DNA from: Spirochaetia bacterium
GTDB lineage: Bacteria > Spirochaetota > Spirochaetia > UBA9216
Assembly: GCA_963675665.1 (NCBI GenBank)
Contig: OY776510.1
Span: 4,448,001-4,512,000 of the forward strand
Reading direction: 5' to 3'
Length of the DNA stretch: 64,000 bases
The notes under the pieces were generated by a model. It saw only the letters and a list, made by a program, of their open reading frames with translations. It was not told the DNA's origin and did no database searches. Positions 1-64,000 of the stretch are shown piece after piece; position 1 is the first letter of the stretch; each line of letters begins with the position of its first letter. Both the position numbers and the translations under genes were made by a program.

Positions 1-7
1 TCATTTG

Positions 8-1084
8 TTATGTATAAATTTCATTCTTCAATTTCCAGATAGCACTCATATACTTTCCATTATCTCTACCAGTTGAAGCTACTGCTTTCTCAGCTGAATA
101 TGATAATTCATATTCTTCAATCTTTTCCATATTCTCTTCAATAATTCTTTTAAATCTATTCAAATCTGCATTATCTTCTAGAATTACTATGGGTTCTATC
201 TCCCCATCTCTTTCAAATGAATTATAATTATTTCTTACTAAAAACTTAAAAAATGCCCCTTTCTTACTATCTCTTAATAAATAATAAAATGGTTTCCTTG
301 CAGCCACTGTAATATCTGGAAATGGTAAAATTTGTCTCATTTCATCCAAATACACATAAGTCATTTCAAATAAAATAGTAGAATTATATAGAAACTTCAC
401 ATTTCCTTTAAATGAAGATTCATTTATAAAAAAATAACTTATTTCATCTTGAAATTCATTTACACCTTTTAACTCAAATCTAAATTCCGGATATTGTTCA
501 TTATATGCATACTTCTTATTGCCTATATCATGAATCCAAACAGAATCATCCTTTAATAATGAACAAATTCTATCAACAGGATGTATATTTAAACCAAAAC
601 GTTCTTTCCACATTTCTTCAATTAATCTTGATTCAGCTGATCTATTTGTTGGCGTATTCGTATCCCTAACTCTCGAATAGACAGTTCCTGGATATAAATT
701 TTTACCTTCCTTACTCATAATTTCTTTTAAATAATATGGTTTCTCGGGACGATTTTTTATAATTATTACATCTATATCATATTCATCAATTGTTTGTAAA
801 AATATATCAGGATATCTGTCTTCAGCAAATTTAGCATCCCTTAATATATTTATTATATCAGCTTGGGTTCTTCTATTTTCATCATTCGCTAAGCCCTTTA
901 TCTCAAATTGATCTGAAACCCCTAAGATTAAATATCTATCTTCTTCAGAAATGACATTTGCTAAACAAATTATATCTTTTACTAACTGTAAAGAGTTTCT
1001 GTGATGACATAGCTTGAAATCCCATGTATCAGATTCTTTCTTACTCAGAATAAAAATATCAACAATTTCTTTTAATAATTCCAT
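8..1084 (-). CDS. Schlafen/AlbA_2-domain protein
   Basis: N-terminal ESDTWDFK...KDIICLAN...YLILGVSD...VYSRVRDTN pattern of AlbA_2 domains. Confidence 0.75.
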   Translation of the reverse strand: MELLKEIVDIFILSKKESDTWDFKLCHHRNSLQLVKDIICLANVISEEDRYLILGVSDQFEIKGLANDENRRTQADIINILRDAKFAEDRYPDIFLQTIDEYDIDVIIIKNRPEKPYYLKEIMSKEGKNLYPGTVYSRVRDTNTPTNRSAESRLIEEMWKERFGLNIHPVDRICSLLKDDSVWIHDIGNKKYAYNEQYPEFRFELKGVNEFQDEISYFFINESSFKGNVKFLYNSTILFEMTYVYLDEMRQILPFPDITVAARKPFYYLLRDSKKGAFFKFLVRNNYNSFERDGEIEPIVILEDNADLNRFKRIIEENMEKIEEYELSYSAEKAVASTGRDNGKYMSAIWKLKNEIYT

Positions 1085-1142
1085 TTTTCTAATCTTTGTT
1101 CATTACAGCTTGCCATACTCAAGCTTCTTCTAATGTAAATTA

Positions 1143-1703
1143 TTAATACCACCTTCTATAACTATTTTGAAAAACAAGCTTTGCTTTATTAGTATTCTCT
1201 ATTGGAACATCTGGAACATATACTTCAAAATCTGCACTGTATGAAGGTTTTATGTCTTCTATAATTTCAAATTCTTTACTTGATTCACCTATCACAATAA
1301 ATAAAGAAATTCTTGACTGTGTAACTGATAAGCAATTTATTACTTTTCCTTTAACTTTGACTCCAGTTAAATGTTCATCCACTACAATATCTGAAACTAT
1401 TAAACCATGGCCTAAATCTTGCCACCCTTCAGATGTTAAATCAATTTCAAGACTAGGCAGAAATATCATATATGAGTTTAATAACTCAGATACTTTATCA
1501 ACCATGTTTTCACGAAATTCGTCATTTGCATTAAATAAGATTTCTTCTAATCGTTTATTCTTTTCATCAATTCTTGTATTGATGGTTTGCACATATAAAA
1601 ATATTCCGATTACACAGATTAAACAAGTTATGAGTGATATAATCGCTAAAATTTTTATTGCTTTAATTGTTTTTAAAATCCTTACATTTTCTTCTTCCGA
1701 CAT
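1143..1703 (-). CDS. hypothetical membrane-anchored protein
   Basis: 186-aa ORF, one N-terminal hydrophobic segment, AGGAG RBS upstream. Confidence 0.65.
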   Translation of the reverse strand: MSEEENVRILKTIKAIKILAIISLITCLICVIGIFLYVQTINTRIDEKNKRLEEILFNANDEFRENMVDKVSELLNSYMIFLPSLEIDLTSEGWQDLGHGLIVSDIVVDEHLTGVKVKGKVINCLSVTQSRISLFIVIGESSKEFEIIEDIKPSYSADFEVYVPDVPIENTNKAKLVFQNSYRRWY

Positions 1704-1918
1704 ATTAAACTCCTAACGTTGTCTTCCAGAGACCATAGTCATGCCTAAAACCCATCTCTATAATATCATTAATTATGAGAATCCTCCATTTTCTTTTAAC
1801 ATATACCATAACAACATATATTATTTCCTATACATGGCACATATTTCATAAGATTGTAAAATTCCATCTTTTTATACATAACGACGATTTGAACGCAGCC
1901 CATAGAAGTAAAACTTAT

Positions 1919-3196
1919 AAAAGTAGGGCAACCCCTTACTCGGCAAAGAGTTATTTCACGGTAGGTTCTATCTAACAATAAAACAAAATGGCCGAATGCG
2001 CAAATATGATAGCATTTCGGCCGCATAAGGAGTTTTTATGCGTTACAGAGAACCTTTTACACTATTTCTCAGGAAGTTACCCTCAGGTAAGCGAATTTGG
2101 TACTATCAGACATACGATAAAAATAACAAACGTACCAGCGCTTTTTCTACAGGGAAGAAATCAAAGACAGCAGCTAAGGCCTATTGCTTTGATTTATTAA
2201 AAAAGGATTTGCTGATCCCAATAAGACTCAGAAGGATAAACTTTATGAAATATTCTGAAAACTGGTGGCTTTGGGATGAATGCGAATATCTGAATTATCT
2301 CAAAAAGAGAAAAACGATTTCAAAATCATATGCACATACCGCGAGGGTAATGCTTGGAAAGCATATACTGCCATACTTTGAAAAAAAGTACTTATCAGAC
2401 ATCACACCGTATGATATCGAGAAATGGCTTGATACTTTTACGGCTAAGGGACTTTCAAACGCGACTGCCAACCTCGGATTAGCATTCTTAAAAATAATGC
2501 TCAAAGAAGCCGTCAGACGCGAATTGATTACTGACGATCCTTCAAGTTCAATTATGCCGCTTAAAACAGAATCAGTAGAGCGAGGGGTTCTTTCCCAGGA
2601 TGAAGTTTCAAAATTATTTGACCTTGTGAATAAAAAGCAAATATGGGCCAATGATATTTATTATTATGCAAATCTCTTATCTGCCTGCACCGGCATGCGG
2701 CTTGGCGAAGTCCTTGCTGTACGCGGCGAAGTACTTAAAGAAAATCATATTCTTGTTGACAAGCAATTTACAAAAAACTTCGGGCTCACTGATACTAAGT
2801 CACACCATGCAAGAAAGGTAATTATCCCTGAACAGTTAATGACCGAGCTTGTAAATTTTTCTGAACAGAATAAAGGCGGGTATGTCTTTTCAACCGACGG
2901 CGGAAAGCTTCCGGTATACCCTGACACATTAAGACGCTCATTATTCAAGGCATTCAAGGCTATTGGAATTGATGATGAGCAAAGACGCGAACGAAACATC
3001 TGCTTTCACAGCTGGCGTCACTACCTGAACACAACTCTTAGAAGTAATAATATCACAGATGGAAAGCTAAGAGCGCTTGTCGGCCATGCATCATCCAAGA
3101 TGACCGAACACTATACTCATTTTGACACTGATGATTTTAAGGACATTCAGGAAATCCAGAATAAAATAATAAATTTTAAAAAAGTAGGGTAACCCC
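1919..3196 (+). repeat. 17-bp direct repeat flanking the integrase (1919-1935 and 3180-3196)
   Basis: aaaagtagggcaacccc vs aaaagtagggtaacccc, 16/17 identical, each part of an imperfect palindrome. Confidence 0.6.
2038..3192 (+). CDS. tyrosine recombinase / phage-type integrase
   Basis: TGMRLGE (R), HSWRH (HxxR), VGH and HY catalytic motifs; N-terminal arm-binding-like region; TAAGGAG RBS. Confidence 0.95.
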   Translation: MRYREPFTLFLRKLPSGKRIWYYQTYDKNNKRTSAFSTGKKSKTAAKAYCFDLLKKDLLIPIRLRRINFMKYSENWWLWDECEYLNYLKKRKTISKSYAHTARVMLGKHILPYFEKKYLSDITPYDIEKWLDTFTAKGLSNATANLGLAFLKIMLKEAVRRELITDDPSSSIMPLKTESVERGVLSQDEVSKLFDLVNKKQIWANDIYYYANLLSACTGMRLGEVLAVRGEVLKENHILVDKQFTKNFGLTDTKSHHARKVIIPEQLMTELVNFSEQNKGGYVFSTDGGKLPVYPDTLRRSLFKAFKAIGIDDEQRRERNICFHSWRHYLNTTLRSNNITDGKLRALVGHASSKMTEHYTHFDTDDFKDIQEIQNKIINFKKVG

Positions 3197-3269
3197 TACC
3201 CTAACTCAATATAAAAAACTGGTAGAATAAGTACAGTCTGCCGGTTCTTTTTTTATAAGGAGGTTTGGA

Positions 3270-3524
3270 ATGAAAGCATTATTGACAATCGAAGAAGCAG
3301 CGGAGCTTACAAAACTCAGCGTAAAAACCCTGTATACATACGCGGAAAAGGAAAAAATACCGCATATCAAACTTGGGCGCAGGGTTTTGTTTGAAGAAAA
3401 CAAACTGGAAGAATGGGTATCCAGTCAAAGAGTTGAACCAACGAATGAAACAGAAAAGATTACTGCTTCTGAGAATAACACCACAGAGGATGGATTTGAA
3501 AACGATACAGGAGGCTCCGCCTGA
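3270..3524 (+). CDS. excisionase-like HTH protein (HTH_17)
   Basis: LLTIEEAAELTKLSVKTLY...KIPHIKLGRRVLF; TAAGGAGG RBS; directly follows the integrase. Confidence 0.88.
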   Translation: MKALLTIEEAAELTKLSVKTLYTYAEKEKIPHIKLGRRVLFEENKLEEWVSSQRVEPTNETEKITASENNTTEDGFENDTGGSA

Positions 3525-3816
3525 TGAAGAAGAAATATCCTACGGTTGAAAAAGCAAAGAATGACCTCAAGTCTCCTAAAAACAAGTGCGACCATGCAAA
3601 AACTACCCGAAATAGAAAATGCAAAAAATCATGTAAAATCTCTGTAGGGATTCTTTTCCGAAATTATCTCCTTCATTTATTTCTGCTGACGAATCAATTA
3701 AATGCAAGATCTGTTCACAAAATTATTAAATTCATTATATGGAATTCCCGATCCCATACCCTTCCAAGAAAACAGAAGAATAAACCTGACGGCGCCAGCC
3801 GCCAGGTTAAAATGGC

Positions 3817-4077
3817 TTACTTACCGTACTGTGCAGGTGCTGAATCTGCAACACCAGCAATAGCACTTGAAAGCGGACACAGAGAACAGCGCCTGTCTCG
3901 GCAATTGCTGCAGATGTTATTGCATTTCTGCATAGAGCTAAAAGCAGTAACTGCAAGATTCAGTGTTTGCGTCATTGGTTTGTTTAATGCCCACGCGAGC
4001 CGCCTAAGAATGAAAGCCGTTTCGGAACTGATTTGGGGAGTATAAACCCTATGTTTTGGTTGTTGACTCTGATACAT
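3817..4077 (-). CDS. small Cys-rich hypothetical protein
   Basis: GGAGG RBS; YTPQIS...LRRLAWA motif and C-terminal CxxC...CxxC. Confidence 0.65.
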   Translation of the reverse strand: MYQSQQPKHRVYTPQISSETAFILRRLAWALNKPMTQTLNLAVTAFSSMQKCNNICSNCRDRRCSLCPLSSAIAGVADSAPAQYGK

Positions 4078-4157
4078 AATGTACCTCCGTTTAGTGATTT
4101 GTTTTACGGACGAACAAAGGATTTACCTCCCTTACTTGCCGCGCTTAACCGTTCCCG

Positions 4158-4240
4158 ACCAGCCTTCATCTGGCCATGTCAAGGCCGACCGGAGGGAGCC
4201 CGCAGGGCCGAAGGGCCTTTACCTGGACAGATAAGGCGGT
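4158..4240 (+). promoter_or_regulatory. long imperfect hairpin with three cGNAg mini-loops; candidate ssDNA (Frpo-like) promoter
   Basis: accagccttcatctggccatgtcaaggcc pairs with ggcctttacctggacagataaggcggt; inner ccGGAgg, ccGCAgg, ccGAAgg; TTTACC-16-TACAAT in the 3' arm. Confidence 0.5.
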
Positions 4241-4308
4241 ACAATGAGAGACGTGCGGAAGCAATGTTTGTTAAAGGATTGTTCTTTATATTATTTCAGA
4301 TTGAATCA

Positions 4309-4662
4309 TCACCTGTTGCCGGCCCGCCGACGTTTGTTGATAGTATAGATTACTATATCAAGAATCATCTGCCACAAAATTTTAGCCTTTTCGCTTTCAG
4401 AAATCAGAATTCCAAGTTTTAAAAAGGAGTAGAAATCAAAAACACCAAGGCTTGGCTCCTTTTTGATGTTAACGAAATACATTTCGTCGACATCAGATTC
4501 GGAAATGACTAATTTCAACTCCTGCAAAGCTTTACCCCGTAAAACCGCGCAACCGTTTTGTTTAAGCTCATCTTCGTTCTGAGGAAGATAACTATCAATA
4601 GTTCTGGGGCTTACCTCAAAAAAATCGGTCAACTTCTCTTTGGTAAGAACAGACTTATCCAT
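4309..4662 (-). pseudogene. fragment of a DNA-binding protein
   Basis: LTKEKLTDFFEVSPRTIDSY HTH-like segment; appears truncated at both ends. Confidence 0.5.
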
Positions 4663-4689
4663 TTAGTTGATGGTATGGATTCCGAGCGC

Positions 4690-5119
4690 TTTATTTGTAT
4701 TTGAATCCAGCTTCTTTTATTGCAGTATGTTTAAAATCAAGCTGTAAATTATCGATTCTGTATGATCTGTCAGGACCATCAGAAATATATTTATAATGAG
4801 CAGGTACCTATGTAAATAAACCAAGGTAGTTCAATGCAGTATTCCCCGAAGGCTGAATCCGCCATTTAAACTTACGCGCTATTGCATTGGCAACTTGTTC
4901 GATATTACGGCTCAAGTCCAGATTCAGAAGCTGACTAAACTTCGGATAGTCGTAAACACCGGTACAGACACGGCAGATAACACCCTTTTTAGCTAATCCA
5001 GAAAGAGATTTTCTAACATTAATATCCGTAAAATCTGCAACGAAATCATTCTTGGTAAAGGCTCACCCCCTACCGCGGCTATAAATTCTTGCAATTACTT
5101 TATCTGTAACAGATTGCAT
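4690..5119 (-). pseudogene. DUF6088 (AbiEi-like antitoxin) pseudogene
   Basis: manual translation MQSVTDKVIARIYSRGRG*AFTKNDF...GVYDYPKFS...NIEQVANAIARKFKWRIQPSGNTALNYLGLFT*VPAHYKYISDGPDRSY with in-frame stops; 3' end approximate. Confidence 0.75.
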
Positions 5120-5222
5120 AAGCTATTGTTACTCCATTTTTTCACAAAAATATATAAATTTTTGTGAATTTTTTGAGGCATCAATTTTCGCCAGCGCCGA
5201 CGTTTTTCCGGCAATTGCGGTA

Positions 5223-6038
5223 TCATCTCATAAACCGCTCCACAGACATGGTCTCGGTATCAATTACTACAAAGACCAGAGTTCCTGTTTGACCTGGTTG
5301 AATTACAATCGTGTTATCTACTTTATTCTTCCATTTTCCGCTTACATCAGGTGATTCATGGATGTGGCCATGTAATGTGAATAAGGGTTGTCTGTCCTTG
5401 ATGAAATCATATACTGAATCTGAACCGACTGTTCTACCATCCATACATACATCTAATCCGAGACTCGATGGCGGCATGTGAATGATATAAACAACCTTTT
5501 CATTACCGGATTTCGGCAAATTCTCAAGTTCACCATGTATGGTAGGCAATTTTTTTACATATCCAGGCCAATCGGTAATTTCAGTCCATCCGCCTTCAGT
5601 CGAAAGCAACGCAGTTCCGTATTGCATCTGAAGACTATAATCATCATGATCCATTCGGCATCTGTCTTTCAATCTGAACGGGTAATCGACAACCCAGTTC
5701 ATTCCAATAAAATCAATATCTTTTATCGTTACCATATTCTGAGCTATATCATGGATATAATCAAATCGACTGCATTCGTCCTGAAAAAGTCCGTCAAATA
5801 TCTTTAGATCATCATTTCCCGGGTAACACAGATAATGGACTCTTAGTTGCTCAAATCTTTCAAAATGCTTATGCAGTTTATCCTTTATAAAAGCATCCTG
5901 TTTGTGCAGCTCAATATTCTTAGGAAACATATCTCCACCGTTAATCACAACGTCAGGATGTAATTCATCAGCAACATTCACTAATTCATCATATTTTCGA
6001 TTATCACCGTGAAGATCTGTAGTGTATATTATTTTCAT
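5223..6038 (-). CDS. calcineurin-like metallophosphoesterase
   Basis: DLHG, GGD, GNDD, HMPP, GHIHE motifs. Confidence 0.9.
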   Translation of the reverse strand: MKIIYTTDLHGDNRKYDELVNVADELHPDVVINGGDMFPKNIELHKQDAFIKDKLHKHFERFEQLRVHYLCYPGNDDLKIFDGLFQDECSRFDYIHDIAQNMVTIKDIDFIGMNWVVDYPFRLKDRCRMDHDDYSLQMQYGTALLSTEGGWTEITDWPGYVKKLPTIHGELENLPKSGNEKVVYIIHMPPSSLGLDVCMDGRTVGSDSVYDFIKDRQPLFTLHGHIHESPDVSGKWKNKVDNTIVIQPGQTGTLVFVVIDTETMSVERFMR

Positions 6039-6046
6039 TGCGCTCT

Positions 6047-6604
6047 TTAATCGTCGAATATTCCACCGTTAGCGGCTCTACCATGAAACTTATGCTTTTT
6101 GACCAAAGCGCCAAGCGGATCATTTGATTCCAATATTTCTCTTTTTGAAAAAAGATTAAATGTATTTGATAAGAAGGTTTCTTTATCTTCGACTTTGTCA
6201 TATTCATTAAGAATTGATATTCCCTGATACAAACTGCTGAAACGTCTATGCCATAGGTCCCGTTCCGTTTGAGCCTTGTCCAGCCATTCAATGAGATCAA
6301 GCCTGTCAATTGAGTTCAATCTTTCTTCTGCTTCATCTTCTGAATTGAAAATACCGATATATATTGAATGCCAGATAACGACATAAACCATGCCGTCATT
6401 TATTTCTTTCGGCCACCGACATTTCTCACAATACAGCGTTTCAGTAATAATCCCCGTTCTTATCCTGCAGCCTCGTGTTATATCTCCCGGTTCATATGTA
6501 TCCATAGAATTTTCAAAAACTTTGGTCTGAACAGAATTGATTTCATTGCCGCAATCAGGACATTTTATCGAATCCCCCAGTATTAATGTGTCGAATAATC
6601 CCAT
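6047..6604 (-). CDS. hypothetical protein with Zn-ribbon
   Basis: MGLFD...CPDCG...QTK...CEKC; co-oriented with the phosphoesterase. Confidence 0.7.
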   Translation of the reverse strand: MGLFDTLILGDSIKCPDCGNEINSVQTKVFENSMDTYEPGDITRGCRIRTGIITETLYCEKCRWPKEINDGMVYVVIWHSIYIGIFNSEDEAEERLNSIDRLDLIEWLDKAQTERDLWHRRFSSLYQGISILNEYDKVEDKETFLSNTFNLFSKREILESNDPLGALVKKHKFHGRAANGGIFDD

Positions 6605-6647
6605 ATTTTGCCCCCCACTTTTTATATTCTTTCTACTATTACCAAGT

Positions 6648-6836
6648 TTAATCTATAATTTTATATCTACCTTCCGCTGCTTCTTTCATGCTTTTTTTCA
6701 GCCCCTTTATAAGTTTCTTATTCTCAAGGATTTCCGCCATCTCTTCGTCACTCACGGAATTATTCTCTAATTTTGATAAATAGGGATTTTTTATTGCATT
6801 CAAAAAATCATAATGTTCTTTCATCCTCTTTCTCAC
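6648..6836 (-). CDS. small antitoxin-like protein (BrnA/CopG-like N-terminus), possibly degenerate
   Basis: MKEHYDFLNAIKNPY start resembles BrnA-type antitoxins. Confidence 0.4.
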   Translation of the reverse strand: MRKRMKEHYDFLNAIKNPYLSKLENNSVSDEEMAEILENKKLIKGLKKSMKEAAEGRYKIID

Positions 6837-7099
6837 CTATAAGAATATAGTGTTACGCAGTTTTATACGTTACTAACGTATATTTCATTATAACCTGAAT
6901 CTAATAAAAATAATTCCGGTGTTTTGCATTTTTATACCGGGGTGACAGTTGGCAAATTTATTTTAATTATCTCATGACTCATCTTTAAAGCCATCTACTA
7001 AAACATATTGTAATACAAGAATCAGTAAATATCAAACATTCATGATGTTGTCCGCCACATAACCTTGACAACTTCATATATTAGTATAGTATTAGTGGC

Positions 7100-7699
7100 A
7101 TGAATACTATGAGAGATAGAGCCAAACAACTCCTCATTCTTAAACCTCTGCTCAGCACCCAGGAAATAACCGCAGAAGGCATAGACCGTAAAACGATAAA
7201 GAGAATGACAGACGATGGAGAACTCATCCGTGTATCAAGAGGGCTTTACTGTTCACCGGATTATATCCCCGGCAACAATCATTCGATAATAGAAGCACAG
7301 AAAATAATCAAACAAGGTGTTGTTTGCCTTCTGTCTGCCCTGTCCTTTCACGAGATAGGAACACAGAATCCGTCACAGGTATGGATGGCTATTCCTAAAA
7401 CAGCCTGGAAACCTGCGATAGAATCGCTCCCGGTGCAAATAGTCAGATTTACCGGGCCGGCATATGAAGAAGGAATAATTGAAGAAAAAATTGTAAATGA
7501 TAATATCAGAATTTATAACATTCCTAAAACGATTTCCGACTGCTTCAAATTCAGAAATAAAATCGGCCTTGAGCCGGCTATAGAGGCGCTGAAGGATGTG
7601 ATAGGTAATAAGCGCACCACTGTAGATGAGCTGCTCTATTATGCTGATATATGCAGAGTAAAAAATGTAATCACGCCATATCTGGAAAGTATAATATGA
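7100..7699 (+). CDS. abiEi: type IV TA antitoxin, AbiEi family
   Basis: LIRVSRGLY, CLLSALSFHEI, KTISDCFKFRNKIG motifs; TTGACA promoter just upstream suggests a leaderless mRNA. Confidence 0.88.
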   Translation: MNTMRDRAKQLLILKPLLSTQEITAEGIDRKTIKRMTDDGELIRVSRGLYCSPDYIPGNNHSIIEAQKIIKQGVVCLLSALSFHEIGTQNPSQVWMAIPKTAWKPAIESLPVQIVRFTGPAYEEGIIEEKIVNDNIRIYNIPKTISDCFKFRNKIGLEPAIEALKDVIGNKRTTVDELLYYADICRVKNVITPYLESII

Positions 7700-8040
7700 A
7701 AAAAGATCCTGTAAACATACCTGCATCAATACTATCCCGCCTTCTGAATTACAGCCGCGATCAAAAAACTGACTATCAATCACTACTGAATAAATACATT
7801 GCGGAACGGTTTTTGTATCGGCTTGGTCAAACTGAATACAAAGAATCATTCATTCTGAAAGGCGCGTATATCCTTACCATAATGCTTGAAGATCAGACAT
7901 ATCGAACAACAAAGGATATAGATTTTTAAAAACCGGTAATACGGAAAAAGAAGAAATCAATAACAGCAATTTGTAATACTATATGCCCTGAAGATGGAGT
8001 AACCTTTGATGCAGGTTCTATTAAGATAGAGGACATTCGG
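7696..8040 (+). pseudogene. abiEii: AbiEii nucleotidyltransferase toxin, frameshifted and truncated
   Basis: ATGA overlap with abiEi; ERFLYRL, FILKGA, RTTKDIDF then frameshift; ...EDGVTFD... continues in another frame. Confidence 0.85.
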
Positions 8041-8041
8041 G

Positions 8042-8245
8042 ATGTTTCTGACCAATCAGAAAGCAAAAACCGGAAGACCTCCGATTACAATAAAAATCAG
8101 AAAACTCATCATTGAGATGAAGAAGCTTAATCTTCTCTGGGGTTACCGCCATATTTCGGGTGAGCTAGATAAAATCGATATTGATGTCTCAAAGGACACC
8201 GTTGCAAGGATTATTCAGAAGGGCCGAAAGTTCTTCCGTACATAA
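8042..8245 (+). pseudogene. transposase fragment (integrase-core type IS)
   Basis: GRPPI...LWGYRHISGELDK...VSKDTVARII. Confidence 0.7.
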
Positions 8246-8266
8246 AAAAGCAAGCTTGCTTTTTTT
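8244..8266. terminator. hairpin with A/T tails downstream of the tRNA remnant
   Basis: aaaaaagcaagcttgctttttt palindrome. Confidence 0.5.
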
Positions 8267-8359
8267 GCCCAGAACTGGACTCGAACCAGTACGTACGGTG
8301 CAACTTTTTGAGTTAGACAATAGAGAATAACGTTGTCCGTGAAGACACTAGACCCTGAA
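8266..8359 (-). pseudogene. 3' half of tRNA-Leu(CAG), interrupted; probable att-site duplication
   Basis: minus strand TTCAGGG-TCTAG (anticodon loop and 3' stem), variable arm TGTCTTCACGGAC, T-arm ACTGGTTCGAGTCCAGT, acceptor TCTGGGCA; ~42-bp insert at 8295-8336; no 5' half. Confidence 0.75.
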
Positions 8360-8574
8360 CTCAGTCTGTGTCCTCATGTAGTTTATATAGTGCAGTATAT
8401 AGCAGCATAAGAAGTGCTTATGCGGTAAGATTTCCATATAAGCCTTCTGGGTTTGTATAATTAAGGCGTCAGTATCGGCGTCGACAGGTTATTAATTTTA
8501 TCGACTATATAAATACTGCCCAGGTAAATAAAACTAACCAACGGGCTTGAAATCCTCCCGATGTAAAAAAGCTG

Positions 8575-10045
8575 ATATGATGTGACCCTTGTCAACAGTT
8601 AAATACTTTTTCCTGCTTAACCTCCCGACATCCGGGCAGTAAGAAAGATAGAGAAGTTTATTACGCGGCGATAGACCACTCTGGTATTCGCGGATTGGTT
8701 ACCGCAGGTCAATGGGATCGTCGGGAGCTTCCTCTGTCTACGGACAAGGATAAATAAATATATTGCCTTCAGCTTTTTACAAGGATTCTCCGTTATCGCT
8801 TCCGCTTCTCTATCCATCCTTCCACCCGGATACAATTTCATTTATTCAATTCTCAGCTTAAAGCTGTTTGACCAACCATCATTCCCCAGATGAAACCAGC
8901 CAGCTCTCGTGCTACTGCAGTAACAATTTTCGGACTTGCTTTCCATCTTTGACTTATTTCTTATTGAGTCTGATTCCGGCTTTATCAGCATAGGCGATTA
9001 TTTCCAGCTCCTGCCCTTTCCGCTTTTGAGAGAGTCTTTTCGATGGCCCATAATGACGATAATGCCAACCAGCCTCAATTAGTAGCATCCTCAGACGGGA
9101 GTTGCCTGCCTTTGTGATACGCCCCTGTTTCCTCATCTCTCCACTTGAATGCTCTGAAGGGACAAGACCCATATATGCCATAAACCCCTCAGCTTTTTTG
9201 AAACGCCTAAAGTCTCCGATCTCTGCCACAAAGGTTAAAGCGGATAATGTGCTGATCCCTTTGAGGCATTTCAGCTTTGATACTCGTTCTGCATACTGGG
9301 CTTCTGTGCTGATCTCCTCAATTCGTTCGGTGATTCTTTCAATTTTTGCTTCCATCTCCAGTATGGCCGTGTAATATTCGTTGAAAACTTCCCTGTGGAT
9401 GTCCTCCTCAAAGATTAGAGTTTTCATCCACCTGTGAAAGATTCCAGTCCAGTATCTATTACTGGTAGGATACTTCTTTCCTAATCGAAGCAAGAACTGC
9501 ATCATTCGCTGTTTCTGTCTTTTTAGATCTTTCCGCATATCGTTGCACATTCTCAAATAATCTCGAACCACTTCATCTGAACGGGTTGGAATGTAAACAT
9601 TGACAATCTCCTGGTTTCTTAATGCCTTTGCCAGCAAGACTGCATCACGACTGTCTGTTTTAATCCTATCACCGGGTTTACGTGGAAGCATTGAGGGCGC
9701 GGCAACATAGCAGGATATTTCCATCTCTTCAAGCTGTCTGTAAAGTGTAAAACCGGTTGGGTCTGCTTCGTAACAGCAAATGATATTGGCTGATCTATCT
9801 TTCAGCTTTGTGAAGTACTTTTTGATTCCACCAGGTTCATTTCTGATCTGTCTTTCAAACTCGATGGTTCGGCTATTGTCTCTGATGACCGCTAAAGAGA
9901 TAGTTTCTTTGTGGACATCCATTCCAACATAAAATAAACTGTTCATTGTGACCTCCGTTGATTTGTATGTGGCGTGCTTGCATTTAGGTGTAATTTATTA
10001 TGCGGGCTAATCTACGATATTGCAAACACGGGGGTCACTTCATAT
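8575..10045 (-). mobile_element. IS110 family element (IS1111-like, subterminal inverted repeats)
   Basis: atatgatgtgaccc (8575-8588) and gggtcacttcatat (10032-10045) are 13/14 inverted repeats around a DEDD transposase. Confidence 0.75.
8860..9946 (-). pseudogene. IS110 transposase with premature stop
   Basis: GMDVHK, CYEA, KTDSRDA, GLVPSEHSSG motifs; ORF stops at 8954 but IVTAVARELAGFIWGMM follows downstream. Confidence 0.85.
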
Positions 10046-10388
10046 TGTCTACGGGACGCGCATCAATTGACTCATTCAACACTGCCGTGAGTCTGAACAG
10101 GGTAGTCTGCCAGTCTGAACGAATCAGCGGATACATTTTTCCGGTATTGTCCAATTTATGCCGATCGGAATCCCAAACGGAGTCTGAAGAATCACTTTTC
10201 AAGCAATTATCCCGACCGGGAATCCGGATAAGCGTATACAGAATTCAACCTGATTTTTATTAAACAAAAATGATTTCAATACATTATATTACCACCTAAA
10301 TCGATTCGTGGTAAGAAGAAATCATGGGCAAATGACTCTATAACAACAATTACAGATAATACTATTATTTATGTCGAACTGGTAATCT

Positions 10389-11885
10389 TCAGATAGATTC
10401 AGAAACTTTCTGAAAATGATACCCGTATACGGCCATTGTCAAAGCTGTGCCGATATATTCCGGATATCTATACAAGGTATGACCGAACAACTGCCAGAAA
10501 TAGCGTTTCCCGTCTTTTCTGAAGATTCCCAGACGAAAAATAGTGAGAAACAAAGTCCTGATGCTGAGGAAGGTTGTTTTGTTCACGGAAAGCCGCGGAG
10601 GATTATATTCGCTTAAAAAGGTTTTAATCCTCTCAAAATATGCTTTCGGAGAATAGATCGTTCTTACAAGGCTTTTATATCCGTTCCTGAGTTTTTCTGC
10701 ATCCATTTTCGGTATAAAGTTTAAACTGCCGTCTGTATTATCTCCGGTGAATCCTTTGAGTATGCGGTTATCCGCATCGAGTCTTTTATACAGCTTTGTG
10801 CCCAGCGGGGCATTTAACAAGCCGACCATTGCGGTAACGATTCCGCTTTTACGGATAAAGCTCGCCTGACTTTCAAAGACATCTTCAGTGTCATTGTCGA
10901 AACCTACAATAAAGCCGCCCATTATGTTGAATCCCTTCCGCTGCATTGTCTTAACCGACTCCACCATGTCTCTTTTCCGGTTTTGAGTTTTACCGCACTC
11001 GCTCAGGCTTAAATCTTCAGGCGACTCAATTCCGACAAAGCATGAATGAAAACCAGACTGGACCATCAGCTCCATCAGAACATCATCATCCACCAAATTT
11101 ATTGAAACCTCGGTCGTAAATGTAAACGGGTAATTACGTTCCTTCTGCCATGCGATTAGTGCAGGGAGCAGTTCTGTTTTCAGTCGTTTTTTATTGCCGA
11201 TAAAATTATCATCTACTATAAAAACAGAACCCTTCCATTTTGCAGCATAGAGGGATTCCAGCTCTGCAATAAACTGTTCGGTCTGTTTTACCCTGGTTTT
11301 TCCCCCGTAAAGGGCAGTGATGCTGCAGAAGTCGCAGTTGAACGGGCAGCCCCGGGAATACTGGATGTCCATGCTTGCGTAATCTTTCGTCCTGATTAGA
11401 CTCCAGTCGGGAGCCGGAGTCTGCGACAGATCTGCATAATCATCGGAAGAATAAATTCCTGAAACCTTACCTTCGGCCAGATCCGCCAGAAACGGAGCCA
11501 GTGTGAGTTCCGCCTCATTAAGGATCAGATAATCAATTCCGGAAAAATTTTCGGGATCCTGTGTTACCATCGGTCCTCCGGCAGCAACCTTTACCCCAAG
11601 AGACCTGCACTTGTCTACAGCCTTCATGAAAGATTCTTTCTGGATGTCCATACCGCTGATAAAAACAATGTCGGCCCATAAAATGTCCTTTGAGGATAAT
11701 CCGCTTACATTGAGGTCAACCAGCTTTTTCTCCCAGGAAGACGGAAGCATCGATGCAACAGTCAGCAGTCCCAGAGGCGGCTCTGAAGCCTTCTTTGCAA
11801 CAAACCCGAGCACATGTTTAAAGCTCCAGAATGTAACCGGGAATTCAGGATATATAAATAATATTTTCATTTTAGAATTCTCCAT
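10389..11885 (-). CDS. B12-binding radical SAM protein (DUF4070 type)
   Basis: PPLGLLTVA B12-binding region; SRGCPFNCDFC CxxxCxxC. Confidence 0.9.
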   Translation of the reverse strand: MENSKMKILFIYPEFPVTFWSFKHVLGFVAKKASEPPLGLLTVASMLPSSWEKKLVDLNVSGLSSKDILWADIVFISGMDIQKESFMKAVDKCRSLGVKVAAGGPMVTQDPENFSGIDYLILNEAELTLAPFLADLAEGKVSGIYSSDDYADLSQTPAPDWSLIRTKDYASMDIQYSRGCPFNCDFCSITALYGGKTRVKQTEQFIAELESLYAAKWKGSVFIVDDNFIGNKKRLKTELLPALIAWQKERNYPFTFTTEVSINLVDDDVLMELMVQSGFHSCFVGIESPEDLSLSECGKTQNRKRDMVESVKTMQRKGFNIMGGFIVGFDNDTEDVFESQASFIRKSGIVTAMVGLLNAPLGTKLYKRLDADNRILKGFTGDNTDGSLNFIPKMDAEKLRNGYKSLVRTIYSPKAYFERIKTFLSEYNPPRLSVNKTTFLSIRTLFLTIFRLGIFRKDGKRYFWQLFGHTLYRYPEYIGTALTMAVYGYHFQKVSESI

Positions 11886-11957
11886 AATTGATCTGTGTTA
11901 TATTTTGATAGTAACATAAAGGGGAAACTGGTTGTGTAAAAGAAGTGTAAAAGCCAT

Positions 11958-12935
11958 ATGAGACTGAGCAAAGGGAAGAAATATCTTCAGCATTCAATAA
12001 CTCTCTTTATAATCATTCAGCTCTCGTGCTTTGCCCTGCTCGGTTTCTGGATTTACTGGTTCGTGTCTAATAATGCTGTTTATACAAAGCTTGCAAACCT
12101 GATTAACCCTGATCTGCTGCTTCATAATAACGGCACAATACTTTTTATATACGGATTAATCCTGATTACTCTCATTTCAACAGGGCTGATTTTCATCTTC
12201 ATACGTCTGATAAGACAGACAATTGCTAATCGAATTTACGACGGATTTATAGCGAATGTGACTCATGAATTAAAATCACCATTGGCATCCATTCAGCTCG
12301 GAATTGAAACACTCCAGAAACACCGGCTGCCGGAAGAGAAGAGTACCGAGTTTCTTGAACGCATGGCGTTGGATATCCGGCGGCTGGACGGACTCATAGG
12401 TTCAATTCTTGAAATATCGATTATTGACAGCAAGGCTGCATTCTTTGAACCCGTGGTCATTCCAGCCGATAGTTCGGTTAAAAAGCTCATTAGAAATCTC
12501 GCAGACAAGTTCGGAATCGAAAGCAACGGCATCCTGATAAAAGGAAAGACGTCATGCAATATAAAGATTGATCCGGCTGGTCTTGAGACGGTTCTCAGCA
12601 ATTTAATTGATAACTCAGTTAAATATTCCGACGGCCCGGTTAAGATAAAAATTAAACTGGAATATTTTAATAAAAAATTCCTGTTAACATTTGAAGATGA
12701 AGGAATAGGAATCGCCGATGGAGACCGGAAGAAGGTTTTCAATAAATTTACGAGGTTGAAAAGACCCGACAGCCCTTCTGTAAAGGGCACTGGCATCGGT
12801 CTTTACTGGTGTAGACAGATATTAAAAATCCATAAAGGCAAAATTCAAATTGAGAAAAGTAAAAGGAAGCAAGGGACGACCTTCAAAATAGAACTGCCGG
12901 CAACCAGGATGCGGTATCATCAAGAGGAGAGTTGA
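11958..12935 (+). CDS. sensor histidine kinase
   Basis: two TM segments, THELKSPL H-box, NLIDNSVKYS, DEGIG, GTGIGL. Confidence 0.95.
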   Translation: MRLSKGKKYLQHSITLFIIIQLSCFALLGFWIYWFVSNNAVYTKLANLINPDLLLHNNGTILFIYGLILITLISTGLIFIFIRLIRQTIANRIYDGFIANVTHELKSPLASIQLGIETLQKHRLPEEKSTEFLERMALDIRRLDGLIGSILEISIIDSKAAFFEPVVIPADSSVKKLIRNLADKFGIESNGILIKGKTSCNIKIDPAGLETVLSNLIDNSVKYSDGPVKIKIKLEYFNKKFLLTFEDEGIGIADGDRKKVFNKFTRLKRPDSPSVKGTGIGLYWCRQILKIHKGKIQIEKSKRKQGTTFKIELPATRMRYHQEES

Positions 12936-12941
12936 TTTAAA

Positions 12942-13655
12942 TTGAGTACACAGAAATTTAATTATAATATTCTCCTGGTTGAAGATGAAGAAAGCCTCGC
13001 CGCCGGACTTGAATTTAATCTTGAGGCTGAGGGCTATAGCGTAGCCCGTGCGGAAAACGGCAGAAAAGCACTGGAGTTTTTACAACAGAGCGATGCCGAT
13101 CTGGTTATTCTCGATATTATGCTGCCTTTTCTCAACGGATTTGAAGTCCTGAAAAAAATCAGAGAACAGTCTCCGGCTTTGCCGGTGCTTCTTCTCTCAG
13201 CAAGGACTGCACAGCAGGATAAGGTAAAAGGACTTTCTATGGGTGCGAACGATTATCTCACCAAACCGTTCCACCTTGAAGAATTACTGCTCAGAGTCGA
13301 AGGGATGCTTCGCAGGAACGCCTGGTACAGGGACTCCCTCGAGAGGAATTCAGAATACTGTTTCAGCGGCAATCAGGTTGATTTTAAAAACCTGACCTGC
13401 AAATCCCGGAACGGTTCCTTTAGGCTGACTCCTCTCGAAGGGGCGCTCCTTAAATATTTTGTCGATCATGAGGCCCAGATTATTACGAGGGAGGAACTGC
13501 TGGACAGGGTCTGGCAGATAGATTCCGACACAGACACAAGAACCGTTGATAATTTCATCATGAGATTAAGAAAATATTTCGAAGAGGAGCCTTCGTCACC
13601 CGTTTTTTTCAGGAATGTCAGGGCAAGAGGATATATTTTTAATTCGGGGAATTAA
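12942..13655 (+). CDS. OmpR/PhoB-family response regulator
   Basis: VEDE, LDIMLP, KPF receiver motifs; winged-helix TRTVDNFIMRLRK. Confidence 0.95.
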   Translation: MSTQKFNYNILLVEDEESLAAGLEFNLEAEGYSVARAENGRKALEFLQQSDADLVILDIMLPFLNGFEVLKKIREQSPALPVLLLSARTAQQDKVKGLSMGANDYLTKPFHLEELLLRVEGMLRRNAWYRDSLERNSEYCFSGNQVDFKNLTCKSRNGSFRLTPLEGALLKYFVDHEAQIITREELLDRVWQIDSDTDTRTVDNFIMRLRKYFEEEPSSPVFFRNVRARGYIFNSGN

Positions 13656-13668
13656 TAATCTCTGTTTT

Positions 13669-14565
13669 TCAACTATAGTAGCGTTCCGGATACAGCCTGT
13701 TAAAGATAAGCCATGCCCGTACGTCAATACGAGTCATTGCATATGCTAAGACAGGAACAATACAACCGCAAGATGAACAGTCAACCCCTTCACCGAGAAC
13801 ACAGGGTTCTTTCCGTTGTAATTGGGCATTATAGGAGACAACATTCTTTTCGTTCCGTAAATAACATGTTTTATAGAATTTTTTCGACTTAAATAATTTT
13901 ATTATGCCCGGTGAGAGCAATACAATATCCTTATTGCTTCTCCAGCTTTCTGTGAGTTGTTTAACAGTCCATTCAAGCTCATCCCTCTGTAAAAAGAGAG
14001 GATCATTTTGTACATGATGAGATGCATAAGTACTGAAAGTGATGCCGTCGACATCCGATTCCCGGGCAATCTTAACCAGTTCGTCAATATAACGGTAATT
14101 AGTCGTGGATAGTGTCGGCGTCAGCACAACACGTTTATCACCCTGAATATTTTTTATTACCGTGTCAAAAACCTTACGCCCACGAATCTTGTCATGAATC
14201 TCGGCGGGGCCGTCCAGACTAATAAACAAACGAGCCTGAATATCTTCCGGTATGGGAATAGTGCCGTTTGAGACAACGGTTAAATTATCAAATATCTGAT
14301 AGGCGGATCTGATCACCTCCGGGCGAATCGACGGCTCTCCTCCCGTAAGCATCACGCTCTTCACACCTTTTTTATAATAATCTAAAAATATTTTTTCCCA
14401 TTCGCCGTCGGACAATTCCTTTTCCGGGTTGTAGCTTTTACGCCAATAGCAATGTTCGCACAAAAGGTTGCATTTTGACGTAATATCGAAATTAACGATA
14501 TTGGGATATTCTTTCTTTTTTATGGATCCTCTCAAAAAATTAATTAATCGAACAGCTTTTGACAT
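13669..14565 (-). CDS. radical SAM protein
   Basis: CNLLCEHC, LTGGEP; probable start MSKAVR at 14565. Confidence 0.88.
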   Translation of the reverse strand: MSKAVRLINFLRGSIKKKEYPNIVNFDITSKCNLLCEHCYWRKSYNPEKELSDGEWEKIFLDYYKKGVKSVMLTGGEPSIRPEVIRSAYQIFDNLTVVSNGTIPIPEDIQARLFISLDGPAEIHDKIRGRKVFDTVIKNIQGDKRVVLTPTLSTTNYRYIDELVKIARESDVDGITFSTYASHHVQNDPLFLQRDELEWTVKQLTESWRSNKDIVLLSPGIIKLFKSKKFYKTCYLRNEKNVVSYNAQLQRKEPCVLGEGVDCSSCGCIVPVLAYAMTRIDVRAWLIFNRLYPERYYS

Positions 14566-14816
14566 GTACCGGCCTCTGTAAATAGTTTTGATCTGATAAC
14601 AAACTGTTGCATCGGGAAAAAGATTCACCTGTAAGATTCGCGGCTCAGTTACAGAAAAAGCAGTTCCAGGACTGAAGGTATATCATATTGATTTTTGTTA
14701 TTCAGATAAGAGATAGTAATTCTATTATAGGGGAAAGTAAAGTATCTCTATATGCAATCTTAATGCTAATTTACTATAATGAATGTATGAAAAAGAAATA
14801 ATTAAATCAATTCGAT

Positions 14817-14990
14817 ATAAGAAAAGCAGATATCTTCGCACATTACGGCGGCGAGGAATTCGCCACCGTAATGCCTGAGACCAACATTCAAGAAGCCGCC
14901 AATGTCGCAAAAAGGGACAGAAAAAACTGTATTAAAACAGAAAACAGCGGAGAATAAAGAGTTTATCTTCAGGAACAGAGCATTCCATAA
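14817..14990 (+). pseudogene. GGDEF (diguanylate cyclase) domain fragment
   Basis: manual translation IRKADIFAHYGGEEFATVMPETNIQEAANVA, with no start codon or N-terminus. Confidence 0.7.
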
Positions 14991-15107
14991 TTTAACTGCA
15001 TAAAAAACAGGCGAATGGCAATAAAGTTTCGTTTTAATTATTTTATCAATATTTATAACAGTACTGCTATCTTGTTTATTATCACTGACAGGTCTATCAT
15101 CAGATCT

Positions 15108-17333
15108 ATGAAAAAAATTAGAATAGCCTGCATAGGCAATTATCCACCACGGCAATGCGGAATTGCATCGTTCACCAAAGACTTTATCACATCTCTCATT
15201 AAAAATAAGAAAGAAAAGAGTATTCAGGCGGAAGCCTTTGTAGTCGCTATAAATGATCAGGAGTATATATATCCTGAAGAGGTAAAGCATGTAATAAATA
15301 AAAATCATGCTAAAGATTATCTTGAAGCTGTAAAGTATATTAACTTCAGTGATGCAGAAGTTTGTGTTCTGCAGCATGAATTCGGAATATTCGGAGGAAA
15401 CAGCGGAGTTTTTATCCTGCCTCTAATTCACAGACTGGAAATTCCCCTGATTGTGATATTCCATACCGTGCTGAGAGATCCCTCCTACAATGAAAAAAAT
15501 ATTGTCCGCGAGATTGGAAAACACGCGGAAAAAATAGTCGTAATGAGTAGGCTGGCTGTCGAATTTTTGACAAATATTTATGAAATACCTCTTGAAAAAA
15601 TTGATGTTATTGAACACGGTGTACCTGATTTTGATTTTACGCAAAATCTTTATTATAAAAAAAAATTCCATGTTGAAGAAAGAAAAACCCTTCTTACATT
15701 TGGTCTTTTGAGTCGAAATAAGGGAATAGAAACCGTCATTAATGCACTTCCTGACGTAGTAAAAAAACATCCGGAAGTTTTATATGTGGTACTGGGCAAA
15801 ACCCATCCGGCTGTTGTCAAATCCTCCGGAGAAGAATACAGAAACTATCTCAAGCTCCTGGTTCGGAAAAACAACCTTACGGATCATGTATATTTCGATG
15901 ATCGATTTGTAAGCACTGAAGAATTGCTTGGCTACCTCACAGCGTCCGATATTTACATTACACCATATTTAAATGAAGTCCAGATAACAAGCGGTACCCT
16001 GTCATATGCAGTAGGAGCGGGCGCCGCAGTTGTTTCGACTCCCTATTGGCATGCCAAAGAATTACTGGCGGATAATCGCGGTATTATTTTTGATTTCAAC
16101 AATTCAGATAAATTGACGGAAATACTTAATAAACTTATTGAAAATCCTGAATATCTGGGGACTTTAAGAAAATGTGCCTATCTTTACGGTAAAAATACCG
16201 TCTGGTCTGAAATAGGTAAAACGTATCTGCACCTGATAGCAAAAGCAATAGAATCTTATTCCGGAGTAGCGGATCAGCAGGAATTGATAATTAATCCTTT
16301 GCTGCTTCCGAAGTTCAACCTCGTGCATGTAAAAAAATTGACCGACGGAACCGGCATTCTTCAACATTCGCTCTACAATATACCCAGATTCAGAGACGGA
16401 TATTGCCTTGATGACAATGCACGGGCTTTGCTGATGGCAATTATGGTTTATAGCCAGATGAAAGAGATTGAAGTTCTGGATTTAATGTCGAATTATTTAA
16501 GTTATATTCAATATATGCAGAATGAGGACGGCACATTCAGAAATTTTTTGAGTTTCGAAAGAAGCTTTCTCGATGAAAAAGGTTCTGAGGATTCTTTCGG
16601 ACGTACTATATGGGCAATCGGGGAGCTTGTAAAAAATCCTCCGAATGAAGCTTACTTTGAATTGGGCAAGGAAATGTTCATGAAAGCTTCATCAGGTTTT
16701 AAAAAATTAACTTCAATAAGGGGAATCGCAAATACAGTCGTCGGGATCTGCGCGTGGATGAACAGATTTCCCTGGGATGAAGATATGGCTGAAATACTAA
16801 ACTCTCTGACTGCTAAAATTGTTACCATGTACGAAAAAGAAAAGACCGGAGACTGGCTCTGGTTCGAGCCAGGTTTATCATATGATAATGGAATTATTCC
16901 TTTTGCACTTTTTCATTCTTTCAGAATAACCGGAAATGAAAAGGTTTTAAGCGTCGCAATGGAAACAATGGACTTTCTGGAAGAGATCGTTTTCAGGGAA
17001 GGTTACCTTTCTCTTGTAGGATCAGAAGAATGGTATAATATCGGCGGCATCAGATCAAAATACGATCAACAGCCTATTGATGCAATGGCTATGGTATTAA
17101 TGTACTCTCAGGCCTTTGAAGTTACTCTGGACAACCAATATTTAAGAAAGATGTTTGATTCATTCATGTGGTTTTTAGGCGAAAACGATCTTCGTATTCC
17201 TATATATGATTTTGAAACCCACGGTTGCAACGACGGACTGAAAAGCAACGGAGTTAACAGGAATCAGGGGGCCGAGAGTATTCTCGCATTTTTAATTGCC
17301 CACCTGACAATTCTTTCAGGCACAAGACTGTGA
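15108..17333 (+). CDS. GT4 glycosyltransferase with C-terminal glycosidase-like domain
   Basis: GNYPPRQCGIASFT, QHEFGIFGG, TSGTLSYAVG, GYCLDDNARAL, NRNQGAES; probable start MKKIRI. Confidence 0.9.
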   Translation: MKKIRIACIGNYPPRQCGIASFTKDFITSLIKNKKEKSIQAEAFVVAINDQEYIYPEEVKHVINKNHAKDYLEAVKYINFSDAEVCVLQHEFGIFGGNSGVFILPLIHRLEIPLIVIFHTVLRDPSYNEKNIVREIGKHAEKIVVMSRLAVEFLTNIYEIPLEKIDVIEHGVPDFDFTQNLYYKKKFHVEERKTLLTFGLLSRNKGIETVINALPDVVKKHPEVLYVVLGKTHPAVVKSSGEEYRNYLKLLVRKNNLTDHVYFDDRFVSTEELLGYLTASDIYITPYLNEVQITSGTLSYAVGAGAAVVSTPYWHAKELLADNRGIIFDFNNSDKLTEILNKLIENPEYLGTLRKCAYLYGKNTVWSEIGKTYLHLIAKAIESYSGVADQQELIINPLLLPKFNLVHVKKLTDGTGILQHSLYNIPRFRDGYCLDDNARALLMAIMVYSQMKEIEVLDLMSNYLSYIQYMQNEDGTFRNFLSFERSFLDEKGSEDSFGRTIWAIGELVKNPPNEAYFELGKEMFMKASSGFKKLTSIRGIANTVVGICAWMNRFPWDEDMAEILNSLTAKIVTMYEKEKTGDWLWFEPGLSYDNGIIPFALFHSFRITGNEKVLSVAMETMDFLEEIVFREGYLSLVGSEEWYNIGGIRSKYDQQPIDAMAMVLMYSQAFEVTLDNQYLRKMFDSFMWFLGENDLRIPIYDFETHGCNDGLKSNGVNRNQGAESILAFLIAHLTILSGTRL

Positions 17334-18334
17334 AAATCGCCGTTCTGGCCCCAATCTGCTGGAGAACTCCGCCCAGGCATTACGGTCCCTGGGAACAGGT
17401 CGCGTCGAATATCGCCGAAGGACTTATTAAAAAGGGTCATGAGGTTACTCTCTTTGCAACCGGAGATTCCATAACATCAGGGAAACTTTCATCGGTTTGC
17501 GGACATCCGTATGAAGAAGATAAAACCCTTGATCCGAAGGTATGGGAATGTCTCCACATCGCGAACCTGATGGAACATGCAGGAGAATTTGACATCATAC
17601 ATAACAATTATGATTTTTTGCCGCTGTCATACTCCAGGCTGATTAACACACCGATGATTACAACTATTCACGGATTTTCTTCTCCGAAGATTATTCCTGT
17701 ATATAAAAAATATAACGATTCAAGTTTTTATGTATCAATAAGCAATTCTGACAGAAGCCCTGAACTTGATTATCTCGCGACTGTATATAACGGTTTGAAA
17801 ACAGATGATTTCTCATTCAGTGAAAAAGCCGGAGACTATTTGCTTTATTTCGGAAGAATTCACCGTGATAAAGGCACTTACGAAGCTATAAAAATAGCGG
17901 AAAAATTCGGCATGAAACTAATTATTTCCGGAATTATTCAGGACCGGGAATATTTTAAAGAATGTGTAGAGCCCTTTTTACGCGAAGACATTGTTTTTAC
18001 CGGTAACTCCGGGCCTGAAAAAAGGAATGAACTTCTTGGCGGGGCCTACGCACTGCTTCATCCCATCAGTTTCAATGAACCCTTCGGTATGAGCGTCGCT
18101 GAATCATTGTTATGCGGAACACCAGTTGTTGCCTTTAACAAGGGATCTATGCCTGAATTGATAGTACACCAAAAATGCGGTTTTCTGGTGGATTCAATAA
18201 AAGAAGCCGTAAAAGCACTTGGAGATGTCGGCAAGATTGACAGGAAATTCTGTATGACCTGGGCCAAACAGAATTTCTCCCGGGAAAAGATGATACAGTC
18301 GTATATAAAACTTTATAAAACCATCCTTACTTGA
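17330..18334 (+). CDS. GT4 glycosyltransferase
   Basis: PPRHYGPWE, EPFGMSVAESLLCGTPV. Confidence 0.92.
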   Translation: MKIAVLAPICWRTPPRHYGPWEQVASNIAEGLIKKGHEVTLFATGDSITSGKLSSVCGHPYEEDKTLDPKVWECLHIANLMEHAGEFDIIHNNYDFLPLSYSRLINTPMITTIHGFSSPKIIPVYKKYNDSSFYVSISNSDRSPELDYLATVYNGLKTDDFSFSEKAGDYLLYFGRIHRDKGTYEAIKIAEKFGMKLIISGIIQDREYFKECVEPFLREDIVFTGNSGPEKRNELLGGAYALLHPISFNEPFGMSVAESLLCGTPVVAFNKGSMPELIVHQKCGFLVDSIKEAVKALGDVGKIDRKFCMTWAKQNFSREKMIQSYIKLYKTILT

Positions 18335-19805
18335 GTAATTTGGCAAAAAGTACATCCAGAGATACCGAGAAGAAGGACGAAAGCGAATCCGACATTGCAT
18401 AGGGAATAATCAATTCATTATTATGAATTATTGCCCCGCAGGAATATACTACATTCGGAACATATCCCTCACGCTCTTCATCATTGGGGATCAGCAACGG
18501 TTCATCAAGATGACATATAACTTTGGCGGGATTATTCAAATCAAGCAAGGTGATCCCCAGGCAGTATTTACGCATCGGGCCTACCCCATGGGTAACCAAC
18601 AGCCATCCATTTTGCGTTTCAACCGGCGATCCGCAGTTTCCAATCTGCACAAATTCCCAGGGATTCTCCGGTTCTTCAATTACTTCAGCCTGCTGCCATT
18701 CCTGAATATCATCCGAATACATTATATAGTTTCTGAACCCGTCGACACGGGAGATCATTGCATATTGCCCGTTTATCTTTCTGGGAAAGAGAGCCATTCC
18801 CTTGTTCTGAGCACAGGATCCTAATACAGGATAGACTTTGAAGTGATAAAAATCTTCGGTTTCCAACAGCTTCGGCAGGATTGCGAACCCATTATATGCA
18901 GTGAAAGTAGCGTAATACATCACTTTTCCATTATCTTCGGTGAATCTGACGAACCTGGCGTCCTCAATCCCGTTTTTTTCAAAGGCTGAAACGGGAAAAA
19001 TTACCCTTTCGGCAATTGAGGTATACAAAGAAAAATTTATTTCATAATTCGCCTCAGCCAACCAGACAATTGACTGAATTACTTTTTTTTGAGAGTACGA
19101 TAATTCAACTTGCTTTGCACAATTATGAATAGCTTTTTGCAGCTCCTCATAAGTAAACTGATCTGCAAGCCTGTCCATTATCAGCTCAACAATGTCTTTA
19201 TGAATATTCATTTCATCAAGTTTCATCAGAAAGTTTACCTTGTCATATTGCGGAGTTTTAATAATTTCCGGTTGTTCAACAAAAAGATTCACCGGGTTAA
19301 ACGATAATTCATTATTTTTTTTTATAATTCCGCTTCTGAATACAATTGAAGATATATGGCCTTCTCCGGTAGCTCGAAAACTTACAATAATCCTCCTTTC
19401 TCCTTCCTCAAGATTTGATTGATCCGGATCTTCTACAATTGACGGGTTGAAAAATGCAGCAGATTCGATTGAATATTCATGAGAAAAATAGGCGCCGATT
19501 AATAATCGACGGTTTAAAGAAAGCGATTCAGGCTCAATCTTCAAATCCCGAAGGATGTGTATGATATTATTGAAATGTTTGTCGAAAACCTTGGTAATAT
19601 TTCTGTGTCGATGTGTAAAATCTCTTAGAACACCCGAGAAAGTAATTTTAACCTCTTCCTCATCGAGTGACATGACCTTTTTTATGATAAACTCAGCCCT
19701 GCCGTCACCTCCCGGCATATAAAAACGCGTGATGACCCGCTTGGAATCCGGATAGAATTTATTGCTTTTTCTGTTTACAGCTATGGCCATTATGCTTTTT
19801 TTCAA
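18327..19805 (-). CDS. GH130-like glycosidase/phosphorylase
   Basis: AFFNPS, GIEDARFV, QIGNCGSP, REGYVPNVVYSCG. Confidence 0.9.
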   Translation of the reverse strand: MKKSIMAIAVNRKSNKFYPDSKRVITRFYMPGGDGRAEFIIKKVMSLDEEEVKITFSGVLRDFTHRHRNITKVFDKHFNNIIHILRDLKIEPESLSLNRRLLIGAYFSHEYSIESAAFFNPSIVEDPDQSNLEEGERRIIVSFRATGEGHISSIVFRSGIIKKNNELSFNPVNLFVEQPEIIKTPQYDKVNFLMKLDEMNIHKDIVELIMDRLADQFTYEELQKAIHNCAKQVELSYSQKKVIQSIVWLAEANYEINFSLYTSIAERVIFPVSAFEKNGIEDARFVRFTEDNGKVMYYATFTAYNGFAILPKLLETEDFYHFKVYPVLGSCAQNKGMALFPRKINGQYAMISRVDGFRNYIMYSDDIQEWQQAEVIEEPENPWEFVQIGNCGSPVETQNGWLLVTHGVGPMRKYCLGITLLDLNNPAKVICHLDEPLLIPNDEEREGYVPNVVYSCGAIIHNNELIIPYAMSDSLSSFFSVSLDVLFAKLLK

Positions 19806-20133
19806 CCTCGTTATAACTGTAAGCGTAAGATATAAAATTCATTTATGCAATCAAATAAAAAATGTTTATAAAATACCTGTTTTAATTAATACCTACAACC
19901 TTCGAGGAAACAGCGGTCTTGATCTTATTCTCCGGTTGATATACAATCAGCTAGAACCATATATAGGTATCTTTATTATTATAGTTGAAATGTTTTTCTT
20001 TTTTAAAGAAGCATATAGATCATTTCTATCCTGCCTTTTTATTATTTCTTACTAATCAGCAAAAATAACCAAGAATCATCTGTTTGACTGGTAATACAAC
20101 GTTTTCCCGGACAGGTTCTGGGCAGGAGTGATT

Positions 20134-20385
20134 ATGTCGAAAAAGCTTTATGTAGGAAACCTCAATTTTACAGTTAATGAGTCAGAACTGAAAGAACTTT
20201 TCTCGGAGTACGGGGAAGTGAATACTGTAAATATCATAACTGATAAAATATCAAACCGATCCAAGGGATTTGCTTTTGTAGAAATGCTGAAGGATTCATC
20301 TGCAAATGAAGCAATTTCAGCCTTAAACGGAAGGGAATTTTCAGGTCGTGAAATAAAAGTCAATGTAGCTAAAGATAGAAATTAA
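20134..20385 (+). CDS. RRM RNA-binding protein
   Basis: KLYVGNL (RNP2) and SKGFAFVEM (RNP1). Confidence 0.95.
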   Translation: MSKKLYVGNLNFTVNESELKELFSEYGEVNTVNIITDKISNRSKGFAFVEMLKDSSANEAISALNGREFSGREIKVNVAKDRN

Positions 20386-20503
20386 TTATAGCGACAGAGA
20401 ATCTGTATACATTTTGAGCTCACAATGATTGTCTATTCAGCGTGAGCTGCTCAAAAAACGATTAAATCCTGTAGAATAAATCTGCAGGTATCCGGAGAAT
20501 CTT

Positions 20504-20761
20504 ATGAACGGTATTGGAAAAAAATTATTAAATTTCTTGGAAAACAGGAAATTATGGGTCTGGCTCCTGGTCTATCTGGGGTTGACGGGCATTATATTCG
20601 GCTTGTCCAGTTTGATTTTATACTTATTGGGAATAGTTCCGTGGATCGGCGTCCTGGCGTTAATTGCCACAGGACTTATCTGGGGTTTTATTCAATTTTC
20701 CATCCATAGAAACACAGATAAACCAGAAGTAGAAACTTCAGATAAAAAAGAATCTGAATAA
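20504..20761 (+). CDS. small membrane protein
   Basis: two hydrophobic segments, GGAG RBS. Confidence 0.65.
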   Translation: MNGIGKKLLNFLENRKLWVWLLVYLGLTGIIFGLSSLILYLLGIVPWIGVLALIATGLIWGFIQFSIHRNTDKPEVETSDKKESE

Positions 20762-20882
20762 AGTAATTTCATATCTCTCTAACTTCCTGAACCAAGTTTT
20801 CAGGGAGTTCCAAATTTGCATCGGAGGGTTTCATTTACACGGTGTGAACTGATTAACATTATATATAAGCAAAGGGCATAAT

Positions 20883-21248
20883 ATGGAATTGAATGAGAAA
20901 CAAATAAAAAAAGAGATTCTGTATAACGAAGAAAAACTATTGAGAAATGAAATTAGAAATGACGCAAAAATGATAACGGAATTAACTGAAAATAATTGTA
21001 TTGAGATCAGTGAGACCGGAGTCCAGAGTATTTATCAGTTCGGACAGACACTTAAAGAAATCGACGGAGTTTTATATATCACAAGTGACGAACCTCAATT
21101 AATCAACCTATCTGAAGATTGTAAATTATTAATTTATATTGCTGTAAAAGTCAAAAAGAACACGAGGTCAATGATAAATTGCAGTTCAATATGGAAAATG
21201 AAGAATGAAAAGTGGAAGGCAGTATTTCAGCAAAGGACCACTCGCTGA
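20883..21248 (+). CDS. NTF2-like (DUF4440) protein
   Basis: EEKLLRNEIRND...SSIWK...WKAVFQQRT pattern. Confidence 0.6.
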   Translation: MELNEKQIKKEILYNEEKLLRNEIRNDAKMITELTENNCIEISETGVQSIYQFGQTLKEIDGVLYITSDEPQLINLSEDCKLLIYIAVKVKKNTRSMINCSSIWKMKNEKWKAVFQQRTTR

Positions 21249-21271
21249 TAAATTTTCCCGATGGAGTTCAA

Positions 21272-21540
21272 ATGTCCCTTATATATATTATCCTTTCCGT
21301 AATAAGCTGGATGGAACTCATTATCAGTTTTATTATCTTCATGCCCGTTCAGGCACTTCTATTTGTCGTCACATTACCGTTCGATAAACACAAGAAAATA
21401 ATGCACTATAATTCTTCTATTTTGTGTCTGGCAGTTCTTACGATGTGTCCACTTATCTCCCTTCAATATGAAGGGCGTAAAAACATAGACCGTTCAAAAC
21501 CAAATGTAATAGTAATGAACCATCAGTCGATACTTGATTT
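21272..21540 (+). pseudogene. lysophospholipid acyltransferase N-terminal fragment
   Basis: VIVMNHQSILD (HxxxxD) followed by unrelated sequence. Confidence 0.6.
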
Positions 21541-22552
21541 ATATGACATAATTCCCGTTATATGGTCTAATAAACATTCTCATTATGGAAATATTTCCAC
21601 ATTCAAATCTTACAGGTTTTTCCTCATGAAAAGTTATATAGAACTTAACTGACCTTAAAAATGGCGGGTCCGCTATTATTTTCATGATTTCTGGAGAAAT
21701 CAGATCCAAAGTTTTTTCTAACTTGCTTTTCACACAGATTTGTATTTTCTCTTTTATTACAGGCGGAGACTTTTCTTACTTTTCTTATGCTCTCTACTCG
21801 CTGCTTTTTTCAATACCATATTCCGCGGAAGAAAGAATGTCATCTTTACAATGCTGCCTCTGATTAAGAGCAGTTAGATTGTTTTTAATCCACTTTATCT
21901 TGATAATTGGGTTTATCTAATGCTGTATAATTGTCAGATGTAAGAAGGAATTTTGATAAAGCTTCTTTATCGTACCGATAAAATTTACGTTTAAATTTTT
22001 TTGAGAAAAGGACAAACAATATACCATCCTCAAAAAAATATAATATTCCCTCATTTTATTAAGATAGATTCCTGAACGCATAACATTCCAATATAATATA
22101 TGTGCAGGATGATTAGCAGTTTTATAATAAAAATTAAAAAACAATTGTTAAAATCATCTATTATTTCTTCTTCAAGTCCATAAATTTCAATACGATTTTC
22201 AGCAAATATTTTATCCACACTAACATTACTCATATGTTTCTCCTATTTTAACATAATCAATGGTGTATAAACATAATTTTATAAATATTTCATTTATACC
22301 ACCCCAACCCTGTTGAACCCGACACCATTACGGAGCAGCAGCCTGCTATTAAGTATGATAATTCCAGGTTCTCACACCTCGGCACCGCATCGACTAATGG
22401 CACCTTGCGATATCTAATAAAAGACAACCAGCTTGATTTTATATTCCCGCTTTCCGAGGGCAAGACTGATCACAACCTGATGATCTCTGAAATAAACCTT
22501 AAGGAACAGTATATGATACTAAGCGATGAAGAGCAGCTTTACCGCGTAAGAC

Positions 22553-22864
22553 TCAAGTAAATCCATGCAACATATTCTTTTGCTCCAGGTACAGCTTAAT
22601 CTTCCGCACACCAGCCATTGAAACTACTTTATAAGACCATCGATTACCGACAAACCGCCCCCGCCTTATAACCCCAAGCAGTACATGATCAATATAAAAC
22701 ACACTACCGTAAGCGGTAACCGAGATAGTACGCTCAAAATCTGATTCATCCATTTCAACCCTGCCGACCGGCACAGGCCTGAGCCTTTGCCGCTTTCGAT
22801 ACGCCCTAAGCTTTCGCTCAGCATCCAGATAGGATTCATACAAACCGGTAAAACCAACTTTCAT
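22553..22864 (-). CDS. small basic hypothetical protein
   Basis: 103-aa ORF, G-rich RBS, downstream of a large hairpin. Confidence 0.55.
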   Translation of the reverse strand: MKVGFTGLYESYLDAERKLRAYRKRQRLRPVPVGRVEMDESDFERTISVTAYGSVFYIDHVLLGVIRRGRFVGNRWSYKVVSMAGVRKIKLYLEQKNMLHGFT

Positions 22865-22948
22865 AAAACACCCCCGATAAAAAAAGGAATTTGCCCCTAA
22901 AAAAGAGAATACTTTTTATCTACCGGCGGCATAACCGATACACCATAG

Positions 22949-23028
22949 CCTGAAGCAGGTTCAGTCAAGGCTGAAAAGCCGCAGGCTTTTTACCCGAAGG
23001 GCCTGGCCTTGACGGGTTCTGTTGCAGG
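22949..23028 (+). promoter_or_regulatory. long imperfect hairpin with cGNAg mini-loops; candidate ssDNA (Frpo-like) promoter
   Basis: cctgaagcaggttcagtcaaggc pairs with gccttgacgggttctgttgcagg; inner aaaagccGCAggctttt and cccGAAggg. Confidence 0.5.
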
Positions 23029-23423
23029 ATACAACAATTAAAACACCCGCTGATTAATGAAATACATAATTGAACTGTGTCGGGAAAAATTGATGAAGCT
23101 ATATGACAAAATATTGAATAGAAGCCTGCCCCTCCAGTTAAAGGAGGGGGCTGTTATTATAAAAACAGATATTTTCTTCGTATTAAATTACCAATCTTTA
23201 TGGTTCATACTACTGAAAAACATGAAGCATTATTGGACTGAAACACATTGTACAAGAAAAGGTCTCTCTCTTTCCCCTCCACACTCCCCATTTTTAGTCA
23301 GATTATGATACAGCGGCCAAGATTTTTTACTTCATAAAAAATTGCTTTGTACTACTCCTGACTACCTTTATATACAATTGAACGTATGATAATGAAGTAT
23401 ATGAGTAAGCGGTAATTCTTACC

Positions 23424-24977
23424 CTATGCCTTAATCAGCCCAGGAGTCAGGTTGAACGGAAGCAGTGCTTCATAATCAGCCGGTGTTTTGCAATTTGGAA
23501 GCTGTCTGAAAACGTAGTAGAAATAATCATAGACCGAGAGGTTCTGCATTTTAGCTGATTCAACAAGGCTGTACAAAATTGCTGAAGATTCGGCGCCGTG
23601 TTCTGTATCGGAAAACAACCAATTCTTCCTGCCGATCACAAAAGGCCGGATTGCGTTTTCGGCAATGTTGTTAGACGACGTAAGCAGCGGGTCTTCCAAA
23701 TACAAGTTTAACTGCTTCCAATTATCCAGCGTATAGGCAATAGCTTTCCCGAAGGCAAGTGTAGGCGGCGTTGCCGCTGCATATTGTGTCAGTAATTCAA
23801 ATAAGGATTTCAGAATCGGAGAAGCCCTGTTCGTCCGTTGTTTTTGAAACCCTTTCTTAGAAAAATCAGCTCTTAAATCTTCAAGCTCAAAAAGTTTCTT
23901 AATCAATTCGAGTATCTGTTTTGCATCCGGAGATTTAGACAGCTCCCAATACTTGTAGAAATATCTACGGGCATGAGCCCAGCACAAAACATGACGAATA
24001 GATTTATTTCCTTCATCGCTTAGTTTTTTCAATGCAGTGTGATAAGCCTCATAATCATCAGTCTGCAGCCAGCCGGAATATTCTTGCAGGAAATCATACG
24101 GAACTTTATGAGAGCGGCTTGTTTCATACTGAAACACAACAGATTTTTTATCAGTCTCTCCACCAAGAAATACCCACATCCAGGATTTATCCTGTGCTTT
24201 ACGACCTTTTTCTTTCAAAACCTGCACCCGGGTTTCATCAGCATTGATTACTGGACCGTTTTTAATATTATCTTTAAGCAGCTCATATAGCGGCTTGCAT
24301 CTTTCAGCGCATTTAATTGCCAATGTGCTCAGTGTTGCACGTGGAATATCCGCACCTATCGCATTCAACCTCTTACTCTGTCGATAAAACGGCAGCGCAT
24401 ATTCAAACTTCTCATTTATAATCCATGCAAGCAGGCTTTCATCGGCAATACTTCCGGAAATGAGGTGTTTAATCCCTTCTGCTGTCTGTACTCCGGATGA
24501 ATCATCAGTTGTTCCTTCACAATTTCGGCAGACATATTTTTTCTTTATCTCACGTCTGACGACTACTTTCGCAGGAACGATGCAGAGTCGTTCAGATACA
24601 TCTTCACCTATACAAACCTTCTCGGTACCACAGGCACAGGTTTTATCTTCTTCATCGATATCGTATTCAACAATCTCGCGAGGCAGGTCTTCAGAAAGCG
24701 CTTTTCTTCCCGAGTTCTTTCGAACTGTTTTTGTGTGGGCTTTTACTTCAAGGGTTTCTGATTCTATTTCATCCTGCTGCTCAAATGCGGAATCTTCTGC
24801 TTCGTTGAAAAGGGACGCCTGCTTCTTATCTTCACTGGTAAATTTCTCAGATTTTGTTCCGAAGTGAAGAGTCTGCAGGAGGTGTACCAGTTCTTTCAAT
24901 TCGGTAATCTGATTATCCTGATTTTGGACTGTTTGTTTGAGTTGAGCAATTTCGTTAAGCAAGGCTTCAGTACTCAC
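23424..24977 (-). CDS. tnpC: IS66 transposase TnpC
   Basis: ADETRVQVL, CWAHARR, NNIAENAIRPFVIGRKNWLF. Confidence 0.96.
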   Translation of the reverse strand: MSTEALLNEIAQLKQTVQNQDNQITELKELVHLLQTLHFGTKSEKFTSEDKKQASLFNEAEDSAFEQQDEIESETLEVKAHTKTVRKNSGRKALSEDLPREIVEYDIDEEDKTCACGTEKVCIGEDVSERLCIVPAKVVVRREIKKKYVCRNCEGTTDDSSGVQTAEGIKHLISGSIADESLLAWIINEKFEYALPFYRQSKRLNAIGADIPRATLSTLAIKCAERCKPLYELLKDNIKNGPVINADETRVQVLKEKGRKAQDKSWMWVFLGGETDKKSVVFQYETSRSHKVPYDFLQEYSGWLQTDDYEAYHTALKKLSDEGNKSIRHVLCWAHARRYFYKYWELSKSPDAKQILELIKKLFELEDLRADFSKKGFQKQRTNRASPILKSLFELLTQYAAATPPTLAFGKAIAYTLDNWKQLNLYLEDPLLTSSNNIAENAIRPFVIGRKNWLFSDTEHGAESSAILYSLVESAKMQNLSVYDYFYYVFRQLPNCKTPADYEALLPFNLTPGLIKA

Positions 24978-25015
24978 ATAAGAATTTTACCACGGTTAAA
25001 TTCGAGTGTGAAGCC

Positions 25016-25360
25016 CTAAACGCGGGAATAATTTAATTGCTTATGCGCTTTAAAGAAATCTATTCCATCAAGCAGCATCTTCAACTCTTCGAACTTTATC
25101 TCCCTCGCGTCTTCTTCCGTTTCCGGCCAGGGGAACTTATTCTTTTCAAGTCTTTTCTGCCAAAGACAGAATCCGTTCCGATCCCAGTAAACGATTTTAA
25201 GCAGCTTTCTTTTGCCGTTGCAGAATAGAAACAGACTTTTTGAGAACGGGTCGTTCTGCATTATATTCTGAATCTGCAGGCTCAGACCGTTCACACCTTT
25301 TCGTAAATCAGTTTTCCCGGGTCTGACGAAGTAACGGTATTCTGAGTAATCGATAATCAT
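25016..25360 (-). CDS. tnpB: IS66 accessory protein TnpB
   Basis: TDLRKGVNGL, KIVYWDRNGFCLWQKRLE. Confidence 0.95.
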   Translation of the reverse strand: MIIDYSEYRYFVRPGKTDLRKGVNGLSLQIQNIMQNDPFSKSLFLFCNGKRKLLKIVYWDRNGFCLWQKRLEKNKFPWPETEEDAREIKFEELKMLLDGIDFFKAHKQLNYSRV

Positions 25361-25656
25361 TCGAGCTCCCCGATTACTTTAAGAACTGATTTCAGCCCGG
25401 CTTCATCAAATCCGGCAGTTATTGATATTAAGAACTTTTTGGTTTTTATAACTATTGGGGCGGCTGAGAAGATTCCATTTGGTTTTATTTCAACAACTGA
25501 AGAACTTCCGGGTGCTTCCTGATTGCCAATAATTTTCCTGTTTTTATAAAACGTGTTTGGATGAATCCCGATCTCTTTACAGAACTCTAAAATCGTCTTA
25601 CCGCTTTGCTGTTGTTGCTCAATGACTTCTTCCCAATTATTTATTACCTTTCGCAT
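25357..25656 (-). CDS. tnpA: IS66 accessory protein TnpA
   Basis: W...QQQSGKTILEFCKEIGI HTH; first ORF of the element. Confidence 0.9.
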   Translation of the reverse strand: MRKVINNWEEVIEQQQQSGKTILEFCKEIGIHPNTFYKNRKIIGNQEAPGSSSVVEIKPNGIFSAAPIVIKTKKFLISITAGFDEAGLKSVLKVIGELE

Positions 25657-26579
25657 TTATTTCCTCCTGGTTAATAATTCCGGAGGATAATACATTTTTA
25701 TATTTTAGCAAGAAGGTAAGAATTACCGCTTACGTATATGAACCTATTTCTTCCTATATATAAGAAATAATAGAAATAAAGATAAATAGTATATAGAGAG
25801 AGCTACAATTCATCATAAAAAACCGGTTTGTTTACACAAAAATACAAGACCATATAGGAAACAATCATTTATACCGGAAAAAACACGCCCCGAGCGGTTA
25901 AATCTAAAACCAAAAAAATATAGCTTATGTGCCCGGCGGAGGTTGAACCGAAGGTTTTACCGTAGCCGGACGATGATATGTTCTGCAATAACAGAGTATT
26001 ACAACAATTAAGACGAAGGGCCCGCGGTGTGAAACACTGCGGTGCGTAGGCCTTTTTACGGCTGGAAGCCGGACGCTCCCCCCCCAGCGGGGGGGGACGG
26101 GAGAGGGGGGAGAATACAATAACTTTCATTACAGCGCTGGTCCGGATGGAAGCCGTAAAAAGCCGGGCCGAAGATAGCAGCTGTTCAATAGCCTTGAATG
26201 GACACTAAAGCATAGCACTGATTGTGCTTCCCTAGATGACGGATAAAAGCCGTAACCACCCCGCTTTCTATTGGACGGCTGTTTGATGAGGGCCGTAGAG
26301 TTCCAGGTATCGTTTCCCTACCCCTGCCACGCATGGACGCGCGGCGACTACACGTGCCGGCAAAGGAGTTTATTAGCAGACCCGGCAAAGGGAGCGCGGC
26401 AGCGCGGTTGCCGGAAATAGTAGCTCACGGCCGCAGAGCAAAAACGGGAGCGCTGTCTTCGGCGCGGGTTTTTGCGGCCATGTTGGGAAAGAAGCCGACG
26501 GTCTGCAATAGCAGTCCGTGAGGCGGGTTATGAGCTGGCTACGGGGGAATTTATACGGGCGGAGCCGGTGATTTTAAAA

Positions 26580-27248
26580 TCACTCATCAACAAATCTCAA
26601 CCTATCTTTTATGAGATTTCCTAGACCATCAATTTTCACTAAAGATATTTTGTCGAAATCGGTTCTAAAAGCCAATATAGCTTTAGCATCTCCTTGAATA
26701 TTCAAATAAATCATAAAACACTCGTGATAGTATTTATGAATATCAGCTAAGCATTCTGATATTTTTTTAGTAAAAAATATTTTATTATATTTGTATTCTG
26801 AATCAAAAAGATTAAATTGCTGTTTTATTGATTCATAACCCAATACATTTACAACCCTTACATACGTTTCGTTTTTATCCGATGATTCTATAATCAATTT
26901 TTTATGATATTCTGGGATTGGATTACCATTTAAAAATTCTATCAAAGATTCATTACTATACTGATTCAAATCATCATACAATGTCTTCTTATCTGAATAG
27001 AAAAGTACCATACTTCTGAAAGTTACTACATATTCCCATAATGTTGGTAATATCTCAAACTCTTTTTGATTTAATTTTGATATCCTATCAAATTCTAAAT
27101 TCAATTTAAGTTTATATTTTTCAGTTAATCTATTGATATGATGCTCAAAGATCCTTTTTCCAAAGAATTTGATTAAAGCAAAAACGACAACTGCACCACC
27201 ACCTACAGCACCTAAAAATTGAATAACTGCAACTGCTATATTACTCAT
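26580..27248 (-). CDS. hypothetical membrane-anchored protein
   Basis: 222-aa ORF; N-terminal TM and helical body resembling 44345-44977. Confidence 0.7.
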   Translation of the reverse strand: MSNIAVAVIQFLGAVGGGAVVVFALIKFFGKRIFEHHINRLTEKYKLKLNLEFDRISKLNQKEFEILPTLWEYVVTFRSMVLFYSDKKTLYDDLNQYSNESLIEFLNGNPIPEYHKKLIIESSDKNETYVRVVNVLGYESIKQQFNLFDSEYKYNKIFFTKKISECLADIHKYYHECFMIYLNIQGDAKAILAFRTDFDKISLVKIDGLGNLIKDRLRFVDE

Positions 27249-27292
27249 TAATAATGATCCTTATAATTTTTTAAAATTAATAAATACATAAT

Positions 27293-28033
27293 TTAATTTT
27301 TGAGTCTGTATGCTTTTATAGTAGCCTTACCTTTACCTGGATAAGTTTTCATCTCAAACTCTTTTAATTTTTCAATGATTCTTGTTAATTTGGGTTCACC
27401 GTAAGTACGTGGATCAAATTCTGGAAGCTGACGTTTTATATATGAACCTACTGCCGCGGTATTAGCCCATCCATCTTCATCCTGATATTTTTCCCAACCC
27501 TTAGTTAAAATAGGAATCAAGGATGTTTGTTCAGATTCTATATTATTCGTTTCTGTAATTACTGTTTTTTCAGTATTGCTTGAATCATCCGAAAAAAGAT
27601 TCTCTGTTAAAATGAAATCATCACAAGCATTCTTAAATGAAATCGGAGTTTTCTTTTCTCCAACACCAAAAACGTACATTTCTGATTCCCTTAATCTTGA
27701 TGCTAATTTTGTAAAATCACTATCACTGGAAACTATTACAAAAGCATCATATTTTTCAGAATACAGTAAATCCATTGCATCAATAATCATTGAAGCATCT
27801 GTTGAGTTTTTACCTTGTGTATATGCAAATTGTTGAACAGGCTGTATAGCTAATTCATTAAGAATAGTCTTCCAGTTTTTTAGATAATCGCTTGACCAAT
27901 CGCCATAAGCCCTTTTACAAACAATGTGACCATGAGCGGATACTTCACTTAATATAGCTGAAAGCTTTGTATACTGTGCATTATCAGCATCTATTAGTAC
28001 TACAATTTTTTTTGAATCTTCTAAATCCTTCAT
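27293..28033 (-). CDS. NYN (LabA/DUF88) domain protein with OST-HTH
   Basis: LIDADN, GKNSTD, VSSDSDF, FDPRTYG. Confidence 0.92.
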   Translation of the reverse strand: MKDLEDSKKIVVLIDADNAQYTKLSAILSEVSAHGHIVCKRAYGDWSSDYLKNWKTILNELAIQPVQQFAYTQGKNSTDASMIIDAMDLLYSEKYDAFVIVSSDSDFTKLASRLRESEMYVFGVGEKKTPISFKNACDDFILTENLFSDDSSNTEKTVITETNNIESEQTSLIPILTKGWEKYQDEDGWANTAAVGSYIKRQLPEFDPRTYGEPKLTRIIEKLKEFEMKTYPGKGKATIKAYRLKN

Positions 28034-28044
28034 TTTATCAACCC

Positions 28045-29220
28045 TTAAAAGTCTTTCATCCTAGGACGCATTACATTAACAAATATATTTAACCAATCTT
28101 TAAAAAATGATTTTATTTGCTCTCTATTTTTGGGATTAAAGACATCCTCACAAGACAATCTGACACCAGCGGCATCCCCTTCATCCCAAGACCAAATGAC
28201 ATCTTCACCAAGCTCTTTGCGTATCATATCTTTATCTTCACTGAGAGCCCTATAAATTCTATTACCCTCGGTATCGTTCTGACAACGGAAATAAACACCT
28301 ACACGTTTTTGGCTTTTCATAAAATATGCACTGATCCATGCTCTACGAGTTTTCCCTGGATAAACATATAGATTTTGACCATTTGCAGGATTTGGTAAAG
28401 GTTGACCAGGATCATCAAATGATAATTCCGCAATAAGCTCTGACCAAAATTTAGAATAAAATGAGCGTTCAGATTCCCACTCATCCGAATAGTTACTTTT
28501 CTCTTCAGAAGAAGATGCACTGGATAATACTAAGCCATGAGGTATATCAACAGTTATCTTTTGAAGTTCAACGGTTTTTGTAATGATTCTTGGCATCAAG
28601 ATCATTCCGAGAGTTTCATTCTTATAAACAGCTAACTCTACCATTCCAAAAGTAAAATTAAGATGACCAGCTGAAATTAGAAACTCTGCAATACCTGAAG
28701 CACCTTCTCGAATGCCATCACCAACAATAAGAAGTAAGAAATTACCCTTTTTAAGATTCATGCTTACAGTATCAACAAAATCAGATTCATTTAATAAGAA
28801 TTCAGAATTAGACTCCTTCGCTATTTCATAAAGAGTATTCCCTTGTCTTTTCAATCGACGGTTTAATTCTCTTTGTAGATCCTCATAAGCCCATTTTGAG
28901 AGTTCTTTTGCATAATCAAGAATTTGTGCAACAACTACTCTTCTTGCTTCAGGGTTTCTCCATAATTTTGTTTCAATAATTACAATTTCACCAGATGGCG
29001 TAATCATAAAAATATCGAGGGGGCCTACTGGTGTGTTTAATTCAGTGCATACGGGGATTACAGGATTATAAGATTCATCAATTTCACTGATAGGTAAACT
29101 TGCAGGATATTTAAAAACCAGATTCTGGATTGTTAATTCATCAACATCTTCTAATTTCTGCAGTAATGTAACTTGATCATTTTTGATCCAGATTGGCTCA
29201 CCATAAGCTGAATTCTTCAT
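28045..29220 (-). CDS. PD-(D/E)XK nuclease-like protein with DUF4268-like C-terminus
   Basis: LDIF...IIETKL...VAQILDYA; FYSKFWSEL; probable start MKNSAY. Confidence 0.7.
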   Translation of the reverse strand: MKNSAYGEPIWIKNDQVTLLQKLEDVDELTIQNLVFKYPASLPISEIDESYNPVIPVCTELNTPVGPLDIFMITPSGEIVIIETKLWRNPEARRVVVAQILDYAKELSKWAYEDLQRELNRRLKRQGNTLYEIAKESNSEFLLNESDFVDTVSMNLKKGNFLLLIVGDGIREGASGIAEFLISAGHLNFTFGMVELAVYKNETLGMILMPRIITKTVELQKITVDIPHGLVLSSASSSEEKSNYSDEWESERSFYSKFWSELIAELSFDDPGQPLPNPANGQNLYVYPGKTRRAWISAYFMKSQKRVGVYFRCQNDTEGNRIYRALSEDKDMIRKELGEDVIWSWDEGDAAGVRLSCEDVFNPKNREQIKSFFKDWLNIFVNVMRPRMKDF

Positions 29221-29445
29221 ATACTTTTCCTTTTTTATAATTACATACTTATATAAACAATTATAACTTATTAAATACCATATCCGCAATTATAATTAAA
29301 AGGTGAGTACAGTTATGATACCATTTAGCCAATGGAATTGGGAGGAATTAGGCCGAATAAGACTCTTTACAGAGTAATAAGATTTGACTAATTCCTTATC
29401 CTATAGTAATATAGATGAATAGATAAGAACCTACGGAATTGAGCG

Positions 29446-29583
29446 GTTTAACGACGTTTTGAGTAGCGAAACCGGCCGAGTCTTCGAGGCTTGGCGCAGT
29501 TCTGGAACGTAGCGCGATCAGCGCGGAGTGTCTCTGCCAGAACTGTGACAAAGGTTTTGACTACTCCAAATCTCTTGTTATAC
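29446..29583 (-). repeat. attC 1
   Basis: + strand gtttaac...gttatac. Confidence 0.92.
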
Positions 29584-29708
29584 GGATATTTTACTATGTT
29601 TTTAAGGTTTACAGGATGTTTTATTTCTTCAGGATTCAAATTTCTTACATTCTTAAATTTCTAATAATTCTTATTAATAATAGCGATTTTGATACAATAG
29701 AATATGAT

Positions 29709-29963
29709 TTAATAATGATATCGACAGGCAATGATTCTTATAAATTTTTCTTCTACTTCATATACAAGACGATGTTCTTGATCAATTCTACGAGACCAAC
29801 ATCCTTGCAATTGATATTTTAAAGGTTCAGGTTTACCAATTCCTTCAAATGGATTTCTTCTTATATCTTTTATTAATTCATTAATTCTTCTTAAATTCTT
29901 TTTATCATTCTTTTGCCAGTATAGATAATCATCCCAGGATTCAGGCGTAAATAGTAAATTCAT
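29709..29963 (-). CDS. yoeB: Txe/YoeB toxin
   Basis: WDDYLYWQ, GIGKPEPLK, WSRRIDQEHRLVY. Confidence 0.96.
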   Translation of the reverse strand: MNLLFTPESWDDYLYWQKNDKKNLRRINELIKDIRRNPFEGIGKPEPLKYQLQGCWSRRIDQEHRLVYEVEEKFIRIIACRYHY

Positions 29964-30214
29964 TCTTCTATTAATTCTTTCTTAATAGTATTTCCAGATC
30001 TGGCTGATTCAAGAGATTTCATCAAATGATCAGCATTTTTCTTAGATGATAAAAGATATTGAGTCTCTGTAAGACTGTTGTAATCATCTAATGAAATCAT
30101 CACTAAATTCTCATTATCTTTTCTTGTGATAATAAGAGGTTCATGATCCTGATAAACTTGATCCATATGAGCCTTTAAATTTCGTCTTAGATCTGAATAA
30201 TTAACAGCTTCCAT
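29960..30214 (-). CDS. yefM: Phd/YefM antitoxin
   Basis: VNYSDLRRNLK...ISLDDYNSLTETQYLL; overlaps yoeB. Confidence 0.95.
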   Translation of the reverse strand: MEAVNYSDLRRNLKAHMDQVYQDHEPLIITRKDNENLVMISLDDYNSLTETQYLLSSKKNADHLMKSLESARSGNTIKKELIEE

Positions 30215-30249
30215 AAGTACAATATATAGTACTTATAAATGTACGTCAA
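30213..30249 (-). promoter_or_regulatory. leaderless promoter and operator of yefM-yoeB
   Basis: TTGACG-17-TATATT-6-ATG; ataagtac/gtacttat inverted repeat. Confidence 0.75.
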
Positions 30250-30357
30250 CTATTTTATCAATTAAAGATATGAAACCAATTAATGGGGTTTAATCCATAA
30301 ATTAATCCCAATTGACTCACATTTTCAAGATTAGGCTGTAAAGATACACGATATTCC

Positions 30358-30503
30358 GTATAACGACAATTTGAGCTGCGCCCTCGATCCTGGAGCGAAG
30401 CGGAAGGAATTGGCGTGATTCTGGAACGTAGCGCGATCAGCGCGGAGTGTCTCCGCCAGAATCATGACAATAGACGGCGACTGCTCCAAATTTTTTGTTA
30501 AAT
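30358..30503 (-). repeat. attC 2
   Basis: gtataac...gttaaat. Confidence 0.92.
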
Positions 30504-30616
30504 ACCTACGATGTTAATACATATTAGAAAAATAAGGATATTCAAATTTCTTCTCATTTTCTTCATAGCTGAAAGTTTTGTGTCATTAGTCCAAAGACAA
30601 GGATGTCTTTGGATCT

Positions 30617-30889
30617 TCAGACTATCGCTATTCTTACTTCCTTTCCCAATGCCTTTGCTACTTTTTCTATTGTTGATAGTTTTATATCTTCTGAATGATT
30701 TTCCATTCTTGATATCACACTCTTTGTTGTATGTATCCTTCTTGCTAATTCTTCCTGTGTTAATCCATTATTCTCTCTTGCTTCTCTCAAAAATACACCT
30801 ATTTTGAATTCTTCATATCCTTCCCAGAATTCCTCTTTACTTATTCCTTCTTTTTTTATTCTTTTATCAACATATTCATCTAGGTTCAT
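30617..30889 (-). CDS. HigA-like XRE antitoxin
   Basis: GLTQEELARRIHTTKSVISRMEN. Confidence 0.9.
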   Translation of the reverse strand: MNLDEYVDKRIKKEGISKEEFWEGYEEFKIGVFLREARENNGLTQEELARRIHTTKSVISRMENHSEDIKLSTIEKVAKALGKEVRIAIV

Positions 30890-31238
30890 TATTCTTCCTC
30901 CTCAAATAATCTCTTCTATATTCTTCTGCTTGTTTTATCTCTTTTGCAGGTGTTTTTTGCGATTTCTTGATTATTCCATGCGTTAGCACAATCAGATTAT
31001 TTTTTTCCAAAAAACTAAATATTCTATAAATATTAGAACCAAATTTTATTCTTATTTCCCAAATTCCATCTGTAGATTCTAATTTCTTAAAATATGTTTT
31101 TGGAACTATATCTTTCTCTTCAATAATTTTGAAAGTCCATGCAATCTTCTTAACTATCTTTATTTCAAGATTATTTAGAAATTCTTCAACTGGACATCTT
31201 CCATTTTCTTTTTCATAGAAGATAATTTCTCGTTTCAT
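30876..31238 (-). CDS. RelE/HigB-like toxin (Gp49 type)
   Basis: CPVEEFL, IWEIRIK, LTHGIIKKSQKTP; probable start MKREII. Confidence 0.9.
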   Translation of the reverse strand: MKREIIFYEKENGRCPVEEFLNNLEIKIVKKIAWTFKIIEEKDIVPKTYFKKLESTDGIWEIRIKFGSNIYRIFSFLEKNNLIVLTHGIIKKSQKTPAKEIKQAEEYRRDYLRRKNNEPR

Positions 31239-31245
31239 ATAATCT

Positions 31246-31274
31246 ATGTTAGCATACATGCTAACATATTTCAA
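31246..31274 (-). promoter_or_regulatory. leaderless promoter with perfect operator palindrome
   Basis: TTGAAA-17-TAACAT-7-ATG; atgttagcat-ac-atgctaacat. Confidence 0.75.
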
Positions 31275-31420
31275 GTATATATCCTCAAATAGCCATGGAT
31301 GGCTATTCTTCATCAATAAATTCTTTCAGCTCAGCTATCCCAACAATGGGAATTCTTTTATTTTTCTCATTTCATCCCAATAACACTTATCATTTTCCCA
31401 AAACTATTATATCTCTGTGT

Positions 31421-31558
31421 ATTTAACGACGATTTGAGTTGCCTTGTCACCGAGCATAGCGAGGTTCATTTATTTCTCAAACTATTAACATTTCTGAGTA
31501 TATGCTATCCCATATATAGTATTTATCAAAAAGGACAACTCCAAATCTCTTGTTAAAT
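31421..31558 (-). repeat. attC 3 (atypical, AT-rich centre)
   Basis: conserved ends atttaacgacgatttgagttgcctt / aaggacaactccaaatctcttgttaaat; centre unrelated to the other sites. Confidence 0.8.
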
Positions 31559-31627
31559 GCCTTATTCTTAACCAGACCGCACGGCGGAGCCAAGGGATGG
31601 TTTTATAGATACAAAATATATAATTTT

Positions 31628-32164
31628 TCATATGTTCTTTTCAATTTTTCTTTTTTCTATTTCTCTATTAATTTTCTCTATATCACATTGCTCAATAAAG
31701 TATTCTTTATCATCAAAATCAAATAACTTAATTTTTAATTTATCTGTATTCTCAAATATAGCTGGAGAAAGCATTGGCAAATCTTTTGTTTCACCACTTT
31801 CTAATACTATCGGAAGCAGTCTCTTTCTAATCCCATAAGCTTCTTCAGGTTGTTCGTACCACCCAGGAGAACCTTCTGTCTTTATACCTTTTCTTGTATA
31901 ACCAGAATATTCAATTCCTTTAATCGTAATACGTTCAGAACCAAGATTTGCTAATAAAATGACAACGATTGGAAATTTTTCCTTTGTAACCTGATCAATT
32001 TTCAATAGATAATATAAATCCGTCTTAAATTTTTTCTTTTCTTTATTCTTTTTTATTTTTGCTATACAAAAACGAATAAAACCAACAACTACAATAATTG
32101 TTGAAAGAATAGCACCATATAATGCAACTATATTGAATTCTTTCATTTCGCTCACATATTCCAT
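31628..32164 (-). CDS. hypothetical cassette protein with N-terminal TM
   Basis: 178-aa ORF in cassette 3-4. Confidence 0.7.
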   Translation of the reverse strand: MEYVSEMKEFNIVALYGAILSTIIVVVGFIRFCIAKIKKNKEKKKFKTDLYYLLKIDQVTKEKFPIVVILLANLGSERITIKGIEYSGYTRKGIKTEGSPGWYEQPEEAYGIRKRLLPIVLESGETKDLPMLSPAIFENTDKLKIKLFDFDDKEYFIEQCDIEKINREIEKRKIEKNI

Positions 32165-32183
32165 TTTTATATTAAATCCTTAA

Positions 32184-32759
32184 TTAGATTGCTCCAATAT
32201 TTTCAAGAGAATTCTTTACAATCTTTAATGTTGGTATCATGATACACTCTTCAATAGAACTCAATCTTGTATAAACATCTAAGCCACCAAGTTGAATTGT
32301 TTCATCATCATTCATATCGACTGTAGCCCACCATTCATCAATACTAGCAGCTCGACGATTGAGTCCGAAATATGTATTATATGAAATAGTCAAAAAATCC
32401 TTATAAAAGTTTTCGGCATCATTAAGATGTTTTAAATTCGCAGTATATAATTCTATTCGTTTATCTACCCATTCAGGATTATATGATCCAATAGAACTAA
32501 GATGACTATCAACACTTTGATTGAACCAAAGACGTATTTTATCATTATTTAAATTCAATTCACATATGAAATAATCATATCTAAAAAGAGCAAATATAGC
32601 TGATTCGAATTTATAAACATCTTTGCATTTAATTGGCTGTATATCCATAGAAACACTAACCAGAGCCTTTACACGGTCAAGAAAAGCATTTTCAATTTTA
32701 TCAAGATGTGAATAAATTTGTTCCCTCGTAAGTTTTATTTTCTTCCTAAATAGCCCCAC
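32184..32759 (-). CDS. hypothetical cassette protein
   Basis: 191-aa ORF, GGAG RBS, GTG start just after hairpin A. Confidence 0.7.
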   Translation of the reverse strand: MGLFRKKIKLTREQIYSHLDKIENAFLDRVKALVSVSMDIQPIKCKDVYKFESAIFALFRYDYFICELNLNNDKIRLWFNQSVDSHLSSIGSYNPEWVDKRIELYTANLKHLNDAENFYKDFLTISYNTYFGLNRRAASIDEWWATVDMNDDETIQLGGLDVYTRLSSIEECIMIPTLKIVKNSLENIGAI

Positions 32760-32878
32760 TTTTTTACTCCATGCTTCTTCATAGCCCGTCGGCCGGAGGT
32801 CCGGGCTATTTCTTCAAACTTATTTTACACCCAGAAGGCTAACACTGCTATTATTTTTATTTTTAGCCCTTTAAGTGC

Positions 32879-33016
32879 ATTTAACGACCAAATCAGTTGC
32901 AAAATCGGCCGAGTCTTCGAGGCTTGGCGCAGTTCTGGAGTGAAGCGCGATCAGCGCTGAACGTCTCCGCCAGAACTGTGACAAAGATTTTGACAACTGC
33001 ATTTGTCATGTTAAAT
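32879..33016 (-). repeat. attC 4
   Basis: atttaac...gttaaat. Confidence 0.92.
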
Positions 33017-33104
33017 GCCTTTTCTTATCAGACCGTACGGCGGAGCCAAGGTCTGATTTCTTTTGATATTTATATTTTATAGCCAAGCTTCAAGTTCATT
33101 TTAT

Positions 33105-34478
33105 TCAATTTTCACACTGATTTATAAACTTTTCAACATATTTATAAATACTCTCATATTTTCTTGACTCACTATCCTCTGATAAAAATATTTTAAATTC
33201 TTCTCTTGCTAAATTAAAATCTTCATGCTTGTAAAAGAATAACAAGCCTAAACAATAATGCAATTGATATTTCTCAGGCTCCTCATCTAATATCCCATAT
33301 ATAAATTTTTCACATTGTATATGTACATTATTAGCAGCTCTATTTCTAAAACCTAATTTATAAAAATTATAAGCTTTATCTAACTTCTCTTCATAAGCAA
33401 ATAAAAATGCTTTACTATATGCCCATGTATAATCGCCGGTTGCTCTCTTCTTTGCTTCAAATAATCTTTCATGTGCAACTTTTAAATTTCTTTCATGAAA
33501 ATAAAAAATTGCACTAAGGGTACACATATCATAGCTCAAAGGACATAATTTTTCAGCTTCATGTACTTTTTCACCTATTTTCTCCCAATTACATTCCCCC
33601 AAATATTCATTTATTGCAAAGAAGTGTATTTCCGCCATTAGAAATTCTTTATTATTTTTCTGTATACGTTCAAAATTGGTTTTTAATATTTCAGTATCAC
33701 TTTCAATTTTGATTTGATTACATTTCTTATGCAATTTATATGCTATATCAATAAATCCATTATATGCACATGCTAATCCCAAAATATACAATGAGCCATA
33801 AGAAAATATAAGTGAATTCAGGCTGAAGCCAGTAAGTTCTTGATCATATGAAATCATTGAATTGCGAGGAAATACTGAATACATATCTTGAATAATATTA
33901 TTTTTCCTATCCAACGGTATAGTTTTATGAGAAATAGACTCATTAAATTCAATTACGTAATGCTCCTTACCATTTTGAATTCTATTCCTTGCAACACCAT
34001 ATAAAATAAATTTTGCTTTACTCTTATCATGATATTTCTTTGCTAACAATTTATTATCATTAATTTTCTCAGAATGATATTCAGACAATGTAATCACTTT
34101 AATTTTCTTATCTACACTTTTTATACTTCTTTCAATTTCATCAAAAAAATCTTTTTTAATTTTCTCTCTAACCTTATCATTATCTGTTCTAATCGCAAAC
34201 AAAACTCCAATATCATTTTTTCTAAATTTTGGGATTCTCCTTAAATAAAGCCATATAAAAATGAGAAATATATCTACTATACAAAAAACAATAATATTAT
34301 TTATTATTAAATTCTTATTCGTTGATAATACTTCCAAAGCTGGTATATTATAATCATCAATGGATCCATACAATTTGATTATCCAACTTATAAATAATAA
34401 GAATTGAACCCCTGTAATTGAAATTTTCCTTTCAAGGAGTAGTTTCATTCTGCGCAATGTATCATAACTATCTAACAT
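33105..34478 (-). CDS. membrane-anchored protein with TPR-like C-terminus (copy 1)
   Basis: two N-terminal TM segments, helical repeats such as LHYCLGLLFF...LAREEFKIFL. Confidence 0.75.
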   Translation of the reverse strand: MLDSYDTLRRMKLLLERKISITGVQFLLFISWIIKLYGSIDDYNIPALEVLSTNKNLIINNIIVFCIVDIFLIFIWLYLRRIPKFRKNDIGVLFAIRTDNDKVREKIKKDFFDEIERSIKSVDKKIKVITLSEYHSEKINDNKLLAKKYHDKSKAKFILYGVARNRIQNGKEHYVIEFNESISHKTIPLDRKNNIIQDMYSVFPRNSMISYDQELTGFSLNSLIFSYGSLYILGLACAYNGFIDIAYKLHKKCNQIKIESDTEILKTNFERIQKNNKEFLMAEIHFFAINEYLGECNWEKIGEKVHEAEKLCPLSYDMCTLSAIFYFHERNLKVAHERLFEAKKRATGDYTWAYSKAFLFAYEEKLDKAYNFYKLGFRNRAANNVHIQCEKFIYGILDEEPEKYQLHYCLGLLFFYKHEDFNLAREEFKIFLSEDSESRKYESIYKYVEKFINQCEN

Positions 34479-34611
34479 TTTATAATCTCCGATTTTATTC
34501 TTAATAATTCTATCATCGCCCGTCGGCCGGAGGTCCGGGCGATTTCTCTTACTTATTTTACACCCAGAACTCGAAAACGGCTAACAATTTCATCGAAACA
34601 TCCCTAAGTGC

Positions 34612-34751
34612 ATTTAACGACGTTTTGAGCTGCCTGGCGGCCGCAGTCTTCTGCGGCATTGGCGTGATTCTGGAGTGGAGCGCGATCAGCGCGAAACGTC
34701 TCCGCCAGAATCATGACAATAGCCAGGACTGCTCCAAAACTTTTGTTATAT
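34612..34751 (-). repeat. attC 5
   Basis: atttaac...gttatat. Confidence 0.92.
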
Positions 34752-34760
34752 TTTTGTCTT

Positions 34761-37367
34761 TCATAATAAGTTTTCAATATCATCAAGTGATAATTTCTCA
34801 TATTCAATATCATATCCTGGATATTTCATTATTAAATTCTTTGCTTTTTCTTTTAGTTTATCCAATTTTATCTTATCTTTATTCATCTTTACTTCTACAA
34901 TTATCAATTTCTTTTCAATTTCATCTAATGCGACTATATCTATTTCATTCTTATTACCTTTTTCCCAATATGTACCAATTAATCCAAGATTCGGATTATC
35001 TTTTTTTATCTCAATAAATAATTTTTCTAATATTGGTCCAGAATATGTACTTAAATCTTTTTCTATAATTTTCCATAGCTGTCCAAAATAAGGACTATTA
35101 ATAGCCTGAATCCCTGGTTATAATGAATTGAGCGGGCAAGCTTAAATCATTACAACGGAAGGAAAACAGGCAATGAGTTATAAGAATAGCATTTTAAATC
35201 AGATACTTCAAATCATTCCGAGACATGAATTTGAAAGATCTGTCAGAAAGTATAAAGGAGATTTTGCTTCAAAAGGATTCTCCTGTTGGGAACAATTTGT
35301 TTCAATGCTGTTTGCCCAATTTACAGGACAGACCGGACTTAGAGGCATAGAAACAGCATTGGATTCGATTAAAAACATGCTTTATCATTTGGGGGTAAAA
35401 AAGATTAAACGCTCAACACTTTCCTATGCAAATAACAACAGACCCTCAGAAATTTATGAAAATGTATTCAATAACCTGCTGACAAAGATCCTTAAAATGA
35501 AAAGGTCTCATAAGCATAGATTTAAAAATCCGCTGTACAGTGTTGATGCGACAACCATCGATTTATGCCTGTCAGTATTTCCATGGGCGAAGTTTAGAAA
35601 GAATAAAGGCGGAATCAAACTTAATGTAAAACTTGATCACAGCGGATATATTCCGGACTTTGTATCTGTTACAACAGCTCAAACCCATGAGCTTAATTCA
35701 CTCAAGAAAATGAAATTCAATAAAGGTGATGTAGTTGCATTCGATCGGGCCTATACAGATTTCAAATTATTTGCAAGTTATTGTATTGCAGGCATTTATT
35801 TTATTACTCGTATGAAAAAGAATGCAGATTATAAAGTTTTTCAAAGAAATAATGTTTCAAAATATGAAAATATTTCATCAGATCAAATAATTGAAATGCG
35901 AGGATACTACACCAGCAAGAAGTGTCCACTCCAATTACGGCGAATTAGAATAAAAGATCCGGAAACAGGAAAATATATTGTAATTCTTACAAATCAGCTT
36001 GATTGGGCACCTACAACAGTTGCTGCTGTCTATAAGGACAGATGGCAGATAGAAATATTCTTCAAAACAATCAAACAGAACCTGAAAATAAAGAAGTTTT
36101 TTGGAACGACGAAAAATGCAGTAATGACTCAGATCTGGATAGCATTGATAACTCATCTGATGCTGCAATATCTGAAGATGTTATCTTCCGGTGGATGGAC
36201 TCATTATTCGCTTATGAAATTGCTTCCATCAATCCTGACGACCAGAAAAGATCTCTGGAATATTCTGAATAAACTACCGCCGCCCGGCAGAAATGAGCCA
36301 GGCTTAAAACTTCAAATGGAGCTGTTATGATTGTTTTGGACAGCTATGATAATTTTCTTTATTAATTCATATCGTTCATCCTCTATTAGCCTTATATTTT
36401 TATAAATATATCTAAACCAGAATTTTATAAAATTATCCTTTATTCCATATTTTTGACTTTTTCCATTTTTTTTACTTCCAACTGGTTTTATTTTTTCAAT
36501 TACATCATATTCTACTTCTAACTTTTCTAAATACCCGCCTATACTTTTTTCTAATATGGATTCTATTTCACTTCGAGAAGTACGCCCAACTGAAATCATC
36601 TCCAATATTGAAAAATATATTCCATAATCCTTTCCAAATTCTTGAATTAATAAATTCTTTCCTTCTCCTATAAAAAAAGAGTCCTTTTCCAATATCAAAT
36701 CAAGTATTTTATCAAAGCTATAACATTTTTCTTTTACCAATATTTCTTGGTATCTTGGCACTCCACCTGTTATTAAATAATTATAAAAAAGATTTTCTTT
36801 GCTGTAAGCATTATTATCAATTAATATTTCTTTTATAACTTTCACTTCAAAAGGTTTTATATATAAAATTCTATCTGCCCTTCCATATAAAGGTTCTTTT
36901 GAATTTTGAAAGATTCGTATCATCATTGAGTATATCGAACCTATAAATATTACATAGACTTTTGTCTCAAATTTATATTTATCCCATAAATTTTGTATTT
37001 CAGAATAAATACTCGAATTTATATTATTAAACTCCTGAAACTCATCTATTATTAATACATAAGGATTGTCTTTTCCAAATTTCAATAATTGCTCGAATAA
37101 CTTTGTGAAACTCTTTACTTCTCCAATTATTTCCTGACCAGTAAATTTTTCATATTCTTCTTTCAATTCTTCACACAATAACGGTTCAGCTTTTTTACTT
37201 GTAAAGAAATATAGGTGCTTTTTATCTTTGGCAAATTCTTTTGATAACAGTGTTTTCCCTACACGACGTCTACCTGTTAAAACAGTTATTGCTCCGTATG
37301 ATTCTTCACATTTTGAGTATATATCGTTTAATATTGTTAATTCTTTATAACGGTCATAAAATCTCAT
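34761..37367 (-). pseudogene. AAA ATPase/DUF234 protein split by IS4
   Basis: GRRRVGKT, IIDEFQ; C-terminus KIIEKDLSTYSGPILEK...IENLL* resumes left of the IS. Confidence 0.88.
35074..36348 (+). mobile_element. IS4-family element copy 1 (transposase 35173-36330)
   Basis: 15-bp IR catagctgtccaaaa; 9-bp TSD ATAATTTTC; DATT, FDRAY, YKDRWQIE motifs. Confidence 0.96.
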
Positions 37368-37398
37368 AGCAACCTCCGTTACTGTAACAGCTATTGCT

Positions 37399-37428
37399 AT
37401 TATAATATCCTTATCACGGAGTTGTCAA
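37399..37428 (-). promoter_or_regulatory. consensus sigma70 promoter inside the ATPase cassette
   Basis: TTGACA-18-TATAAT followed by GGAGG RBS. Confidence 0.75.
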
Positions 37429-37431
37429 TAA

Positions 37432-37567
37432 ATATAACGACGATTTGAGTAGCAAAATTGATCGGCGTCTTCGCCGAATTGGCGCGATTCTGGAACGAGC
37501 GATCAGCGAGTGTCTTTAGCCAGAATCGTGACAATAAATTTTGACTACTCCAAATCTTTTGTTATAT
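37432..37567 (-). repeat. attC 6
   Basis: atataac...gttatat. Confidence 0.92.
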
Positions 37568-37618
37568 GCCATATTTTATCAGACCGTACGGCGGAGCCAA
37601 GGTCTGATTTCTTCATAA

Positions 37619-38740
37619 TTACGATCTACTTAGATCTTTGAAATGTATTTCTACAACTTTTGAATAATTACCATAAGTTCTTATCAATTTCTTAGTTTTG
37701 ATAAATAATTCCTCATCTCTTAATTTATTTCTTAATAATTCTACATACTCTGATTTAATCATATTCGCATTTATATAAAATCTTAATAAATCTTCTATCT
37801 CTTTATTATTATTTATTCCTTGATCATTTTTAATTTCATCTTCATTTTCTTTTGCTTTATCTTCTATAATTTCTTGTTCTTCAATTTTTTCATTACTTTC
37901 AGATAATGGAGAATTAGTGTCCGAACTTTCTATATCATTCTTTAATTGCTCTCCGAAAAAAGAATATACAACTCCTGAAAATGTACCATAAGTTCTTATC
38001 AATTTAATAGCATGTTCATAATTATTTCTTTTCATCAGATTTTTATATAAATTGTTCATCTCAAAATCATTTATATTTCTGGAATTAATATAATGCTCAG
38101 TAATTGACTTTATTTTTTCAAATTTTTCTTGCTCAGTATGTTCATCTTTTATTATTGGTTTTTCAGGTAATATGTTTATGGCCACTTTTTTCGGGCCATT
38201 ATATTTCCATCTATTCTTTAAATAAATTCCGTTTATCAGCCACAAAACTGGATTAAATGAAATTATCGTCGCAATCAAGAATGCATATTTATTATATTTA
38301 AGAATTTGAATCATTAATACATTTATAATAATCATGTATATTATTCCAAAAACTGGATATTCAATTGCTGTAAATATTAAAATTATATTTCCTAAAGTTA
38401 AATTTAGCCAACCCCAGAATTTCCACCATTCATATCCCCAATCGTTATTATCATTTAAATTATTCTCTTTTTTTTCACAACTACTTTTTTTATCATTTTT
38501 TCCCTTTGCGTTATTGATTATATTGCCTACAACATTATCTTTGTGCTCCACTTTAATGGGAAGATTTTCTATACTTTTATTATTTTCTTTTATTTTATCA
38601 ACTTTTAAATTAATGTATTTATACTTGGCCTTTACTTCATCTCCTTCAGAGAGAACTATTGCTTTTGCCCATAATGCTTCATCAACATCACCACTTTCAA
38701 ATTCTTTTGTGATATTCAAAAATATAACTTCATCATCCAT
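37619..38740 (-). CDS. hypothetical membrane protein with internal repeat
   Basis: central TM bundle; KLIRTYG module present twice. Confidence 0.75.
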   Translation of the reverse strand: MDDEVIFLNITKEFESGDVDEALWAKAIVLSEGDEVKAKYKYINLKVDKIKENNKSIENLPIKVEHKDNVVGNIINNAKGKNDKKSSCEKKENNLNDNNDWGYEWWKFWGWLNLTLGNIILIFTAIEYPVFGIIYMIIINVLMIQILKYNKYAFLIATIISFNPVLWLINGIYLKNRWKYNGPKKVAINILPEKPIIKDEHTEQEKFEKIKSITEHYINSRNINDFEMNNLYKNLMKRNNYEHAIKLIRTYGTFSGVVYSFFGEQLKNDIESSDTNSPLSESNEKIEEQEIIEDKAKENEDEIKNDQGINNNKEIEDLLRFYINANMIKSEYVELLRNKLRDEELFIKTKKLIRTYGNYSKVVEIHFKDLSRS

Positions 38741-38906
38741 AAATATTCCTTTTTAATTATCAAACAATTACACCATATTCTTTTGTATCATTTTCGCATT
38801 TCAATTTCTTCATAGCCCGTCGGCCGGAGGTCCGGGCTATTTCTTCTTCATTTTACACCCAACAGCCCAAATCACCTAATATTTTTATTTCATCTCAATT
38901 TCGTGC

Positions 38907-39052
38907 ATATAACGACAATTTGAGCTGCGCCCTCGCTCCTGGAGCGAAGCGGAAGGAATTGGCGTGATTCTGGAGTGTAGCGCGATCAGCGCGGAACGTC
39001 TCTGCCAGAATCATGACAATAGACGGCGACTGCTCCAAATTTTTTGTTAAAT
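38907..39052 (-). repeat. attC 7
   Basis: atataac...gttaaat. Confidence 0.92.
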
Positions 39053-39097
39053 GCCTTTCTTAGCAGACCGCACGACGGAGTCAAGGTCTGGTTTCTA

Positions 39098-40240
39098 TTA
39101 ATCTATATATTTCTTCAGTTTTCTTTGAACTAAATTTAAAGATATATTATCCTTATAAGTAAAATAGATCACGTTTACTTTGTTTTCTTTACATAACTCA
39201 AATTTCTGCTTATCTCTTTTTTGCCCTTTTAAAAATGCTTCCTCTCCACCAAAAACATTTACCGGTACAAAATGCTGTTTTCCTTGATACTCAATAGCTA
39301 AATTTATTTCTTTTATAAAAATATCTATTCTTAATGGACTCAACCAAGAAGGACTATATTCACGAATAATAGTATAATCAGAAAAATTTTCCTTTATTAT
39401 TGAATATAAAAGACCTTCATTTTTCCATTTTGATGTTTTTAACAATCTATCAATTTCGGCTCTTGCTGTTTGTGAATCAATTTCGGCAAATAGCTCCATA
39501 TAATCAATAAAAGGCTTTTTATAAAAAATGTAGTTTGTTCCATATTTTGATTGAAGAATTTTAATTCCATCATTTTTTGCTATGCACAAATGACAAATAT
39601 TTTCACGTATTTTTGCTCCATCAGGAATACCTCCTGCTTTTTTAAATACTTCTTTCGAACATGCACAAATATTAGCACCACCATTTATAGCATTGTAATA
39701 GATTGGTAATAATCGTCTTTTATCCTCACTGATATATTTCTCATCCCATATCAAATAATCTTCAATTTTATTTTTATTGTATATATTTATAACATTCTTA
39801 AATATAATAGAGGGCAGGAATAATGTAGATAATCTAGTTTTTAAATTTACTTGTGTCTTTAGTTCTTTTTTATAAAAATGTTGATTTTTTCTTACACCAT
39901 AACCATAATTATAATATTTAAATTCTGCACCAATTACTTCGAATTCAATTTCTTCGATAATCGTTGGTTTTTTCCATTTTGTAATTATATCAATATTATG
40001 TATTTTCAATCCGTCTTCTATTAACATATTTATGGATAAATTTTTATTATTATAACAATCATGTGTTAATACTGAAAAATCAATATTGTTTTCTATACTT
40101 TCATTAATTTGCTTATTCATTTCATCATAAATCTTTTCTTTTATTACTCTTTCTACATCTTTTATAGGTTTCTTAGGCTTTTTTGATAAAGATTTAACTA
40201 TATCATTCTCAATCTTATGAAAATTCAATATAATATTCAT
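39098..40240 (-). CDS. protein with C-terminal Vsr/DUF559-like endonuclease motif
   Basis: LRIDIFIKEINLAIEYQGKQH...QKRDKQK; CxC...CHLC. Confidence 0.7.
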   Translation of the reverse strand: MNIILNFHKIENDIVKSLSKKPKKPIKDVERVIKEKIYDEMNKQINESIENNIDFSVLTHDCYNNKNLSINMLIEDGLKIHNIDIITKWKKPTIIEEIEFEVIGAEFKYYNYGYGVRKNQHFYKKELKTQVNLKTRLSTLFLPSIIFKNVINIYNKNKIEDYLIWDEKYISEDKRRLLPIYYNAINGGANICACSKEVFKKAGGIPDGAKIRENICHLCIAKNDGIKILQSKYGTNYIFYKKPFIDYMELFAEIDSQTARAEIDRLLKTSKWKNEGLLYSIIKENFSDYTIIREYSPSWLSPLRIDIFIKEINLAIEYQGKQHFVPVNVFGGEEAFLKGQKRDKQKFELCKENKVNVIYFTYKDNISLNLVQRKLKKYID

Positions 40241-40272
40241 ATATTATTCCGCATAACATTCACAATTTTTCA

Positions 40273-42681
40273 TTATCCATTTAGAACCGGTGAAACAGTT
40301 AATTTTTTTAACGCTTTTTCATAGAATCCAAAATCAGAATCTGAATATATAGTCTGTAAACCTTTAACTAATTCTAAATCATTCTTTTGTTCATATTCAA
40401 GAAGACCTTTATGTATAACTGTCCTATATAGTTTACATGATAAAGGAGACGTCATATATATTTTTTTAACCAAAGTACTACAAAACTTTTCTGAATCTAT
40501 TTGTTTTTTTGCAGGGAAAACTACATTTATTGTCTTATTAGGATCAATATTATTAACATTTACTCTTGTTGAAGAAAATATTATTCCATCAATATTACTA
40601 TTTCTTTGCACATGTTGCATTAATATTTGTGGGATAATATATTCTGGTTTAAAAGGCATCTGCCTTTCTTTTACTTTAATTTGACATGATGCAATAATAG
40701 GCCAAAGAATTAAATAACTATTTATTGTTTTAATTAATGTCTTAATTGTAATCCTTTCATCAAATTCTTCTTCCGGAAATTTATTCAAATATGATAATAG
40801 TATTTTATTTGTAACTGATATATTGAGCAAATTTACAGTATTATCTTCTGCTAATTCGAATTTAGAAATATGTATCTCATCAAATGATGGACGATCCATT
40901 TCCTCCCAACAGATGTAAGATGACGTTCCTAAATATAAAGCAGGATTTCCTGGTATACTAAAACGGTATGAATTTATGATTCTTCGCTTATTGTAAGGTA
41001 CATGAAATAAGTCTCCCATTTCTAACGATGGCAAGTCTGAAAGTCTTATTCTATATAATTCTTTGTATGGCATTAATTCTTTATCACGTTCAAGTAATTT
41101 AAAGCTATCAAGTACTGGATCTATTTTTTTCATAAGATAATTGAAACTATTATAAGAGGCGATTACATTTCCTTCTAAATAATGAGAAATAACCAATAAG
41201 ATTTTCTCTTCGACTTTTTTAATCATTTGATAATCATTTTCATAGCTGTCCAAAATAAGGACTATTAATAGCCTGAATCCCTGGTTATAATGAATTGAGC
41301 GGGCAAGCTTAAATCATTACAACGGAAGGAAAACAGGCAATGAGTTATAAGAATAGCATTTTAAATCAGATACTTCAAATCATTCCGAGACATGAATTTG
41401 AAAGATCTGTCAGAAAGTATAAAGGAGATTTTGCTTCAAAAGGATTCTCCTGTTGGGAACAATTTGTTTCAATGCTGTTTGCCCAATTTACAGGACAGAC
41501 CGGACTTAGAGGCATAGAAACAGCATTGGATTCGATTAAAAACATGCTTTATCATTTGGGGGTAAAAAAGATTAAACGCTCAACACTTTCCTATGCAAAT
41601 AACAACAGACCCTCAGAAATTTATGAAAATGTATTCAATAACCTGCTGACAAAGATCCTTAAAATGAAAAGGTCTCATAAGCATAGATTTAAAAATCCGC
41701 TGTACAGTGTTGATGCGACAACCATCGATTTATGCCTGTCAGTATTTCCATGGGCGAAGTTTAGAAAGAATAAAGGCGGAATCAAACTTAATGTAAAACT
41801 TGATCACAGCGGATATATTCCGGACTTTGTATCTGTTACAACAGCTCAAACCCATGAGCTTAATTCACTCAAGAAAATGAAATTCAATAAAGGTGATGTA
41901 GTTGCATTCGATCGGGCCTATACAGATTTCAAATTATTTGCAAGTTATTGTATTGCAGGCATTTATTTTATTACTCGTATGAAAAAGAATGCAGATTATA
42001 AAGTTTTTCAAAGAAATAATGTTTCAAAATATGAAAATATTTCATCAGATCAAATAATTGAAATGCGAGGATACTACACCAGCAAGAAGTGTCCACTCCA
42101 ATTACGGCGAATTAGAATAAAAGATCCGGAAACAGGAAAATATATTGTAATTCTTACAAATCAGCTTGATTGGGCACCTACAACAGTTGCTGCTGTCTAT
42201 AAGGACAGATGGCAGATAGAAATATTCTTCAAAACAATCAAACAGAACCTGAAAATAAAGAAGTTTTTTGGAACGACGAAAAATGCAGTAATGACTCAGA
42301 TCTGGATAGCATTGATAACTCATCTGATGCTGCAATATCTGAAGATGTTATCTTCCGGTGGATGGACTCATTATTCGCTTATGAAATTGCTTCCATCAAT
42401 CCTGACGACCAGAAAAGATCTCTGGAATATTCTGAATAAACTACCGCCGCCCGGCAGAAATGAGCCAGGCTTAAAACTTCAAATGGAGCTGTTATGATTG
42501 TTTTGGACAGCTATGAATCATTTTTATTTATTGTTATATGAGGGTTTTTATCAATAATGCCTTCAACAAATCTATTATATTTTTTAAAAACATGCTTTAA
42601 CCCTGTTGAAATATTTTCTGATGTAAGAACTATTGGAAATCCTATAATCTCATTTGAAAGTATCTCTTTTAATGTTTTCAT
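40273..42681 (-). pseudogene. RES-domain protein split by IS4
   Basis: LYRIR, RFSIPGNPALYLG...WEE, PEYIIPQ, GIIFSS; N-terminus MKTLKEIL...KND rejoins in frame across the TSD. Confidence 0.85.
41241..42515 (+). mobile_element. IS4-family element copy 2 (transposase 41340-42497)
   Basis: same IRs, TSD AATCATTTT, identical protein. Confidence 0.96.
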
Positions 42682-42812
42682 ACTAAACACCTTTTAGATT
42701 TTATGCTTTATTCTTTCGCCCGTCGGCCGGAGGTCCGGGCGATTTCTTCTCCCCTATTTTACACCTCAAAACGGTTATCAGCTAACATTTTTATTGAATC
42801 AATCTAATGTGC

Positions 42813-42950
42813 ATTTAACGACGATTTGAGTAGCAAAATCGGCCGAGTCTTCGAGGCTTGGCGCAGTTCTGGAACGTAGCGCGATCAGCGCGGAGTGTCT
42901 CTGCCAGAACTGTGACAAAGATTTTGACTACTCCAAATCTCTTGTTATAT
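42813..42950 (-). repeat. attC 8
   Basis: atttaac...gttatat. Confidence 0.92.
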
Positions 42951-43078
42951 GCTGTTCTTAACCAGACCGTACGGCGGAGCCAGGGCTGGTTTATTATCTA
43001 ACTTTATTGAAATTCATAGCATTTTTTTGATGACCGTCCTAATCGGATTAAAACAGCCTATTTCTTCAATTATAAAAG

Positions 43079-43537
43079 CTATTCCTTTACAAATTCCTTT
43101 ACTTCTTCATAAATTTTTTCTAATTCTTTTTTATCAATTGTATACTTCCCAACATTTTCATCTAAATGCTGAATTGCAAATTTACTCCAAGTATATAGAT
43201 AAGCATTTCTATCTGAGACGCTATGATACGCGACTCCATACTGCAATACAACTTTATTATAAACTTCGTCAGAAAATTCCTTTATTTCAGATTCTGGAAA
43301 ATTCCTTGAATGATATTCTTCCATCATATCTATCTTTATATCTTTAATGGTTTCCATCATCTTTTTATATTCTTCTCTTTTAATATCATCTTCATTTCTT
43401 TTTTTATTTATTTGCTTCCGAATATAATCAATAACAAAGCAAATACCTATAATTATTATAGTTGCTCTTATTGCAAAAGGGAGAGTATCAAAAAAATAAA
43501 ACAATAAAATACATCCAGCAGCTATTAATATTTGCAT
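43079..43537 (-). CDS. hypothetical membrane protein
   Basis: two N-terminal TM segments, AGGAG RBS. Confidence 0.7.
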   Translation of the reverse strand: MQILIAAGCILLFYFFDTLPFAIRATIIIIGICFVIDYIRKQINKKRNEDDIKREEYKKMMETIKDIKIDMMEEYHSRNFPESEIKEFSDEVYNKVVLQYGVAYHSVSDRNAYLYTWSKFAIQHLDENVGKYTIDKKELEKIYEEVKEFVKE

Positions 43538-43555
43538 CTTTTCTTCTCCTATTTC

Positions 43556-44044
43556 TTATGGATATGCTTCACAAAGTGTTAAAGCGTCAGTATATTTTAT
43601 TTCTTTTTTTATTTTATAATGTTCTTGTATTTCATTATATTTTAATCTTCTTCCTGAAGTAGCTTCATAATAATAGTTCTTCCATTTTACCCAAGCATGC
43701 CCGTTTCCATCAACTGTGCCTGTTATTATAATTGGATCACTAAATTTTCCTGGCAAACTATTCTTTATCTTATAAGCGAGCAATATTGAAAAATCCTCAC
43801 AATCTCCAGTTTTACGATGTATTGTTTCTTGGGGTAATTGCCAATAATCTTTGACACCATGTACATATTCATCTTTTCTATAATTTATTTCTTCTTGTAT
43901 TTCATAACGGTATTTCGCAACCATAGCATGACTTGCTGGCCTTAAAATGAAAATATTTATTATCCATCCAACCGTAGAGAATATAAACAAAGAAATATAT
44001 ATTACCCCACAACCATTTCCAATAATTTTAAACGGATTTATCAT
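43556..44044 (-). CDS. transglutaminase-like cysteine peptidase (BTLCP type)
   Basis: DYWQLPQET...GDCEDFS...GHAWV. Confidence 0.85.
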   Translation of the reverse strand: MINPFKIIGNGCGVIYISLFIFSTVGWIINIFILRPASHAMVAKYRYEIQEEINYRKDEYVHGVKDYWQLPQETIHRKTGDCEDFSILLAYKIKNSLPGKFSDPIIITGTVDGNGHAWVKWKNYYYEATSGRRLKYNEIQEHYKIKKEIKYTDALTLCEAYP

Positions 44045-44204
44045 CCTTCACCTCATAATAATGACATCCAATCAAAATATTCATTATGACTAAATATGCA
44101 CTCTTCACAGCCCGTCGGCCGGAGGTCCGGGCTGTTTCTTCTCACTTATTTTACACCCAACCAAAAAAATAACCTAACATTTTTATTTTTTCCTAATTTC
44201 ATGC

Positions 44205-44350
44205 ATATAACGACAAAATCAGTTGCGCCCTCGATCCTGAGCCGCAGGCGAAGGAATTGGCGTGATTCTGGAACGTAGCGCGATCAGCGCGGAGTGTCTC
44301 CGCCAGAATCATGACAATAGACGGCGACAACTGCATTTTTTTTGTTATAC
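44205..44350 (-). repeat. attC 9
   Basis: atataac...gttatac; the upstream gene's stop codon lies in the core. Confidence 0.92.
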
Positions 44351-44977
44351 ATAATTTTCAAATATCTTTAATGTTTTCCTGAAATCTTGTTCAATATCTT
44401 TCAATATTTTTGGAGTTTCATTCTGTATTAATTCACAACTTTTTTCCCATATATTTTCTGCTCGTTCATCCAATCCTTTATCTTCATTCTTAACAACTGA
44501 ATTTTTAAAAAATATGATTTGATCACTTATTTGTTTTATAAATCCATCTATTTTTTTAGTTATATCTTCATCAAGAAACAATCTATTCATAGAATAATAT
44601 TCATATAATTCTTTATACTTTTTATTATATTCTTCATATCTTTCCTTTTTTGAAGGCCAAGAAGACTGTTCTATTACACTTACAAGAAATGAAGCACTAT
44701 TCTGAAATTCAATAATTCTTTTATAAATTTCATGCACAGCATCTAATTTTTTCTCATAAATTCTTTTATATGAAATATCATGCTCTATTATTCTTTTATT
44801 AAGCTCATGCTTATATATTTCCATATTTCTATTGTATTCATTGCTTAATTCATTTTTATTTTTTTCTAAATTCTTATCTGATAAATATTTTATCAAATTT
44901 GTAGCGCTAAACGTAATTATTGCGGCTATAACACCTGGAAGACCAATTTCTTTAATAATAAATTCAAATAAATCCAT
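44345..44977 (-). CDS. hypothetical membrane-anchored coiled-coil protein
   Basis: 210-aa ORF ending in the attC core. Confidence 0.72.
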   Translation of the reverse strand: MDLFEFIIKEIGLPGVIAAIITFSATNLIKYLSDKNLEKNKNELSNEYNRNMEIYKHELNKRIIEHDISYKRIYEKKLDAVHEIYKRIIEFQNSASFLVSVIEQSSWPSKKERYEEYNKKYKELYEYYSMNRLFLDEDITKKIDGFIKQISDQIIFFKNSVVKNEDKGLDERAENIWEKSCELIQNETPKILKDIEQDFRKTLKIFENYV

Positions 44978-45003
44978 AAAACTTTTTTCCTATATATATT
45001 TAT

Positions 45004-45519
45004 TTACTCATAATCCTGATTATGATCATATATACAATTTTTTATATCACCCTTTTCATCCACTAATATGTAATAGCCACGGAAGGTGCCTCTCACATAT
45101 TTTTCTCTAAAACGATTTTTTTCGATCAAGTCACTCCACTTGTATCTCCAAATCTTGTTAACCGTATAATCTTTTCTTAAGTTGACGAAAACAAGATCAG
45201 TTGGTGTATTTTCACCATTAATCTTAGGAATTATACTAGTCTGCTTCCATCCGCTATTTCGACCCTTTCGAGTCTTAACAGATATTTTCAATCCTTCTTT
45301 GGTTTCAACATCATGCTCATTAGAATCATCGACAAGAAAACCGCCAAAAATCATTTTAGTATATATTTCTCCCAAACATCCTACAATCTCATTTCCTTTT
45401 AAAACTTTTCCATTTGAATAATTTTTCAATATTTCAACAATTTCTTCTTGGATTGATTGTAATACATTAAATTTCTTTAGCAATTCGCTTTCTAATTGTT
45501 TAAATGCATCATTTTCCAT
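45004..45519 (-). CDS. small restriction-endonuclease-fold protein
   Basis: GCLGEIY...HDV...ISVKTR PD-(D/E)XK-like pattern. Confidence 0.6.
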   Translation of the reverse strand: MENDAFKQLESELLKKFNVLQSIQEEIVEILKNYSNGKVLKGNEIVGCLGEIYTKMIFGGFLVDDSNEHDVETKEGLKISVKTRKGRNSGWKQTSIIPKINGENTPTDLVFVNLRKDYTVNKIWRYKWSDLIEKNRFREKYVRGTFRGYYILVDEKGDIKNCIYDHNQDYE

Positions 45520-45537
45520 TTATAACCCTCTATTTAT

Positions 45538-45679
45538 GTATAACGACAATTTTAGCTGCCTGGCGGCGCGCGTCTTCGCGCGCATTGGCGCGGTTTTAGA
45601 GCGTAGGCACGATCAGTGCCGTAGCGTCTCCGCTAAAACCGTGACAATAGCCAGGACTGCTACAAATTTCATGTTTTGT
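45538..45679 (-). repeat. attC 10
   Basis: gtataac...gttttgt. Confidence 0.9.
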
Positions 45680-46301
45680 GTAACGACCCCATACCCACTA
45701 CTTTCTTTTATCTTAACAGTATCCTTTTTCTTACTTTGCCCCTTCTTTACTCAGCGTTCTCGCTGGGTTCATCCCAATTAATCATACAACAGTTTCATCT
45801 TTGCAGGTATTTTTATTTTCACTCAATAACTTCTACTCTGTTTTTTAGCATTTCTTTTCTTCATTTCCTTTTTATTCACTTTCAACATTTGGCCGCTAAA
45901 ATCTTTATACAGGTGAGCTGTAGTTTTTTTGAGAAGCTTAAAATAGGACCTATAGATACGAAATAGTTTTTTTCAATGCAAGGATATTATTTCATATAAC
46001 CGAACAGGGCTCCAGAAATGTTCATCATCTTTATGGGATATAAATCAAACAAGATTTCATAGAAAGAAACAGCTTTGGTTACTACGCTCTATTCTTAAAG
46101 ACACAAATACATTTCACGTCGTAGGTTATGGGAAATTATCGAAAACAGAATAATGAACTCCATAAACTTCTTTATACTATCTGCAAATTATTATTTTATC
46201 AAAGAACTAAATTAAACATTTTTTTTAATATGTTTTTCACTTATGTGTCATTCTAAACGTGAACCGTATAAAATCTTTATTTTAGCCCAATTCTCGTTTA
46301 C
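45680..46301. other. ORF-less cassette, family member 1
   Basis: no credible ORF; cores gttttgt/acaaaac are complementary. Confidence 0.75.
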
Positions 46302-46447
46302 ACAAAACGACAATTTGAGCTGCGCCCTCGATCCTGGAGCGAAGCGGAAGGAATTGGCGTGATTCTGGAGTGTAGCGCGATCAGCGCGAAACGTCTCCGC
46401 CAGAATCATGACAATAGACGGCGACTGCTCCAAATTTTTTGTTAAAT
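46302..46447 (-). repeat. attC 11
   Basis: acaaaac...gttaaat. Confidence 0.92.
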
Positions 46448-46522
46448 GCCGCTTCTTACCAGACCGCACGGCGGAGTCAAGGTCTGGTTCTATTCTTTTA
46501 AAATAGAATTACATCAATTAAT

Positions 46523-47773
46523 TCAAATAGACCATTCATCAGTAGTACCTTCATCACGATATTTAAAAATATCAGGGATATCATTATCCTCCAATAACTC
46601 TCGACAATGTTCTCTTTCAATAATAATTCCATCAAAGCTTCTTCCCGGTGCATTTCGTCCTTCAGTAGCAATAGCAAGAATTCTGTTAACATTTTCTAAA
46701 TTATCGTTTTTATCCATAGATTTACATAATGAACAACTCATCTGAAGCAGTTTTTCTTGTCTTATTTCTCTATTCCTCTCATTAGTAATTATAAATAAAT
46801 ATGCAATTGTTTTAATCGGAAGCGAAAAATATCTTAATTCTTCTTTATCAGTCGATTCATATTTCTTTCGAAATGTTTCATCGATTATTATACGTTGAGT
46901 TCTTGTCAACTTTGACAGTTCTCCGACGATAGTCAGCATACTTTCAATAGCTAGTTTTTGTTCATCAGGATTTTGCTCTAAATAATAATCAAGATGCGAA
47001 GAAAATTCATTGATCATTAACTCAACAATTGTAAGTCTAAATTTTTTTCTATCTCTCTTTTTTATTTCTTCTAATTTAGTCTTTCTATATTCCTCCCAAA
47101 TACCCGGTTGTAAAATTACTTTTCCTACTATTAAATTCTTAATTTCTTCAATTTTATCGTAATTGGAACACCATAAAGCTAAGAAATCCAATTCATTTAC
47201 ATAATCCTGAACTGTTCGTTTTAATATTTCTTTTCTATCATTTAAAAAGTTTACAAAATCACCATAAGTATTAATCTCAGTTAATAAAACATATAAATCT
47301 CTAAGAATAAAAGCATGAATATCTATATCTCGATGTGTTTCATGTTTTAATGGTAATTGATATCTAAAGTCTGGATCTTCATATAATTCATCATTAACAT
47401 TTACTGTTACAATTCCGATTTTATTTTTTATTAATGTCCATGGAATTTCAAATTCGACATCAGTTATAGTCTTTAGTTTAACATCTACATCTCTGTTCGC
47501 TGCATTCAGTGTTCTATTTAATTGTTTTTTTGCTTTCTCATATTTATTTAACACTCTTTTAGCATGTATTTGATCTGCCTTAGAAACTTCAATATCAATT
47601 GATTTTGATTGAATCGTTATAATTGTGTCTCCCGCAAGAATTAATATATCAGTCAATTCAACTTTTTTACCTGCTTCGGTATTAGTATATGGAGATTTGT
47701 ATACTAAAGCTTTTCCAAACATTCTCGAGCATATTAATTCCAGAGTATCTTCGGCGAATTTTCCATGATCCAT
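46523..47773 (-). CDS. NERD/PD-(D/E)XK-like nuclease-domain protein
   Basis: GKFAE...ELTDILI...IQSKS...AKKQL. Confidence 0.6.
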   Translation of the reverse strand: MDHGKFAEDTLELICSRMFGKALVYKSPYTNTEAGKKVELTDILILAGDTIITIQSKSIDIEVSKADQIHAKRVLNKYEKAKKQLNRTLNAANRDVDVKLKTITDVEFEIPWTLIKNKIGIVTVNVNDELYEDPDFRYQLPLKHETHRDIDIHAFILRDLYVLLTEINTYGDFVNFLNDRKEILKRTVQDYVNELDFLALWCSNYDKIEEIKNLIVGKVILQPGIWEEYRKTKLEEIKKRDRKKFRLTIVELMINEFSSHLDYYLEQNPDEQKLAIESMLTIVGELSKLTRTQRIIIDETFRKKYESTDKEELRYFSLPIKTIAYLFIITNERNREIRQEKLLQMSCSLCKSMDKNDNLENVNRILAIATEGRNAPGRSFDGIIIEREHCRELLEDNDIPDIFKYRDEGTTDEWSI

Positions 47774-47906
47774 ACTCTATCCTTTCTCAAATACTTTTCA
47801 ATATAATAGCCCGTCGGCCGGAGGTCCGGGCTATTTCTATTCTTAATCATTTTAACCCCAATCTCAAAAACTGACTAACAAAATTATTGGACTAATTATG
47901 GCGTGC

Positions 47907-48044
47907 ATTTAACGACCAAATCAGTTGCAAAATCGGCCGAGTCTTCGAGGCTTGGCGCAGTTCTGGAGTGAAGCGCGATCAGCGCTGAACGTCTCCGCCA
48001 GAACTGTGACAAAGATTTTGACAACTGCATTTGTCATGTTAAAT
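47907..48044 (-). repeat. attC 12 (same sequence as attC 4)
   Basis: atttaac...gttaaat. Confidence 0.92.
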
Positions 48045-48132
48045 GCCTTTTCTTATCAGACCGTACGGCGGAGCCAAGGTCTGATTTCTTTTGATATTTA
48101 TATTTTATAGCCAAGCTTCAAGTTCATTTTAT

Positions 48133-49506
48133 TCAATTTTCACACTGATTTATAAACTTTTCAACATATTTATAAATACTCTCATATTTTCTTGACTCAC
48201 TATCCTCTGATAAAAATATTTTAAATTCTTCTCTTGCTAAATTAAAATCTTCATGCTTGTAAAAGAATAACAAGCCTAAACAATAATGCAATTGATATTT
48301 CTCAGGCTCCTCATCTAATATCCCATATATAAATTTTTCACATTGTATATGTACATTATTAGCAGCTCTATTTCTAAAACCTAATTTATAAAAATTATAA
48401 GCTTTATCTAACTTCTCTTCATAAGCAAATAAAAATGCTTTACTATATGCCCATGTATAATCGCCGGTTGCTCTCTTCTTTGCTTCAAATAATCTTTCAT
48501 GTGCAACTTTTAAATTTCTTTCATGAAAATAAAAAATTGCACTAAGGGTACACATATCATAGCTCAAAGGACATAATTTTTCAGCTTCATGTACTTTTTC
48601 ACCTATTTTCTCCCAATTACATTCCCCCAAATATTCATTTATTGCAAAGAAGTGTATTTCCGCCATTAGAAATTCTTTATTATTTTTCTGTATACGTTCA
48701 AAATTGGTTTTTAATATTTCAGTATCACTTTTAATTTTGATTTGATTACATTTCTTATGCAATTTATATGCTATATCAATAAATCCATTATATGCACATG
48801 CTAATCCCAAAATATACAATGAGCCATAAGAAAATATAAGTGAATTCAGGCTGAAGCCAGTAAGTTCTTGATCATATGAAATCATTGAATTGCGAGGAAA
48901 TACTGAATACATATCTTGAATAATATTATTTTTCCTATCCAACGGTATAGTTTTATGAGAAATAGACTCATTAAATTCAATTACGTAATGCTCCTTACCA
49001 TTTTGAATTCTATTCCTTGCAACACCATATAAAATAAATTTTGCTTTACTCTTATCATGATATTTCTTTGCTAACAATTTATTATCATTAATTTTCTCAG
49101 AATGATATTCAGACAATGTAATCACTTTAATTTTCTTATCTACACTTTTTATACTTCTTTCAATTTCATCAAAAAAATCTTTTTTAATTTTCTCTCTAAC
49201 CTTATCATTATCTGTTCTAATCGCAAACAAAACTCCAATATCATTTTTTCTAAATTTTGGGATTCTCCTTAAATAAAGCCATATAAAAATGAGAAATATA
49301 TCTACTATACAAAAAACAATAATATTATTTATTATTAAATTCTTATTCGTTGATAATACTTCCAAAGCTGGTATATTATAATCATCAATGGATCCATACA
49401 ATTTGATTATCCAACTTATAAATAATAAGAATTGAACCCCTGTAATTGAAATTTTCCTTTCAAGGAGTAGTTTCATTCTGCGCAATGTATCATAACTATC
49501 TAACAT
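48133..49506 (-). CDS. membrane-anchored TPR-like protein (copy 2)
   Basis: matches 33105-34478 apart from KIESD vs KIKSD. Confidence 0.75.
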   Translation of the reverse strand: MLDSYDTLRRMKLLLERKISITGVQFLLFISWIIKLYGSIDDYNIPALEVLSTNKNLIINNIIVFCIVDIFLIFIWLYLRRIPKFRKNDIGVLFAIRTDNDKVREKIKKDFFDEIERSIKSVDKKIKVITLSEYHSEKINDNKLLAKKYHDKSKAKFILYGVARNRIQNGKEHYVIEFNESISHKTIPLDRKNNIIQDMYSVFPRNSMISYDQELTGFSLNSLIFSYGSLYILGLACAYNGFIDIAYKLHKKCNQIKIKSDTEILKTNFERIQKNNKEFLMAEIHFFAINEYLGECNWEKIGEKVHEAEKLCPLSYDMCTLSAIFYFHERNLKVAHERLFEAKKRATGDYTWAYSKAFLFAYEEKLDKAYNFYKLGFRNRAANNVHIQCEKFIYGILDEEPEKYQLHYCLGLLFFYKHEDFNLAREEFKIFLSEDSESRKYESIYKYVEKFINQCEN

Positions 49507-49639
49507 TTTATAATCTCCGATTTTATTCTTAATAATTCTATCATCGCCCGTCGGCCGGAGGTCCGGGCGATTTCTCTTACTTATTTTACACCCAGAACTC
49601 GAAAACGGCTAACAATTTCATCGAAACATCCCTAAGTGC

Positions 49640-49778
49640 ATTTAACGACGATTTGAGTAGCAAAATCGGCCGAGTCTTCGAGGCTTGGCGCAGTTCTGGA
49701 ACGCAGCGCGATCAGCGCGGAGTGTCTTTAGCCAGAACTGTGACAAAGATTTTGGCTACTCCAAATCTTTTGTTATAC
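49640..49778 (-). repeat. attC 13
   Basis: atttaac...gttatac. Confidence 0.92.
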
Positions 49779-49813
49779 AGGTTTCTTTATTTCTTGATAT
49801 TTTTCCAATTCAT

Positions 49814-50968
49814 CTAATTTAACACTGAATCAATTACAATCTTTTCACTAGCTTTTGTTTTCTCAAATAATGCCTTCTGTTTATCATTCATGTATGAATT
49901 ATATTTAGACTCCAATAAAAGATCTAAGTTCTTTATATAAAAATCTATTTCTATCCCATCTTCATATAAATAATATATATCATGTTGTTTCAGCTTTAGA
50001 AATAAGTAATTTTCAAAATAGCTCCCGAAATCTCTTGCCCCTGTAAAACAATGTTTTATTCCTAAATCATTACAATATATCTTTTTCGGAGATAATATCT
50101 TTTCATTTGTTTTTCCATATCTTGATAGTAATTGTATTAAGAATGTATCATTAAAATAATATAGATACTTTCGAGCAGAGTTGACTGATATTTTCAGAAT
50201 ATTTGCAATCTTATTAATACTTAATTGTTTACCACTTCGTTCCATCAATAATAAAAAGTAATCCTTTATCATTTGGGGATCTTTAATTGAGTGTTCCGAA
50301 ATAATATCTTTATGTAAGATATCATCTACTAAACTAAATAAAAACTCTCTTTCTTCATTCAATACGTAATATGGAATTCCTCCAATTTGAAGAAAATCAT
50401 CAAAATATGGTTCAAGCAATTTATTATCTTTTCTTGATATTTTAATATTCTTAAAATAAAGATATTCATCAAAATCTAAGGGTTTTACTTCATAAATATA
50501 TGCTCTTCCAGTTAAAAAGGCTTTTCTATCCTTCAACTTTATACTTGAAGATGAGGAAGCATATACTTTTGCGTTCTGTCTATCATGGATATTTTTTAGT
50601 TGTTGATGAAAATCTTCTTTATAAATTATTTCGTCTAAAAATAGATAGACTTTATCATCAACTGGTATACGATGTAATTTCCTATATTCATCTAATACAT
50701 CCAGGATGGATTTATCCTTAAAAACATAATCATCTAAACTGACATATAATATATGATCAGCAGAAATTCCCATTTCTTCAATAAGCTCCTTGATAATAAG
50801 CTTCATCAAGGTTGTTTTCCCAATGCGTCGTAATCCTGTCAAGAAAATTATATGCTCATTTTGCAGATTTCTACGAAGCAACTCGAGATATTTCTTTCTG
50901 GGTATAATCCTATCTAAAGAAATTTCACCTTCCCACCACGGGTTGTATTGATATAATGCATCTATCAT
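49814..50968 (-). CDS. AAA_14 ATPase with DUF4143-like C-terminus
   Basis: YNPWW, GLRRIGKT, FLDEI, PKKIYCNDLG, FENY, EIDF. Confidence 0.88.
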   Translation of the reverse strand: MIDALYQYNPWWEGEISLDRIIPRKKYLELLRRNLQNEHIIFLTGLRRIGKTTLMKLIIKELIEEMGISADHILYVSLDDYVFKDKSILDVLDEYRKLHRIPVDDKVYLFLDEIIYKEDFHQQLKNIHDRQNAKVYASSSSSIKLKDRKAFLTGRAYIYEVKPLDFDEYLYFKNIKISRKDNKLLEPYFDDFLQIGGIPYYVLNEEREFLFSLVDDILHKDIISEHSIKDPQMIKDYFLLLMERSGKQLSINKIANILKISVNSARKYLYYFNDTFLIQLLSRYGKTNEKILSPKKIYCNDLGIKHCFTGARDFGSYFENYLFLKLKQHDIYYLYEDGIEIDFYIKNLDLLLESKYNSYMNDKQKALFEKTKASEKIVIDSVLN

Positions 50969-51048
50969 ATAGTTATTCTACCACTGAAAGCATATTATTG
51001 CAACTTTTTATACTTTCTAAAAGTATATTTTTCCGATTTCTTAACTCT

Positions 51049-51187
51049 GTATAACGACGATTTGAGTAGCGAAACCGGCCGAGTCTTCGAGGCTTGGCGC
51101 AGTTCTGGAACGTAGCGCGATCAGCGCGAAGTATCTTTAGCCAGAACTGTGACAAAGGTTTTGACTACTCCAAATCTCTTGTTATAA
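51049..51187 (-). repeat. attC 14
   Basis: gtataac...gttataa. Confidence 0.92.
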
Positions 51188-52516
51188 ACATTCTTCCTCT
51201 ATCACTTCATCAATATCATTTAACCCAAGTCCAATATATTCTATTTCATAATCCTGATATTTCTTGATAAATTTATTTGATTTTTCATGCAACTTATTCA
51301 TATTCACTTTTTCCTTATTCATTTTGATTTCACCGATCAGCATTTTCTTATTTATCTCATCAATGCAAACCAGATCTATTTCATTTTGATTTCCTTTTTC
51401 CCAATAATTTCCAATTTCTACATATTTTCCAGAATATCGATATATTTCATGATAAAATTTTTCGAGAATGGGTCCGCTATATGTTCTTAAATCATCTTCT
51501 AATTTCTTTCTTATATATAGATAATTATTGTTCTCAATTGCAGAACGATATTTGTAAACATATCTAAACCAGAATTTTAAGAAATTATCTTTTATAAAAT
51601 ATTTTTGTATTCTTCCTGTCGGTTTTGCCCCTATCGGTTTAATTTTTCCAACAACATCATAATCGATTACTAATTTTTCTAAGTATCCACCAATATCTTT
51701 CTCTAATATCGATTCTATTTCACTACGAGATGTTCTTCCGTCAGACATTAATTCTAATATTGAAAAATATGTTCCATATTCTTTTCCAAATTCTTCAATA
51801 AGTATTGTTCTGCCTTCTTCAATAAATGGTGAATCAATCTCAAAATAGAAATCGAGGATTTCTTCTTCTGTATATTTTTCATTATCTAATAATATCTCTT
51901 GATATCTGGGTACTCCCCCAGTTAACATATAATTTATAAATAAATTATCTATACTATATTTATTATTATCAATCAGAATTTCCTTTATCACTTTTGGTGG
52001 AAATGCCTTAAGATACATTATTCTATCTGCTCTTCCAAAAAGCGGTTCTTTGCTATTCTTAAATATTTTATGCATCAGAGAGTAAATTGAACCTATAAAT
52101 ATTAGATGCACCTTTGATTCATTCTTATATTCATCCCATAGATTTTGTATCTCTGAATAAACTGATTCATTTATTTGGAAGAATTCCTGAAATTCATCAA
52201 TAATCACTACGATTTTTTCATTCTTTCCTAATTCCATTATCAACTTAAAGACATCTTTAAATCTTTTTATTTCTCCAATAACCGGAATATTGAAATCTTC
52301 TTTTATTCGTTGTATGAACTCCTCACAGAGAAGTATTTCATCTTTCTTTGATATGAATAGATATAGAGTTTTTTTATTCTTTGCGTATATTTTTGACAGT
52401 GATGTTTTCCCTATTCTTCTTCTACCTGTTATCACAGTCATAATGGATTTACAACTAACCTGGTTATACTGTTTTTCGAGCAAATCTAATTCACGTTCTC
52501 TTGCATAGAACTTCAT
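51182..52516 (-). CDS. AAA ATPase with DUF234 nuclease-like C-terminus
   Basis: FYARERE, GRRRIGKT, IIDEFQ, TGGVPRY, YW...EIDLV...GEIK. Confidence 0.9.
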   Translation of the reverse strand: MKFYARERELDLLEKQYNQVSCKSIMTVITGRRRIGKTSLSKIYAKNKKTLYLFISKKDEILLCEEFIQRIKEDFNIPVIGEIKRFKDVFKLIMELGKNEKIVVIIDEFQEFFQINESVYSEIQNLWDEYKNESKVHLIFIGSIYSLMHKIFKNSKEPLFGRADRIMYLKAFPPKVIKEILIDNNKYSIDNLFINYMLTGGVPRYQEILLDNEKYTEEEILDFYFEIDSPFIEEGRTILIEEFGKEYGTYFSILELMSDGRTSRSEIESILEKDIGGYLEKLVIDYDVVGKIKPIGAKPTGRIQKYFIKDNFLKFWFRYVYKYRSAIENNNYLYIRKKLEDDLRTYSGPILEKFYHEIYRYSGKYVEIGNYWEKGNQNEIDLVCIDEINKKMLIGEIKMNKEKVNMNKLHEKSNKFIKKYQDYEIEYIGLGLNDIDEVIEEECL

Positions 52517-52585
52517 TTGTCCCTTCTTTTATAGTAATATCTTTTACTGTAACATATATTACTATATCATGCAAGTCTGAATTGT

Positions 52586-52728
52586 TTATAATGACAATTT
52601 TAGCTGCCTGGCGGCGCGAGTCTTTCGAGCGCATTGGCGCGGGTTTAGAGCGTAGGCACGATCAGTGCCGTAGCGTCTCCGCTAAAACCGTGACAATAGC
52701 CAGGACTGCTACAAATTTCATGTTTTGT
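52586..52728 (-). repeat. attC 15 (crossover triplet mutated)
   Basis: ttataaT instead of ..aaC at 52592; right end gttttgt. Confidence 0.88.
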
Positions 52729-53205
52729 GTAACGACCCCATACCCACTACTTTCTTTTATCTTAACAGTATCCTTTTTCTTACTTTGCCCATTCTTTACC
52801 CAGCGTTCTCGCTGGGTTCATCCCAATTAATCATACAACGATTTAATCTTTGCAGGTATTTTTATTTTTTACACTATAACTTCTTCTCTGTTTCTTAGCA
52901 TTTTACTTCTTCATTTCCGTCATTTTCATTTTCAACATTTGGCCGCTAAAATTTTATGCAGGTTAGCTGTGATTTTTTTGAGAAGCTTAAAATAGAACAT
53001 AGATATGAATACGTTTCACGTCGGAGGTTATGGGAAACTATTGAAAACAGGATGATTAACTCCATAAACTTCTTTATTTAACCTGCAAATTATTATTTTA
53101 TCAAAGAACTGAATCAAATATTTTCTTTTTAATATATTTTTCACTTATGTGTCATTCTAAACGGGAACCGTATAAAATCTTTATTTTAGCCCAATTCTCG
53201 TTTAC
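52729..53205. other. ORF-less cassette, family member 2
   Basis: close paralogue of 45680-46301, about 145 bp shorter. Confidence 0.75.
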
Positions 53206-53353
53206 ACAAAACGACAAAATCAGTTGCGCCCTCGATCCTGAGCCGCAGGCGAAGGAATTGGCGCGGTTTTAGAGTGAAGGCGCGATCAGCGCCGGAACGT
53301 CTCCGCTAAAACCGTGACAATAGACGGCGACAACTGCATTTTTTTTGTTATGT
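53206..53353 (-). repeat. attC 16
   Basis: acaaaac...gttatgt. Confidence 0.92.
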
Positions 53354-54487
53354 AGCAAATTTCCCATCATATTCTATTAGATCATCAACAGAAAGAGTTT
53401 TTTTATTAATTGAAAAATTAATAATTAATTCTTTCTTTATAGGCTTTATTATATTTTCACCATAGAATATAAAATTGAATTTAAATATTGTAGTAATATT
53501 TGGGCATATAAAGAAATCATCAAATATTATCATTTCTCCAGGGAAAATATCATTAGAACGGAATCCAATATTATAAGTATTTTTTTCATAATCTTCATTT
53601 ATCCAAAAATAATATCTTGGCTGTACTCTATCTATTACAGATGAACCAATAATTAAATCATCAAAGGATCCTTCTTTTTTATGTGGAAATCCTAATTTTA
53701 CTTTTGTCATTGATAATGATTCGATCGAAATATTATTTTCTGAATAGATATTATAGATTGTTTCAGGACTATTATTTTTTATATAACAATTCACCTTTTT
53801 AAATTCTTCACGTACCTTTATCCAATTAGCAAGTTCTCTATAATAATCTCTATTATCTCTTTGAACTAAATCGAATACGGTGTTTTCTTGACCATAATCT
53901 GGAATATCATCTTCTTCTGGAAGATTTATTCTATTTACTTCTAAATTTATTTCTTCCCCTATTATATCGTTATTTTCTTTACTATAAAAACCAAAATCAA
54001 AATTTATCTCACTATTATCTTTTTGATTTTTTCCCATATCAGCAATTTCTGAAGGATTTGCAATTACAGTAGAAGATCCTCTTCTTATATATACTGTTTC
54101 TGCCATTAATTTTGTATAATTTTTTTTCAAATAATATGGTCTTTTTTTTTGAATAGGTATCTCAAATATTCCAACCTTTTTATTATCCAATTCCTTTTCA
54201 TAGTAAAGAAATTCAATTGGACTATTGACTTTGGTATTTACAAATTGTTGTATTTTAGCATCATCTATACTTTCATCTATCCCTACTATCTCAGCAGGCT
54301 TTCCTTTTCTCTCTTTTAATCCAACTAAAATATAAGCAGTTTCTCTTCTCCAAGCATTAGCAAATGCTATTATATCTTTAAGCAACTCTGCCTTTTCATT
54401 ATCTGGAGCTTTATCAAAAGGATATTGTTTCTGCTTAAAATCGAGGCTATTTCCTTCAGGTTCATAAAATAAATCCTCTGTTTTCAA
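53348..54487 (-). CDS. Schlafen/AlbA_2-domain protein
   Basis: EGNSLDFK...LLKDIIAFANA...YILVG...YIRRGSST. Confidence 0.85.
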   Translation of the reverse strand: MKTEDLFYEPEGNSLDFKQKQYPFDKAPDNEKAELLKDIIAFANAWRRETAYILVGLKERKGKPAEIVGIDESIDDAKIQQFVNTKVNSPIEFLYYEKELDNKKVGIFEIPIQKKRPYYLKKNYTKLMAETVYIRRGSSTVIANPSEIADMGKNQKDNSEINFDFGFYSKENNDIIGEEINLEVNRINLPEEDDIPDYGQENTVFDLVQRDNRDYYRELANWIKVREEFKKVNCYIKNNSPETIYNIYSENNISIESLSMTKVKLGFPHKKEGSFDDLIIGSSVIDRVQPRYYFWINEDYEKNTYNIGFRSNDIFPGEMIIFDDFFICPNITTIFKFNFIFYGENIIKPIKKELIINFSINKKTLSVDDLIEYDGKFAT

Positions 54488-54591
54488 TATCTTTACACCT
54501 CGTTATATAATTATCAAATTCTGCATAATTATATCATCTGTTTTAGGGAAATTAAAATCCAATATTTTTATTTTATCCAAGTTTTTCGTCT

Positions 54592-54730
54592 ACATAACGA
54601 CGATTTGAGTAGCAAAACCGGCCGAGTCTTCGAGGCTTGGCGCGGTTCTGGAACGTAGCGCTATCAGCGCGAAGTGTCTTCAGCCAGAACCGTGACAAAG
54701 GTTTTGACTACTCCAAATCTTTTGTTATGC
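54592..54730 (-). repeat. attC 17
   Basis: acataac...gttatgc. Confidence 0.92.
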
Positions 54731-54820
54731 AAATTTGCTCTTCGTCATATACTACTTCCAAATTTCTTCTATATTCTTCTTTCAAATTTTCTTGTATAGA
54801 TTTTTTAATTTTCTTCCAAA

Positions 54821-55096
54821 TTATTGAAAATTTACTACTACTTGTTTATTAAAAACTTCAGCAACTTTTTCTATAGTAGACAATCGGACACTTTCTGAAT
54901 GATTTTCTAATCTCGATATTGCGCTTTTAGTTGTTGATAGCCGTTTTGCTAATTCCTCTTGTGTCATCCCGGAATTTAGTCTCATTTGTTTTATTTCTTC
55001 CCCTATTCTTAATAATTTTACTTCATCTTCAACTTTCTTTTTAAACCCTGGGGAAACAGCCTCTTTTCTCTCTATAAATTTATCTACATCACTCAT
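54821..55096 (-). CDS. HigA-like XRE antitoxin
   Basis: GMTQEELAKRLSTTKSAISRLEN. Confidence 0.9.
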   Translation of the reverse strand: MSDVDKFIERKEAVSPGFKKKVEDEVKLLRIGEEIKQMRLNSGMTQEELAKRLSTTKSAISRLENHSESVRLSTIEKVAEVFNKQVVVNFQ

Positions 55097-55440
55097 TTCT
55101 TCCTCCTAAGATAATCTTGACGATATTTCTCTGCCAAAACAATTTCTTTTTTTGGAGTTTTCATCGTTTTCTTTTGAAATCCATGTGTTAGCACAACAAT
55201 GTTTCCTTTATCAAAAAAAAATGGAAACCTGTAAATATTTGATACCCATTCTATTCTTACTTCAAACAGTTTTGTATCTGATAATTTCTTTAGAAATTTC
55301 TTTGGAACATTATCTTGTGTTTCTAATAATTTAAATACTGAGATTATCTTTACTTGAAGATTCTCTGCAGAAGACTCTAAAAACTCTTCAACTGGGCAAT
55401 CATTATTCTCTTTTCTGTAGAATATTATTTTCCTACTCAT
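55093..55440 (-). CDS. RelE/HigB-like toxin (Gp49 type)
   Basis: CPVEEFL, LFEVRI, LTHGFQKKTMKTP; TTGAAA-17-TAACAT-7-ATG promoter. Confidence 0.9.
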   Translation of the reverse strand: MSRKIIFYRKENNDCPVEEFLESSAENLQVKIISVFKLLETQDNVPKKFLKKLSDTKLFEVRIEWVSNIYRFPFFFDKGNIVVLTHGFQKKTMKTPKKEIVLAEKYRQDYLRRKK

Positions 55441-55643
55441 CAATTAAATGTTAGCATATTTGTGAACTTTTTTCAATGTATTTGTATAAATTTCCATAAA
55501 AGACGTATAAATCAAAATATCTTATACATACGTTTATCTTTATTTCGTGCTCATTACGGTAAATTTCTTATTATTAACCCCAAATGGTTCCCAGGAACAG
55601 GCAATTAACGCAGCCTGAAATATTGATGTCCCGCGGAGCGGGT

Positions 55644-55791
55644 GCATAACGACAAAATCAGTTGCGCCCTCGATCCTGAGCCGCAGGCGAAGGAATTGGC
55701 GCGGTTTTAGAGCGTAGGCACGATCAGTGCCGCAGCGTCTCCGCTAAAACCGTGACAATAGACGGCGACAACTGCATTTTTTTTGTTAAGC
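55644..55791 (-). repeat. attC 18
   Basis: gcataac...gttaagc. Confidence 0.92.
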
Positions 55792-55799
55792 GGTTCAAT

Positions 55800-56132
55800 C
55801 TAATAGAATCGCATTAGCTTTTTTATTAATAATTCTTCTAAATTTCTTCTTGAATCAACTATTGCATGTATAATAATTGAGTGTTCCTGGATTTCATAAA
55901 TTATCCTATAATTACCCTCAATTAATTCTCTATAATCAACAATATCTTGTTCTTCAAGTTCAGGAACAATTCTACCCAATTCTGGAAAATCTTTAAGATT
56001 GTTTACTTTTTCTTCTATTGCGTAAAATAAATTCTTCGAAAAATCAGCATTTACAGAATTATAATATTCGATAATCTCTATTAGATCTTCCTCTGAATAT
56101 CTTGAAAATATAACCTTATATCTTTTCTTCAT
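55800..56132 (-). CDS. RelE/ParE-family toxin
   Basis: EDLIEIIEY...FPELGRIVPEL...YRELIEGNYRIIY...DSRR. Confidence 0.9.
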   Translation of the reverse strand: MKKRYKVIFSRYSEEDLIEIIEYYNSVNADFSKNLFYAIEEKVNNLKDFPELGRIVPELEEQDIVDYRELIEGNYRIIYEIQEHSIIIHAIVDSRRNLEELLIKKLMRFY

Positions 56133-56141
56133 ATTTTATTC

Positions 56142-56420
56142 TTAGAATTTAAATTTTTGCTTTATTTCATCAAACACTTGATCTGATTCTTTTATATTCC
56201 CTGTTTTAATATCCTTTTCTGACAATTGAATCATTTTCAAGATATTAAAAGCATTTTTCATCGTTTGATATGATTCTATATCAATTAAAGCAGCTTTAGC
56301 CTCACCATGCTGAGTTATTATTATAGTATTCTTATTCTCATTTATATATTTCATCATATCAGCTGCATTTGTTTTGATATATGATATTGGTTTTATATCA
56401 TCCTTAAAATTCACAGACAT
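56142..56420 (-). CDS. Phd/YefM-family antitoxin
   Basis: DIKPISYIKTNAA...IITQHGEAKA; TTGACC-17-TATTAT promoter and GGAGG RBS. Confidence 0.92.
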   Translation of the reverse strand: MSVNFKDDIKPISYIKTNAADMMKYINENKNTIIITQHGEAKAALIDIESYQTMKNAFNILKMIQLSEKDIKTGNIKESDQVFDEIKQKFKF

Positions 56421-56635
56421 ATCGCCCTCCAGTTCTTTAATAATACTTTATAAAGACTATTTGGTCAATATTTTTCAAATTGTCCAAACTCGATCGAACT
56501 TATGCCATTTGAGTATCTTATTAGATCAACCTTAGCTTAATCAATTTGTATCTCCCTGGAGGTTTTTATTCTTATTACAATTTGACCTTATAATAATACT
56601 TTATATATACTATCTCTGGGAAAAATCTTGAATAC

Positions 56636-56774
56636 GCTTAACGACGATTTGAGTAGCAAAATTGATCGGCGTCTTCGCCGAATTGGCGCGATTCTGGAGT
56701 GAGGGCCATTGCCCGAACGTCTTTAGCCAGAATCGTGACAATAAATTTTGACTACTCCAAATCTCTTGTTAAAT
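56636..56774 (-). repeat. attC 19
   Basis: gcttaac...gttaaat. Confidence 0.92.
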
Positions 56775-57374
56775 GCCTTCTCTTACCAGACCGCACGACG
56801 GAGTCAAGGTCTGGTTTTCTTAAATATTATTAATAATTGAAACTTTGATTATCTAATTCTTGAGTTTTAATATATCCACCATAGACCCATCCATTAATAT
56901 TTTCTTTTCTAATATTTACCCATGGAAAATCCATATTATCCAATTTATATGATATTGGTGTAACTCCCAACATTTCAATTTCTTCATTCTCTTGCAATAA
57001 TCCAAGAATATCTGAATCAGTACTAGGTAGTTTTCTAATTCTAAGGTTTTTTGTATTACAATATCCTTTATAAGGTTTTTGATATTGATAATCAATATTA
57101 CGTGCTCCCATACTATCCATAACTCTTACAAATTCCGAATTTTCTCCATGCAACTTGATTGCAATAGCCAATGGGGACATATAATCATTAAGTAAATTAA
57201 CTGTTGTTATTTTTGCTTTATTTTCAATTAAGATTTTAAAAGCTTTAATATTGTTTTTCTTTATAGCAAATACTAATGGATTTTCAAAAGATACTTGTAT
57301 ATCAAAGTTATTTACATTAAATCCATATTTTATACACAAATCAGTATAGAGATCATTTTTTATTCTTATTGACT

Positions 57375-58649
57375 CATAGCTGTCCAAAATAAGGACTATT
57401 AATAGCCTGAATCCCTGGTTATAATGAATTGAGCGGGCAAGCTTAAATCATTACAACGGAAGGAAAACAGGCAATGAGTTATAAGAATAGCATTTTAAAT
57501 CAGATACTTCAAATCATTCCGAGACATGAATTTGAAAGATCTGTCAGAAAGTATAAAGGAGATTTTGCTTCAAAAGGATTCTCCTGTTGGGAACAATTTG
57601 TTTCAATGCTGTTTGCCCAATTTACAGGACAGACCGGACTTAGAGGCATAGAAACAGCATTGGATTCGATTAAAAACATGCTTTATCATTTGGGGGTAAA
57701 AAAGATTAAACGCTCAACACTTTCCTATGCAAATAACAACAGACCCTCAGAAATTTATGAAAATGTATTCAATAACCTGCTGACAAAGATCCTTAAAATG
57801 AAAAGGTCTCATAAGCATAGATTTAAAAATCCGCTGTACAGTGTTGATGCGACAACCATCGATTTATGCCTGTCAGTATTTCCATGGGCGAAGTTTAGAA
57901 AGAATAAAGGCGGAATCAAACTTAATGTAAAACTTGATCACAGCGGATATATTCCGGACTTTGTATCTGTTACAACAGCTCAAACCCATGAGCTTAATTC
58001 ACTCAAGAAAATGAAATTCAATAAAGGTGATGTAGTTGCATTCGATCGGGCCTATACAGATTTCAAATTATTTGCAAGTTATTGTATTGCAGGCATTTAT
58101 TTTATTACTCGTATGAAAAAGAATGCAGATTATAAAGTTTTTCAAAGAAATAATGTTTCAAAATATGAAAATATTTCATCAGATCAAATAATTGAAATGC
58201 GAGGATACTACACCAGCAAGAAGTGTCCACTCCAATTACGGCGAATTAGAATAAAAGATCCGGAAACAGGAAAATATATTGTAATTCTTACAAATCAGCT
58301 TGATTGGGCACCTACAACAGTTGCTGCTGTCTATAAGGACAGATGGCAGATAGAAATATTCTTCAAAACAATCAAACAGAACCTGAAAATAAAGAAGTTT
58401 TTTGGAACGACGAAAAATGCAGTAATGACTCAGATCTGGATAGCATTGATAACTCATCTGATGCTGCAATATCTGAAGATGTTATCTTCCGGTGGATGGA
58501 CTCATTATTCGCTTATGAAATTGCTTCCATCAATCCTGACGACCAGAAAAGATCTCTGGAATATTCTGAATAAACTACCGCCGCCCGGCAGAAATGAGCC
58601 AGGCTTAAAACTTCAAATGGAGCTGTTATGATTGTTTTGGACAGCTATG
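57375..58649 (+). mobile_element. IS4-family element copy 3 (transposase 57474-58631)
   Basis: same IRs, TSD TTATTGACT. Confidence 0.96.
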
Positions 58650-58947
58650 TTATTGACTCATAAAATAAATAATTTGCTCTATTAATTTCACCAGGCATGA
58701 TATCCAAAGGTGATGCACCTTTATCAAGTAATAAATTTACAATTTCAATATTTTTATTGCTTGCTGCTATAAATATTGGTGATATTCTATCCCAAAACCA
58801 ATATTCTTCTACCCCCTTAACATCCGCCCCATTTCCTATTAAAAATTTAATAATTTCATTACTATTATTTTCTAAAGCATATTTAAATACTTTAGAATCC
58901 ATATCTGGATTAAAATTATATTCGCCTTTATAATTATTATATAATGT

Positions 58948-60222
58948 CATAGCTGTCCAAAATAAGGACTATTAATAGCCTGAATCCCTGGTTATAATGA
59001 ATTGAGCGGGCAAGCTTAAATCATTACAACGGAAGGAAAACAGGCAATGAGTTATAAGAATAGCATTTTAAATCAGATACTTCAAATCATTCCGAGACAT
59101 GAATTTGAAAGATCTGTCAGAAAGTATAAAGGAGATTTTGCTTCAAAAGGATTCTCCTGTTGGGAACAATTTGTTTCAATGCTGTTTGCCCAATTTACAG
59201 GACAGACCGGACTTAGAGGCATAGAAACAGCATTGGATTCGATTAAAAACATGCTTTATCATTTGGGGGTAAAAAAGATTAAACGCTCAACACTTTCCTA
59301 TGCAAATAACAACAGACCCTCAGAAATTTATGAAAATGTATTCAATAACCTGCTGACAAAGATCCTTAAAATGAAAAGGTCTCATAAGCATAGATTTAAA
59401 AATCCGCTGTACAGTGTTGATGCGACAACCATCGATTTATGCCTGTCAGTATTTCCATGGGCGAAGTTTAGAAAGAATAAAGGCGGAATCAAACTTAATG
59501 TAAAACTTGATCACAGCGGATATATTCCGGACTTTGTATCTGTTACAACAGCTCAAACCCATGAGCTTAATTCACTCAAGAAAATGAAATTCAATAAAGG
59601 TGATGTAGTTGCATTCGATCGGGCCTATACAGATTTCAAATTATTTGCAAGTTATTGTATTGCAGGCATTTATTTTATTACTCGTATGAAAAAGAATGCA
59701 GATTATAAAGTTTTTCAAAGAAATAATGTTTCAAAATATGAAAATATTTCATCAGATCAAATAATTGAAATGCGAGGATACTACACCAGCAAGAAGTGTC
59801 CACTCCAATTACGGCGAATTAGAATAAAAGATCCGGAAACAGGAAAATATATTGTAATTCTTACAAATCAGCTTGATTGGGCACCTACAACAGTTGCTGC
59901 TGTCTATAAGGACAGATGGCAGATAGAAATATTCTTCAAAACAATCAAACAGAACCTGAAAATAAAGAAGTTTTTTGGAACGACGAAAAATGCAGTAATG
60001 ACTCAGATCTGGATAGCATTGATAACTCATCTGATGCTGCAATATCTGAAGATGTTATCTTCCGGTGGATGGACTCATTATTCGCTTATGAAATTGCTTC
60101 CATCAATCCTGACGACCAGAAAAGATCTCTGGAATATTCTGAATAAACTACCGCCGCCCGGCAGAAATGAGCCAGGCTTAAAACTTCAAATGGAGCTGTT
60201 ATGATTGTTTTGGACAGCTATG
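58948..60222 (+). mobile_element. IS4-family element copy 4 (transposase 59047-60204)
   Basis: same IRs, TSD ATATAATGT. Confidence 0.96.
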
Positions 60223-60503
60223 ATATAATGTTATAAATCTTTTTAGATCATTTTGTTTTATTGCAAGATTAAACTCATCCCCATAATTTTCCATTGAAAA
60301 AATATTCATCACTTTAAATAAAAGCAATATAAAAATTATACAAAGATGTTTGTTCATAATGCTTTCTCTTCTCCAATCTTATATAAATCAACAATTATGT
60401 AATTATCGCCCGTCGGCCGGAGGTCCGGGCAATTTCTTCTTGCTTATTTTACACCCAGAACACGAAATCTACTATTATTTTTATTTGAACACCCTTTAAG
60501 TGC

Positions 60504-60642
60504 ATTTAACGACGATTTGAGTAGCAAAATTGTTCGGCGTCTTCGCCGAATTGGCGCGATTCTGGAGTGAGGGCCATTGCCCGAACGTCTTTAGCCAGAA
60601 TCGTGACAATAAATTTTGACTACTCCAAATCTCATGTTTTAC
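60504..60642 (-). repeat. attC 20
   Basis: atttaac...gttttac. Confidence 0.9.
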
Positions 60643-61244
60643 GTAACTGCCCATTATTGCAGTTCATCTTTTAACGATATTGGGACTATTACAACTAACC
60701 GCCCCAAATATATACCCAGCGATCAGCTGGGTTTCCTTGTTACATCTTTTTATCAGGTTACTTCTTTGCTGGTCAACGATGATATATCAATATTGCATTT
60801 TAACACGTTTCATTAACATTCTTATATTATTTATTTTTGATTATTCTGTTCGCGCCATATAAATTTTTCTACAGGATGAGAATAGTTATTACAGATACGT
60901 TGCAGTTTATTCCAGGTTTTTTTAAGTTATACAATTCTTATAATTATCATATCATCATTTTCCCAAGGGTTTTAAGAATGTTCATCAGCCTTATGCATTA
61001 GATATATTAAGTATTGTGATTCAAAACCAGATATTTTGTAAAATCGAAACTTTTTATAGGTTAGTTGGCTATCTATCAATACAATTGGAACGCATCTGAA
61101 ACATGATGTAGTTCAATTATTCTCTTTCTTAGACCTGCAAACTTTCGTTTTATCAAAGAACTGGTTTATCTATAATATGTTTTTTGATATTTTCATCTAC
61201 TGTTAGCTGCATAACTTCTGTTTTCAGCCTAAAATGCAGTTTAG
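60643..61244. other. ORF-less cassette, divergent family member 3
   Basis: no credible ORF; shares ctgcaaa...ttttatcaaagaact block with members 1 and 2. Confidence 0.65.
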
Positions 61245-61383
61245 GTAAAACGACGATTTGAGTAGCAAAATTGTTCGGCGTCTTCGCCGAATTGGCGCGA
61301 TTCTGGAGTGAGGGCCATTGCCCGAACGTCTTTAGCCAGAATCGTGACAATAAATTTTGACTACTCCAAATCTCTTGTTAAAT
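61245..61383 (-). repeat. attC 21
   Basis: gtaaaac...gttaaat. Confidence 0.92.
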
Positions 61384-61431
61384 ACCACTAATATCTTGGC
61401 CGAACGTCGGAGCCAAGGCCTGGTATTCTTC

Positions 61432-62328
61432 TTATAATTTCTTCTTAGCCATTGCTCTATCTATTTCGTTTTGCATTTTTTCCTCAATTGAGGGATAATC
61501 CTTTTTCTCAATATCTCGTACAAATTCTTTATACGGAAAACCATTAATCCAATCTAATTTAGTCAGCCTGATATTTAAATCTTTACATTTCCTATACATC
61601 ATTTTAGTATATTCATTTGTAACCTGTTCACCCAAAACAATTTCTTCTATACTATTTAATATATTTAAATAATACGACATAATTTCGCTATTTTTATCAT
61701 ATATACTATATCGATATTCATGCTCAGTTGACCAGTCTGACATTTTTGTAAAAATAAATAATTCTCTATGTCCCCAAATATAATCCGTTAAAATATGCTT
61801 TTTATAACCATTCTCCTCTAACATTTTATCAATTTCATAATTATTAAAAATTGATTTCAATTTATCTTTTTTTGATTCTAAATTATAATAGACTCTTCTA
61901 TTTGCATAATTATTTTGTTTATTCTTTATTTTCTTAAACTCTTGATCTAATTTATCTTTTCGAAGAATAATGCAACATCCTTTGTGCATATCACCATATT
62001 GTTCCCACATTCTTGGTTTTTTAACTATTAATTCCATATTGTCTTCTTGTATAAAGCATAATACTTTAAACATATCTTTAAGATTATCTTTTATAATTCT
62101 TTCAGAAGTAGTTACTAAACCACCATGAGCATGACGCACCGCAATTTTAAATAGAATATTCTTATTTTCAAATGGATCATTTGTATTGCTTAAGCTACTA
62201 AATTTAAATTGCATATTTTCTAATATTAATTCAAGCTTTCTTAAATTTGTAAAATGACCCAAAAAAGTAACTTTATCACTTTTATTATTCATTAAATAAG
62301 TCCTTATTAGTTCATCTTTTATATCCAA
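61432..62328 (-). CDS. DUF2971-like protein
   Basis: HFT, NDPFE, MWEQYGDMHKGCCI, KMSDWSTEHEYR. Confidence 0.82.
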   Translation of the reverse strand: MDIKDELIRTYLMNNKSDKVTFLGHFTNLRKLELILENMQFKFSSLSNTNDPFENKNILFKIAVRHAHGGLVTTSERIIKDNLKDMFKVLCFIQEDNMELIVKKPRMWEQYGDMHKGCCIILRKDKLDQEFKKIKNKQNNYANRRVYYNLESKKDKLKSIFNNYEIDKMLEENGYKKHILTDYIWGHRELFIFTKMSDWSTEHEYRYSIYDKNSEIMSYYLNILNSIEEIVLGEQVTNEYTKMMYRKCKDLNIRLTKLDWINGFPYKEFVRDIEKKDYPSIEEKMQNEIDRAMAKKKL

Positions 62329-62488
62329 TAAAGAATCTAATCCATTGCATTGATTCTACAACTTATATGCAAATAATGGCTCTAATGTTTCTCCATAGCC
62401 CGTCGGCCGGAGGTCCGGGCTATTTATCTTATTCTACCCCCAATCTCAAATAATAGCTAATAAAGTTATTGGGCATTTTAGAGTGTGT

Positions 62489-62628
62489 ATTTAACGACGT
62501 TTTGAGCTGCCTGGCGGCGCGTGTCTTCACGCGCATTGGCGTGATTCTGGAGTGTAGCGCGATCAGCGCGAAACGTCTCCGCCAGAATCATGACAATAGC
62601 CAGGACTGCTCCAAAACTTTTGTTATAC
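62489..62628 (-). repeat. attC 22
   Basis: atttaac...gttatac. Confidence 0.92.
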
Positions 62629-62636
62629 AGCTATTT

Positions 62637-63278
62637 CTATTTTACATAATATCCTTTCATTTTTAATTCTTCATCTGTATTATTTATTTTAATAATTTTT
62701 CTATCTCTTAAAATTCCTATCTCATCACTTATTTTACGAACAGCATGATGGTTATGATCAGTTATAATTATACCATGCTCCTTGCTCTTCTTATTAATCA
62801 TTCTACTTAGCTTTTCTATATACATTGGTTCAATTTCAGAAAAGGGTTCATCCAATAATATAAATTTTCTATTCAATCCTAATATTATAAGAGTTTCTAA
62901 ATACCGTTTCTCCCCTCCTGATAATTTTCCTATTCTAAATTCTTTTAATTTATCTATTCTTTCATCAAAATCTATTGAAGAGGATAATATTTTAATTGCG
63001 GTTTTTACTTTCATATCAAAAGGCAGAAAATTTCTCTGATTTAAATAACTAAAATATTTCCATCTTTCTTTATTTTCTATTAGTCTATCATTTATCTTTA
63101 ATAACCCAGTTTCGCCACTATTTATTCCAGATAGACAGTTAAAGAATGTTGTTTTCCCGGCACCATTCAATCCAAAAAGACCAAATATTCCTTTTTTCTT
63201 CATTTTAAAATGAATATTGCCCAAGAGCTTATCATGCTTATAAGAATAGTTTATGCCTTCAATTACTAATTCATCCAT
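62637..63278 (-). CDS. ABC transporter ATP-binding protein
   Basis: GLNGAGKT, LSGGE, LLDEPF, ITDH. Confidence 0.92.
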   Translation of the reverse strand: MDELVIEGINYSYKHDKLLGNIHFKMKKKGIFGLFGLNGAGKTTFFNCLSGINSGETGLLKINDRLIENKERWKYFSYLNQRNFLPFDMKVKTAIKILSSSIDFDERIDKLKEFRIGKLSGGEKRYLETLIILGLNRKFILLDEPFSEIEPMYIEKLSRMINKKSKEHGIIITDHNHHAVRKISDEIGILRDRKIIKINNTDEELKMKGYYVK

Positions 63279-63651
63279 ATATAAATTTTCTCATTTGAAT
63301 GCCAATCAGGAACACAGCTATTACAATTATAATATTCAAAAAGTATAAAATACCATATCTCTTAATTCTATTTATTCCATAAAGACAATATAAATGATTT
63401 TCATCACGACGTATCCATTCACTGAATATCAATGAAATTCCAAATCCAAAAGAAATCATTGAGATTAACAACATTCTTAAAGCATTCATATAAATTTCTT
63501 CATGTGATGCTTTTCGAAACTGATTAGTGAATCCGAGTGTGATCAATAAAGCGATTATTGAAATTATAATATTATTCGGAAGAACCTTTTTAAGATTATG
63601 ATACAGTAATTTTATTTTAACCTTTATTTCTATATTATTTCTTTTTTTCAT
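63271..63651 (-). CDS. small 3-TM membrane protein, probable ABC partner
   Basis: hydrophobic segments; overlaps the ATPase start. Confidence 0.7.
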   Translation of the reverse strand: MKKRNNIEIKVKIKLLYHNLKKVLPNNIIISIIALLITLGFTNQFRKASHEEIYMNALRMLLISMISFGFGISLIFSEWIRRDENHLYCLYGINRIKRYGILYFLNIIIVIAVFLIGIQMRKFIYG

Positions 63652-63691
63652 TTCATGCCTTCATGACATTTTTCCACCATATCGGACGTCT

Positions 63692-63831
63692 GTATAACAA
63701 CGATTTGAGCTGCCTGGCGGCCCGAGTCTTCGAGGGCATTGGCGTGGTTCTGGAACGGAGGGCGATCAGCCCGGAGTGTCTACGCCAGAACCATGACAAT
63801 AGCCAGGACTGCTCCAAATCTCACGTTATGT
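63692..63831 (-). repeat. attC 23
   Basis: gtataac...gttatgt. Confidence 0.92.
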
Positions 63832-63835
63832 GTTG

Positions 63836-64000
63836 CTATTCCCTTTTATTAACCAATCTATTAATATTTTCATAATCATATTCAATAATATTTTCTTCTA
63901 AAGCCCATATCTTTAACTCGTTAAGAATTTTATCATCTATTCTACTATCATAAAACTGATAGGATTTATACCAATTATTATAGCCTCCACAATGTAAAAT
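63836..64000 (-). CDS. 3' end of a cassette gene cut by the window edge
   Basis: open frame ILHCGGYNNWY...LVNKRE* ending just before attC 23. Confidence 0.6.
   Translation of the reverse strand: MLHCGGYNNWYKSYQFYDSRIDDKILNELKIWALEENIIEYDYENINRLVNKRE

Follow-up and report, generated by a model that had tools for sequence, protein, structure and literature searches.

The cassettes of sedentary chromosomal integrons are the closest described counterparts of the locus analyzed here, and to our knowledge classical cassette descriptions contain no conserved elements outside attC. The present locus shares with these integrons an attC array with matching boxes, co-oriented cargo and an IntI at the head. 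However, it differs in that a subclass of its cassettes carries two conserved hairpins outside the R boxes, one in the leader (hairpin A) and one in the trailer (hairpin B), and these recur across attC types and taxa. Small GC-rich hairpins that form on one strand and border a variable segment are also known from IS200/IS605 ends, PATEs and REP/RAYT systems. An IS200/IS605-type element or a PATE was considered for this locus and rejected, since no Y1 HUH gene was found in the genome and the copies lie only beside attC R boxes. A further comparison is with the DUF1874 motif, a structured motif that recurs in consecutive intergenic regions and may be an attC-like single-stranded-DNA element of an unusual kind, as Weinberg et al. 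(2017; PMC5737381) suspect. The present case differs in that the hairpins come in addition to an ordinary attC. The window, that is, the whole stretch of 64,000 nucleotides analyzed from a Spirochaetia bacterium, gave no match in Rfam at gathering thresholds, including to the DUF1874 motif, and the A–attC–B segment at 32700–33120 gave only a chance-level match to CrcZ at E ≤ 5. The initial annotation knew of no description of this paired architecture, and we likewise found none in print.

The window contains 23 mapped attC sites of about 136–148 bp, and the whole integron contains 52. Their boxes follow the pattern RYYYAAC/GTTRRRY, the right box of each attC matches the left box of the next, and the cargo is co-oriented. 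A canonical IntI (TIGR02249, 392 bits against a cut-off of 265) lies just beyond the last attC at genome coordinates 4525383–4526315; it stands at the array head, is transcribed away from the array and shows the IntI-specific additional segments in the alignment. The genes of the cargo are encoded on the − strand, and the duplicate cassettes 4 and 12 have in common the attC on their low-coordinate side, which identifies the + strand as the bottom strand of attC. This assignment fits IntI, which lies past the array's high-coordinate end, and its direction of transcription. The attC bottom strand is also the leading-strand template.

Hairpin A, GCCCGTCGGCCGGAGGTCCGGGC, is present in the window as nine exact 23-nt copies, all on the + strand, where the chance expectation for an exact copy is 0 (100 shuffles). 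Hairpin B is present as seven matches with at most three mismatches and two degenerate copies. The two hairpins occur together in 9/22 window cassettes and are both absent from the remaining 13/22, a perfect co-occurrence that has a chance probability of 1/C(22,9) = 2e-6. The nine cassettes (between attC 3–4, 4–5, 6–7, 7–8, 8–9, 11–12, 12–13, 19–20 and 21–22) reproduce exactly the list in the initial annotation. Its nine hairpins B are all present, although the copies at 42964 and 61397 are degenerate, and its 13 plain cassettes do lack A and B, although two of them have unrelated small hairpins in the leader position: TAGCCATCCATGGCTA with GAAGAA before it in cassette 2, and CCCGC-TCC-GCGGG adjoining R′ in cassette 17. 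Hairpin A sits in the cassette leader upstream of the genes and hairpin B sits downstream, between the stop codon and attC; thus, A, leader, attC and B are contiguous in the circular cassette, and the scaffold proposed earlier exists with a length of about 270 nt. The features are located as follows.

32784..32806, + strand, hairpin A in the leader of cassette 3, exact match
34518..34540, + strand, hairpin A in the leader of cassette 4, exact match
38815..38837, + strand, hairpin A in the leader of cassette 6, exact match
42718..42740, + strand, hairpin A in the leader of cassette 7, exact match
44110..44132, + strand, hairpin A in the leader of cassette 8, exact match
47809..47831, + strand, hairpin A in the leader of cassette 11, exact match
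49546..49568, + strand, hairpin A in the leader of cassette 12 (duplicate of cassette 4), exact match
60408..60430, + strand, hairpin A in the leader of cassette 19, exact match
62398..62420, + strand, hairpin A in the leader of cassette 21, exact match
31574..31598, + strand, hairpin B in the trailer of cassette 3, two mismatches, 3′ outer arm damaged
33030..33054, + strand, hairpin B in the trailer of cassette 4, match with ≤3 mismatches
37581..37605, + strand, hairpin B in the trailer of cassette 6, match with ≤3 mismatches
39065..39089, + strand, hairpin B in the trailer of cassette 7, inner stem GAC/GTC, match with ≤3 mismatches
42964..42988, + strand, hairpin B in the trailer of cassette 8, 3′ arm degenerate (GGGCTG)
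46461..46485, + strand, hairpin B in the trailer of cassette 11, inner stem GGC/GTC, a + strand G.T wobble
48058..48082, + strand, hairpin B in the trailer of cassette 12, match with ≤3 mismatches
56788..56812, + strand, hairpin B in the trailer of cassette 19, match with ≤3 mismatches
61397..61421, + strand, hairpin B variant in the trailer of cassette 21, compensated outer stem GGCC/GGCC, one inner-stem mismatch
31421..31558, + strand, attC 3 of cassette 3, bottom strand = +
32879..33016, + strand, attC 4 of cassette 4, between A (32784) and B (33030), three-hairpin fold
34612..34751, + strand, attC 5, A of cassette 4 to the left, no B to the right
37432..37567, + strand, attC 6 of cassette 6
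38907..39052, + strand, attC 7, between A (38815) and B (39065)
42813..42950, + strand, attC 8, between A (42718) and B (42964)
44205..44350, + strand, attC 9, A of cassette 8 to the left
46302..46447, + strand, attC 11 of cassette 11
47907..48044, + strand, attC 12, between A (47809) and B (48058), identical to attC 4
49640..49778, + strand, attC 13, A of cassette 12 to the left
56636..56774, + strand, attC 19 of cassette 19
60504..60642, + strand, attC 20, A of cassette 19 to the left
61245..61383, + strand, attC 21 of cassette 21
62489..62628, + strand, attC 22, A of cassette 21 to the left
32807..32878, − strand, conserved leader between R′ and A′, cassette 3 as the example, motif only

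Hairpins A and B share a common build, with a GC-rich outer stem, additional 5′-side bases and an inner stem of 3–4 bp, and in both the loop is GGA closed by C-G. The GNA loop pattern gives very stable DNA mini-hairpins. GGA is not a general habit of this genome, since terminator-like hairpins downstream of ORFs and outside the integron regions contain TCC in the loop in 46/1025 cases and GGA in 41/1025. The cargo is unrelated apart from one duplicate, as first described. All-against-all blastp of 12 cargo proteins, which came from eight A/B cassettes with the duplicate pair represented by cassette 4, gave a sole cross match of 31% over 86 aa (E = 8e-4). Cassettes 4 and 12 are 99.8% identical; their duplication, which takes in the attC, bears only indirectly on recombination of the folded bottom strand by IntI.

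The structure of hairpin B is under selection. Its inner stem covaries between GGC/GCC and GAC/GTC, with a G.T intermediate at 46461, and the extension stem of hairpin A covaries as ATAG/CTAT, ATCG/CGAT and ACAG/CTGT; these are the stem variants from which covariation had been claimed. In B, 26 cells show changes on both sides of a pair, in five of the eight pairs, values reached in 0/500 shuffles, and the unpaired bases of B (GNAC, GGA and AA) are constant. Regarding the folded strand, the strand carrying GGA has 93.5% of its cells paired, with nine G.U cells, over 21 distinct B sequences, and the opposite strand has 88.7% paired, with one G.U cell. The ratio of G.T to A.C is 12:1 in a wider set of 26 distinct variants, and the intermediate GGC/GTC recurs, while the reverse intermediate is never seen. 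Variants of A with + strand wobbles are GCTCG (three genomes), ...GGGT (two) and GGCT (one), and two variants are of the opposite kind, one within the core and the other within the cassette 19 extension stem. These one-sided wobbles show that the folded strand is the attC bottom strand and not the mRNA. The scaffold likewise folds at −59.9 kcal/mol on the + strand versus −53.7 kcal/mol on the − strand, in line with the preference first suggested, and the inner stem of A forms on the + strand only. For hairpin B alone, nearest-neighbour DNA energies are equal by strand (−8.2 versus −8.3 kcal/mol), a point against the accessory role considered below.

On the gene strand, the hairpins could be mRNA elements of self-contained expression cassettes, with A′ as a 5′-terminal stabilizing or insulating hairpin after a cassette-borne promoter and B′ as a hairpin that protects the 3′ end or terminates transcription. 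A promoter-like T(T/A)AGN-N17-TGTAAAAT is found on this strand in 9/9 A/B leaders of the window, at a fixed position about 15–25 nt upstream of A′. Purine-rich ribosome-binding regions follow A′, an ORF lies on the same strand in 64/70 loci, and other cassettes have ordinary A-tract/T-tract hairpins at the B position. The order of promoter-like motif, A′, RBS, stop codon and B′ thus matches 5′ and 3′ mRNA hairpins, and this also argues against a role in recombination. However, the wobble counts given above favour the antisense strand, and A′ on the mRNA strand has a conserved A.C mismatch and does not form its inner stem. Moreover, the gene strand has no U tract after B′, a simple terminator scan flags neither A nor B on either strand, and the R′-to-A′ distance of only about 28 nt in short-attC arrays leaves no room for a promoter. 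We therefore regard mRNA elements as a weakened but still live rival that is unlikely. Since the folded strand is the antisense strand, the hairpins might instead be antisense RNA terminators or insulators that stop counter-transcription at both cassette borders. On that strand, pyrimidine- or T-rich tracts do follow both hairpins (e.g. TATTTCTTC, GATTTCTTTT and GTCTTCCTCTT), but many copies have poor U tracts (GTCTTCCTCTT, GACTCTCTTC) that the terminator scan does not call, and no conserved antisense promoter was seen. This explanation, which we consider decidedly improbable, would also leave the fixed R-box linkage without a reason, and we know of no special standing of the GGA triloop in RNA. 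We infer that the hairpins matter in single-stranded DNA and not in antisense RNA.

The linkage to attC holds throughout the genome and in other taxa. The whole genome (5.15 Mb) has 15 A and 15 B copies, every one beside an attC and confined to four attC-bearing regions, and nhmmer found no credible A or B outside attC contexts in the genome; the REP- or terminator-like dispersal that the initial annotation had named as a refutation is thus not what these hairpins show, and they are not REP/BIME-like dispersed repeats. In other genomes, the NTAAC R-box motif lies 20–79 nt downstream of A in 72/72 real loci (20–29 nt in 61/72), compared with 1/8 for a set of chance-like GC-rich matches. Hairpin A is almost invariant in 7/11 genomes of the family, and adjoins the 136–148-bp attC sites of this array as well as attC types of ~95 nt and ~170 nt. 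It is also found beside further attC types in MAGs labelled Omnitrophota, Ignavibacteriales, Dehalococcoidia and Bacillota; this spread over phyla may be overstated, because cassette contigs are not reliably binned into MAGs. Where the attC is of the short type, the leader pairs with the trailer beyond the R boxes, and A and B thereby lie at the basal end of a lengthened attC stem.

Two further explanations concern the origin of these hairpins. First, they could be a passive signature, that is, relics of the sequence context or 'factory' of one cassette lineage, spread by horizontal transfer and without present function. A is nearly identical everywhere, as recent horizontal spread would give and for which it could partly account, and the A/B cassettes are integrase-proximal only, with A at 10/31 proximal attC sites versus 0/21 distal ones (p = 0.0034). 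However, the compensatory changes in B and the one-sided wobbles indicate selection on structure, A is still 22/23 identical beside cargo diverged to 49% aa identity, and the hairpins recur with many attC types, which makes a purely passive signature very improbable. Second, the initial annotation proposed a gene-capture system or a second mobilization layer, in which an HUH nuclease, reverse transcriptase or other enzyme would move A–cargo–B or A–attC–B. Such a nested single-strand element would fit two same-strand hairpins of one build that border variable cargo and accompany different attC types, and the homologous cargo (49% aa identity) does keep both A and B beside two different attC types. 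The genome also has six identical group II intron reverse transcriptase copies. However, PF01797 (Y1 HUH) gave no match in this 96%-complete single-contig genome, while 6/14 control genomes matched, so the HUH-type layer finds no enzyme here; PF04986 gave no match either, but as its control likewise gave none, this result carries no information. None of the six intron copies lies in or next to the arrays. The three copies with a readable 5′ junction follow ordinary terminators with T runs. A group IIC intron homing site was also considered for the hairpins and rejected, as the introns follow T-run hairpins and none is in the arrays. Nor was any A–gene–B unit seen without an R box in this genome or at the five solitary A sites examined, which are ordinary cassette ends or attC contexts and keep the leader and an R box or attC. 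With neither hairpin outside attC contexts and no empty B–A junction in this genome, a nested mobile element seems barely credible, although a role of the hairpins in cassette genesis is conceivable.

Arrays with A at approximately kilobase spacing lie downstream of an integrase-like recombinase. This protein (339–358 aa) lacks the IntI-specific insertion and has an N-terminal HARP-like domain, a kind of domain that recognizes DNA junctions. The reverse (inverted-integrase) integrons of Treponema are similar in that the recombinase lies upstream of the cassettes, shares their orientation and has the same N-terminal domain. However, in the Treponema-like genomes examined the enzyme keeps the full IntI core (TIGR02249, 420–490 bits), and the cassettes are without hairpin A. 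A different small GC hairpin is found right after R′ in five intergenic regions of one Treponema-like genome and in two of another. The arrangement also recalls lambda Int, which has an N-terminal arm-binding domain and whose arm sites are double-stranded repeats: in both cases two accessory sites surround a core, and the recombinase of the A-rich arrays has an additional N-terminal domain. Unlike the lambda arm sites, A and B are single-strand hairpins and only putative sites, and they are also found where a canonical IntI without the N-terminal domain heads the array. A and B could be single-stranded 'arm' sites of an unrecognized integron-like system, bound beside attC by the HARP-like domain of the insertion-less recombinase. 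This recombinase would have lost the IntI-defining insertion and would read folded cassette sites via the HARP-like domain instead, and such cassettes could be stored in a classical integron too, as in this window. As a whole, this proposal is clearly unlikely.

We tentatively prefer, with slightly less than even confidence, the reading in which A and B serve the cassette recombination site as cis-acting accessory hairpins in single-stranded DNA. They would belong to the cassette recombination module and not to the cargo genes. When the bottom strand (+ here) becomes single-stranded, possibly by replication, by DNA uptake or in an excised cassette, it would form three neighbouring hairpins, namely A, the long attC hairpin and B, and the outer two would help the recombinase to use attC. 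They may do so as clamps, which would prevent the attC arms from mispairing with cargo or melting from the base, or as accessory ('arm-type') sites for a protein. Most array cassettes recombine or persist without A and B, and the canonical IntI thus does not need the hairpins; a rigid architecture also fits poorly because the A-to-R-box distance varies between about 24 and 74 nt.

Integron biology still has to explain how an integrase chooses a folded attC and how unrelated genes come to lie in recombination 'chassis' that are nearly identical. The A/B pair offers a compact, testable element for these questions, in which the loop is fixed, the unpaired bases stay constant and the stems covary freely. 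It lies outside the accepted borders of attC, is selected on the recombining strand and is common to cassettes labelled as several phyla. Integron tools that require the IntI insertion would probably class the A-rich arrays as integrase-less attC clusters. If the hairpins affect recombination, the definition of cassette borders and the models of attC function would change; if they do not, they would still provide a marker for tracing one cassette lineage between taxa.

The integron cassette array occupies 29.4-63.8 kb of the window, where one reference attC with its flanks as query retrieved 23 related sites. Read side by side, these attC sites are 136-148 bp long and carry RYYYAAC and GTTRRRY boxes; nearly all long ORFs of the window lie on the - strand. 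A 457-aa gene is duplicated (33105-34478 and 48133-49506, 99.8% identical), and its two copies have the low-coordinate attC in common while the high-side attC differs. Therefore, a cassette on the - strand reads R'-leader-gene-trailer-attC, and the attC bottom strand is the + strand. The genome, a single 5.15-Mb contig, has one block of such attC sites at 4417.9-4448.0 kb and another at 4477.4-4524.3 kb, 52 sites in all. The integrase, at 4525.4-4526.3 kb, is of the canonical integron type (TIGR02249, 392 bits), and its transcription points away from the array. By cumulative GC skew, the origin falls near 0.85 Mb and the terminus near 3.5 Mb; at the array, the leading-strand template is thus the attC bottom strand.

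The two blocks are divided by ~29 kb without attC (window 1-29400; 4448001-4477400 in the genome), with a GC content of 0.37-0.43 compared with ~0.30. A 387-aa ORF in this stretch gives a weak tyrosine-recombinase match (window 2374-2883), and on this ground the stretch may be an inserted element. Two genes just past the last attC, which form no cassette, and the IS copies within the array are as follows.

Genes beside the last attC and IS copies (window coordinates)
27293-28033, protein with NYN and OST-HTH/LOTUS domains, no cassette
28045-29289, 414-aa protein with DUF4268 domain, no cassette
35065-36348, + strand, IS copy 1 in cassette 5, 385-aa DDE_Tnp_1 + DUF4372 transposase
41340-42497 (ORF), + strand, IS copy in cassette 7, 385-aa DDE_Tnp_1 + DUF4372 transposase
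57474-58631 (ORF), + strand, IS copy in cassette 19, 385-aa DDE_Tnp_1 + DUF4372 transposase
59047-60204 (ORF), + strand, second IS copy in cassette 19, 385-aa DDE_Tnp_1 + DUF4372 transposase

When contigs of four DNA runs were compared with window 31400-51300, the sole clear joint connected 35064 to 36349, the form without the first IS copy, which has a 9-base overlap at the joint and is present in two public runs. The repeats (attC, A and B) interrupt the contigs, so joints with sides of 21-34 letters are unreadable as rearrangements. One joint in a single run, 46488 to 32775, would set B beside A; being ambiguous, it was left uncounted.

Hairpin A occurs in nine copies, just as the initial annotation had claimed; every copy is exact and on the + strand, and none is expected by chance. 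Its claim for B stands for seven matching copies; the two further copies, at 42964 and 61397, are degenerate. The nine cassettes that it named have both hairpins and the remaining 13 have neither, a perfect co-occurrence with a chance probability of 2e-6. The leader holds A, at a distance of 72-75 nt from the R box. B lies 13-14 nt past the other R box in its seven canonical copies and at 61397, with 15-16 nt for two copies. The distance from A to B is ~270 nt, in keeping with the contiguous A-leader-attC-B scaffold of roughly 280 nt proposed before, and the cargo proteins show no kinship except for the duplicate, as was also proposed. Other small leader hairpins are found in two 'plain' cassettes.

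The leaders of the nine A/B cassettes (for example, window 32807-32878) contain, on the gene strand, an A-rich tract, T(T/A)AGN, ~17 nt and then TGTAAAAT. This motif lies ~15-25 nt upstream of A' and, judged by its sequence, could be a cassette-borne promoter; a simple scan counted 123 promoter-like sites compared with 105 +/- 11 in shuffles, that is, no excess. In the window's array A' directly follows the conserved promoter-like motif and B' directly follows the stop codon, an arrangement that would suit mRNA hairpins. We nevertheless regard this reading as unlikely, because the selected structure lies on the attC bottom strand. Rfam gave no match in the window at gathering thresholds, nor in the A-attC-B stretch at permissive thresholds.

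To be counted as B-like, a sequence needed at least 6 of 8 Watson-Crick pairs and at most one other mismatch, with G.T and A.C treated alike. On the GGA strand, the 26 distinct variants contain 184 Watson-Crick pairs, 12 G.T, 1 A.C and 11 other mismatches. For 21 distinct B sequences, this strand is 93.5% paired with 9 G.U cells and the opposite strand 88.7% with 1 G.U cell; the selection rule raises the percentage paired, whereas the strand asymmetry is beyond its power to create. Two-sided changes in 5/8 pairs (26 cells) uphold the earlier assertion that B covaries, and 0/500 shuffles match the observed pairing or covariation. The intermediate between GGC/GCC and GAC/GTC is GGC/GTC every time; the reverse intermediate does not occur. 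Variants of A favour the same strand as B with two exceptions, namely the extension stem of cassette 19 and a core variant ending in TCCAGGC in one genome. The + strand fold of the 295-nt scaffold comprises the A, attC and B hairpins and has an energy of -59.9 kcal/mol (z = -7.4); the - strand reaches -53.7 kcal/mol with the inner stem of A open. One-sided wobbles, A variants and scaffold energies thus agree on + strand folding, which had been put forward from the sequence. Together, the wobble asymmetry, covariation and scaffold folding indicate selection for structure on the attC bottom strand, which weakens the mRNA reading. An anti-Shine-Dalgarno role for the mRNA-strand loop of A' (CCUCC) was set aside because the other strand folds.

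Across the whole genome there are 15 copies each of A and B, every one located in the main array, at 3517-3527 kb or at 3896-3923 kb. Profile searches with flanks give nothing credible outside these three regions, so the hairpins are not REP-like or general genome features. Among terminator-like hairpins outside the integron regions, the loop is GGA in 41/1025 and TCC in 46/1025, hence neither is a genome habit. A simple promoter/terminator scan called neither A nor B as a terminator. That the two are antisense terminators seems very unlikely. The regions at 3517-3527 kb and 3896-3923 kb are small attC clusters in which the same hairpins stand beside other attC types, short (~95 nt) and long (~170 nt). 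Here the leader is only ~28 nt and lacks the promoter-like part, and in the short type it pairs with the trailer beyond the R boxes. In the main integron, A is present at 10/31 integrase-proximal attC sites compared with 0/21 distal sites (p = 0.0034), and the A/B cassettes are limited to the integrase-proximal block. Hybrid junctions, at 3519000-3519260 in the genome and around 5600-5900 of L007, a stretch from another genome, join a truncated short-type attC to a complete long-type attC of the window's array, which suggests from sequence that the two cassette systems recombine with each other.

The scan of relatives called for at the outset located A, at up to two mismatches, in 7/11 family genomes of three genera, in clusters. 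A prokaryote-wide scan with one genome per species returned at least 184 stretches, of which a sample of 80 was examined; a 21-base GC-rich pattern is estimated to give tens of chance matches in high-GC genomes, and 8/80 stretches were chance-like, from GC-rich or unrelated contexts. The proposed linkage to attC is borne out, as an NTAAC motif lies 20-79 nt downstream of A in all 72 real loci of the sample (at 20-29 nt in 61/72), compared with 1/8 chance-like loci. Spirochaetia MAGs are the main source of these loci, and one Spirochaetia genome has 153 copies of A, all on one strand. For the remaining loci, the MAG labels are Treponemataceae, Bacteroidales, Ignavibacteriales, Omnitrophota, Dehalococcoidia and Bacillota; such labels derive from binning, a weak guide in the case of cassette contigs. 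A has two alleles, one with a TC bulge and the inner arm GGTC, the other with an AC bulge and the inner arm GGCC, and an opposite-strand ORF follows A' in 64/70 loci.

In 37/72 loci, a B-family hairpin is found at most 427 nt from A by a regex count that also matched 1/8 chance-like loci. This count replaced a survey of the hairpin after attC based on minimum free energy, in which alternative folds led to undercounting of B; a generic inverted-repeat attC finder was too noisy in AT-rich DNA and was dropped. Other cassettes have different hairpins at the B position, many with a same-strand GGA loop (ACGGAC, TGGAT, AGGAC), and the Omnitrophota hairpin is built as in B. Both members of a homologous cargo pair with 49% amino-acid identity are accompanied by A and B, but their attC types differ; either the hairpins outlast attC changes or related genes entered two chassis independently. 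Taken together, the data show that A and B fold on the recombining strand and that selection keeps them across attC types and taxa; we hold it highly improbable that they are a passive lineage signature. In Treponema-like reverse integrons, a different small GC-rich hairpin (such as CCTGCC-TAAA-GGCAGG) follows within ~10 nt of R', in five intergenic regions of L205 (G291:C1:943500-955500) and two of L207, both stretches from such genomes, so that leader hairpins may be more widespread in integrons of this kind.

The HUH layer suggested earlier gained no support: a search with positive controls found no Y1 HUH transposase in the genome. A Y2 transposase search gave no match here or in the control genomes, so that its outcome carries no information. 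A nested HUH-type element is the least probable reading. The genome also has six identical copies of a group II intron reverse transcriptase (826976, 960669, 1091983, 3285602, 4209589 and 4877892), none inside the integron. The three copies with a readable 5' junction lie far from the arrays, directly after ordinary T-run terminator hairpins, which is class C behaviour.

No canonical IntI adjoins the short- and long-attC arrays in which A recurs at about kilobase spacing. Instead, in seven genomes a co-oriented tyrosine recombinase of 339-358 aa lies upstream of the first A-carrying cassettes. In two of these genomes, ~100 nt separate its stop codon from the first A, and in the others the first A follows after ~0.3 to 5 kb. 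The best models of this recombinase are XerA-type (232 bits); against the integron integrase model it gives a split match, and both segments forming the IntI-specific insertion are missing.

Insertion-less recombinases upstream of attC-like arrays, co-oriented (G000, the source genome; L, stretches from other genomes)
G000:3511201-3512265, insertion-less recombinase
G000:3512857-3513921, insertion-less recombinase
L007:1044-2117, insertion-less recombinase
L006:14081-15154, insertion-less recombinase
L010:1844-2920, insertion-less recombinase
L201:783-1802, insertion-less recombinase
L202:8120-9145, insertion-less recombinase
L012:1537-2592, insertion-less recombinase

These recombinases have an extra HARP-like N-terminal domain of ~80 aa, which matches Pfam HARP weakly (27.5 bits, cut-off 25). 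Its alpha/beta fold is predicted confidently (pLDDT ~90 over residues 10-60), and a fold search gave weak matches, none with E <= 0.001; the most probable solved structure is the HARP substrate-recognition domain of SMARCAL1, a weak match at E = 0.09 with an assigned probability of 0.96. In three Treponema-like genomes, the reverse integrons are headed by an enzyme that combines the same domain with a full IntI core; the IntI heading the window's own array lacks this domain. Among 301 sampled genomes of the class, 64 have the domain, 15 have hairpin A and nine have both, leaving six A-positive genomes without the domain; the genomes are mutually related, so this co-distribution is only a hint.

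The literature search, whose coverage ended at subscription journals, found no text with the hairpin sequence. Nor did it find an account of HARP-bearing integrases or, in agreement with the initial annotation, of conserved hairpins beyond the attC borders. In the parts consulted, neither the account of the DUF1874 motif (Weinberg et al. 2017, PMC5737381) nor that of Spirochaete attC types (Ghaly et al. 2021, PMC8352920) mentions flanking hairpins of this sort.

In summary, the analysis shows that A and B are a structured element pair belonging to the recombination module of a cassette lineage. Our best reading, held tentatively, is that they are accessory single-stranded-DNA structures aiding attC folding or recognition. 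The boldest, that they are candidate arm sites for the N-terminal domain of the recombinase, is distinctly unlikely. Tools that recognise integrons by the IntI-specific insertion would probably call the arrays headed by insertion-less recombinases attC clusters without an integrase.
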